64,000 nucleotides of DNA from Paraphysomonas bandaiensis (lineage: Eukaryota > Protista > Chrysophyceae): positions 78,339 to 142,338 of the forward strand of contig CBFFRP010000475.1 in the NCBI GenBank assembly GCA_965644295.1. The letters are read 5' to 3'. Below the pieces are notes generated by a model that was not told the DNA's origin, searched no databases, and saw only the letters and a list, made by a program, of their open reading frames with translations. Both the position numbers and the translations under genes were made by a program. Positions 1-64,000 of the stretch are shown here, piece after piece. How positions within the stretch are numbered: the stretch's first letter is position 1; each line of letters starts with the position of its first letter.

Positions 1-3000
1 GCCTCTGGTCAACATATTCACCAGACGAATAATTGAATTCCTCGAATTCAATTTTCCCTTCATTTAGATTAAAATCGCCAGAATTCGACCCTCTCACGCA
101 GTGTGTTGACATATCGACCTGCTTGTGGCTTTCTTGGATTTCTCTCCAACTTCCAACATGTTGTAGCTTTTCCAACCACTCCGACATGATCCGGTCATCA
201 AAATCTGAGCCATCTACCGCACCAGGCCATCGCAACCCATTCTGCAGCATGCATATCGAATCAGGATCATATTCATCACTATCCTCCCACGACACATGTC
301 CATCATGCCCTGTTCCAATATCAGATGGAGCTGAAGAACACTCACTCGAATGTGCATGCGCACAACCGTCACCTACAACCGTGCACTCATCTTCACAAGT
401 TGAAAGTGACGAACATCTCCGTATCCATTTAGTAACCTCGTTCGACGGAGGAAGGGACTCTTTCTGTACCCTACTGATACTACACTTCGCCTGCTCCTTA
501 TCGAAATTGTTCACAGTTTCAGCAGGATGCACACGACGGGATGATACCGTCGGCCGGCCAACTGAAATACTCTCGCTGGATGGAAGCGAGCCTGCAAAAT
601 CTAATCGAGTTGATCCTCTTCCAGAGATCGTCAAAAAATGAAGTATGATCACAACAGTCACACATGGAACAAAGGCTAGCACTGGATTCAGCCTGAAAAG
701 TTGTACGTGTAAGACAACTATATAACCCAACCCAAATGTACTAACAATCTCCAGGGCCATGTCTTGAATCGGTTCAGGCAGCTCAATCATACTCGTAACC
801 GCAAATAACAGCACTCTACTAAAGGCTTGGGTCAAAAACTGAAATTTCGTATCATAATTACGCTCCATCGATCGGGCCTTGGTCTTCACTGATTTCTTCG
901 GCCACGGTGTAGAATATTGCATAATTAGTCTACTCTCTGGAAGATTCGGATACAATGACGCCAATCTAACGGAGGGGTAAAGATACCTAGCAGCGTTGAA
1001 TTCGTCATCAGAAGGACTCAAAAGAGAAGTACAATTTTTCGAATTTTGTTTGAATGAAACTATATCATGAGTCACTTTCTTTTTAATCTTCATGACATCT
1101 TTCATTGTCATAAAGGGAATGGCAATATGTTGAATAATTACCATACCGGTGCATACAAGTGTTATATTAAATATAAGCCACACAACAAAACTGTAAAACC
1201 AAGCCTTCTGTCGAGTTTCTGTTTGTCTCATTGCAAACAAGTATATATACAGTAACATCGCAGCCGCCACCACAGTCAAAAAAATCCATGTGCAAACTTT
1301 CGCAAATAATGTGGCCCTTCTCTTGGGGGCACTATCACGGCGATCTTTAGCATCCAATATCTGACCATTAGCACTGTCCATAAGATCCTTGATAAAGAGG
1401 TAAACTAACCTCTTGTTCTTATTTTCTCTATTTATACTTGGATTGCCAAAATATACATATTCGCGCTGTACAATCTTACGAACATTACTCAACTCGGAGA
1501 GGATCATTGCTTGTCCAGAGTTTTCGGAATGACCAGTAAAACAAAAGAATAATTTCGTCAGCTTCAAAATCATGCTATTTTTGACATCAGCAGTCAGTTC
1601 TTCGCCCCAAACACCTACAAACATAAGCACAATCAACAAAATATACACCACGCCAAGAAAAAAACTTACAATCAAACTCCTCCCGCTCAGAATCCGTTAG
1701 TATACTTCGAAATCGTCTGATATCGTTCAAAAGACGGGCAAAATCCTCATGAAGAGTAGAGTCACATACATCACCAGAAATTTCAACCTTAGGAACAGTG
1801 CTATTATATGATGTCGAACTCTCAATATGTGCTGAGTCACGACTGTCTCCACGTTCCAGTGAGCTAACTCTTGACAATTGTCTTCTCCGCTTTGATATGC
1901 CCTCCTGTCTTGTCTCGGCCGACAAAATGAACATAATTAGACTTTGCAATGATATCGCTATCGGTGTACTAATGACTGCTGCAAATAGTGCTACCATGAG
2001 GACACGCTCGAAGTCGCTACTTATCGGTCGAATGTAGCAACTGTCTTCCGCAGCATCCCAATAACACTTACTCTCACTTCTAGACAAAGATGACTTCTCT
2101 TTCAAGCACTCTTCACTGTTAGTGTAGGCTTCACATGAACCATCATCAGGATCAGCGATGTCATATGTGATGGCCTCAATGAAGAGCATCGTGAGAATGT
2201 TCATTAGGAGAGACATGATACGGATAGGACGTGAATATGTCGGAGAATAATGACATACCACTCCGATCCAGCGGTGATATATCTGCACTTCATTCGACAC
2301 TTTCTTCCAGAGTGGAACTCGTCTCAATACCATCGGAAGTGCATCTTCAATCATCTGAACATCTTTACTACTACCAGAATTTTGAACTCTCACTTGCGCC
2401 AACTTTGCCCTACCAACTTGCGGCTGTACAGTTGCATTGCTGACAGACCGAAACACACGTGCCATTATCGCATCCGTTAAGGAATTTGATTTGGTTATTA
2501 GCTGTCGACCACTTCTACTGCTACTGGGAGTAACTCTATTACTTCGTGATAAAAGCGATGACATCTTGTGAATGTTTTCTCTTTCTATGCTCTTCATAGA
2601 ATCCTTTTCAGTGGCTTTATCATGATAGTCCAAGTGACAGGCACCTATAACAGAAAATATTCCGAAAAGACCTATGAACCCAACCGTGAGTAGAACACGA
2701 ATACTTCCCACAACATCATGGCCACTCAAATCATCTACACTTGTCCATGTATCCACAAACTCAATCAATATAGAACGACTCACTGAAGCAAAGTCAACAG
2801 ACACCGCACTGTCGTCAGATGACTCTGATTCCTGCATTCGTCGTCGCTGCCTCTCCAAAGGAAGCGTACATTCACATGTTATATTGGAGCCAGTATATTC
2901 TATCAAAGAGCATGATACACTGTCGTCTCCAATAGCATCACACGTAACTGAGAAATCATGAACAGGGCATGAACGGGATACAGTTCCTGATGAAGACCCG

Positions 3001-6000
3001 TTACATGATAGAGTGATAATATCTCCTGCCGGACATTCGTACTCTTGCGATATTAGTTCTCCCTTCTCACAATCCAAATAGAGAGTATCGATATCACTGC
3101 CATCAGACAAATGACTCTCGGGGATGCTCTTCACATTTTGCAAAACAACAGTCACGTTACACGCATCAAACGAAGACGTATTGCAGGGGGACTCATCAAA
3201 GCGAAGACCAAAAGGAACACTTAAAGTATATGTATCATTACTGAAGTGAGACACCAAGGATTCAACAACAGCAACTTTAAACGCAGTTTGATACGCACTC
3301 TGAGGTACCACTGCAGTCTGAGAGCTCGAGCCTACCAAATCTTCAAGAATCGTTCGAGGTGAGGTAACAGTCGAATTGCGCCGGCCATCTAATGACAAAC
3401 ATGAAAAGCGAAACAAATTATTCACTACATCAATTGAGTTCTGTCCTTCAACCATATCCAGCAAAATGAAGTCGTAATAGGCTTGATATAATACAAAGGA
3501 TGTTCCCCCGACTGATGGGTCGGCATCAAGAACTAAGTCTAGAACAGTGCTCACTGCAGTGATGTCTTCATAAGACAAGCCAAGGTCAACTGCATCTGCA
3601 ATGAACTCCACTGCCATAGATGCTACCAAATCTTTCGTTTTATCCTCAATACCACTTGGATCGCTGCATATTGAGGCCAAACCTTCTATCCAAGAGACAA
3701 GAGTATCTGCTGACGGATCTTCCAGAAGCGACACACTACGAATCGCTTCCGCAAGCTGATGTCGTGTTTGTAAAGTCTGATTAAATTCATCTACGCTGTA
3801 CTCACACGAATGACCAGTGAAGCCATCGTAACAAGCACAGATGGCTTTACAGTGAACACTCAACACATTGCAAGTGGTGTACGTGACATTGGCGTCGTAT
3901 ACAGACACATATTGGCAATACCCAGAATACGAACAATCTCCTGGACAGTCCTTAGGCATGACAACACATACATTGGAATCGCACACTTCCCACTGCGTAG
4001 AGTCACAGTCACTGTTTCGGGTGCACAATGTCGGATTTGACGATCCCATTGAAAGGCGTCTTCTCGTATCATCGCTCAAGTGTAAACAGTACGTATTCGC
4101 ATGACCACTTTCTCCAGCGTACCCTTCCAAACACTCTCCACATGTACTCGCAGTTGTCGTGCAGTCAAATCTATTCAGATTAGTACAGTTAGGCGCGGAA
4201 GAGCAATTCACACTGTTTAAAATTGAGGCTGTGGTTGCAATAGCTTTTTTCATCTCATCAGCATAGCCATTGGAGTTTGCAAGGGCATCTGTGAGATAGT
4301 TTTGTTTGTCCTCTGCAGAAAGTTCCTGCATCTTTACCTCCACAGAGCTATAGGAAGCAATCTTGGCATCAAGAATGTCAAAAACTTGCAATCTCGTGCT
4401 AAGCATGAAATCCGCAGAATCCTTCCCCGCAGGCAAATCCGTAGACACATAAGAGAGCTCCAACCGAGACCGGTGAACAAGATATGCTCCAGATGAGCCT
4501 TGATATGCGAATTCATAAGATAACGGAATATCAGAATCTTCCCACTTTGAAGCTGAAAATGTGAATTCCGTGACAAGCATGGTCCCTGTAGATGGTGAAA
4601 CAGAGTAGCTACCCGGATATGGAGGAGAATTGGTCGATATCGTAATGGCAGCAGTCGCAGAGTACCCCGTGTCTAGGCTGCATGCAAGTTGGAAGCTAAA
4701 CTTCGACTCCTGGGGTAAAGTATTCGGTGGTAACACCAGACTCAATGTATACACTTCCCGAGAAGACGCGGGAGTTGCTATCGCTTTCGTCACTTCGGAC
4801 AGTGAAACCGATTGCAGATGTATTGATGGGTCGTCAACAGACCAAGTTGCTGTACCACCAGCGGCAACTTCCACGGTGGCAAGTAGTTTGAACTTCTGAG
4901 AGGGGTTGATTCGAGTCCCGCTTGATGATGAAAGTGTCACCAATGGGGCCAGTGATGGAAGTACAGTGATTATAACTGTTGCAGTGGAAGATCGAAAATC
5001 TTTCGTGTGAACAACTTTCACTGTCAGCTGGTGCACGCTATCAATCATCTCATCGCTGGAATTCTGAGGTACAGATACTGAAACCTGTGATGGTGAAATA
5101 GCTGATATAACCAGGTCGCTGTTGGCTTTGTATGACGGATAGGTTTGTGCACAGCTGAAGGCAAACGACAATCCAGCACCGACACCTGTGGCTTCGTTAT
5201 TATCTTCATCGTAGCTACCAGACGCATCCACATTTACTGAGCTATCCGTTCGAACCCCCCTACTAGATGATCCAGACACCTTCGCAACGACCAACCCTTT
5301 GACTACTGTCACAGAAACCGAGGCAGAGGAATACTTCAACGACTCCGTGTGTTGTGCTGTCAGGGTTACAGTATACACAGTCCCCACTTCCAGAGTGTAA
5401 GGCAACAACTTGAACGTCCGCGGGTCGCTCGATTGAGAAACTAAGCTGAGAGGGGTCCCTTGTGCAAATATTTTCCAAGAATATTGTATATTCGCAGTGC
5501 TGGTCGCCCCACCACATATGGAGGTGTACGCTTGACCAGTGACTGATAGCGACGAATATCTGTACTGCAACCTCAGCTTCTTAGAATTCAAAGATACTAC
5601 AGGAACATTTTCAGATGAAGAAACAACAAAAGAGTGCGTTGACCTCCCACAACCACCGATAAAATTGCACATAACTACTGTAATACTGTATGCGAATCCT
5701 GGATACAGTAAGGCCTGTGGCACTGTTAAGACGCCTGATGCTTCGTAATTGGCGTTTAAATAGGTAGTGACCAAGGAAACATTCTCGTGAATTCCATAAA
5801 CATTAAACGATATATTCACAAAGGAGCGCCCTCCAGAACCTTTGGATCCAGAAATATCTAGGGGTAGTGAGTCACATGGCCCGATCTGAGAAGGCGATAT
5901 AATCGATAATGTGGGAACAAGAGGCGTTTGCGGAGCATGTATTCTGATAGAGGTCAATGAATTAAACTGCCACGTACTACACGCAGGACCGTTATTTAGC

Positions 6001-9000
6001 ACTTTACATTTAGCTCGAATCTTATTCGCTTGCAGTGTAATTACATCAGACACACCAACAACTCCACTCGCCCCAGGATATATCGACACTCTTGAATCAT
6101 CAACCCATAAGCATCTCGTGTCCTTCTGAATTCCCGGAAACGAAAACACATCAATGCAGTTGAAATTATTGGTATATCCTGCACGATTGGTGGGTGCATC
6201 AAACAGCAGTGTTATCTTAGTTCCATCATTAGAAAACGTCGCTGATCTCAATACTGGAACCGCAGGTTCCGCATCAACAGCAAGCACAGTGATAAAACTT
6301 GCAGGAGTATAGGAAATGACATAATCATTTGCTGATAATCCCGACATTGTAAATGCCAAGTCATACACACCAGCGTTCTGGCGAATATACGCCACATACT
6401 CAACAGTAGATGAAGTGAAAACCACAGACGATGGGACAAACGGATATACTGTTGAGTTTTGAAAGGCAGCCAACGATACATTCAAGTCATTGGGTACTAC
6501 ATCACCAGCATCGAGCTTCAATGCAACTGCCGTGTCTTCTACACTCGAGTACGAAGTCGCAATCAATTCAACATTGAAGGTTCGGCAGCATGCCGTCCTT
6601 GCCGCTGATTTGGTCCCACGCATTAGATCATAATCCATTGGTGTATCTAGTGCAGAGTATGTAGCACAGTATACATCATAATCTGAAGACGCAATTAAAC
6701 CCTCGATGATAAATGATACAGTCGTGGAAGTTATCGATATCAAATCATTGCGAAGAAGAAGAGTATCAACAGTAGACGGAACAAATGAATCCGATGCTAA
6801 GTACGCTGAGCAAACGAGAGATCCTTCCGGTACATCGACAGCCACTGTGGCTGTAATCGAGTTAGTTGTGCTGGATACAGTTACGCTCAATATATCAGAT
6901 GCCACTGATAACTCGGTAAATTCTATGTGCAATATGTTTAATATTGTAGGAAACAGGGGGGTTTCAACCTCATTACATGGACTATCGTATATGATCGCAG
7001 ATGGTTTAACAGTTGATGGTGTGCACGGAGAGGCGGTACAGTTCGCACACATGAATGCAGAAGTCAGGCTCCCACAACGGCCCACCATCCAACTCGTATC
7101 ATGACACTTGAAAGATATGGATGAAGACACGGTTGCCTTGGACACTGACATAAGTGTAGTCACAATATCAGCAGCAGTTGCACTATCGTTACAAGTCACA
7201 GTCACTGATTCCAGGTCAGCTGAATAGTCTACTGTCGATATCATACTGAGAGTAGAAGCTGTATAGGTAATCAACGCTGTCGCAATATCGTCATTGACGA
7301 AAACTTCCCACTCGCCACATGTGCCATACCCGCGTTCACCTTTGACTACTAAGCTCGCAAATGTACTTCTCGCTCCCAGATCAATGCCATTGATATATGC
7401 ATCATATTTCTCTTTCCACAGAGTCATGAATGATATCGACGGAGATAGAGAAGGTACAAGTGTAGGACTCATGGAGAGTGTTGGTGGTAAAGTTGGATAG
7501 TGAGTAACTGTAGGAACTGGCGCGCATGTTGGTCGGTATGTTGGAAATGATGTCGGTACCTTAGTAGGAATATTAGTTGGTGAAGATGTAGGAAGTCTTG
7601 TAGGTGATGTTGTTGGTTTCGATGATGGCACTGAGGTGGGGACAACGCTTGGACTCTCTGTAGGACCAGAGGTAGGAATTGAAGTTGTAGGTGTAACAGT
7701 TGGAAATGACGTCGGAATCAACGAAGGACAGCACGTTGGATATCCACTGGGCATTGCAGTCGGTGTCGTGGTAGGAGATGACGATGGTATCATGGTGGGA
7801 AAATCAGTGGAAAATGACATTGGCGGCATAGTGGGAAAACAAGTTGGATGAGGCGTTGGATAAAACATTGGATGAACAGTGGGATAAGAAGTTGGATTAT
7901 GAGTTGGAAATGATGTAGGTGGCATAGTGGGATAACAGGTGGGATAAAAACTTGGATGAACAGTGGGATAAGAAGTTGGGTAATCAGTTGGGAATGATGT
8001 TGGATGTAAAGTAGGATAAGACGTTGGGTAATCGGTTGGGAACGATGTCGGTGGCATAGTGGGATAACAGGTTGGGAATGACGTTGGATAGAAACTTGGG
8101 TGAACAGTGGGATAAGACGTTGGGTAATCAGTTGGGAATGACGTTGGATGAACAGTGGGAGAAGAAGAGGGGTAATCGGTTGGGAACGATGTCGGTGGCA
8201 TAGTGGGATAACAGGTTGGGAATGACGTTGGATAAACAGTGGGAGAAAAAGTTGGGTAATCCGTTGGGAATGATGTTGGATGTAAAGTAGGATAAGACGT
8301 TGGGTAATCGGTTGGGAACGATGTCGGTGGCATAGTGGGATAACAGGTTGGGAATGACGTTGGATAAACAGTGGGATAAGACGTTGGGTAATCCGTTGGG
8401 AATGATGTTGGATGTAAAGTAGGATAAGACGTTGGGTAATCAGTTGGGAATGACGTCAGTGGCACAGTGGGATAGCAGGTTGGGAATGACGTTGGATAAA
8501 CAGTGGGATAAGAGGTTGGATAATCAGTTGGGAACGATGTCGGTGGCATAGTGGGATAACAGGTTGGGAATGACGTTGGATAAACAGTGGGATAAGAAGT
8601 TGGGTAGTCGGTTGGGATTGATGTCGGTGACATAGTAGGATAAGACGTTGGGTAATCAGTTGGGAACGATGTCGGTGGCATAGTGGGATAGCAGGTTGGG
8701 AATGACGTTGGATAAACAGTGGGATAAGAAGTTGGGTAATCAGTTGGGAATGACGTTGGATGAACAGTGGGATAAGAAGTTGGGTAATCAGTTGGGAATG
8801 ATGTTGGATGTAAAGTAGGATAAGATGTTGGGTAATCAGTTGGGAACGATGTCGGTGGCATAGTGGGATAACAGGTTGGGAATGACGTTGGATGAACAGT
8901 GGGATAAGAAGTTGGGTAATCAGTTGGGAATGACGTCGGTGGCATAGTGGGATAACAGGTTGGGAATGACGTTGGATAAACAGTGGGATAAGAAGTTGGG

Positions 9001-10469
9001 TAATCAGTTGGGAATGACGTTGGATGTAAAGTAGGATAAGACGTTGGATAATCAGTTGGGAATGACGTCGGTGGCACAGTGGGATAGCAGGTTGGGAATG
9101 ACGTTGGATAAACAGTGGGATAAGACGTTGGATAATCAGTTGGGAACGATGTCGGTGGCATAGTGGGATAACGGGTTGGGAATGACGTTGGATAAACAGT
9201 GGGATAAGACGTTGGATAATCAGTTGGGAACGATGTCGGTGGCACAGTGGGATAACAGGTTGGATAAGACGTTGGATAAACAGTGGGATAAGAAGTTGGG
9301 TAATCGGTTGGGAACGATGTCGGTGGCATAGTGGGATAAGACGTTGGATAGAAACTTGGGTGAACAGTGGGATAAGAAGTTGGATAGTCGGTTTGGATTG
9401 ATGTCGGTGACATAGTAGGATAAGACGTTGGGAAATCAGTTGGGAACGATGTCGGTGGCACAGTGGGATAACAGGTTGGATAAGACGTTGGATGTAAAGT
9501 AGGATAAGATGTTGGGTAATCGGTTGGGAAGGATGTCGGTGGCACAGTGGGATAACAGGTTGGGAATGACGTTGGATAAACAGTGGGATAAGAAGTTGGG
9601 TAATCAGTTGGGAATGACGTTGGATGAAAAGTAGGATAAGAAGTTGGGTAATCAGTTGGGAATGACGTTGGATGAAAAGTAGGATAAGACGTTGGATAAT
9701 CAGTTGGGAACGATGTCGGTGCCACAGTGGGATAGCAGGTTGGATAAAACGTTGGAAAATGAGTTGGGATTGAAGTTAGTTGCGTAGTAGGGGATAGAGA
9801 TGGCCTCACAGTCAGAATCTCAGTGGGGAAAGAAGTTGGTGGCGTAATAGGATAAGAAGTTGGAAATTCAGAGGGGAATGAAGTTGGAAAATCAGTGGGG
9901 AATGACGTCGGCGACGAAGTAGGAGATGTAGATTGTATTGTAGTCGGAATCTTAGTAGGGGATAAAGTTGGTGGCGTAGAAGGATAATAAGTTGGATGAA
10001 CAGTAGAAACAACAGTAGGATAAGAAGTTGGAAACTCAGAGGGGAATGAAGTTGGAAAATCAGTGGGGAATGACGTCAGCGACGAAGTAGGAGATGTAGA
10101 TGGTATTGTAGTCGGAATCTTAGTAGGGGATAAAGTCGGCGACATAGTGGGATAACAAGTTGGATTAACTGTAGGAACAACTGTATGTTCAGAAGTTGGT
10201 GACATAGTGGGATAACAAGTTGGATTAACTGTAGGAACAACTGTATGTTCAGAAGTTGGAAATTCAGTGGGGGATGAAGTTAATGGCGTAGTAGGATACT
10301 TAGATGGCATCCTAGTCGGGCTGTCAGTGGAAGCTAGTGCATTCTTCGTAGTATGAATTAAAGGCGTTAGTGTTGAATGTAATTTAGATGAAGGTGTTGT
10401 ACAGCCATATTGTTCAGTATATGACAGCATCCATATGAATATGAGTGTATTGCAGTGATGGGTCCTCAT
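1..10469 (-). CDS. Gene A: giant polycystin-1/PKDREJ-like membrane protein, headless form (leader, PTxx stalk, REJ core, multi-TM); 3' end runs off the window start
   Basis: ATG at 10469 (MRTHHCNTLIFIWMLSYT; the ORF track starts at an upstream GTG). Exon 10469-1670, GT-AG intron 1669-1615 (55 nt, EFD-C-VWGEE), exon 1614 to <1. Collinear with gene B at offset 13723, so the stop should lie ~150 nt left of the window (~3520 aa). REJ-type motif NSPPYPGSYSVSPSTG..TEFTF..WEDSDIPLSYEF; EGF-like CPGDCSYSGYC..CACYDGFTGHSC; PKD1-like HRW..YSRPIR..EAITY. Confidence 0.85.
7620..10300 (-). repeat. Coding minisatellite stalk of gene A (12-nt/4-aa PTxx units: PTSF, PTDY, PTSY, PTCY, PTMP)
   Basis: Directly visible tandem repeats such as gttgggaatgac/gttgggtaatca; ~900 aa Pro/Thr-rich with frequent Tyr, Phe and Cys. 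Confidence 0.95.
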
Positions 10470-10574
10470 AACCCTCTCACACTTCACACTTCACACTTCA
10501 CTTCACTTCTATCTAACCACACATCACACACTCCATATCCATATGAATATACAGTATGCACATATTCAGGTACT
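10417..10574 (-). promoter_or_regulatory. Leader cassette shared with gene C (upstream region, start codon, first 18 codons)
   Basis: Reverse complement matches 37928-38090 almost exactly (one substitution, one fewer GAAGT unit); flanks on both sides are unrelated. Confidence 0.85.
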
Positions 10575-11361
10575 AGTATTGGTTGGGTTTGTGGGATATG
10601 ATAGTAGCATTGCTAGTATATTTATGTAGAGGTGCAGACAACGCATGTGAAAAAAATGTGACGCTGGGTTCCCTTTTTTACGTGCTGTACGTACAGCAGA
10701 GTACAGGTGTCTGCCTAAATCTAGAAAATGCCAACTAGAATCATAAAAATCTGGGTATTTATGCACACTACAACCATACAGCAGAATTTCGTATCGGCAT
10801 CCTTTGTGTCTTTTTGTTCAAAAATGCCTCTAATATTGAGACAATAACTATCTGTATTCCAGCCGTAGTTGTATTGCAGTTATATAGAAGATATTTGCTT
10901 CAATTTATTCCCGAAAACAATGATGCTAACTACCGAAATGTTCTCACAATGGAACTTAAGGAGATCATATCCATAACAAGTTTAACATAATAAGACATGG
11001 ATAGTTTCCAATTACCCTCTGGATATGGATCAAACAGTCTACTATCATCACCACCGCATAGATACAAACTATCAGATCAATATCAAGAATTAAATTTAGA
11101 GTAATGAGCATAAACTCTTGATAACTACCCGTAGAGGTTCTGTTGAGTAGTAACTGAGTATACTTCCTTTGTACCTATAATCACCCGTTACACCTATAAA
11201 TGGTTTCACCTATTGCACACTATTAACTCACTTCAATTTCACAATCTATGTCGCATCATACTGCATAACTCAACGAAGATATGCGCCAAAAAGTAGCTGT
11301 ACAGTGTGTGAACATTGTTTAGTTTCTTTGGAGAATAGAGGAGATACTACATCTTACAAAC

Positions 11362-11470
11362 CAGGGCTAGGGAACAATATATAGTAATACTATTGTTAGA
11401 TAAGAGATAGCACCTCACCGATAATATTTATGGAGTTTTTAAGCTGACCCAACAATACTATTGCAATATA
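11362..11470. mobile_element. Tiny hAT-derived terminal/MITE-like remnant
   Basis: Starts cagggctagggaacaatata, the same terminus as at 36411; the right part caacaatactattgcaatata is an imperfect inverted copy of the subterminal sequence. The outermost right TIR is missing. Confidence 0.5.
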
Positions 11471-11559
11471 GTAGTATAGTTATTCAGCAATTAAACACTT
11501 TTGTATCAAATGTGCAGCCAACAAAATATAGCCCAACAAGAAGTTACACCTTTTTAGCT

Positions 11560-12979
11560 TGCACCCCGCTCCATGGCTCTGTTGTGGTCGTGTTTGCATC
11601 ACAATTGCTGGTCTTGCCTGAATTTGACGCGCCTCACCCGGTCTCAGTCGATATTTGCACTCCACCCCCACTCAAATGAAAACCTCTTTAGCTCATGTTG
11701 TCCACGCTACACTACCCCTTTACCAGCCTTCAGTTGCCCCATTGCCCACACTCTTAAAGTTACATCACGCGCATGCACTTCTGCAGTGACGCAAACTCTC
11801 TTACCCTATCACTCTGGTAGATACCATATCTCACCTCCCCATTATCTATCGCTACATACTCTCCTGCTCCCTCATTGGAGGCAGATATGTACTATCCAAG
11901 ACCCCGGACTCCAATCACTACCCCCTGTTCCCTACTAAACCCCACAAGTCCTATAAATGCTCCAGTTAATAGCATCCACACGAGCCCTATATCAATGGAC
12001 TTATCCCTGCATATCAGCTCAAACACTCCACCTCACAGGCCCAAAACTATCAACTGCGCTCTCTGTCCAACATTCATATAACCCCACTGCACTGTCCCAC
12101 ACACGCACCTGCTCCTTACATTCCACCTCCTCGAAACCTCCAACCAAACTATCTCCTCTCCTTTCGTCTCTGATCCCTTGCCATCACCTCTCTTCTGCAC
12201 ACACCCTATGCCTCAGCCTGTACCCCCCTGCACTAACACAGACACTAAGGGCAGCTGAGGATGTGTGAGTCTCTCCTACAGACCATCATGCTCAGCTCGT
12301 GCATAGATCTATCATAGTACTCGACCATGGTGACCCTTGTGCTATTGCGAAGTACTACATTCCTCAATCTCATGTTGTCTCTCTTGTACCATCACACTTC
12401 CTATCGACTCCCTGTTGCTGGATACACCGGAGAACCCTCGTATCCCACTGGTGTCCAACTACACACTCTCTTCCATGTGTTCTTTGCTACCGGCTAAGAC
12501 AGCAAAAGAGCCGATTCCGACGCTACTTCACGGTAGATCAACACCTTTTGCAAGACCTTCAGCCACTTGGCACAATGCCTAAGGGAAGGCCACCAGATCG
12601 CCAAACTCAGAAGGGTTTATTGCTGCTTCCCCTGGTTGCCGTGAGGCACATAAGGCAGTCCCAGATGCAAGCTGCACAAAATGTATGTGTAGTCTTAAGC
12701 GTTTCAATGTGGTAGTAGTTGACTTAGATCACTGCTTTCACTTGTCATTCTGTACGTTGTACAACGTCCCTAATACACATCTATCATATAGCGATAATGG
12801 TCGCATCTTGGTGCTTGCGGCGACGCACAAGCAGTTCTCGTAGCGTTAAATAGTAGGATACAAGAGTTAGCACTAGTTAGTAAATGGTAGATGCTTATCT
12901 AGCTCGACCAGTTTGTCCATCTAGCTACTAAGCTGGTGCAGATTTATAACGCCTATTGCTAAAAGTAAGACTTTCAATA
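11560..12979 (+). mobile_element. 5'-truncated non-LTR retroelement copy 1 (degenerate)
   Basis: About 12110-12979 is homologous to the reverse complement of 28801-29752 and ends in the family tail ...gcctattgct...aagactttcaata. Upstream C-rich part has a peptide (QMKTSLAHVVHATLPLYQ) loosely resembling copy 4. 5' boundary approximate; no TSD found. Confidence 0.6.
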
Positions 12980-13574
12980 TATAACTAAACTCACTACGCT
13001 GTTAGACAAAGACTACCTACTGCTAAGCTATTCAAAACTTCCTTCTATTCATTCTCTGAACCATCACATTCATTCAAAATTAATCGAAATATGCATCCTG
13101 CAACAAGTGTCGATTAACTTTCATAAACAATATTATAACATCAAGTGTTGTAGGATGCATATTTTTGCGCAGCAGCACTTCAAGTACAAGGTGAACGACA
13201 AAAGACTGAACAAACTCTACTCATAAAAACACGACAAATATTTACAATTACATAAGTAATTTACATCTATCATTTATGTACGAACTAAAAGAGTAACAGT
13301 ATCAGCTTGCTGTACTTCACTACATTTGACATGCCATTACAATCACTGATTTGTATAATTCCATATCACTACGTAAAAAACACAACTATTAATGGCACAA
13401 TAATGTATCTTCCAGTACCACGCTACACTTATATCCTTGCATAGAATAAACACTAAAAGCTCGGGAACTGTCACACAACTTCATCGACGACTGACGTCGT
13501 TGAAACTCGTAAAATGACTAGTGCCTTCACTCTCATAACGAGCGTCAGATGCGACAAAATGCTAGGTGAATGGC

Positions 13575-16500
13575 TCAAAAGTCATCTTCCCACTGTATTT
13601 CCTCCATTTCATTGCCGAAACCCTCAACCCCTGTCTCATTATCAGTTGTCGCGATGGTATTATCTCCACTGTTTGAACAGCTCTCAATTGCATCTTTACC
13701 GAGTACCCACGCATCAGTAACAGGTCTCTGGTCTACATATTCACCCGACGAATAATTTAATTCCTCGAATTCAATTTTCCCTTCATTGTGATTAAAATCG
13801 CCAGAGTTCGACCCTCTCACGCAGTGTGTTGACATATCGACCTGCTTGTGGCTTTCTTGGATTTCTCTCCAACTTCCAACATGTTGTAGCTTTTCCAACC
13901 ACTCCAACATGATCCGGTCATCAAAATCTGAGCCATCTACCGCACCAGGCCATCGCAACCCATTCTGCAGCATGCATATCGAATCAGGATCATATTCATC
14001 ACTATCCTCCCACGACACAAGTCCATCATGCCCTGTTCCAATATCAGATGAAGCTGAAGAACACTCACTCGAATGTGCATGCGCACAACCGTCACCTACA
14101 ACCGTGCACTCATCTTCACAAGTTGAAAAAGACGAACATCTCCGTATCCATTTAGTAACCTCGTTCGACGGAGGACGGGACTCTTTCTGTACCCTACTGA
14201 TACTACACTTCGCCTGCTCCTTATCGAAATTGTTCACAGTATCAGCAGGATGCACACGATGGGATGATACCGTCGGCCGGCCAACTGAAATACTCTCGCT
14301 GGATGGAAGCGAGCCTGCAAAATCTAATCGAGTTGATCCTCTTCCCGAGATCGTCAAAAAATGAAGTATGATCACAACAGTCACACATGGAACAAAGGCT
14401 AACACTGGATTCAGCCTGAAAAGTTGTACGTGTAAGACAATTATATAACCCAACCCAAAAGTACTGACAATCTCCAGGGCCATGTCTTGAATCGGTTCAG
14501 GCAGCTCAATCATACTCGTAACCGCAAATAACAGCACTCTACTAAAGGCTTGGGTCAAAAACTGAAATTTCGTATCATAATTACGCTCCATCGATCGGGC
14601 CTTGGTCTTCACTGATTTCTTCGGCCACGGTGTAGAATATTGCATAATTAGTCTACTCTCTGGAAGATTCGGATACAATGACGCCAATCTAACGGAGGGG
14701 TAAAGATACCTAGCAGCGTTGAATTCGTCATCAGAAGGACTCAAAAGAGAACTACAATTTTTCGAATTTTGTTTGAATGAAACTATATCATGAGTCACTT
14801 TCTTTTTAATCTTCATGACATCTTTCATTGTCATAAAGGGAATGGCAATATGTTGAATAATTACCATACCGGTACATACAAGTGTTATATTAAATATAAG
14901 CCACACAACAAAACTGTAAAACCAAGCCTTCTGTCGAGTCTCTGTTTGTCGCATTGCAAATAGGTATATATACAGCAACATCGCAGCCGCCACCACAGTC
15001 AAAAAAATCCATGTGCAAACTTTCGCAAATAATGTGGCCCTTCTCTTTGGGGCACTATCACGGCGATCTTTAGCATCCAATATCTGACCATTTGCACTGT
15101 CCATAAGATCCTTGATAAAGAGGTAAACTAATCTCTTGTTCTTATTTTCTCTATTTATACTTGGATTGCCAAAATATACAGATTCGCGCTGTACAATCTT
15201 ACGAACATTACTTAACTCGGAGAGGATCATTGCTTGTCCAGAGTTTTCGGAATGATCAGTAAAACAAACGAATAATTTCGTCAGCTTCAAAATCATGCTA
15301 TTTTTGACATCAGCAGTCAGTTCTTCGCCCCAAACACCTACAAACATAAGCACAATCAACAAAATATACACCACGCCAAGAAAAAAACTTACAATCAAAC
15401 TCCTCCCGCTCAGAATCCGTTAGTGTACTTCGAAATCGTCTGATATCGTTCAAAAGACGGGCAAAATCCTCATGAAGAGTAGAGTCACATACATAACCAG
15501 AAATTTCAACCTTAGGAACAGTGCTATTATATGATGTCGAACTCTCAATATGTGCTGAGTCACAACTGTCTCCACGTTCCAGTGAGCTAACTCTTGACAA
15601 TTGTCTTCTCCGCTTTGATATGCCCTCCTGTCTTGTCTCAGCCGACAAAATGAACATAATTAGACTTTGAAATGATATCGCTATCGGTGTACTGATGACT
15701 GCTGCAAATAGTGCTACTATGAGGACACGCTCGAAGTCGTTACTTATTGGTCGAATGTAGCAACTGTCTTCCACACCATCCCAATAACACTTACTCTCAC
15801 TTCTAGACAAAGATGACTTCTCTTTCAAGCACTCTTCACTGTTAGTGTAGGTTTCACACGAACCATCATCAGGATCAGCGATGTCATATGTGATGGCCTC
15901 AATGAAGAGCATCGTGAGAATGTTCATAAGAAGAGACATGATACGGATAGGACGTGAATATGTCGGAGAATAATGACATACCACTCCGATCCAGCGGTGA
16001 TATATCTGCACTTCATTCGACACTTTCTTCCAGAGTGGAACTCGTCTCAATACCATCGGAAGTGCATCTTCAATCATCTGAACATCTTTACTACTACCAG
16101 AATTTTGAACTCTCACTTGCGCCAACTTTGCCCTACCAACTTGCGGCTGTACAGTTGCATTGCTGACAGACCGAAACACACGTGCCATTATCGCATCCGT
16201 TAAGGAATTTGATTTGGTTATTAGCTGTCGACCACTTCTACTGCTACTGGGAGTAACTCTATTACTTCGTGATAAAAGCGATGACATCTTGTGAATGTTT
16301 TCTCTTTCTATACTCTTCATAAAATCCTTTTCAGTGGCTTTATCATGATTGTCCAAGTGATAGGCACCTACAACAGAGAATATTCCGAAAAGACCTATGA
16401 ACCCAACCGTGAGTAGAACACGAATACTTCCCACAACATCATGGCCACTCAAATCATCTACACTTGTCCATGTATCCACAAACTCAATCAGTATAGAACG

Positions 16501-19500
16501 ACTCACTGAAGCAAAGTCAACAGACACCGCACTGTCGTCAGATGACTCTGATTCCTGCATTCGTCGTCGCTGCCTCTCCAAAGGAATCGCGCATTCACAT
16601 GTTATATTGGAGCCAGTATATTCTATCAAAGAGCATGATACACTGTCGTCTCCAATAGCATCACACGTAACTGAGAAATCATGAACAGGGCATGAACGGG
16701 ATACAGTTCCTGATGAAGACCCGTTACATGATAGAGTGATAATATCTCCTGCCGGACATTCGTACTCTTGCGATATCAGTTCTCCTTTCTCACAATCTAA
16801 ATAGAGAGTATCGATATCACTGCCATCAGACACATGGTTCTCGGGGATGCTCTTCACATTTTGTAAAACAACAGTCACGTTACACGCATCAAACGAAGAC
16901 GTATTGCAGGGGGACTCATCAAAGCGAAGACCAAAAGGAACACTTAAAGTATATGTATCATTACTGAAGTGAGACACCAAGGATTCAACAACAGCAACTT
17001 TAAACGCAGTTTGATACGCACTCTGAGGTACCACTGCAGTTTGAGAGCTCGAGCCTACCAAATCTTCAAGAATCGTTCGAGGTGAGGTAACAGTCAAATT
17101 GCGCCGTCCATCTAGAGACAAACATGAAAAGCGAAACAAATTATTCACTACATCAATTGAGTTCTGTCCTTCAACCATATCCAGCAAGATGAAGTCGTAA
17201 TAGGCTTGATATAATACAAAGGATGTTCCCCCGACTGATGGGTCGGCATCAAGAACTAAGTCTAGAACAGCGCTCACTGCAGTGATGTCTTCATAAGACA
17301 AGCCAAGGTCAATGGCATCTGCAATGAACTCCACTGCCATAGATGCTACCAAATCTTTCGTTTTATCCTCAATACCACTTGGATCGCTGCATATTGAGGC
17401 CAAACCTTCTATCCAAGAGACAAGAGTATCTGCTGACGGATCTTCCAGAAGCGACACACTACGAATCGCTTCCGCAAGCTGATGTCGTGTTTGTAAAGTC
17501 TGATTAAATTCATCTACGCTGTACTCACACGACTGACCAGTGAAGCCATCGTAACAAGCACAGATGGCTTTACAGTGAACACTCAGCACATTGCAAGTGG
17601 TGTACGTGACATTGGCGTCGTATACAGACACATATTGGCAATATCCAGAATACGAACAATCTCCTGGACAGTCCTTAGGCATGACAACGCATACATTGGA
17701 ATCGCATACTTCCCACTGCGTCGAGTCACAGTCGCTGTTTCGGGTGCACGATGTCGGATTTGACGATCCCATTGAAAGGCGTCTTCTCGTATCATCGCTC
17801 AAGTGTAAACAGTACGTATTCGCATGACCACTTTCTCCAGTGTACCCTTCCAAACACTCTCCACATGTACTCGCAGTTGTCGTGCAGTCAAATCTATTCA
17901 GATTAGTACAGTTAGGCGCGGAAGAGCAATTCACACTGTTTAAAATTGAGGCTGTGGTTGCAATAGCTTTTTTCATCTCATCAGCATAGCCATTGGAGTT
18001 TGCAAGGGCATCTGTGAGATAGTTTTGTTTGTCCTCTGCAGAAAGTTCCTGCATCTTTACCTCCACAGAGCTATAGGAAGCAATCTTGGCGTCAAGAATG
18101 TCAAAAACTTGCAATCTCGTGCTAAGCATGAACTCCGCAGAATCCTTCCCCGCAGGCAAATCTGTAGACACATAAGAGAGCTCCAACCGAGACCGGTGAA
18201 CAAGATATGCTCCAGATGAGCCTTGATATGCGAATTCGTAAGATAACGGAATATCAGAATCTTCCCACTTTGAAGCCGAAAATGTGAATTCCGTGACAAG
18301 CATGGTCCCTGTAGATGGTGAAACAGAGTAGCTACCCGGATATGGAGGAGAATTGGTCGATATCGTAATGGCAGCAGTCGCAGAGTACCCCGTGTCTAGG
18401 CTGCATGCAAGTCGGAAGCTAAACTTCGACTCCTGGGGTAAAGTGTTTGGTGGTAACACCAGACTCAATGTATACACTTCCCGAGAAGACGCTGGAGTTG
18501 CTATCGCTTTCGTCACTTCGGACAGTGAAACCGATTGCAGATGTATTGATGGGTCGTCAACAGACCAAGTTGCTGTACCACCAGCGGCAACTTCCACGGT
18601 GGCAAGTAGTTTGAACTTCTGAGAGGGATTGATTCGAGTCCCGCTTGATGATGAAAGTGTCACCAATGGGGCCAGTGATGGAAGTACAGTGATTATAACT
18701 GTTGCAGTGGAAGATCGAAAATCTTTCGTGTGAACAACTTTCACTGTCAGCTGGTGCACGCTATCAATCATCTCATCGCTGGAATTCTGAGGTACAGATA
18801 CTGACACCTGTGATGGTGAAATAGCTGATATAACCAGGTCGCTGTTGGCTTTGTATGACGGATAGGTTTGTGCACAGCTGAAGGCAAACGACAATCCAGC
18901 ACCGACACCTGTGGCTTCGTTATTATCTTCATCGTAGCTACCAGACGCATCCACATTTACTGAGCTATCCGTTCGAACACCCCTACTAGATGATCCAGAC
19001 ACCTTCGCAACGACCAACCCTTTGACTACTGTCACAGAAACCGAGGCAGAGGAATACTTCAACGACTCCGTGTGTTGTGCTGTCAGGGTTACAGTATACA
19101 CAGTCCCCACTTCCAGAGTGTAAGGCAACAACTTGAACGTCCGCGGGTCGCTCGATTGAGAAACTAAGCTGAGAGGGGTCCCTTGTGCAAATATTTTCCA
19201 AGAATATTGTATATTCGCAGTGCTGGTCGCCCCACCACATATGGAGGTGTACGCTTGACCAGTGACTGATAGCGACGTATATCTGTACTGCAACCTCAGC
19301 TTCTTAGAATTCAAAGATACGACAGGAACATTCTCAGATGAAGAAACAACAAAAGAGTGCGTTGACCTCCCACAGCCACCGATAAAATTGCACATAACTA
19401 CTGTTATACTGTATGCGAATCCAGGATACAGTAAGGCCTGTGGCACTGTTAAGACGCCTGATGCTTCGTAATTGGCGTTTAAATAGGTAGTGACCAAGGA

Positions 19501-22500
19501 AACATTCTCGTGAATTCCATAAACATTAAACGACACATTCACAAAGGAGCGCCCTCCAGAACCCTTGGATCCAGATATATCTAGGGGTAGTGAGTCACAT
19601 GGCCCGATCTGAGAAGGTGATATAATCGATAATGTGGGAACAAGAGGCGTTTGCGGAGCATGTATTCTGATAGAGGTCAATGAATTAAACTGCCACGTAC
19701 TACACGCAGGACCGTTATTTAGCACTTTACATTTAGCTCGAATCTTATTCGCTTGCAGTGTAATTACATCAGACACACCAACAACTCCACTCGCCCCAGG
19801 ATATATCGACACTCTTGAATCATCAACCCATAAGCATCTCGTGTCCTTCTGAATACCCGGAAACGAAAACACATCAATGCAGTTGAAATTATTGGTATAT
19901 CCTGCACGATTGGTGGGTGCATCAAACAGCAGTGTTATCTTAGTTCCATCATTAGAAAAGGTCGCTGACATCAATACTGGAACCGCGGGTTCCGTATCAG
20001 CAGCAAGCACAGTGATAAAACTTGCAGGAGTATAGGAAATGACATAATCATTTGCTGATAATCCCGACATTGTAAATGCCAAGTCATACACACCAGCGTT
20101 CTGGCGAATATACGCCACATACTCAACAGTAGATGAAGTGAAAACCACAGACGATGGGACAAACGGATATACTGTTGAGTTTTGAAAGGCAGCCAACGAT
20201 ACATTCAAGTCATTGGGTACTACATCACCAGCATCGAGCTTCAATGCAACTGCCGTGTCTTCTACACTCGAGTACGAAGTCGCAATCAATTCAACATTTA
20301 AGGTTCGACAGCATGCCGTCCTTGCCGCTGACTTGGTCCCACGCATTAGATCATAATCCATTGGTGTATCTAGTGCAGAGTACGTAGCACAGTATACATC
20401 ATAATCTGAAGACGCAATTAAACCCTCGATGATAAACGACACAGTCGTGGAAGTTATCGATATCAAATCATTGCGAAGAAGAAGAGTATCAACAGTAGAC
20501 GGAACAAATGAATTCGATGCTAAGTACGCTGAGCAAACGAGAGATCCTTCCGGTACATCGACAGCCACTGTGGCTGTAATCGAGTTAGTTGTGCTGGATA
20601 CAGTTACGCTCAATATATCAGATGCCACTGATAACTCGGTAAATTCTATCTGCAATATGTTTAATATCGTAGGAAACAGGGGGGTTTCAACCTCATTACA
20701 TGGACTATCGTATATGATCGCAGATGGTTTAACAGTTGATGGCGTGCATGGAGAGGCAGTACAGTTCGCACACAGGAATGCAGAAGTCAGGCTCCCACAA
20801 CGGCCCACCATCCAACTCGTATCATGACACTTGAAAGATATGGATGAAGACACGGTTGCCTTGGACACTGACATAAGTGTAGTCACAATATCAGCAGCAG
20901 TTGCACTATCGTTACAAGTCACAGTCACTGATTCCAGGTCAGCTGAATAGTCTACTGTCGATATCATACTGAGAGTAGAAGCTGTATAGGTAATCAACGC
21001 TGTCGCAATATCGTCATTGACGAAAACTTCCCACTCGCCACATGTGCCATACCCGCGTTCACCTTTGACTACTAAGCTCGCAAAGGTACTTCTCGCTCCC
21101 AGATCAATGCCATTGATATATGCATCATATTTCTCTTTCCACAGAGTCAAGAATGATATCGACGGAGATAGAGAAGGTACAAGTGTAGGACTCATGGAGA
21201 GTGTTGGTGGTAAAGTTGGATAGTGAGTAACTGTAGGAACTGGCGCGCATGTTGGTCGGTATGTTGGAAATGATGTCGGTACCTTAGTAGGAATATTAGT
21301 AGGTGAAAACGTGGGAAATCCTGTAGGCGATGTTGTTGGTTTCGATGATGGCACTGAGGTGGGAGTGGAGCTTGGATCGCAAGTGGGACCGTACGTGGGT
21401 TGCCTAGTCGGCTCCCCACTTGGCTGCGAACTCGGAACTCCTGTTGGTATAGCGGATGGTATGCTAGAAGGTTGACTGGTAGGCGAGGCACTAGGACAAG
21501 ATGAAGGCTGTCCAGAAGGAATAGTTGATGGCAGGGTTGTCGGTTCACCAGATGGTCTACAACTTGGTTGACCTGTAGGCAACCCCGTAGGCTGACTGGA
21601 AGGTTCACTCGTGGGTTGGCTAGTGGGTTCCCCTGAAGGCTGAGCACTAGGCTGACCAGAAGGTTCACCAGTGGGTTGGCCAGAGGGTTCCCCTGAAGGC
21701 TGCCCAGAAGGCTTACCTGTAGGTTCTCCAGAAGGTTGAGCACTAGGCTGTCCAGAAGGTTCGCCAGTGGGTTCCCCTGAAGGTTGAGCACTAGGCTGAC
21801 CAGAGGGTTCACCAGTGGGTTGGCCAGAGGGCTTCCCAGAAGGTTGGGCGCTAGGTTCACCTGTAGGTTGGCCAGTGGGTTCCCGTGAAGGCTGGCTGGA
21901 AGGTTCGCCAGTGGGTTGTCCGGAAGGCTTACCTGTAGGTTCTCCAGAAGGTTCGCCAGTGGGTTCCCCTGAAGGTTGAGCACTAGGCTGACCAGAAGGT
22001 TCACCAGTGGGTTGGCCAGAGGGCTTCCCAGAAGGTTGGGCGCTAGGTTCACCTGTAGGTTGGCCAGTGGGTGCCCCTGAAGGCTGGCTGGAAGGTTCGC
22101 CAGTGGGTTGTCCTGTAGGTTCTCCAGAAGGCTGAGCACTTGGTAGTCCAGAAGGTTGGCCTGTGGGTTCCCCTGAAGGTTGAGCACTAGGCTGACCAGA
22201 AGGTTGGCCAGTGGGTTGACAAGTGGGCTTCCCAGAAGGCTGAGCACTAGGTTCCCCTGAAGGCTGACCAGAAGGCTGGCTGGTAGGTTCACCAGTGGGT
22301 TGTCCTGTAGGTTCTCCAGAAGGTTGAGCACTAGGCTGTCCAGAAGGTTCGCCAGTGGGTTGGCCAGTGGGCTTCCCAGAAGGTTGGGCGCTAGGTTCCC
22401 CTGAAGGCTGACCAGAAGGCTGGCTGGTAGGTTCACCAGTGGGTTGTCCTGTAGGTTCTCCAGAAGGTTGAGCACTAGGCTGTCCAGAAGGTTCGCCTGT

Positions 22501-25500
22501 GGGTTCCCCTGAAGGTTGAGCACTAGGCTGACCAGAAGGTTCGCCAGTGGGTTGGCCAGTGGGCTGACCAGAAGGTTGGGCGCTAGGTTCACCTGTAGGT
22601 TGACCAGTGGGTGCCCCTGAAGGCTGACCAGAAGGCTGGCTGGAAGGTTCACCAGTGGGTAGTCCTGTAGGTTCTCCAGAAGGTTGAGCACTAGGCTGTC
22701 CAGAAGGTTCGCCTGTGGGTTCCCCTGAAGGTTGAGCACTAGGCTGACCAGAAGGTTCACCAGTGGGTTGGCCAGAGGGCTTCCCAGAAGGTTGGGCGCT
22801 AGGTTCACCTGTAGGTTGGCCAGTGGGTGCCCCTGAAGGCAGTCCAGAAGGTTCGCCAGTGGGTTGTCCTGTAGGTTGAGCACTAGGCTGACCAGAAGGT
22901 TCACCAGTGGGTTGGCCAGTGGGCTTCCCAGAAGGTTGGGCGCTAGGTTCACCTGTAGGTTGGCCAGTGGGTGCCCCTGAAGGCAGTCCAGAAGGTTCGC
23001 CAGTGGGTTGTCCTGTAGGTTGAGCACTAGGCTGACCAGAAGGTTCACCAGTGGGTTGGCCAGTGGGCTTCCCAGAAGGTTGGGCGCTAGGTTCACCTGT
23101 AGGTTGGCCAGTGGGTTCCCCTGAAGGTTGACCAGAAGGTTCGCCAGTGGGTTCCCCTGAAGGTTGAGCACTAGGCTGACCAGAAGGTTCACCAGTGGGT
23201 TGGCCAGTGGGCTTCCCAGAAGGTTGGGCGCTAGGTTCACCTGTAGGTTGGCCAGTGGGTGCCCCTGAAGGTTGACCAGAAGGCTGGCTGGAAGGTTCGC
23301 CAGTGGGTTGTCCTGTAGGTTCTCCAGAAGGCTGAGCACTAGGCTGACCAGAAGGTTCCCCAGTGGGTTGGCCAGTGGGCTTCCCAGAAGGTTGGGCGCT
23401 AGGTTCACCTGTAGGTTGGCCAGTGGGTTTCCCTGAAGGCTGACCAGAAGGCTGGCTGGAAGGTTCACCAGTGGGTAGTCCTGTAGGTTCTCCAGAAGGC
23501 TGAGCACTTGGTAGTCCAGAAGGTTGGCCAGTGGGTTGTCCTGTAGGCCGAGCACTAGGCTGACCAGAAGGTTCACCAGTGGGTTGCCCTGTAGGTTCTC
23601 CAGAAGGCTGAGCACTTGGTAGTCCAGAAGGTTCACCAGTAGTAGGTTGGCCAGTAGGTTCCCCTGAAGGCCGAGCACTTGGTAGTCCAGAAGGTTCACC
23701 AGTGGGTTGGCCAGTAGGTTCCCCTGAAGGCCGAGCACTAGGCTGACCAGAAGGTTCACCACTGGGTTCGCAAGTGGGCTCCCCAGAAGGATGACCAGAA
23801 GGTTGGCCAGTGGGTTCCCGTGAAGGCTGAGCACTAGGTTGTCCAGAAGGTTCACATGTGGGTTGGCCAGAGGGTTTCCCTGAAGGTTGTCCAGTAGGTT
23901 CACCTGTAGGTTGGCCAGTAGGTTCCCCTGTAGGCTGAGCAGAAGGTTCACAGGTGGGTTGGCTAGTGGGTTCCCCTGAAGGCTGTCCGGAAGGTTCGCC
24001 CGTAGGTTGCCCTGAAGGTTGACCGGTAGGCTGACTAGAAGGTTCACCAGTGGGTTCTCTTGAAGGCTGAGCACTTGGTAGTCCGGAAGGCTCGCCTGTG
24101 GGCTCCCCAGAAGGTTTGCCCGTGGGTTGGCCCGTAGGTTTCCCTGCAGGCTGTCCAGTAGGTTTCCCTGAAGGTTGCCCAGTGGGTTGCCTAGTGGGTT
24201 CTGCTGAAGGCCGAGCACTAGGCTGACCAGAAGGTTCTCCAGTGGGTTGTCCTGTGGGTTCCCCAGAAGGATGACCAGAAGGTTCCCCTGAAGGCTGTCC
24301 AGACGGCTCCCCAGTGGGTTGGCTACTGGGTTCTCTAGAAGGCTGACGACTAGGTTGTCCAGAAGGTTGGTTTGTGGGTTCCCCAGAAGGCTGACCTGAA
24401 GGCTCACCAGTGGGTTCCCGAGAAGGCAGCCCAGAGGGATAACTCGTTGGAACACTTGTAGGCTGACAAGAAGGTTCAAATGTGGGTTGTCCTGTCGGTT
24501 GACTACTAGGAGTACCAGAAGGAGCATTTGTTGGTTGACCTGTTGGCTGTGCGGTGGGTTGAATGGCATGAAAATACAATATATCATTCAAAGGTGATTC
24601 GTTTCCTTTACCTCCCAAAGACCACATTTCATTCTCTAGCACAATAATCGCATGTTCATATCGATTGTGAAAAGAATTCGTCGAGTCGGTAGCTAATACC
24701 CATGTGGTTTCATTATAAGAGTACCACATATCATTCAAAAGAGACGATTGATTGTCCCTACCACCAACGACCCACATTTTGCCGTCGAAAACAACACTGC
24801 TGTGAAACTCTCGATTACTCCATGGTGCGTGCGAAGTCACACTTTGCCAATTTGCTCCATCAACAGAGCGCCATACGTCATTCATAACACCACTACTTTG
24901 AGTATAGCCACCAGCAATCCACATATTACTTTCATATACCGTCATTGAGTGACCATAACGACCATTCCAAGGAGCGTTGGTGACGGACAATATCCACGTC
25001 GAACCGTTAGTAGAATGCCAAACATCACTTCCAAAATTTGTACCACTCTTGCCACCAGTGACCCATATTTTATCATTGAATACAGCACTGGCGTGATGGA
25101 ACCGAGCACTCCACGAAGCCGACGCAGTTGCTCTCTCCCATGCTGATCCGTTTGTTGAGAACCAAACATCATTCATTTCGTGGGAAGAATATCCACCCAA
25201 TATCCATATTTTATTGCCATATACGACACTGCTATGGCCATACCGACCACCCCAATTAGCAGTTTGAGTAGAAAGTGTCCACTCGTTTCCATTTGGAGAG
25301 GACCACACATCTTTCAAGTTCTTGCTAGAAATGTTTCTACCACCCAACACCCACATTTTGTTTTCAAAAACAACACTCGTATGGCCGTATCGAGCACTCC
25401 ATGAAGCCGCATCTGTTAACTGTTCCCATCCTGAAAATAATGAATAAATGAGGCGTCTCAAAGTGAAAAGGAGCTCAATTTACCCGTCGACATATATAGG

Positions 25501-25971
25501 GTCCGTTTTCTATTGTTCTCGCCATCAATAGTAGTAGTTGCGGCATCGAAATACTGGTCCTCGGCTCCGCGCAGAGTAAATATATTATCATAGGACAATC
25601 TGGAGAAGACTACAGCATAATATCATGTTAAACAACTGTATATTTCATCGTATAAATAGGAACTTTCGTTCACGTACAAAACAAGCGAGTGGGACATCAA
25701 TCGACTTTATCTAACCTGATTCCCTGACAATTTCCTGTTTCGGATGATCCATATAAAAAGGTGATATTTCAGTTGTTGACGAGACCTTCAAAGACAAAAA
25801 TATTAAATAATACAGCACAGGTATTTGGATTACCTCCATATCGTTGTCGTTATATCCATCGGACAGCTCACGTGAAGGAAACATACATAACGCCAACATA
25901 ATGACAAGAATGAACAAACACACGTGAGCATTCGATAGTACCCCACGAGACAACAGTACCAATGAATACAT
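13575..25971 (-). CDS. Gene B: giant polycystin-1/PKDREJ-like membrane protein with N-terminal Kelch beta-propeller and PSGQ/PTGE stalk (~4044 aa)
   Basis: Predicted exons 25971-25834, 25785-25716, 25609-25484, 25430-15393, 15337-13575 (all GT-AG, frame-consistent, 12135 nt; the first two introns are less certain). Hydrophobic leader VCLFILVIMLALCMFPS; about six Kelch repeats (WSARYGHTSVVFENKMWVLGG..DVWSS); core nearly identical to gene A; last exon has several more TM helices and an acidic tail. Confidence 0.85.
21364..24560 (-). repeat. Coding minisatellite stalk of gene B (12-nt/4-aa units PSGQ, PTGE, PSAQ, PSGK)
   Basis: Directly visible tandem repeats; ~1060 aa; unit sequences differ from the stalks of A and C. 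Confidence 0.95.
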
Positions 25972-28051
25972 GCTGTAATAACAGTAAGTGGATATCTAAA
26001 AATATCAGACACGTCTAACGCTATTCCTAATAACAAACAGACAATACGATAGCAATCATTAACTAAGAAATATGAAAATCTATCCAAGAAAGTACATCAC
26101 TATTCTAAATATAAACAATCATGGATTACATGAGTCTCAACTTGCTTATTGATTGATAACTAGAACTAGAACACATGTGTATGTACAGCTATATAACATA
26201 TCAGACACAGCAGTATGTCTGTATACCTTGGAGTGCGGTGACCTAAAACTGGTTATCAACCACAACAGCACGCAGGTCGTAAACCTAAATAATTAGGAAA
26301 TGTTGGAGTTTTTAGTTTCAATTCATCAAAACTGTCACAAATATAGAATAATATAGAACAAAAATTAACTTCGACAACAGACTCCATACCACCCTCACTT
26401 GGGGACTTTGTATTATAGATGTAAAAGTGCGGACTTTTTTTACAAATTGCTGATTACGTTGAATATGTTACGAAGTTTTGACCCAAGAGAGAACCGAGCA
26501 AAGTGGTCGTTTTTTTCTTGCATATAAAAACCCATCGCCAAAACGACCAGTTGATAAACCGGCATATCTCGATATCCAATAATCATTTTTTCACTCCACC
26601 CCTACATGGTACACCACGCAGCGATTATCGCTCAATTCTCTCCCCGGTATGCATCATATGGCCATAACAACAACACAATAGAAAGAAATATGAAAATAAA
26701 GGTTCGATGAAGGACCATATGTCGGAATAACAGCTCCGAGGCTCCTAAAGCGGATTTAGTATGATATAATAAATACATATATGTCATATGATCTAATGAT
26801 GTCAATGAAGAGTATCCGTTGATACCATTTCGTGTATAAATAGGAGAGTATATTTCGAGTATAATTTGGATTGTATTTTCTGTATACTTCTTTATTCATC
26901 ATTACCAAGCCAGTTGCTTGACTGGCACTGCCAGTTGCTCGGTCGTAACATATATCTAACGTGATTTTGGCCTTATATAAAGCACTTTGAAATCCAAGAA
27001 TGTCTCTTATTGGGGAGCCTGCGATTATGGGACCTTCGGCGGCACCTACAGCTTATTAACAAGGATAAATTTTGTGCTGAATGCTGAAGGCGAAACTCTG
27101 GTGATGTTATGTTCTTAGACTACTTAGAAGGGGATGAGTACAAGCTTATCGTATGTAGCGAGTCACAGAGATTTTAGAATAGAAAAACCTAGTACTACTT
27201 GTTCTAGTAGCTCCCTGCAATACATCCGATGCGGTAATTTATATAGATTTCTTCCATGCTGCATTACTAATTATGATTTAGGTTATGTGGGATAGGGACT
27301 AGTCCATAGTCCATCGTCAAATTATTATCAGTGGAAGTGTATTTTTAGGACGCATTTCATAATTGCATATTCGTCATTGCTCCTTATGCTCAATGGCATA
27401 TGAACACAATGTCGACAGTTGAGAAAGCCAACACCACCATCTTAAGTGGAGTCCATAGTCGACGTCGTATTGATTCCGAGAATAGAGAGCTTCAGAATGG
27501 GCTTTTATTCGTGCATGTCACAATATATGTTTGTTTTGTAATCAGAATACATGTAAGGTGGTGATAAAACAATATGTTGTTCATGTTGCATTCGAAGTGG
27601 TTGAGCCACCGTGTAAATTGGCATGGACACAGCATGCAATGAATTGCCAATGCCTCTCACTCTCAACCACTACGTGTATCTCTCATCTTCAACTTTGCAA
27701 TAAGTTGATTGAAATCGCTGTTGATACTTGAGTTATCAAACTTTTGCGAGCGTCGATTCAAGTTCGCCAACATATCCTTAAGAATTGTTTCCATCAGTCC
27801 CTGTTACTGAAACAAGGCAAAGATGTCTGTATATCACTTCACCAAATCGTACCAGATCAACTCCATAGTTTGATGACAGCTACCCATCTCAATTGGAATG
27901 TCACAATATGCAAGACGTCGTCAAGGTGTCGTGGGACTGTCAGGGTTACATGGAATATTCAGTTGATACTAGGCTATCTACTTGTCACTACCAAAACAAT
28001 TGTTATATCAAATATAATAATATTGATTACTGTAGTAATAGTGACGATATA

Positions 28052-28438
28052 TATTGAAAGTCTTATTATTAGCAATAGGCGTTAAAAACCTGCACCAACT
28101 TAGTAGCTAGATGAATGCTAGACAAACTAGTTAGACCTCTACCCTTAACTAATCAGTACACACTTATCCTACTATTTAACGCTACGGAAGCTGCTTGTGC
28201 GTCGCCGCAAGCACCAAGGTGCGACCACTTCCGCTCTGAGTTCTTAAGGTGAACATCCCGGATGCTTGACTTCAGCAGGCAGCACAATACCCCGGTTACC
28301 CTTCAGGTGGGCCCATTCCCGGATGCCTGTTTATTCGTCAGGGCCCAAAAACGTCTACACAAGTGACACTATTGGTGTCCCTTGTACCACACAAGCATTC
28401 GGCTATGAGTGGGCAGAAGCATATCTGCTGACTATGTT
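28052..28438 (-). mobile_element. Short non-LTR retroelement/SINE-like copy 2 with 13-bp TSD
   Basis: Family 3' tail at 28052-28233; direct repeat tagtgacgatata at 28039-28051 and 28439-28451; the 5' ~205 nt do not match the other copies. Confidence 0.75.
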
Positions 28439-28800
28439 TAGTGACGATATAACTTTAGTGAATGACAATGAATGATAAGAGATGTTGATCACCATTTTAA
28501 TTGATTATGGAGTAAATTTAAGGCTCTGTTACTTAATTTCAATGATCAAAATCATATCAGATTTGAATATTGCCGTCGACATAGTAAATGCAAGCGCTCA
28601 CAGGTGATTGAACAGTACAACCCCACGGTGTTAAAATAGTGCAAGACATTCGAATATCTTTTGGAGCTCATTAAGTTGATGTCAGTTAATGGTATGTTGT
28701 AAAAAAAAACACGCTCAGTCCACTCCCACATACATTATGATGATAGAGGTATGGCACAACTGAGTCTTATTATGCTATCGTATTAGGCAGGAATACTATG

Positions 28801-29752
28801 TATTGAAAGTCTTTTTATTTAGCAATAGGCGTTAAAAACCTGTGCCAATATAATGGCTAGTTGAATGCTAGACATACTAGTTAGACCTCTACCCATAACT
28901 AATCAGCACAAATTCCATTATCCTACTATTTAACGCTACAGAAGCTGCTTGTGCGTCGCCGCAAGCACCAAGGTGCGACCACTTCCGTTTTTGATGTTGA
29001 TTGCGAGTTTCGCCATTGTCGTGTGTCCTAGGACTCACCGGCGCTATATGATAGATGTGTATGTAGGGGACACGTTGTGCAACGTACAGCATGACAAGTG
29101 AAAGCAGTGATCTAAGTCTACTACTACAACACTGGAACTAATAAGACTACACATACATTGTGTGCAATTTGCATCGGGGACTGCCTTATGTACCTCACGG
29201 CAACCAGGGGAACACAGTACTATACCCTGCTTATATTGGCGATCTGGTGGCCTTCCTTTAGGCATTGTGCCAAGTGGCTCGGAGGTATGTGGATGAAGGT
29301 CTTGCAAAAGGTTATGGCCTACTGTGAAGAAGCGTCGAAATCGACTCTTTTGCTGTCTTAGCCAACGGTAGAGAGCACATGCAAGAGAGTGTATAGCTGG
29401 ACAGGGGTGGGATATGAGGGTCATCCGGTGTGTCCAGCAACAGGGAGTCGAGAGGGAGTGTGATGGTGCAAAAGAGGCAACATCTGATTGAGGAGAGTGG
29501 GACTGCGCAACAGAACTAAGTCTGCCAAGGTCGGGTACTCTGATAGACCTATGCACGAGATGATGATGATGATGGTCTGGAGGAGACACTCGGACGTCCT
29601 CAGCTGCCCTTGTTAGTGTCTGTGTTGGTGCAGGGGGGTACAGGCTGAGGCATAGAGTGTGTGTGGAAGGAAGATGACGGCAAGGTATCAGAGACGGAGG
29701 GAGGGGAGATGGTTTGTCTGGAGGTTCTCGAGGAGGAGGTAGAGTGTAGGAG
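28801..29752 (-). mobile_element. 5'-truncated non-LTR retroelement copy 3 with 7-bp TSD
   Basis: Homologous to copy 1 over its length; family 3' tail at 28801-28987; flanking direct repeat tactatg at 28794-28800 and 29753-29759. Confidence 0.75.
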
Positions 29753-30482
29753 TACTATGAATACACATGTGCTTGAAAACCCGCCTATACCAGTGATTCG
29801 AAATTCAATCAACCTGTGATTTTCATCCACACACCATAGATGATGAGGCCCGGTGGGTGACTACATTATCTAGATTTACCCGATGAATATCTCTGGACAC
29901 TACTCTAAGCCACACATGCGAAAACCATTGTTTCCCCTCTGTCAGGATGATATCTTATCCTCTATCAATGAATCTAATTTATGGTAGTACGAGAAGATTT
30001 TGTGACAATAGTTCTACTTATGTCCTTGTTGCTGATGAGATGTTGTAGAAAATATTGGCGACCCTAATACACCTAAACAACAACAAAGCTATACAATGAC
30101 ATTGTAGTATGACTGGTTTTGAAGTTATATCAATGTTTTCTTTAAAATGGTTCTAATAGACACAAATATAATGGCAGCCATAAACGCATGGCGCTACTCC
30201 CACATAATGTTCTGCGCATGGGGCTCCAGTTTAAGACCTCTAACTACAAATTTCAAAAATAGAATTAATTAAAAGGCTAACTATATTTCAGATAGCAGTG
30301 TGTTTCAAAAGACAACGTCCAAAACCTAGAATGTCATAACCAGTCGTACTTTCAAGTATATAAATACATATCAACCGTAACCATCAGAAATCGAAAGACG
30401 CTGCCGTAAAAATAGCACTGTGAACATCTACCATAGATATAGAAGTAACAACGCATCCAGTCTATTCACGAACAGAGTAAAT

Positions 30483-30854
30483 CTACAATGTATTCTCTTG
30501 CACATTGGCAGAAACTTCTGACTTCGAAGCAGGTTTGAATACAGGCAATGGCTTCGTATTCCCTGTAGCTCTAGAGCCGTGAGTTGTGTGACCAGGAGGT
30601 GCTGTTGCAGGCTTCTTTCTAAAACAAAAGCAACCACTCTGTACCTCTTCCTGACTAACTTTGGCTTCGAGCTGCCTGTCTAACTGCCGACTTTTCATTT
30701 CTGCAATCTACGATAGCAGTTAGAAGGCGTGATCAAGAAAAACGCCTATGCAGAATACCTGAGCCCTAATCTCTACATTTTCATCTTTAAGCGCTTTGGT
30801 CTGCTCTCGCAAAAGCTGAACCTCTTTGATAAGAATTTGTAGTTGTGCTTCCAT
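30483..30854 (-). CDS. Small hypothetical coiled-coil protein (106 aa, two exons)
   Basis: Exons 30854-30759 (MEAQLQILIKEVQLLREQTKALKDENVEIRAQ) and 30707-30483 (IAEMKSRQL..GCFCFRKK..), joined in frame by a 51-nt GT-AG intron with a ctaac branch point. Confidence 0.6.
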
Positions 30855-31579
30855 TATACACGATGCCGTGTAACTGATGCTGTGCCAGAGTTATCAACAA
30901 CAGAAATAAGACGAATAACTCCTATATCTTTGCTCGCTTCAAAACAGTATCCGCAAAAACTCTTTGTAGCGAGTGGGAGTAATGATTGCTGTTATGTGTT
31001 GCAATCCAACCAAGCTGTAATTGCACGCACCTGCAGTCAAGTTTGCACAAGTACATCTCTGGATACGGTGGCATTGGACTCTATAGGGTCGAATACGGTG
31101 CCCCTACAACATCCTACAGGCACTATGGATATACTGATATACAGCAGTATACCTATACAGTGTGGTGAGCGATATCCGGTATCCGGATATGCCTGACAGC
31201 AAGTGTCCCTAGATATTTCATCATATGAAGATAATCTTTTCTGCACGTTCATATGACGGTAATCTATTCTGCATATAATATACGAAGATTATCTTCTCTG
31301 CATCTTCATCACATGCACTGATATATAGGGATCTGGTGTGTGCAGTTTTGGTACAGGTAAGACTACTGTATTATATGGAGGCGTTTTTCGACAAAGCGGA
31401 CCAGTGCGGTCCCACTTCTTTTTTTTGTGTTGATGTTTTCGTATGGAACATGTGTGTAGAGCTTTGAAATTGTTGTCAAAATGACAACAATTTCTATTAA
31501 GGAGCCAAGCGCCATACACATATATATAGAGAATAAAAAGTGTGTATTATTGTAGCGTAGACCCGTATTGTTGAGCTTG

Positions 31580-34500
31580 ATGGAAGAAACTCCGGCAAGA
31601 AGACTCGCCTTGCTGCCGGAGACCATCTCCCAGTCGGAGATGGTGACTGTATCTTTTAACACCCCACAGTTCGAGCGGCAGTTGCGTTGCTTCGACGTTC
31701 AGGACATGCGCGTGGTGCACAGCTCTGACTTTTTTGATTTTCTGTTTGAGGCGTTCCCATCCAGTAGAAATCTTGTCCATTCACGCAGCAGTGCGCGCAG
31801 CAGATTTGCGAGGCTTTTCCCGCAGCGTACTTGTAACTACATCAGAGATGTGGACGGAGGGGGCAGCGTATTGAAGGGGGCTTTCTACCCACTAGAATCA
31901 GCAGCATATTTCATAAACACATTTAATCTTCCCGGCAATGAGAGACTTGTGTATCGACAGCTGGTGGCATTGTCTTTTCAGAACTCCCAGTGTCCAGGAC
32001 TGCTGACCCTGGACACCCCCATGTGGGGCCCAATACTGTTATCGGGGCTGCATCTAGTACTTCCGATATCCCGGGTGGGCGAAGCAATACATCCATAATA
32101 AATACTGGTAACATCATGGCATACATGCATGCTAATATTATGTAGAACGCATTTATGTTTACACTGTAGGTATGAATTTGTCACTATATATATGCATAGT
32201 TGTAGAACTCAACACATACATACTTATAAACAAACTCATTACATCATATACTGTATGCACGCTAATATGTAGTCATTCATGATATCATTGTTGTTACTAT
32301 TACACTGACCACATATACATCAGATCAGATTCCAAATATAAGTGGGGCTAAGCGAAAGATTGATACGGCATTCACTGCAGGTAAGAAATTATAAACAATT
32401 ACCAAGTAGATAACTAGAGCTCACAACATAACACCCTACTATTATTATTAGCTACATAATATATTTTATATATCGCTCATTGCTATATACTCTCGATCAA
32501 CCACCATATATATTTTAATATAATATTGTTTTATGGCAATTTAGAAATTCCGAGAATTGGAAAAAAGTATGAGGCTGTGTCTGATTTAAAAAAGCAAACA
32601 AAGCACAGAATGAAGGTATGCCTTGTAGATATTATATATAGCTACGCATGTATAGTAGTATAAATTATTTCTGTTTGAATAGACATGGGTAACGAGGCAT
32701 TTCATTGACGTTGCAAAGACATTAAAAGCTGGACAGGAGGATATTCCAGGGGTTATACAATTAGGTGTGCAAGGTGTGGAGGAGAAGCTGCATGAACGTA
32801 TTGTTTCCCCCCACACTATTGAACCCTCTTCGATAGTAAATGATACTGAAGATAATTCAATGGTGCTGGCCTACAGAGTAAACACAGAGCTAGCTACTAC
32901 CGCATCAAAGAGCGTGGCACAGGCCCTTCTGTCTACAGTGTCAACTACTGGAGAAATGACACAGGCTACATTGGCCGAAAGATTTAAATGCTCTATGCGT
33001 CAGGTTAAAAAAGCAAAACGACAAGCCAAGATTAAAGCACCCGGTGTAGCACCGGTAACAGTACGCAGGCGCACTTTAAATCGTGTTTCTTCCGATCGTC
33101 TGAAGAGTGTTGTCAATTTTTTATTGTACGGTGAAGGATGCACGTATGCACCGGCATGCCAAAAATACTACAGCAAAAAGGTGGGAGTAAAGTATATTCT
33201 TCGTGAATCCTGCCAACAAAGTGTTCAAGCATGCCGGGCGTACATGATAGCAGAGGGTGTTCGTCCATTGGGACATACCTTGTTGCACAAACTCTTCAAA
33301 CATCCAGCCTTTACGACACAGGCTCCGGAGGAATGCACATGCAGTATGTGCTTGGACTACGGGCATTTTGTTGTTGTTGATGAGCTTCCAGAAATTTTGA
33401 ATTGCATGGAAGAGGCGTGGAAGACAGCATTCCCGAATGAAGCTGGTGATGTGACACTGGTGTTCAAACATTTGCGTGTACGCGTCACTAATTTAGGTGC
33501 TTATATGATGGGCCCAGGTACTAATTCTTTTTTAATAATTATTGCATGCTTCTAATTTGCAACACAGATATGGAAAGACATTTTCAATTACAAGCTGATC
33601 AAGTATGCAGATGTCTAACGACAGCCCTCAAGTCGTCACACGATCCGGCATGCATGCTGCATTGCACCCATGCATCAGTAGGAAACCCCACTGTGCTGGG
33701 TTGTGAGGGTTCCCGCCAGGACGAGAACAACTTTTGCCAGTATTGTGCCAAAATTATATCACTTCGGCAGAGACATTTCAGCTGTGCCACTCCAAACTGC
33801 AGTAATAAGTCTCATTGTATTTGTGTTAGACAACACAATCTAATGCAAATAGAAAGCGAGATGTGGGTCTGCAGTGCATGTGCCATGAATTTGCAAAGTC
33901 TTACCCACTCTCCTGCATGTGCCAACTGTTTGGAACAATATCAACTTATTACAGACATCACACAAAACTTGAATGCCTTGATGGAATTGGATGCATCGAA
34001 GAATCTTCGACAGAGTTTGAAATTCCTACAATACAGGATGAGTGTGGTCTGCAAAAAATTGGATAATTTACGAGGGCACAAGGCTCGAGTAGTGGCACAT
34101 AAGAGCAACTTTAGGCGAGTTCTGGGATTAATTTCAACTGACTGTAGCAAGTGTCTAGTACACTCAGATTATAGCAGCAAAATTAGCTTGAAGCCGCACC
34201 GTACCAGAACAGCCGAACAAGGTATCAAGGTTGTAGCACATATTTCAGTACTGACTTATAAATACCCTTCGTTGGATATCCGCCAGAGCTATACTGACAC
34301 AGACTTTGACGCAGTATATGGCCCCTTTGACCCTGTCAAGGAGGGAGACCTTTTTGAAGAGAATATCCAGACGTTATGTGACGACGCTTCCTTAGACTGG
34401 ACTCATGCTACCGCAACATTAGAGTGTGACATCAGGTGGATAAGAACACATCGCCCGTGGCTGAAAAATCTATATCGAGCAACAGATAACGTCGATTACT

Positions 34501-35924
34501 ACAAGTCAACTTTGCCACTTTGTGCTTTGGTAGATATGAATGAACACTTGAAAACGACTGCTACTGATGACACGAGCATTCGTATCCTGGAGAATTTTGG
34601 TGAGGAGCCTGGACATGGGAAATGTCGATCCGATACCATCACTGCTTTTATCAAAGGGACTGTAAAGAGGGCAAGAAATGATGGAAAGAGTTTTGTCAAT
34701 GCCGCTGATGTTGTCAACGAACTTCAACAAAAATCCCCTGTTGGGTATCATGTTCAAGAGATGCTTCTACCTCGACACAAAAAGTCTGTCAGAGCAACAT
34801 CCGCCATCAAAGGGATCAGCGACATAATTGGGTATAAGTTCTTGCCTTCAGCGGTTGTTTTGCAGGAAGTACCACCCTTGGGAAAAGGAGTTATATTACC
34901 TTACACAGTAAGTGTAATAATCTGCTGTTTAATAATTCTTTTCAACACTAATACTGCCGTCTGATAATGCTAATTTTTTGAGTAGGATCTTGTAAGTAAG
35001 CGTAGAGGTGTGATGTCTCTAGTGCCAACCGGGGCACATATTGTTGAGTCATCAGTGCAGTCTGTTGAAGCAATTAGTCGACAACTATTACCGAAGCCGA
35101 CTCACGAAACAAGGCTCAAAATTAAGAGGGCGGTTCAACAGAGAAAGCTTGACGCAAAGACGAAGAGATTAATGAAAGATCGAATGGAGTGTGATAGAGT
35201 AGAGTCCGTATTAAGCCAGTACAAACCTACTATTCCCTCTGCACGGTCGACAGACTCTTCCTCAACGTCAGCTACTGTGGAAACTCATTCCACGACTCGC
35301 AAATTTCCGACACCTGTAGTCCGAATTCTAGATCTGCTGGATTCTGGCATGAAATCTCATCCCTCGAACATACTGCTAGGTGGGAAAATGGATATATCAC
35401 AGAAAGAGATAAGCATCAGAATATCTTCCTTACAGGAATTACCCCAAATGGATGTTCAAGGGAACGTTGTCTCGAAAGTTAGTTGCTCTTCAATCAATGC
35501 CGCGACGATTTCAGTGGGAATAAAGTTGCACAAAGTAAATGACATAGTGATCAGTGCAGCCCATCTCCACGAGGGTATGGTTGAATTTTTACATAGGACA
35601 TTTTCCTGTGAAAACGATTCTCTCATTTGTCATTTCACCATGGGACCTCGGAAAGTATTTCCCCTCAGTCCAGGATATGCCCGTCGACTAAACAAGGAAA
35701 ACATACTGGAATCATTTACTGAAGAAATGAAAGACTGGTTGACAATACAGTATGATATGCCTGATAAAAGACAGGCTCCGACAATCCGACGGTACATGAA
35801 ATTACACTTTGTAGAGCCTTGGAAATGGCTTACTGTTGGTCAGATTTCCTCTTGGATTAGCATGAAAACGAGAGAGAAAAATAACGCCCCTTTAGTCCTT
35901 CCGTCTCCAGAAATCGTACGATAA
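31580..35924 (+). CDS. Sola-type (Sola3/Sola2-like) DDD transposase, spliced, ~1256 aa if one frameshift near 31975 is corrected
   Basis: Exons 31580-32107, 32324-32380, 32545-32615, 32683-33517, 33568-34907, 34986-35924 (GT-AG). Candidate catalytic motifs HSDYSSK, RATDNVDYY, EPGHGKCRSD; CTCSMCLDYG; internal C4HC3 finger; C-terminal GYAR..FTEEMKDWL..LTVGQISSWIS resembling Sola3. The first exon needs one extra nucleotide to join in frame. Confidence 0.75.
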
Positions 35925-36410
35925 TTGTAACACATTTATGAATGATAATAACCTTAAGTAGTACAAACAGAAGTTGACATTATTTATTTTGCTAAGGTTT
36001 GCTCTTCTCAATTGATAAGATGAAATTATAAACATTACATGATAAAGAACCTAAGTTGAATTCGATATGTTCACAACCACTCATTTACTACTATAGTGTA
36101 CAACCACACACTCAGTAATCGTATCCTGTATAGTCACCAACTTATATTTCAGTTTCATACTACTCAATATAATGTACTAATTATATATCTTTCGATCCTT
36201 GCATCTCACATAATACTGCACTCAATTGCAAGTATATAGAATCTTCAGATCTCAACAAGTACAAATCAAAAAAAGGTATCTGGTACAATCAAATCTAAGA
36301 AGTAAAAACAATAATATATAAATATACGCTTAACAAACATTAAGATAAATATGTTAACATTCAATAAACAGCATCATCCATTGTTTCACCTTATTATTAA
36401 GTCCTTGTAG

Positions 36411-36965
36411 CAGGGCTAGGGAACAATATATTGCAATACTGTTGTTAAATAGGGTTGTATCGACGGAGTATCCGTACATATGAGTATCACGTAGCACTAA
36501 TCAGTAAGTAAACACATCCGTAGATTCCAGTTTTAGTATTAGTCATTAAAATCACATGATATCCAAAACCACTACTGCATTGGCGTTCAAGTGTATTGGA
36601 AGTACATACTACAAGACTCGTGCACCTGTACATAGATATTTCAATCTTTCATTTCTTAATTTTATTAGCTCACTGAAGAAACCACTACTGTCTGAACGGA
36701 GATATATTCTAACAGCATCTTTCCCAGATCTTGTCAACTCAAATTCTTCGCCTGCTTGGATTTTTTTTAATTCCATTCTCAGAATTCGGATCACTAGCAA
36801 TGGAACTGTTTTCTTTAAAGCAGGTTTGGGATACCTAGCCCCGAAGTCCATCAATAAGCCGTCAAAAATGTTCCGGTCTTCATAAAGATTCACTTGACTA
36901 GAGTCTCCTGTTTGAAGTAGCTTAGACACGCTTTCAAACTTTCTCAGGTCGTCTACAAGCAAAGC
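36411..36965 (-). pseudogene. hAT transposase C-terminal relic with terminal sequence, nested inside the Sola element
   Basis: LVDDLRKFESVSKLLQ..RNIFDGLL..YP..(frameshifts)..ENGIKKIQAG..LT resembles the C-terminal part of oomycete/stramenopile hAT transposases; frameshifted and deleted; CAGGG-type end at 36411 matches 11362. Confidence 0.6.
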
Positions 36966-37927
36966 TCTGGGGGCTTGTGGGGTGGTCCATACCGGTGCCT
37001 ATGGTATTACAGAAAATAAAATAGGGGTACTTAATATTAAAATGTATTAAATCACATATATATATGGTAATGTAATGTTATAGAAAAAATATATTAGACA
37101 CATGGTTTATAATGTACCGGAAGTCTTCTTTACACTCTGGGGGTGATCTATGGGCGTCTGGGGTGGCACGTGGCGGTGCATGTGATAGCGGTACAATTAG
37201 AAGAAAAATATGTTTAATACGTATATAAATGCTAAATTACGGCTTCATTAACAATGTATATATAGTCTACAATGTATCTGTCGTGTTGGTCACCCTCTGA
37301 GGGTCGTCCAACGGCTCCTGGGGGTTGCAATCTATAGGAGGCTGATATCTGTATTGTTATGACATATTACAATAATATCTTTCGATAAAATCATCTATTT
37401 CTTAGATCATACGCTGCCATAGCAAATATACTTATGATGTATGCACTTTAATGTCTCTGTGAAGGTGGTAAATTGCTCTCGAGCTGACTGTATCTGATAA
37501 TTCCATACATATATTCAGAGTCTCATCTCCTGTTCCACTGTATTGTATACCGGTATACAGCAGTATACTCATACGTGAAAATGGTGGTGATGGTGAGTGT
37601 GAGTTTGGGTGTGGTGATGATGAGTGCCTGTTTTTTAGGTCGAGTGGGACCATCTACGGTCCTACAAGTGGAAGGCTGGTCCACTTTGTCGAAAAACGTC
37701 TCTATGGAATGTATGATGATGCCGTACTTTTGTATTCCACTGTAGTCCTAATGTCCAGATGAGGAATTCGGAGCAAACACGTACTCCTGTATGTAGTCCA
37801 GGTCTATCTAGAACCATATCCAAGCAAGGGTATAGTTATGTCCTCACGTAAACGGACACTGCTGTGATATGTATATCGAGTAGCGAAGTGTGACTGTGAC
37901 TTCATGATGGCTAACAAATCACATATA

Positions 37928-38095
37928 AGTACCTGAATATGTGCATACTGTATATTCATATGGATATGGAGTGTGTGATGTGTGATTAGATAGAAGTGAA
38001 GTGAAGTGAAGTGTGAAGTGTGAAGTGTGAGAGGGTTATGAGGACCCATCACTGCAATACACTCATATTCATATGGATGCTGTCATATACAGTAT
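37928..38095 (+). promoter_or_regulatory. Leader cassette/foldback containing the gene C start codon
   Basis: Matches 10417-10574 inverted. Arms 37945-37980 and 38047-38095 are imperfect inverted repeats around a (GAAGT/GTGAAGT)n microsatellite and the ATG at 38038. Confidence 0.8.
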
Positions 38096-41000
38096 TAGGT
38101 AATTATATACATAATGGTATCATAATTTCACCAGATAATTGTTTTTATGGTTCAGTGGCATGGTCTCTACGTATTGATGAGAAGGAATGGATATCAGATC
38201 CTTCAAATATTATAAAGGATAGAATATTATTAAGAAATATTTCTTCTTCTAATGTTAATGGGGGAACGGAGTCAGAGCCCGTATACTCAGTAGATACACG
38301 CCGTCGAATGAGCTCCTCTATTGCGTGTGATACCCTCAATATTTCTGTGAAATATAGTGTTACAACGATACCCAATATATCGGACACAGTTTCCATTGAC
38401 GTGGCATCAACAGAGGAGTGGATGGTAGCTTCATTGAGCTCATCTTGCCGGATTATACGTGTTGACATTGGTACCAATAAAATCACGAATATTGCTGGGT
38501 CTGGTGTGCCAGGCTCTTTTGATGGTGTCGGAACTGCTGCATCTTTTTCGTATCCAATTGACATTATCCTCTATTTGAACGATAGTGCAGCGTTGGTCGC
38601 GGACTACTATAGCCATAGAATCCGGAAAGTTGTGTTGTCAACTCAAGAGGTCACGACATTAGCTGGTAGTTTTAGTGGCTACATGGATTCAACCGGAATT
38701 TACGCGCAGTTTCGTACTCCAAATAGTCTTGCTCTGACGTCAGATGGTAGGTATGTTACCATTACGGATTGCGCTGACAATCGAATCAGAAAGCTCGATG
38801 TACATTCAGCTTATGTAAGCACGTTGGCTGGATCAGGTGCGAGTAAAGTGATTGATGGGATTGGGACGAATGCTGCCTTCTCCTGTCCAGGGGGTATAGC
38901 TTTGTCGCCTGCTGATTCCTATGCTCTTATTTCAGGGCATACCGTGAATAGAATTCGAAAAATAGAATTATCATCACTCAAAGTAGTAACGTTAGCTGGC
39001 TCAGACTGTGCTGGGAACAGGGATGGTATAGGTACAATGGCGTGTTTTCACTCACCTTGGGGTATATCGATATCCCCTGGTGGTTCAATCGCACTTGTTT
39101 CGGACTGGGCTACAAGTGTAATTAGGAAGATAGTGTTGTCCACAGGTGAAGTGACGACAATCGCAGGTTCACCATATCATGAAGGGATAAAAGATGGAAT
39201 TGGCACGAATGCTACTCTTTCTTCCCCCTCTAAGATTGCGTGGTTTGCAGATGGTTCAAATGCTTTTATAGGAAATGCTGGTGGCTCTGCTCTTCGAGTT
39301 ATTAGTACTTTACCTACATATTATGTTGAGACACTGGCGGGGTCGGGAGTACCTGGAACAGGATCAGGTGTTGGTACCGCGGCAACATTTAATTCACCTA
39401 TAGGAGTGGATCTATCACATGATGGCTCGTTTGCGTTGGTGACAGATGGTCACAAGATCCGAAAAGTAAACTTGACATCTATCGATGTTTCAACTATATC
39501 TGGTGCAATTTCACCTGGGTTTAATGACGATATCGGACTGGAGGCTGAGTTCTACTCTCCCAGTGGTGTCGCAATCTCCTCAGACGATACGTATGCATTG
39601 ATCGCTGATAAAAGAAACAATAGAATTAGGAAACTGATAATGTCGACTGGAATGGTGTCGACACTCTCCGGTTCAGGGTATTTTAGTAGTGTCGATGGAA
39701 TTCGTACGGAATGTAGTTTTTATCTCCCTACAGGAATTACTATATCATCAGATGATCACTTTGCACTTGTTACAGAGCCGACTTTGGGGAAAATTAGAAA
39801 AGTCATAATTTCAACGGGTTATACCAATTCTTATGTTGGAATTTATCATGGAAACGTAGATGGAGTGGGGACAAATGCTCGATTTAATGATCCTCGTTTT
39901 CTTGTTCTGTCTCAAAGGAACGACTTTGCACTTGTAGCGGACAGTGGCAATCACATTATTAGAATGATTACTATTTCAACTGGTGAAGTATCGACCGTTG
40001 CTGGCACTGGCTCATCGGGTAATACCGATGGTAACTTTAACCAGGCTAGCTTTAACTTCCCAACTGGGTTGACTATATCATCCGATGATAGTTATGCATT
40101 GGTCGTTGACAACCGTAATCACAGGATAAGAAAGCTTAGTTTACAAGGTGGATTTGTGACTACTTTGGTAGGATCTGGTGACCCTGGGTGGAAGGATGGG
40201 GTAGGAGTCGAAGTGATTTTTAAGTTTCCTGCCAGTATTGTATTATCTCCTGATGACAGCTATGCAATAATAACGGACGTGGGTAACCACCGAGTTCGAA
40301 AGCTCCACATGTTGAGTGAGCCAGATTGTGAAGATTCCTTTGCTTCGTCCACAATGTCGCCAACTTTTATACCGTCCATGTTACCTTCAGTGCTTTTGTC
40401 GTCGTCACCTTCAGACGTGCCACTTTCATATTTCACCATAATTCCAACCTGTCCCACTCCTACTTTGTATCCATCAATCGTCACGAATAATACGACATTA
40501 ATTTTGAATTCATTGCCTCCAGTGGTGCCATCGTCCACCCCTTCAATGATTCCACCATGTTTTCCATCGTCATCTACACCTTCAATAGTTCACGGTTCTC
40601 CCTCATCATCTACCCCTTCAATAGTTCATGGTTCTACCTCATCATCTACCCCTTCAATAGTTCATGATTCTCCATCGTCATCCACCCCTTCAATGATTCC
40701 ACCATGTTTTCCATCGTCATCTACACCTTCAATAGTTCATGGTTCTCCCTCATCATCTACCCCTTCAATAGTTCATGGTTCTACCTCATCATCTACCCCT
40801 TCAAAGATTTCCTCATGTTTTCCATCGTCATCTACACCTTCAATAGTTCACGGTTCTCCCTCATCATCTACCCCTTCAATAGTTCATGGTTCTACCTCAT
40901 CATCTACCCCTTCAATAGTTCATGATTCTCCATCGTCATCCACCCATTCAATGATTCCATCATGTAATCCATCATCTACACCTTCTATAGTTCATGGTTC

Positions 41001-44000
41001 TACCTTATCATCTATCCCTTCAATTGTTCCTGGTTCTACCTCATCATCTACCCCTTCAATAGTTCATGGTTCTCCCTCATCATCTACACCTTCAATTGTC
41101 CATTGTTCTCCCTCATCATCTACACCTTCAATAGTTCATGGTTCTCCATCATCATCTACCCAATCAACGATTCCATCATGTAATCCATCATCGTCCAACC
41201 CTTCAAAGATTTCCTCATGTTCTCCATCATCATCTACACCTTCAATAGTTCATGGTTATCCCTCATCACCTACCCCTTCAATAGTTCATGGTTATCCCTC
41301 ATCATCTACACCTTCAATAGTTCATTGTTCTCCATCATCATCTACACCTTCAATAGTTCATGGTTCTACCTCATCATCTACCTCTTCAATGATTCCACCA
41401 TGTTTTCCATCGTCATCTACACCTTCAATAGTTCACGGTTCTCCCTCATCATCTACCCCTTCAATAGTTCATGGTTCTCCCTCATCATCTACCCCTTCAA
41501 TAGTTCATGGTTCTACCTCATCATCTACCCCTTCAATAGTTCATGATTCTCCATCGTCATCCACCCCTTCAATGATTCCACCATGTTTTCCATCGTCATC
41601 TACACCTTCAATAGTTCATGGTTCTCCCTCATCATCTACCCCTTCAATAGTTCATGGTTCTACCTCATCATCTACCCCTTCAAAGATTTCCTCATGTTTT
41701 CCATCGTCATCTACACCTTCAATAGTTCACGGTTCTCCCTCATCATCTACCCCTTCAATAGTTCATGGTTCTACCTCATCATCTACCCCTTCAATAGTTC
41801 ATGATTCTCCATCGTCATCCACCCATTCAATGATTCCATCATGTAATCCATCATCTACACCTTCTATAGTTCATGGTTCTACCTTATCATCTATCCCTTC
41901 AATTGTTCCTGGTTCTACCTCATCATCTACCCCTTCAATAGTTCATGGTTCTCCCTCATCATCTACACCTTCAATTGTCCATTGTTCTCCCTCATCATCT
42001 ACACCTTCAATAGTTCATGGTTCTCCATCATCATCTACCCAATCAACGATTCCATCATGTAATCCATCATCGTCCAACCCTTCAAAGATTTCCTCATGTT
42101 CTCCATCATCATCTACACCTTCAATAGTTCATGGTTATCCCTCATCACCTACCCCTTCAATAGTTCATGGTTATCCCTCATCATCTACACCTTCAATAGT
42201 TCATTGTTCTCCATCATCATCTACACCTTCAATAGTTCATGGTTCTACCTCATCATCTACCTCTTCAATGATTCCACCATGTTTTCCATCGTCATCTACA
42301 CCTTCAATAGTTCACGGTTCTCCCTCATCATCTACCCCTTCAATAGTTCATGGTTCTACCTCATCATCTACCCCTTCAATTGTTCATGATTTTCCATCGT
42401 CATCCACCCCTTCAATGATTCCACCATGTTTTCCATCGTCATCTACACCTTCAATAGTTCATGGTTATCCCTCATCATCTACACCTTCAATAGTTCATGG
42501 TTCTACCTCATCATCTACACCTTCAATAGTTCATGGTTCTACCTCATCATCTACCCCTTCAATGATTCCACCATGTTCTCCATCATCATCTACACCTTCA
42601 ATAGTTCATGGTTCTCCCTCATCATCTACCCCTTCAATAGTTCATGGTTCTACCTCATCATCTACCCCTTCAATTGTTCATGATTCTCCATCGTCATCCA
42701 CCCCTTCAATGATTCCACCATGTTTTCCATCGTCATCTACCCCTTCAATAGTTCACGGTTCTCCCTCATCATCTACCCCTTCAATAGTTCATGGTTCTAC
42801 CTCATCATCTACCCCTTCAATTGTTCATGATTCTCCATCGTCATCCACCCATTCAATGATTCCACCATGTTTTCCATCGTCATCTACACCTTCTATAGTT
42901 CATGGTTCTCCATCATCATCTACCCCTTCAATAGTTCATGGTTCTACCTCATCATCTACCCCTTCAATTGTTCATGATTCTCCATCGTCATCCACCCATT
43001 CAATGATTCCATCATGTAATCCATCGTCATCTACACCTTCAATAGTTCATGGTTATCCCTCATCATCTACACCTTCAATAGTTCATGGTTCTACCTCATC
43101 ATCTACACCTTCAATAGTTCATGGTTCTACCTCATCATCTACCCCTTCAATGATTCCACCATGTTCTCCATCATCATCTACACCTTCAATAGTTCATGGT
43201 TCTCCCTCATCATCTACCCCTTCAATAGTTCATGGTTCTACCTCATCATCTACCCCTTCAATTGTTCATGATTCTCCATCGTCATCCACCCCTTCAATGA
43301 TTCCACCATGTTTTCCATCGTCATCTACCCCTTCAATAGTTCACGGTTCTCCCTCATCATCTACCCCTTCAATAGTTCATGGTTCTACCTCATCATCTAC
43401 CCCTTCAATTGTTCATGATTCTCCATCGTCATCCACCCATTCAATGATTCCACCATGTTTTCCATCGTCATCTACACCTTCTATAGTTCATGGTTCTCCA
43501 TCATCATCTACCCCTTCAATAGTTCATGGTTCTACCTCATCATCTACCCCTTCAATTGTTCATGATTCTCCATCGTCATCCACCCATTCAATGATTCCAT
43601 CATGTAATCCATCGTCATCTACACCTTCAATAGTTCATTGTTCTCCATCATCATCTACCCCTTCAATTGTTCATGGTTCTACCTCATCATCTACCCCTTC
43701 AATTGTTCATGATTCTCCATCGTCATCCACCCCTTCAATGATTCCACCATGTTTTCCATCGTCATCTACCCCTTCAATAGTTCACGGTTCTCCCTCATCA
43801 TCTACCCCTTCAATAGTTCATGGTTCTACCTCATCATCTACCCCTTCAATTGTTCATGATTCTCCATCGTCATCCACCCATTCAATGATTCCACCATGTT
43901 TTCCATCGTCATCTACACCTTCTATAGTTCATGGTTCTCCATCATCATCTACCCCTTCAATAGTTCATGGTTCTACCTCATCATCTACCCCTTCAATTGT

Positions 44001-47000
44001 TCATGATTCTCCATCGTCATCCACCCATTCAATGATTCCATCATGTAATCCATCGTCATCTACACCTTCAATAGTTCATTGTTCTCCATCATCATCTACC
44101 CCTTCAATTGTTCATGGTTATCCCTCATCACCTACCCCTTCAATAGTTCATGGTTATCCCTCATCATCTACACCTTCAATAGTTCATTGTTCTCCATCAT
44201 CATCTACACCTTCAATAGTTCATGGTTCTACCTCATCATCTACCTCTTCAATGATTCCACCATGTTTTCCATCGTCATCTACACCTTCAATAGTTCACGG
44301 TTCTCCCTCATCATCTACCCCTTCAATAGTTCATGGTTCTACCTCATCATCTACCCCTTCAATTGTTCATGATTTTCCATCGTCATCCACCCCTTCAATG
44401 ATTCCACCATGTTTTCCATCGTCATCTACACCTTCAATAGTTCATGGTTATCCCTCATCATCTACACCTTCAATAGTTCATGGTTCTACCTCATCATCTA
44501 CACCTTCAATAGTTCATGGTTCTACCTCATCATCTACCCCTTCAATGATTCCACCATGTTCTCCATCATCATCTACACCTTCAATAGTTCATGGTTCTCC
44601 CTCATCATCTACCCCTTCAATAGTTCATGGTTCTACCTCATCATCTACCCCTTCAATTGTTCATGATTCTCCATCGTCATCCACCCCTTCAATGATTCCA
44701 CCATGTTTTCCATCGTCATCTACCCCTTCAATAGTTCACGGTTCTCCCTCATCATCTACCCCTTCAATAGTTCATGGTTCTACCTCATCATCTACCCCTT
44801 CAATTGTTCATGATTCTCCATCGTCATCCACCCATTCAATGATTCCACCATGTTTTCCATCGTCATCTACACCTTCTATAGTTCATGGTTCTCCATCATC
44901 ATCTACCCCTTCAATAGTTCATGGTTCTACCTCATCATCTACCCCTTCAATTGTTCATGATTCTACATCGTCATCCACCCATTCAATGATTCCATCATGT
45001 AATCCATCGTCATCTACACCTTCAATAGTTCATTGTTCTCCATCATCATCTACCCCTTCAATTGTTCATGGTTCTACCTCATCATCTACCCCTTCAATTG
45101 TTCATGATTCTCCATCGTCATCCACCCCTTCAATGATTCCACCATGTTTTCCATCGTCATCTACACCTTCAATAGTTCACGGTTCTACCTCATCATCTAC
45201 ACCTTCAATAGTTCATGGTTCTACCTCATCATCTACCCCTTCAAAGATTTCCTCATGTTTTCCATCGTCATCTACACCTTCAATAGTTCACGGTTCTCCC
45301 TCATCATCTACCCCTTCAATAGTTCATGGTTCTACCTCATCATCATCTACCCCTTCAATTGTTCATGATTCTACCTCATCATCTACCCCTTCAATTGTTC
45401 ATGATTCTCCATCGTCATCCACCCATTCAATGATTCCATCATGTAATCCATCATCTACACCTTCTATAGTTCATGGTTCTCCATCATCATCTACCCCTTC
45501 AATAGTTCATGGTTCTACCTCATCATCTACCCCTTCAATTGTTCATGATTCTCCATCGTCATCCACCCATTCAATGATTCCACCATGTTTTCCATCGTCA
45601 TCTACACCTTCAATAGTTCACGGTTCTACCTCATCATCTACACCTTCAATTGTTCATGGTTCTACCTCATCATCTACCCCTTCAATTGTTCATGATTCTC
45701 CATCGTCATCCACCCCTTCAATGATTCCACCATGTTTTCCATCGTCATCTACACCTTCAATAGTTCATGGTTCTACCTCATCATCTACACCTTCAATAGT
45801 TCATGGTTCTACCTCATCATCTACCCCTTCAAAGATTTCCTCATGTTTTCCATCGTCATCTACACCTTCAATAGTTCACGGTTCTCCCTCATCATCTACC
45901 CCTTCAATAGTTCATGGTTCTACCTCATCATCATCTACCCCTTCAATTGTTCATGATTCTACCTCATCATCTACCCCTTCAATTGTTCATGATTCTCCAT
46001 CGTCATCCACCCATTCAATGATTCCATCATGTAATCCATCATCTACACCTTCTATAGTTCATTGTTCTCCATCATCATCTACCCCTTCAATAGTTCATGG
46101 TTCTACCTCATCATCTACCCCTTCAATTGTTCATGATTCTCCATCGTCATCCACCCATTCAATGATTCCATCATGTAATCCATCATCTACACCTTCTATA
46201 GTTCATTGTTCTCCATCATCATCTACCCCTTCAATAGTTCATGGTTCTACCTCATCATCTACCCCTTCAATTGTTCATGATTCTCCATCGTCATCTACAC
46301 CTTCAATAGTTCATGTTTCTCCATCATCGTCCAATCCTTCAAAGATTTCCTCATGTTCTCCATCATCATCTACACCTTCAATAGTTCATGGTTCTCCATC
46401 ATCATCTACCCAATCAATGATTCCATCATGTAATCCATCATCGTCCAACACTTCAAAGATTTCCTCATATTCTCCATCATCATCTACCCCTTCAATAGTT
46501 CATGGTTCTACCTCATCATCTACCCCTTCAATAGTTCATGGTTATCCCTCATCACCTACCCCTTCAATAGTTCATGGTTATCCCTCATCATCTACACCTT
46601 CAATAGTTCATTGTTCTCCATCATCATCTACACCTTCAATAGTTCATGTTTCTCCATCAGCGTCCAATCCTTCAAAGATTTCCTCATGTTCTCCATCATC
46701 ATCTACACCTTCAATAGTTCATGGTTCTCCATCATCATCTACTCAATCAACGATTCCATTATGTAATCCATCATCGTCCAACCCTTCAAAGATTTCCTCA
46801 TGTTCTCCATCATCATCTACACCTTCAATAGTTCATGGTTATCCCTCATCACCTACCCCTTCAATAGTTCATGGTTATCCCTCATCATCTACACCTTCAA
46901 TAGTTCATTGTTCTCCATCATCATCTACACCTTCAATAGTTCATGTTTCTCCATCATCGTCCAATCCTTCAAAGATTTCCTCATGTTCTCCATCATCATC

Positions 47001-50000
47001 TACACCTTCAATAGTTCATGGTTCTCCATCATCATCTACCCAATCAATGTTTCCATCATGTAATCCATCATCGTCCAACCCTTCAAAGATTTCCTCATAT
47101 TCTCCATCATCATCTACCCCTTCAATAGTTCATGTTTCTCCATCATCTACCCCTTCAATAGTTCATGTTTCTCCATCATCTACCCCTTCAATAGTTCATG
47201 GTTCTACCTCATCATCTACCCCTTCAATAGTTCATGGTTCTCCATCATCATCTGCCCAATCAATGATTCCATCATGTAATCCATCATCGTCCAACCCTTC
47301 AAAGATTTCCTCATGTTCTCCATCATCATCTACACCTTCAATAGTTCATGGTTATCCCTCATCATCTACCCCTTCAATAGTTCATGGTTATCCCTCATGT
47401 AATTCATCATCATCCAACCCTTCTATAGTTCCATCATCATCTATCCCTTCAATGGATCCATCATGTTTTCCGTCATCATCTACCCCTTCAATGATTCCAT
47501 CATGTAATCCATCATCATCCAACCCTTCAATGGGTCCATCATGTTCCCCGTCATCATCTACACCTTCTATAGTTCCATCATGTTCTCCGTCATCGTCTAT
47601 CCCTTCAATGATTCCAACATGCAATCCATCATCATCTTCCCCTTCTATGCTACCATCATCATCTACCCCTTCAATGATTCCATCATGTAATCCATCATCA
47701 TCCAACCCTTCTATTGTTCCATCATCATCTATCCCTTCAATGGATCCATCATGTTTTCCGTCAGCATCTATCCCTTCAATGGGTCCATCATGTTCCCCGT
47801 CATCATCTACACCTTCAATGATTCCATTATGTTCTCCGTCATCGTCTATCCCTTCAATGATTCCATCATGCAATCCATCATCATCTACCCCTTCAATGAT
47901 TCCATCATGTAATCCATCATCATCCAACCCTTCAATGGATCCATCATGTAATTCGTCATCATCTACACCTTCTATAGTTCCATCATGTTCTCCGTCATCG
48001 TCTATCCCTTCAATGATTCCAACATGCAATCCATCATCATCTACCCCGTCAATGATTCCATCATGTAATCCATCATCATCCAACCCTTCTATAGTTCCAT
48101 CATCATCTATCCCTTCAATGGATCCAACATACAATCCGTCATCATCTACACCTTCAATGATTCCATCATGTAGTCCGTCATCATCTACCCCTTCAATGAT
48201 TCCATCATGTAATCCATCATCATCCAACCCTTCTATTGTTCCATCATCATCTATCCCTTCAATGAATCCATCATGTTTTCCATCATCATCTACATCTTCT
48301 ATAGTTCCATCATGTTCTCCGTCATCGTCTATCCCTTCAATGATTCCAACATGCAATCCATCATCATCCAACCCTTCTATAGTTCCATCATCATCTACAC
48401 CTTCAATGATTCCATCATGTTTTCCGTCAACGTCTACCCCTTCAATGATTCCATCATGTAATCCATCATCATCCAACCCTTCTATAGTTCCATCATCATC
48501 TACACCTTCAATGATTCCATCGTGTTTTCCGTCAACGTCTACCCCTTTAATGATTCCATCATGTTTTCCGTCATCATCTTCCCCTTCAACGAGTCCACCA
48601 TGTAATCCGTCATCATCTATCCCTTCAATGGGTCCATCATGTAATCCGTCATCATCTACACCTTCTATAGTTCCATCATGTTCTCCGTCATCGTCTATCC
48701 CTTCAATGATTCCATCATGTTTTCCGTCATCATCTACCCCTTCAATGATTCCATCATGTAATCCATCATCATCTATCCCTTCAATAATTCCAACATTCAA
48801 TCCATCATCGTTTTCCCCTTCAACGATTCCATCATTCAATTCATCATCATCATCCAACCCTTCAATGGTTCCATCATCATCTATCCCTTCAATGGATCCA
48901 TCATGTTTTCCGTCAACATCTATCCCTTCGATGATTCCATCATGTAGTCCATCATCATCTATCCCTTCAATGGATCCATCATGTAATCCATCTTCATTCA
49001 TCCCTTCAATGGTTCCATCATGTAATCCGTTATCATCTACACCTTCAATGATTCCATCACCAACAACATCACCTACAAGACTTCCTACATCTTCACCAAC
49101 TAATATTCCTACTAAGGTACCGACATCATCACCAACTTACCGACCAACATGCGCGCCAGTTCCTACAGTTACGCACTATCCAACTTTGCCACCAACACTC
49201 TCCATGAGGCCTACATGTGTACCTTCTGTATCTCCGTCGATATCATTCATGACGCTGTGGAAAGAGAAATATGATGCATATATCAATGGCATTGATCTGG
49301 GAGCGAGAAGTACATTTGCGAGCTTAGTAGTCAAAGGTGAACGCGGGTATGGCACATGTGGCGAGTGGGAAGTCTTCGTCAATGACGATATTGCGACAGC
49401 GTTGATTACCTATACAGCTTCTACTCTCAGTATGATATCGACAGTAGACTATTCAGCTGACCTGGAATCAGTGACTGTGACTTGTAACGATAGTGCAACT
49501 GCTGCTGATATTGTGACTACACTTATGTCAGTGTCCAAGGCAACCGTGTCTTCATCCATATCTTTCAAGTGTCATGATACGAGTTGGATGGTGGGCCGTT
49601 GTGGGAGCCTGACTTCTACATTCCTGTGTGCGAACTGTACCGCCTCTCCGTGCACGCCATCAACTGTTAAACCATCTGCGATCATATACGATAGTCCATG
49701 TAATGAGGTTGAAACCCCCCTGTTTCCTACGATATTAAACATATTGCACATAGAATTTACCGAGTTATCAGTGGCATCTGATATATTGAGCGTAACTGTA
49801 TCCAGCACAACTCACTCGATTACGGCCACAGTGGCTGTCGATGTACCGGAAGGATCTCTCGTTTGCTCAGCGTACTTAGCATCGGATTCATTTGTTCCGT
49901 CTACTGTTGATACTCTTCTTCTTCGCAATGATTTGATATCGATAACTTCCACGACTGTGTCGTTTATCATCGGGGGTTTAATTGCGTCTTCAGATTATGA

Positions 50001-53000
50001 TGTATACTGTGCTACGTACTCTGCACTAGATACACCAATGGATTATGATCTAATGCGTGAGACCAAATCAGCGGCAAGGACGGCATGCTGCCGAACCTTA
50101 AATGTTGAATTGATTGCGACTTCGTACTCGAGTGTAGAAGACACGGCAGTTGCATTGAAGCTCGATGCTGGTGATGTAGTGCCCAATGACTTGAATGTAT
50201 CGTTGGCTGCCTTTCAAAACTCAACAGTATATCCGTTTGTCCCATCGTCTGTGGTTTTCACTTCATCTACTGTTGAGTATGTGGCGTATATTCGCCAGAA
50301 CGCTGGTGTGTATGACTTGGCATTTACAATGTCGGGATTATCGGCAAGTGATTATGTCATTTCCTATACTCCTGCAAGTTTTATCACTGTGCTTGCTGTT
50401 GATGCGGAACCTGCGGTTCCAGTATTGATGTCAGCGACGTTTTCTAATGATGGAACTAAGATAATACTGCTCTTTGATGCACCCACCAATCGTGCAGGAT
50501 ATACCAATAATTTCAACTGCATTGATGTGTTTTCTTTTCCGGGTATTCAGAAGGACACAAGATGTCTATGGGTTGATGATTCAAGAGTGTCGATATATCC
50601 TGGGGCGAGTGGAGTTGTTGGTGTGTCTGATGTAATTACATTGCAAGCGAATAAGATTCGAGCTAAATGTAAAGTGCTAAATAACAGTCCTGCGTGTAGT
50701 ACGTGGCAGTTTAGTTCGTTGACCTCTATCAGAATACATGCTCCGCAAACGCCTCTTGTTCCCATATTATCGATTATATCGCCTTCTCAGATCGGGCCAT
50801 GTGACTCACTACCCCTAGATATTTCTGGATCCAAGGGTTCTGGAGGGCGCTCCTTTGTGAATGTATCGTTTAATGTTTATGGAATTCACGAGAATGTTTC
50901 CTTGGTCACTACCTATTTAAACGCCAATTACGAAGCATCAGGCGTCTTAACAGTGCCACAGGCCTTACTGTATCCAGGATTCGCATACAGTATTACAGTA
51001 GTTATGTGCAATTTTATCGGTGGCTGTGGGAGGTCAACGCACTCTTTTGTTGTTTCTTCATCTGAAAATGTTCCTGTAGTATCTTTGAATTCTAAGAAGC
51101 TGAGGTTGCAGTACAGATATTCGTCGCTATCAGTCACTGGTCAAGCGTACACCTCCGTATGTGGTGGGGCGACCAGCACTGCGAATATGCAATATTCTTG
51201 GAAAATATTTGCACAAGGGACCCCTCTCAGCTTAGTTTCTCAATCGAGCGACCCGCGGACGTTCAAGTTGTTGCCTTACACTCTGGAAGTGGGGACTGTG
51301 TATACTGTAACCCTGACAGCACAACACACGGAGTCGTTGAAGTATTCCTCTGCCTCGGTTTCTGTGACAGTGGTCAAAGGGTTGGTCGTTGCGAAGGTGT
51401 CTGGATCATCTAGTAGGGGTGTTCGAACGGATAGCTCAGTAAATGTGGATGCGTCTGGTAGCTACGATGAAGATAATAACGAAGCCACAGGTGTCGGTGC
51501 TGGATTGTCGTTTGCCTTCAGCTGTGCACAAACCTATCCATCATACAAAGCCAACAGCGACCTGGTTATATCAGCTATTTCACCATCACAGGTGTCAGTA
51601 TCTGTACCTCAGAATTCCAGCGATGAGATGATTGATAGCGTGCACCAGCTGACAGTGAAAGTTGTTCACACGAAAGATTTTCGATCTTCCACTGCAACAG
51701 TTATAATCACTGTACTTCCATCGCTGGCCCCATTGGTGACACTTTCATCTTCAAGCGGGACTCGAATCAACCCCTCTCAGAAGTTCAAACTACTTGCCAC
51801 CGTGGAAGTTGCCGCTGGTGGTACAGCAACTTGGTCTGTTGACGACCCATCAATACATCTGCAATCGGTTTCACTGTCCGAAGTGACGAAAGCGATAGCA
51901 ACTCCCGCGTCTTCTCGGGAAGTGTATACATTGAGTCTGGTGTTACCACCGAATACTTTACCCCAGGAGTCGACGTTTAGCTTCCAACTTGCATGCAGCC
52001 TAGACACGGGGTACTCTGCAACTGCTGCCATTACGATATCGACCAATTCTCCTCCATATCCGGGTAGCTACTCTGTTTCACCATCTACAGGGACCATGCT
52101 TGTCACGGAATTCACATTTTCGGCTTCAAAGTGGGAAGATTCTGATATTCCGTTATCTTACGAATTCGCATATCAAGGCTCATCTGGAGCATATCTTGTT
52201 CACCGGTCTCGGTTGGAGCTCTCTTATGTGTCTACAGATTTGCCTGCGGGGAAGGATTCTGCGGATTTCATGCTTAGCACGAGATTGCAAGTTTTTGACA
52301 TTCTTGATGCCAAGATTGCTTCCTATAGCTCTGTGGAGGTAAAGATGCAGGAACTTTCTGCAGAGGACAAACAAAACTATCTCACAGATGCCCTTGCAAA
52401 CTCCAATGGCTATGCTGATGAGATGAAAAAAGCTATTGCAACCACAGCCTCAATTTTAAACAGTGTGAATTGCTCTTCCGCGCCTAACTGTACTAATCTG
52501 AATCGATTTGACTGCACGACAACTGCGAGTACATGTGGAGAGTGTTTGGAAGGGTACGCTGGAGAAAGTGGTCATGCGAATACGTACTGTTTACACTTGA
52601 GCGATGATACGAGAAGACGCCTTTCAGTGGGATCGTCAAATCCGACATCGTGCACCCGAAACAGTGACTGTGACTCGACGCAGTGGGAAGTGTGCGATTC
52701 CAATGTATGTGTTGTCATGCCTAAGGACTGTCCAGGAGATTGTTCGTATTCTGGGTATTGCCAATATGTGTCTGTATACGACGTTAATGTCACGTACACC
52801 ACTTGCAATGTGCTGAGTGTTCACTGTAAAGCCATCTGTGCTTGTTACGATGGCTTCACTGGTCATTCGTGTGAGTACAGCGTAGATGAATTTAATCAGA
52901 CTTTACAAACACGACATCAGCTTGCGGAAGCGATTCGTAGTGTGTCGCTTCTGGAAGATCCGTCAGCAGATACTCTTGTCTCTTGGATAGAAGGTTTGGC

Positions 53001-56000
53001 CTCAATATGCAGCGATCCAAGTGGTATTGAGGATAAAACGAAAGATTTGGTAGCATCTATGGCAGTGGAGTTCGTTGCAGATGCCATTGACCTTGGCTTG
53101 TCTTATGAAGACATCACTGCAGTGAGCACTGTTCTAGACTTAGTTCTTGATGCCGACCCATCAGTCAGGGGAACATCCTTTGTATTATATCAAGCCTATT
53201 ACGACTTCATTTTGCTGGATATGGTTGAAGGACAGAACTCAATTGATGTAGTGAATAATTTGTTTCGCTTTACATGTTTGTCTCTAGATGGACGGCGCAA
53301 TTCGACTGTTACCTCACCTCGAACGATTCTTGAAGATTTGGTAGGCTCGAGCTCTCAGACTGCAGTGGTACCTCAGAGTGCGTATCAAACTGCGTTTAAA
53401 GTTGCTGTTGTTGAATCCTTGGTGTCTCACTTCAGTAATGATACATATGCTTTAAGTGTTCCTTTTGGTCTTCGCTTTGATGAGTCCCCCTGCAATACGT
53501 CTTCGTTTGATGCGTGTAACGTGACTGTTGTTTTGCAAAATGTGAAGAGCATCCCCGAGAACCATGTGTCTGATGGCAGTGATATCGATACTCTCTATTT
53601 AGATTGTGAGAAAGGAGAACTGATATCGCAAGAGTACGAATGTCCGGCAGGAGATATTATCACTCTATCATGTAACGGGTCTTCATCAGGAACTGTATCC
53701 CGTTCATGCCCTGTTCATGATTTCTCAGTTACGTGTGATGCTATTGAAGACGATAGTGTATCATGCTCTTTGATAGAATATACTGGCTCCAATATAACAT
53801 GTGAATGCGCGATTCCTTTGGAGAGGCAGCGACGACTAATGCAGGAATCAGAGTCATCTGACGGCAGTGCGGTGTCTGTTGACTTTGCTTCAGTGAGTCG
53901 TTCTATACTGATTGAGTTTGTGGATACATGGACAAGTGCAGATGATTTGAGTGGCCGTGATGTTGTGGGAAGTATTCGCGTTCTACTCACAGTTGGGTTA
54001 ATTGGATTGTCAAGTGTGATATGTATTCTTGTTTCCTATCGTTTTGACTATCACGATGAGAAGTGTGTTGCAGATGTAGATGTGAATTCTAAACACCGGC
54101 CTTTGGAGATTATGCTACCTAATAAAGTTCAAGAAAAACAACGGGTTAGAATTCCACTATCCTCTTTGATAACAGGCAAATTAAAATCTAGATTCCTTGG
54201 TGGTGGTTGGAAATCGCCACGTGTTTCCGTCCGAAAGAGATCTCATCGTATTGTTGATAAGTGTGACGTTAAATCAATAGAAGATGCACTTCCGATGGTA
54301 CTGCAAAGCACACCATTATGGAAAAAAGTGTCGAATGAATTGCGGGTATATCACCGTTGGATCGGAGTGGTATGTCATTATTCACCGACATATTCACGTC
54401 CTACCCGAGTCATGTCTCTTCTAATGAACATTCTCACGATGCTCTTCATTGAGGCCATCACATATGATATCACTGATCCTGATGATGGTTCGTGTGAAAC
54501 CTACACTAGCAGTGAAGAGTGCTTGAAAGAGAAGTCATCTTTGTCTAGAAGTGAGAGTAAGTGTTATTGGGATGCTGCGGAAGACAGTTGCTACATTCGA
54601 CCGATAAGTAACGACTTTGAGCGTGTCCTCATAGTAGCACTATTTGCAGCAGTCATTAGCACGCCGATTGCAATCATATTTCAGTACCTGATTATGTTTA
54701 TTCTCGCAGCCAAAACACGCGATAAATTTTCTATTCGCCAACGATCTTCGTCATGGAGAGTCCAGGATATAGAACGTGGTGTATCCGGTCGTATTTCTCG
54801 TTCATTATCCCTCTCTCGTTCAGAATCGCTTGATCCCGACGGCAATACGTTTCAAACATCTGTCACAACAGGGAGTGAACGTACACTACTTGAGGAGTTT
54901 TCCAATTTGGTAGATGATGTGCGGAAGTATAGGTGTCAATTGGTTACAGGCGAGCGGAATGAATTTGATTGTAAGTAATATTGAAATTATTCACAACGTG
55001 ATTTTATTATTTCGTATGACAGATGTGTGGGGAAATACAATTACTGAAGAGTACACGAAATACCAGCACGTTAACAAAATAATGACGTATTTCAATAGCG
55101 ATGAGTCCTGTCAGCAGCGGGTTCTGGCAGAACTGAATCATGTTCGAAAAGTTGTTCAGTCGGAATGTTCTTATTTCGACAATACTTCGGTTACAGTGGT
55201 TGAAAAGAACAAACGATTGGTTTATCTCTTCATTAAAGACCTCATGGACAGTGTGAATGAAGCCATACTGGATGTTAAAGACCGCCGTGACAATTCTCGT
55301 AAGAGAGAAGCTACCTTTTTTGCAAAATTCCTCACGTGGATATTGATTATTTCCATGGTCATTGGTATGTTGTTTTATATATATCTCTTTGCCATGAGAC
55401 AAACTGAATCTCGTCAAGATGCCTGGTTTAAAAGTTTTGTTGTGTGGTTAGTTTTTGAAATAACACTTGCCAGCACAGCACTTGTTATGGTACAACATGT
55501 TATCGTTCCATTGTTCACTCTTCGGGATGTACGAAGGATAAAGAAGAAAGTTATATACGATATTGCGGCATACAAGAGTGGTATTAAATGTACAACTCCC
55601 TCTCCCGATGAAAAGTTCAATGCAGCGAGATATCTGTATCCTTCTGTGAGATTAGCAACCTGCTATCCACACCTACCTGAAAGTAAGGTAATTGCAAATT
55701 ATTCAACACCTTGGCCCAAGAAGTCCTTTAAGGCTAAGGTGACCGCAGTGCATGAAAGTTACGACCTGAGGTTTAAATTTCTGGGACAAGCAATGAGCAG
55801 AGTTATTCTTTTTTCATTGGTCAGTTTTTTACAGCTTCCTGACCCAGTGCAAGACATTGTCGTTCAAGTTGTCAATACCTTTGGCCTCGGATATATTGTT
55901 GTCATGCACGTACAGTTATATAAAATTAATCCTATACTCGCTTTCATCCCTTGTATCACAGTCATTGTGATTGTCCATTTCATGACTGCTTCAGGAAAGT

Positions 56001-56770
56001 CGGTGACGCGTTTGGACTCCAATCTCACAGCGCCCAGTACTTATCAGGAAAAGATAGTTCAAGACCAAGGTACTAATTTTTCACACAAAGCAGTGCTGCC
56101 TGGCGTACAGTCGGATAATGTTTTCAACGGGCACCACAAAAGTAGGCATGATACCCTACAGAATGGGCTCTATCTCGCCGGCGAAATGGCAAAGCGTATG
56201 CATCGAAATGCTGACAGTACTTCTTTAAGAAAACACTGCAAAGAATCTCTGCGTCGGGATGGTGATATAACTACCAGCCTTGACGCCGATTACTATGGAT
56301 ACAAACCGAAACCTTTATATGTTGATATGATAAGTGACTTCTCACTGTCATCTGCACAATCTGAAAGTGACGCAAGTTCTTCTACGTGCTACAGAAGTGT
56401 AGCATACAATTCCCCTATTATGGTCCAGAGTGATGATAGTGTATGCAGTGGGAGTAGTTTTGAATCATACCGTAGCGATAATGTTGGTGTAGTCGAAGAA
56501 TTGGTATCTGATAGTGAAGAAAATACAGATGACAGTATTTCACTCTCCAGTGAATATAATCTTGAAGACGAGTGTGAATATTGTAGCGAAGTGTCAAGTA
56601 ATGGAGTGTCGCAGTCCAAAGAGAATAACTTTTGCACAAGTTCCTCTGTGAACAGTGTGAAAGAATCTGATATACGGAGTTCTGACTCTGCGTCATCATC
56701 GTTCAGTATAGAAGAGCAATATATTAGAGATGCGAGTGCCATATCGCCAAGTGAAACCTTATTGATGTAA
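38038..56770 (+). CDS. Gene C: giant polycystin-1/PKDREJ-like membrane protein with tandem NHL-repeat propellers and Ser/Pro/His stalk (~6226 aa)
   Basis: Exons 38038-54970 and 55023-56770 (52-nt GT-AG intron at the same position as in A and B, EFD-Y-VWGN). Signal peptide MRTHHCNTLIFIWMLSYTVLG; roughly 12 NHL-type repeats (DGVGTAASFSYP..ALVAD..HRIRK) at ~38330-40310; core 49059-53999 nearly identical to A/B; divergent TM/cytoplasmic part; Ser/acidic tail. Confidence 0.9.
40520..49058 (+). repeat. Coding minisatellite stalk of gene C (33-nt/11-aa unit PSSSTPSIVHG / PSSSTPSMIPSC) with higher-order duplications
   Basis: About 8.5 kb of tandem repeats; identical shadow ORFs recur at offsets of 879 bp (40704/41583), 1983 bp (42096/44079, 42426/44409) and nearly identically at 588 bp (45144/45732). 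Confidence 0.95.
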
Positions 56771-57116
56771 TTTTTGTTCGTTAAATATGCCGTGAAGCTA
56801 GATTTCTTGACGACATGAATAGTACATGCGTGATTACGGGGAACCAGACCGTGCTTGTTATACTAACCTTGTACTCTATAGTTTTTTCTTTTATTATATT
56901 TGATGATCATATGCACCACATCTGTTAAATAAAATTGATGTTACTTTAATCATAATTACTCTTCTAATTGTCATAATAATAAAGCGCGGCGTATTTAAAG
57001 ATATCAGTTTCATTGATATCTTTCGATTTATTGACAAGTTACATACATATTTTTAAATCTGTAGTGAGCTGTCATTGTAAGTGAAAATGAAATGGATTTG
57101 CTATATATTCTTGCTT

Positions 57117-58528
57117 CTGCTAAGGGAGTGACTGGTTAGAGGTTGACCGCATGCTAGGCCGTCATAATTACACTTTCTGTGAAATCAATGTTGCTCGAGC
57201 CGTGGAACGCATTCTCAAGTCCGGAATTATAATGGCGTCTTCCTGAAACACGCCGGCCGTACGTCACACACCCCATGATCATTGATTTTTTAAACCCTTC
57301 GTAATCAAATAAATGGACACTCGAGAATTATACTGCGCTTCGCGACCAACTACAGCCATAATCTTGATCGCGCACCTCGTTACTGGAAAGAGAGTGGTGC
57401 CTTATACTTCTGCATAAACTGGCTCTGGCAGATCGCGGCAGATCAAAGGCTAACAAGGACAGTTTATACCTACGACAACGCATACTCAATACAGCCCAGA
57501 CATGGGACAAATTCTTCAGCATTGTTGGTAGGAACCAGGCCAAAACGAAACACATGGCCTAGATCTGAACAAAGCCACATTCTCCGACTGTAGATTTTGA
57601 CTTGACTCTCTCTCAAGTATATATGTATTGATTGCCCACACGACTCCATCACACACATACGAGAAACCCCTTTTCAGAGACACAAGGAGCAACTCCGGGA
57701 ACTTCAACGAAACCCAACCCTACCAACTTGGAGTGCCGCCATTCTCAAGAGACAATACCGCAGGTTGAGTGATTCTGGACGGGGACTATTACCGATGCTC
57801 AGCTGGAAGAAGTGTTTGACGCAAAATACAACTGTGCTTTAAACTTGCAAGGACTTCGTACTCTAGAAATAGCAGTTGTCAATCTTCTCTAGCCGCTTTA
57901 CGCTGCGGCCAAACAAATGATTCAAGACCGCAGTCGTCGTTATTTTACCACACCCAAAGGGCCACATAGACTCCCTCCCATAACACGTCAGAAATATAGC
58001 AACATACGACGGAAACCACTGGTTCTTCGCTTACTGGATGTAACGAAGAGACCTAGCTCACCCCACACGTCTACCTCTCTCACAATTCCTGCACAAGTGG
58101 AAAAGCCACGGTGCAGCCTCCGCCAGCTACTTATCTGCCCTAGGCCCATCTCCATACACGACGGCGTCCCAATAATCCACCCGTTCGCTCATGTTTCTCA
58201 GGCTAAATACACTCGACTCACTTATTCAGAATTCTGTGCCGCCACAATTTCCTGCAGTGCCCTACCCCAAGGGACGCCCCCATGACTAGCCATCTGCACT
58301 TTCAGGTCTCACGTACATATAGTGATCTTCTCCCTCACATACAAGAACGGAAGTGGTCGCATCTTGGTGCCTATGGTGGCGCACAAGCAGCTTTCGTAGC
58401 GGATGTGAAAATTTGTGCTAGTTAGTAATAGGTAAAAGTCTAGCTAGCTTGACTAGTGTTCATCTAGCTACTTATCTGGTGCTGATTCTCGACGCCTATT
58501 GCTAATAACTAATAATAAGACTTTCTTA
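57117..58528 (+). mobile_element. 5'-truncated LINE-like retrotransposon copy 4 with 15-bp TSD and decayed ORF2 C-terminus
   Basis: Direct repeat tatatattcttgctt at 57102-57116 and 58529-58543; family 3' tail at 58348-58525; broken reading frames including a zinc-knuckle-like CIDCPHDSITHI near 57624. Confidence 0.75.
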
Positions 58529-58745
58529 TATATATTCTTGCTTGCAAGCCCAGTTTACAGAGGGTGGTGCTAGTACGAAGCGATAATAGAAGATTAAAGG
58601 AAAGTAGTGAATTTTTAAGTTACTCTTTTTTCGTCGTCATCGTGTATGTGTCGGTATGTGCAACTATCACACCGAACGACACACATGGTGCACAACACTA
58701 AACAATTATACCACACAGAAAATATTCTTTTTCATCTTTCTATTA

Positions 58746-60006
58746 CTAGTTATCCGGTGCGGAATCATTTCCCCTTGATGAATTGGATAATGAAAGTTCA
58801 ACATGTGGAATTGAGACTCCTTTCTCTACAATATGCTTCTTCTCTCGGCTATCAACGATCTCATCGAAGTCTTGGTGATGCTTATTGTCAATAAAGTTAA
58901 ATATTTTAGCTTTCAAACTATCCCATGTTCGTATAGAGTGATGTCGCACACTAGATGCGTCTATCTTGTAACCCCTCTCAAAATCATTTGGGCTCCAACC
59001 GATCAGTGCTAGGGCTTCGTTATGTGTTTCTTCATCAATATTATGGGCAGAAATATAGTCTTGCAGGACCTCTTTCTCGAGAGAATTAATTTCACCATCT
59101 ACAGAAAAAGCGGACAAAAGTGCAAAGTACTTGCTCTTTGCACCAGATGAACTGATATCTAATAGTTTTTGCATCACACTGTTCGTGAGGACAGTCCGGA
59201 GTTTATCTGCAATTTCCGACTTTTCTGTCAACACTTTCAGCAGGAATTCCTGTAAAGCACTCTCGTCAGACAGGTACTGTAGCAATGATAACAAAGCATA
59301 AAATATCCATAATGCATTGCAATCGATTGTTTAATAACGATACCTGATCCCACTCAAGTACCACAACACGTTCACTACCAGCAGTTGCGGAGGACACGAA
59401 ACTCGGGATCAATTTCTGTGTATTGACACCTTTAGCTTCATCTGCCTTGCGCAGTAAGCTTAAATCCCCCAAAAAACAAATTGGTTTGTTAGCATCTATA
59501 GTGAATAACTCATTATTGTTACGGTACACAATCGCTTTTCCCTCCATAAGGAGCTTCACTGATGTGGTAGATGGAAACGTCACTTCTTTCTCGATAACAT
59601 CACCAGGTTTAAACTCTTTTCTCCTAGCAGCTTTGACAAGTCGTTTAAATTGACCAGGACGCATTCCACAATGCATAAAATGTCTAACATATACCTCTTC
59701 TTCATCTTCATTAAGTTCAGTAGGTTTACGATCTAATAAGAGACCTGTGATCTTATATACATTCACTGCTATAAAGCATGTGCTCCAGTATACTGGTACA
59801 TATGAATGTATAGGATTTCTAGTTAATACAAATGTAATGGATGCAATCGTTCCAATGATACTACATGATCTTAAAGCTAATGGATCCGACATACAGAAAC
59901 CAGCTAAACCAGTAGCTGTTCCGATGTTTAAGAATAAGAAAGCAGGATCTGTACGTGATATGTGTTTGAACCATTTCATAGAGTTAGTGAAATGATTAGA
60001 TGACAT
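58746..60006 (-). CDS. Popeye-domain/cyclic-nucleotide-binding-like membrane protein (397 aa)
   Basis: Exons 60006-59344 and 59276-58746 (67-nt GT-AG intron). N-terminal TM helices with SDPLALR..VYWSTCFIAVN, EEEVY..F..M.PGQFKRL, cNMP-like beta region (LLMEG..FLGD..VLEWD), C-terminal DGEINSLEKEVL..H..AL..GWSPNDFERG module. Confidence 0.8.
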
Positions 60007-60754
60007 AGTGTGATAGTGAGGTTAGGGAGATGGGGATGTAGATATATATATGGGCGTGTGTATGTATGTATGTATAGTTAATGGGACAGACACTGATAGC
60101 AGTACGGAGTACATGTACACTTCCCTAACATATGGAATATGCTGTAGAGTATATACTTACAGTATATGCTGCTGGAGGTACACAAAGTTTTGTTATATAA
60201 ATATTAACGTTTTTATAAAAAGTTGGAATATTGATGTTAAAAGCTAACACTTTTGTCACAGTCTTTCCTTTCATATACTGTACACGTATGCACAGGAGTA
60301 CTGATGTCCACGATATCATCATGTCAGTTCTGTCATGAGTTTCTATAACAAGACCAAGACTGAAAACCCGCAAAAGATCTTTTTTGGCCTTCAAGATAAC
60401 ATACTGTACATTTCCATTAAACAACCTCAAAATATTGAAAAAAAATACTGAAAAAATCAATAATATAGTGATATATATGTAAAAACCCGCAACAATCATA
60501 CACTCTGTATATATATATATGGTATATGTAGAGTATGTACAGTGTATATCATCATACAGCAGTATATTATTTATTTGATATGAAAGTAACAGTAAGAAAT
60601 CCCACATATGAAGACCTGCCTGCCTGAGATTACTTCGACATTACTACATGAATAGTGATGATATCTATAGTATAACTTAACGAATGGATTCGGAAGTAGC
60701 AACAAGGTTTAATAATCTATCTATCTATGAATATATTTCTAATTAGATGATACT

Positions 60755-62989
60755 ATGAACAGAAAAATATTTATAGGTGGATTGAGTTATGGCACAGATG
60801 ATGGTAATGAAACCATGTGTATGATGCAGAGTATATTCTAATTAGAGATTTTATTAGAGAAATTACGACAATATTTTGAAGCATTTGGAGGAGTTCAAGA
60901 TGCTGTGGTTATGAAGGATCCCGTATCTAGGAGATCAAGAGGATTTGGGTTTATTACATTTGATCACGCCTCATATGTTGATAATGTATTAGCACAAGAA
61001 GTTCACACCATTGATTCTAGGAAGGTGTGTTACTTATATTCAATTTAATGGACTCCATCTAATGGTGACTAAGGTCGAGGCGAAGCGTGCTGTACCACGA
61101 AATGAAGTACCCCGCGAATCCCCTCCTAATAAGTCAACATCTAGTACTTCATCCCCAGCAGCAGTTAATTCATCAGTTAATAGTGCTCCTTCTACATCTA
61201 ATGGTAGTAGTGACGAGTATGCGTACTGCAAAATATTTGTTGGTGGGCTGCACTATGATACTCGAGATGGTACGTTATGCGGTACACGTTATCTACTATC
61301 ATAACTCTATACACAGGTGAATTTCGAAATTACTTTGAAAAATATGGAAAGGTGCTGTCAGCAGAAGTTATGTTCAATAGAGAAACTCACAAATCGCGCG
61401 GATTTGGGTTTATAGTATTTGAATCCGAATCCGGGGTTGACGATGTCTGCGCTGTGAAAGAGCATGTAATCGACGGTAAAATGGTATGTTATGTTCGATG
61501 TGACACACTGGCACACTATATACTGTAGTTTTATTCTGCATTTACTAACAGTTTAGTGCTTGTGAAAAATTAAATCGGTTTTATTTAGGTCGAGGTTAAA
61601 CGAGCTGTCCCTCGTTCGAAAATTGGCTCCAATAGCACTTCGAGTAGTATTCCTGGTAACGGAAAGAATCACACTTCATCCACGGCCAAGAGCAATGCTT
61701 CTGGAGGGACCAAACCTGCATCAGCTGACAGTGTCAGGAAACCTTCTCTTTCAGGCCCTAGTGGTAAGACCACCCCCGCCTCACCTAAAAGCACTAGTGC
61801 TAAGGCCCCCACTCCTAGCGGACTGTCGTCAGCTTCCCCAGGCCCAACATCTCGCCGTGCGGCGGTGGGAACGGCCTCCTATGCAGCTGCTCTCAAGTCT
61901 GGCGCCAGTACATCTGGAACATCTGCAGGTGATTCATCTCCCCGCACTGTTGGCTCTCCAGTGGGCACGCAATCCGAACTAGATTCCTCGAAGTCTTCTC
62001 CACCTGTGTCTACCCTGCAGATGCCTGCCCAGCCCTTGCTTCAACACCAAGAGCAGTTTCCACTTCCTACAAGTCCAAGTGGAACAGGCCCCAGTAATCG
62101 ACATCGAGCTCATTCCGAGTCTTACCTCAATATGACTCAAAAGGCCCAAACCCTCTACCTACAACAAGCGAATGCCAGCATTATGGGGACACTAGGAGGA
62201 CCCTCGATGGTTGGTCCGATGCATCAACAACAGCATCCTATTCAGACACCGAACCAACAGCATAATATGTATTACGATAATTATGGATCACATTTCCAGC
62301 TACCTAATCACAATCAGCAGCAACAGGGTCCCGGCGATGACTCTAGAAATGCGTTTGGTGTTCCAACGCATCCAGGAACTGGAGTATGGATGGGTGGGGC
62401 AGGAGATGGGAGTTATCGGACTGACGTGGAGAGGTCGTCGTCTCTAGGGGGACTGGGCTGGATTCCTTCATTTGCTGGTTCCCCACCGGATACAAGGAGA
62501 TGCATATCTGACCTAGGTCTCAATATGGGCCTTGGGATGGACTCCGGTGGGATCTCCCGACAAAGCGAGTCCGGAGACTTACAAGGTCTAGTCCACCCTC
62601 CCAAATCCTCAGCATGGGCGTCTATGGTTGATGTTGGTAATGAATTCGGCGGCATGCAGAATAGCTCCGAGTACCAGCAGCAGGGGCAACACCAAGAACT
62701 CTTCGGTAACTCCGCACAGCACTCTCAACAATTACTTCACGAGGGTTCTCCTTTCCGTGCGAATATTAGCAGGCATAGTAACACTCTAGGTGGATCTGGG
62801 GACTTCAATTACAGCGGATGTGGTGGTCTCTCTCCCGCACGGACGCAGAGTGGGAGCTTTGGAAATTCGAGTAGTATCCTAGGCAATGATGATGATGATA
62901 ATGAGTACAACTTACAGGAACTTCGACTTCAAGCGTCAGAGTTTGTACCCAATGGCAGTGCCAACAGCTGTACTCCTTGGGGAAGATAA
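60755..62989 (+). CDS. Two-RRM RNA-binding protein (Musashi/DAZAP1/hnRNP A-D-like) with long disordered tail (~659 aa)
   Basis: Exons 60755-60803, 60858-61024, 61074-61269, 61317-61483, 61589-62989 (GT-AG, in frame). RNP2 KIFIGGL/KIFVGGL, RNP1 RGFGFITF/RGFGFIVF, VE[AV]KRAVPR twice. A short upstream exon cannot be excluded. Confidence 0.9.
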
Positions 62990-63320
62990 ACGTCCACGGG
63001 AAGGACCAGCCATGCCATGTGGCGAAATGGGCGAAGTGCTATTGTTGTCAATATCATATTTGTGCGCAGTTTCGTTGTAGAAATACACAGTGTTGGTGCT
63101 ACTGTAGTGGTTGCCATATGCAAGAGATGAAAAGTTGTAGTGTAGAATTAGAATAATATGTTAGTCATGCCGCTTTGGCGTCAGCAAAACGGTTGCTCTT
63201 CAGTAGCATCTTATTGCTACGAGGCACAGATTTGCCATTCGTTAAGCTTGTAATAAAAGAGGTGGTTATTACTGAAACTTCACTTCATTGGCTATATATG
63301 GGGGATCTACAAACACTAGG

Positions 63321-63422
63321 TTGGTCTATTTTGTTGGCTTGCATTCCAAGGTAATGATTAATAGGGATAGTTGGGGGTATTCGTATTCAATTGTCAGAGG
63401 TGAAATTCTTGGATTTATGGAA
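63321..63422 (+). rRNA. Isolated ~100-nt 18S rRNA gene fragment (pseudogenic)
   Basis: ctattttgttgg..gtaatgattaatagggatagttgggggtattcgtatt..gtcagaggtgaaattcttggattt is the conserved eukaryotic SSU segment at the end of V4; flanks are not rDNA. Confidence 0.85.
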
Positions 63423-63631
63423 AAAAAACGAAGGGAAGGGACAAGGACAAGCCTTTTTCTACCCCAACCCCTCAAGGGGCCTCTTCTCTTCGAGTGTTTC
63501 CAATTACAACCTTCGGTTGTAATTCCTTCTCTTTGTAAGTTTAACTTATAACTTATTATTAATAAGTTATAATTACTTTATATATTATTTATATTCTTAA
63601 ATAAAATTAATTACTTTATATATTATTTATA

Positions 63632-63822
63632 TTGTTATAATAAAAAGTAATATAGATAGTAAAGTAGATTTAATAAGTAGATTTAATAGTAGATATAGGG
63701 GGAGGGAAAAATTAAAATGAAAAATAATTTAAATTTGTAAAGGTTGTAAAACCCCGGGATTCTACCATTAAAACTACTTATTAAATCTACTTTGTTATCT
63801 ATATGACTTTTTTATAATAATG
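63632..63822. repeat. AT-rich foldback/MITE-like inverted repeat
   Basis: taaaaagtaatatagatagtaaagtagatttaataagtag (63641-63680) is nearly the reverse complement of ctacttattaaatctactttgttatctatatgactttttta (from 63774). Confidence 0.6.
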
Positions 63823-64000
63823 TATAATGGCAAAGCTTTAAGCTCTGGAATGTAGTTGTAGTGATATAATGGCGAATATGCTTTAAGCAAAAACGTCCCA
63901 ATTTTTATATAAAAACCTTGATTTATATAAAAACCCTTAATTTTAATAATAAAACTCCACAATTTTATAAAAATATATAAAGCATTTTTTAATATATAAA

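Follow-up and report, generated by a model that had tools for sequence, protein, structure and literature searches.

The 64,000-nucleotide stretch of Paraphysomonas bandaiensis DNA analysed here (the window) contains three giant genes, A, B and C, that share a nearly identical central part and differ completely upstream of it. The locus raises the question of which family these genes belong to and how so uniform a part came to be joined to such different N-termini. A sequence-only reading had taken them for an array of polycystin-1-like receptors in which interchangeable heads are carried on a constant base. We consider it likely, with a probability of about 0.75, that A, B and C, together with a fourth cluster copy, D, located on the same contig just upstream of the window, belong to a lineage-specific family of some 85 giant polycystin-1/REJ-type surface receptors, and that the cores of these four genes have been homogenised by gene conversion.

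Layout of the gene cluster

Self-BLAST of the window aligned A 3-7640 with B 13726-21363 over 7638 bp (98.2% identity, 135 mismatches), A 2677-7617 with C 53999-49059 in inverted orientation over 4941 bp (98.2%, 90 mismatches) and B 16400-21340 with C at 98.0%. All three matches are ungapped, which confirms the collinear, indel-free core described in the sequence-only reading; with D included, the cores are 98-99% identical and contain zero indels. 5' of a common PT-rich motif the sequences of A, B and C are unrelated or merely repeat-like, and the abrupt switch reported there is real. The array of three genes holds for A, B and C, but it has a fourth member in D, and a GT-AG intron of 52-55 nt close to the 3' end of the cluster genes had been overlooked. 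The position of this intron, read as the ORF1/ORF2 overlap, is common to A, B, C and all eight copies, the last number including four further core paralogs on other contigs (E, F, G and H; 91% nucleotide identity). The remaining cores of the family share about 50% amino acid identity or less with A-D. The core has a dN/dS of 0.14-0.26 and is under purifying selection. Open reading frames at 33546-35924 and 61865-62989 had no Pfam match.

Gene A lies on the reverse strand. Its last exon (1-1614), delineated from the frame and acceptor, translation and hydropathy, encodes TM4-7 and the cytoplasmic tail; it extends about 76 nt past the window start and is 98-99% identical to those of B and D. Sequence reading placed a 55-nt phase 1 intron (GTAAGT...TAG) at 1615-1669. 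The conserved core (1670-7640), part of a giant exon, comprises in order a PT-rich linker, about 700 aa without Pfam match, REJ, a Cys-rich EGF-like part, GAIN and, as judged by hydropathy, TM1-3. It is preceded by a stalk of about 890 aa of PTSF/PTDY-type Pro/Thr repeats (7641-10300), in which Pfam, TRF and composition revealed 84/132-nt tandem units and no head domain, PT being the sole Pfam match. A genome-wide search found no close copy of this stalk. The gene opens with a 5' cassette (10417-10574) that is 96% identical to 37928-38090 and includes about 90 nt of upstream sequence, followed by the ATG (10469) of a start that resembles a signal peptide, MRTHHCNTLIFIWMLSYT. Genome-wide, this cassette is confined to A, C and D. 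D, like A, has no head, and both could be decaying copies whose healthy look is maintained by conversion.

Gene B, also on the reverse strand, has a last exon at 13575-15337 (TM4-7 and tail, stop codon included, from ORF reading), a 3' intron placed at 15338-15392 by collinearity with A (ungapped, offset 13723) and a conserved REJ/GAIN/TM1-3 core at 15393-21363. The stalk (21364-24430) consists of about 1,030 aa of PSGQ/PTGE repeats, identified by TRF and composition, and the tandem-repeat search showed a 12-nt period across 2.7 kb. It is about 72% identical in nucleotide sequence to the stalks of D and F, and its proximal part, the final 280-485 nt, is 84-85% identical to E and G. A Kelch beta-propeller head (24565-25395; Pfam Kelch families, E = 1e-37) is followed upstream by a 53-nt GT..AG intron at 25430-25482, beyond which the upstream exon begins at 25483. 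A 1385-nt RNA contig of run X8 skips exactly 25430-25482, and a DNA contig of run X1 is continuous there; B is transcribed and spliced.

Gene C, on the forward strand, starts with the same 5' cassette (37928-38090, from its identity to that of A), with an ATG at 38038 and the 18-aa start found in A and D. The head (38092-40528) contains two blocks of NHL-type beta-propeller repeats (Pfam NHL, E = 9e-24; TEN_NHL; SGL). The stalk (40529-49058) has about 2,840 aa, of which 40% are Ser; tandem-repeat and composition analyses resolved it into the unit PSSSTPSIVHG, the 36-nt unit being repeated about 224 times across 8.5 kb. The A/B/D-type ectodomain core occupies 49059-53999 and ends inside TM1. 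From there on C has its own, anciently divergent membrane part (54000-54970; rest of TM1, loop and TM2-3), which includes a conserved island at 54277-54702 with a dS of 0.28 versus 0.9 in the flanks. A 52-nt intron (GTAAGT..CAG, 54971-55022) lies at the position of A's intron and is unrelated to it in sequence, and the last exon (55023-56770; TM4-7 and tail) is 55-56% identical in amino acids to those of A, B and D; for the sequence from TM1 onward the figure is 57%. The original description of A as headless, B as Kelch-headed and C as NHL-headed agrees with the Pfam results, and the tandem repeats of the stalks are genuine.

Polycystin-1-type architecture

Pfam identified REJ (PF02010) in A (aa 1662-2084, E = 6.1e-43) and B (E = 2.6e-43), and the core of C is 98% identical. 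A structural model of the segment directly before TM1 (window 16369-17958, reverse strand; pLDDT 78) revealed a GAIN domain: the best nine Foldseek matches were all GAIN domains, with BAI3 (4dlo) at the top (E = 4.5e-9). These genes retain the Cys pairs, but the GPS motif H-L-T/S gives way to T-L-P ahead of the last strand (...TCECTLP), after which comes a basic loop, LERQRRRMQESE.

Hydropathy predicted about seven TM helices. The fold comparison was carried out on the membrane module of P0002, a naturally contiguous homolog 41-49% identical to B, with a model of pLDDT 65. VIA-align superimposed this module on residues 3063-3610 of polycystin-1 (PC1; 8z6b_A) with a Z score of 15.4 and an rmsd of 3.4 over 198 aa, as compared with 6.9 for the runner-up and about 5 or less for GPCR matches. 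Foldseek returned zero matches for the same model, PC1 surfacing only with the exhaustive aligner; PDB sequence searches with the core and the last exon also returned zero matches, and the protein atlas gave weak leads alone, with scores of 0.85 or lower. A secretin-type seven-helix domain was sought as well: there was no 7tm_2 match in Pfam, and in structure the membrane module came closest to PC1.

Several parts of canonical polycystins were looked for in these genes. Pfam showed no PLAT/LH2 domain between TM1 and TM2 in the window genes, and the modelled TM1-TM2 loop is helical and not a beta-sandwich, with low confidence in part. Neither a TRP-like channel half nor eleven TM helices were found, PF08016 being without match in either exon; about 15 TRPP-like (PF08016) channel loci lie elsewhere in the genome. 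The ectodomain contains no PKD repeats or C-type lectin domains by Pfam. Given REJ by Pfam, the GAIN fold and the PC1 TM1-5 fold, A-D are polycystin-1-like, as the sequence-only reading had proposed, and represent a new variant within the PKD1/REJ family.

The predicted protein would begin with a signal peptide, an optional Kelch, NHL or LRR head and a mucin-like Pro/Ser/Thr stalk of 900-2,800 aa, and continue with a conserved ectodomain composed of some 700 aa that match no Pfam family, REJ, the Cys-rich part and GAIN. About seven TM helices, the first five probably in the PC1 fold, and an acidic cytoplasmic tail would complete it. In such a protein the binding head would be projected far from the membrane, and the GAIN-TM base would signal. 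The receptors may pair with one of the TRPP-like channels mentioned above, and may serve in the sensing of particles, prey, mates or surfaces. The recognition of prey, mates or viruses suggested in the sequence-only reading is a putative function as well.

Gene conversion and the origin of the heads

The identity of C to A falls inside TM1 from 98% to 45-69% at the nucleotide level, and dS between the two genes rises from 0.044 in the core to 0.9 in the tail. In the core DNA tree, ABCD separates from EFGH with support of 100/100. In the tail tree with outgroups, C instead falls outside (ABD+EFGH) with 99/99, and grouping it with A, B and D is rejected (AU test, p = 0.008). At the protein level the core tree left the placement of C among A, B and D unsettled, and C outside the other seven copies was not rejected (AU p = 0.087); the case is built on DNA and branch lengths. 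Among A-D, 32 informative sites are divided 15/11/6 over the three possible groupings, against a homoplasy expectation below 0.4, and these sites are clustered along the gene (permutation p = 0.002). The near-identical cores are thus the product of repeated gene conversion among neighbouring paralogs, the inverted C included; in C the tract begins where the stalk meets the core and ends in TM1. The core of C appears to have been overwritten by the A/B/D type, with its membrane and tail part retained from an old lineage. All four copies A-D exchange short tracts. The cluster cores are near-identical because the copies repeatedly copy from one another, and not because of rapid head swapping. What had been called a constant core is local concerted evolution; elsewhere in the family, cores diverge normally.

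A search of the whole assembly, as had been suggested together with the earlier claims, yielded 91 REJ matches, equivalent to about 85 loci, in giant open frames of 1,450-7,865 aa. LRR, NHL and Kelch heads were located inside REJ frames and many loci carry one; head counts, obtained by own-genome searches with head proteins and families, are lower bounds. Metagenomic relatives combine FG-GAP, NHL, LRR, LamG or CBM heads with PT and REJ, and a search with the last exon of B retrieved 951 cluster representatives of this module from public sequence data. FG-GAP heads, frequent in those relatives, were present in none of this genome's REJ frames. These data support a modular base, with Kelch, NHL, LRR or no head here and FG-GAP, LamG and CBM heads in relatives. 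No description of such a family in protists was found in the literature, and a recent chrysophyte genomics preprint mentions neither REJ nor polycystin; as far as our searches reached, the family is both large and undescribed.

Of the earlier proposal of variable heads on a constant base, the modular part stands, several head types being carried on one base; the constancy is the concerted evolution described above. The closest genome matches to the Kelch head of B, in two other REJ frames, are 44-54% identical in amino acids, and NHL heads related to that of C occur in at least nine other REJ frames at 35-47%. Overall, the closest heads to those of B and C anywhere in the genome are just 41-54% identical, so there is no recent donor: heads are replaced over evolution, not recently. 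Heads and stalks would have been replaced over evolutionary time by ectopic recombination that kept the reading frame and took place inside the one giant exon. The ancestral head of the subfamily was probably NHL, and the tails next closest to that of C come from NHL-headed genes. LRR would then have been the head of the A/B/D/E-H ancestor, and the Kelch head or the lack of a head would be derived.

Plain tandem duplication followed by fast N-terminal divergence, with zero exchange between copies, would fit A, B and D, which are in tandem, co-oriented and similar from core to 3' end. It leaves unexplained the composition of C, with its low core dS, high tail dS and breakpoint inside TM1, as well as the three incompatible site groupings, and heads of unrelated folds (Kelch, NHL or none) imply replacement, not divergence. 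Contradicted by the tail and core trees, the dS breakpoint and the incompatible sites, this explanation is very improbable. We assign a slightly lower probability still to an assembly artefact in which mis-joined repeats created unreal head-core pairs. Stalk repeats of 2.7-8.5 kb and cores of 5-7.6 kb at 98% identity are hard to assemble, and no read or contig extends across a whole stalk, so that head-to-core linkage rests on the assembly and on junction k-mers. Nevertheless, A-D, all on one contig, are set apart by scattered copy-specific substitutions and by their flanks, their frames (2,967-5,653 aa) are intact, and the same architecture is present in unrelated metagenome contigs. The core/stalk junction of B is crossed by contigs of three runs with zero differences, and both its core/stalk and stalk/head junctions recur unchanged in contigs, DNA as well as RNA, from independent runs.

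Active diversification, in which PT-repeat recombination often re-pairs heads and stalks with the constant base and generates new specificities between strains or clones, like variant surface-protein repertoires, is unlikely in our assessment. The genes are mosaic, with the 5' cassette restricted to three of them; stalk types cross head and core groups, as with B, D and F; repeat periods of 12 or 36 nt keep the reading frame; and conversion in the cluster is ongoing. There is also a precedent in yeast FLO chimaeras arising from ectopic recombination (PMC3512402). Against it stand the lack of a recent donor for the heads of B and C, the stalk of A without a close copy in the genome and the clearest event, that in C, which replaced the core and not the head. 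Moreover, the junctions and head of B are identical in runs under four organism labels, a weak test as the runs may be near-clonal. The ongoing diversification envisaged in the sequence-only reading is not supported by the head identities and the unchanged junctions; its idea of stalks as recombination joints is plausible and was not borne out, the identity boundary being where homology ends. Somewhat less doubtful, though still improbable, is a true recognition repertoire in which in-frame PT-repeat recombination re-pairs heads and stalks while conversion keeps REJ-GAIN uniform from the stalk boundary to TM1, both under selection. REJ-GAIN would then be kept uniform because it must fit a shared partner or activation mechanism, and the family would stand as the protist equivalent of immune or mating receptors that join a variable head to a constant base. 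We favour the large polycystin-1/REJ-type family with locally converted cores.

Comparison with known receptor systems

Polycystin-1-type proteins are known mainly from animals, at 5-10 copies per genome, and debate continues over their ligands and their activation. Here, about 85 copies are found in the 62.5-Mb genome of a unicellular marine eukaryote, whereas humans have 5 and sea urchin has 10; the base is a minimal one, REJ-GAIN-TM1-5, that lacks both PLAT and the channel half. As a natural dissection of PC1, the family may show which of its parts make up the core for sensing and signalling, and it provides a candidate molecular basis for the recognition of particles, prey or partners in heterotrophic or mixotrophic flagellates. 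The cluster itself is a clean example of ectodomain-limited gene conversion between direct and inverted paralogs.

With the PKD1/REJ family (SpREJ1-10, PKDREJ; PMC1934368) these genes share REJ, GAIN before TM1, a PC1-like TM1-5 fold, a very large ectodomain, variable N-terminal binding modules and a varying number of TM segments, which ranges from 1 to 11 among SpREJ proteins (PMC1934368). They differ from that family in having no first-loop PLAT, PKD repeats, C-type lectins or TRP-like channel half, in their approximately seven TM helices, in the change of the GPS triad from H-L-T/S to T-L-P with a basic loop, and in their use of Kelch, NHL or LRR modules as heads, borne on PT stalks 900-2,800 aa long. 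Ectocarpus Esi0130_0068 (PMC4700764) is a REJ-GPS protein of male gametes that has 6-7 TM helices and evolves under positive selection. By description it is likewise a stramenopile candidate recognition receptor with REJ, GPS and 6-7 predicted TM helices; however, it has just 1,427 aa, lacks a stalk or propeller head, and no large family or concerted evolution has been reported for it. Adhesion GPCRs also combine diverse adhesive N-termini, often a mucin-like stalk, GAIN and a multi-pass base, and the GAIN model here matched adhesion-GPCR structures. In contrast to them, the membrane part of the present proteins matches PC1 and not a secretin-type 7TM domain, and they lack the autoproteolysis motif.

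In plants, clusters of receptor genes and R genes undergo gene conversion and swap domains, and it is usually the recognition part that is shuffled. They resemble the present cluster in their tandem receptors, LRR-type heads, concerted evolution and mosaicism, but signal by kinase or NB-ARC instead of REJ-GAIN-TM, and in the present cluster it is the non-recognition core that has been homogenised. Yeast FLO/ALS adhesins, whose paralogs recombine ectopically into chimaeras (PMC3512402), are similarly surface paralogs with a binding head on a Ser/Thr-rich repeat stalk and become mosaic through exchange. They are unrelated proteins, wall-anchored and without a signalling base. Recombination within repeats has been demonstrated experimentally in yeast, whereas the exchange shown here involves the non-repetitive core.

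Variable heads on a common REJ-bearing base

Self-comparison of the window bore out the core coordinates of the sequence-only reading. A 3-7640 and B 13726-21363 are 98.2% identical without gaps, as are A 2677-7617 and the reverse complement of C 49059-53999. Upstream of the common PT-rich linker the three giant receptor genes are wholly unlike one another, which confirms the abrupt switch described there. Pfam placed REJ in the core and assigned the heads of B and C to Kelch families and NHL/TEN_NHL, respectively, in agreement with the folds already named; in the N-terminal part of A it found PT repeats alone and no head domain. Tandem Repeats Finder identified the stalks as tandem repeats; in that of C, a 36-nt unit recurs ~224 times (2,843 aa, 40% Ser).

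A search of the whole assembly (G000) with the core, as proposed earlier, recovered the core DNA eight times (A-H). A, B, C and D, all on contig C475, whose end is the window, share 98-99% identity; D lies just upstream of the window. The other four copies show 91% identity to A: E and F are on contig C66, G is on C366 and H, truncated at its N-terminus, is on C305. The REJ family (PF02010) gave 91 matches at ~85 loci of the 62.5-Mb assembly, nearly all of them lying in unbroken reading frames 1,450-7,865 aa long. E and G have an LRR head within the same frame as REJ, and F has one in an adjoining frame. LRR_8 was detected in no fewer than 13 REJ frames, among them an array on C66, NHL heads resembling that of C in at least nine, and Kelch heads resembling that of B in two further ones; no FG-GAP head was found in REJ frames of this genome. 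The suggested family with variable heads and a common base is thus upheld, the REJ base carrying LRR, NHL, Kelch or no head. Kelch, NHL and Kelch matches precede REJ in that order in one gene region (G000:C181:90184-96087), indicating that heads can be combined.

Several copies have individual features. H (locus L020, G000:C305, about 5000-5120) is 99% identical to G across core and tail; a stop codon directly precedes its core, and the sequence farther upstream is unrelated. Possible readings of H are a recent duplicate that was truncated, a pseudogene or a haplotig. In F (locus L015, 1447-1538, equal to G000:C66:275446-275537), the LRR-head frame (748 aa) overlaps the stalk-plus-core frame by ~90 nt in a different frame, a sign of either a frameshift or an additional intron. 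Two equal-scoring REJ matches 14 kb apart (G000:C506:8790-9980 and 22863-24053), each in a 6,091-aa frame, reflect a tandem duplication of very recent origin or else an internal one.

Outside this genome, the best relatives are metagenomic and only 46% identical; named matches are from Paraphysomonas, Ochromonas and Chrysophaeum, which makes a chrysophyte-like stramenopile the probable source of the DNA. In these relatives PT and REJ are joined to FG-GAP/VCBS, NHL, LRR, LamG, CBM4_9 or Gly-rich heads. One metagenome contig bears a tandem pair of FG-GAP-bearing genes, of which only the second had a recorded REJ; the end of the locus truncates the other.

Gene structure and transcription

In each gene a GT-AG intron of 52-55 nt separates a single giant exon from a last exon that encodes ~580 aa. 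A search with the last-exon module retrieved 951 cluster representatives (421 at E 1e-30 or better). Most of the 951 are 400-900-aa proteins that start with that module, suggesting that annotations of metagenomes and genomes routinely treat the last exon of these genes as a gene of its own.

A and C begin with a common 5' cassette of ~160 bp containing an ATG and a signal-peptide-like start, which in a genome search was confined to A, C and D. In its place B has small 5' exons. This 5' end of B (25483-26000, minus strand), unrelated to the cassette, has a signal-peptide-like start (MYSLVLLSRGVLSNAHVCLFILVIMLALC...) and is probably made up of several small exons; RNA confirms only the last of its probable introns. 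In run X8, a contig of 1,385 nt lacks 25430-25482 (GT..AG, minus strand), where a DNA contig of run X1 is continuous. B, including its Kelch head, is therefore transcribed and spliced. The B junctions also withstood inspection: contigs of runs X1, X8 and X12 cross core/stalk (21363/21364) with zero differences, and X1 and X8 contigs cross stalk/head. No record spanning a whole stalk was found among those examined.

Between A and B and between B and C lie inverted intergenic repeats (12126-12983 versus 28048-29736, 78-84% identity), with a 190-bp direct repeat at 28048/28797; these repeats on either side of the genes are probably what remains of transposons. Two ORFs at 33546-35924 (472 and 304 aa) had no Pfam match at E 0.01.

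A reduced polycystin-1

The region of B from the REJ end to TM1 was modeled with a pLDDT of 78 as a helical subdomain and a beta-sandwich whose final strand lies just ahead of TM1. All nine top-ranked Foldseek matches are adhesion-GPCR GAIN domains. The Cys pattern of the GPS is kept; the H-L-T/S triad is absent, with T-L-P in its place, followed by an inserted basic loop, RQRRR. This poorly ordered loop (16400-16500 in B and the equivalent in A, aa about 2545-2560) sits between the last two GAIN strands, and its RR is conserved in the family alignment. It could be a furin/kexin-type protease site replacing autoproteolysis.

The membrane module was modeled on P0002, a naturally contiguous homolog 41-49% identical to B. 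Foldseek returned no match for this model; an exhaustive aligner matched it to human polycystin-1 (8z6b_A, residues 3063-3610, TM1 to TM5; Z 15.4, rmsd 3.4, 198 aa), the runner-up having a Z of 6.9. The loop at the PLAT position of PC1 is helical in the model, and hydropathy indicates ~7 TM helices. PKD_channel (PF08016) had no match in the receptor genes of the window and occurs at ~15 loci elsewhere in the genome. The REJ, GAIN and PC1 matches support the polycystin-1-like identity first proposed, and the base is therefore a reduced PC1 with REJ, GAIN, TM1-5 and two or three extra helices. A PKD_channel (TRPP-type) match at G000:C66:166225-166911, on the contig with the LRR-REJ array, lies within a 7,778-aa open frame that may encode a full-length polycystin-like giant.

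Gene conversion and the history of heads

A sliding-window comparison of all eight copies showed that A, B and D are alike from the core through the 3' end, and that E-H keep an even ~91% identity to A over this stretch. C reaches 98% identity to A only between the stalk boundary and a site within TM1, beyond which identity is 45-69%. Between A and C, dS is 0.044 in the core, 0.28 in an island around TM2-3 and ~0.9 in the flanks of the tail, indicating exchanges of different ages. The core DNA tree separates A, B, C and D from E-H (100/100). In the last-exon protein tree, rooted on six metagenomic outgroups, C instead falls outside the other seven copies (99/99), and an ABCD clade is rejected for this exon (AU test p 0.008). 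Among A-D, 32 informative core sites split 15, 11 and 6 over the three possible groupings and sit in blocks (permutation p 0.002); parallel hits would give fewer than 0.4 such sites. Core dN/dS is 0.14-0.26, and the core is under purifying selection. The base is thus not simply constant, as had been supposed; the cores are kept alike by concerted evolution via gene conversion among neighbours, the inverted copy included.

B, D and F have related stalks (~72% nt), and the last 280-485 nt of the B stalk are 84-85% identical to the stalk ends of E and G, so the joint between stalk and core seen in B appears to be ancestral for groups I and II (apparently the A-D-type and E-H copies). D combines an A-type 5' cassette with a B-type stalk; the A stalk has no relative in a genome search. 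After A/B/D and E-H, the tails nearest that of C belong to genes on contigs C363, C288 and C449, all NHL-headed. The older lineage would accordingly have had an NHL head and the ancestor of A/B/D/E-H an LRR head, later replaced by Kelch in B and by no head in A and D. Of the idea that stalks act as recombination joints, the head swaps stand, as real domain swaps within a single exon; the boundary marks the end of homology and need not be a hotspot. Rapid diversification of heads is improbable: the nearest heads elsewhere in the genome are only 41-54% identical and the B junctions are the same in all runs examined, so that the replacements are not recent.

We found no account in the literature of a protist family of this kind, expanded, without PLAT and with propeller or LRR heads. 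The nearest known proteins are those of the PKD1/REJ family, whose defining feature is REJ and whose members have anywhere between 1 and 11 TM helices (PMC1934368). Among stramenopiles, gametes of Ectocarpus are known to have a REJ-GPS protein of 6-7 TM helices (PMC4700764). The window's receptors resemble adhesion GPCRs in their head/stalk/GAIN logic and the yeast FLO paralogs (PMC3512402) in their mosaic evolution.
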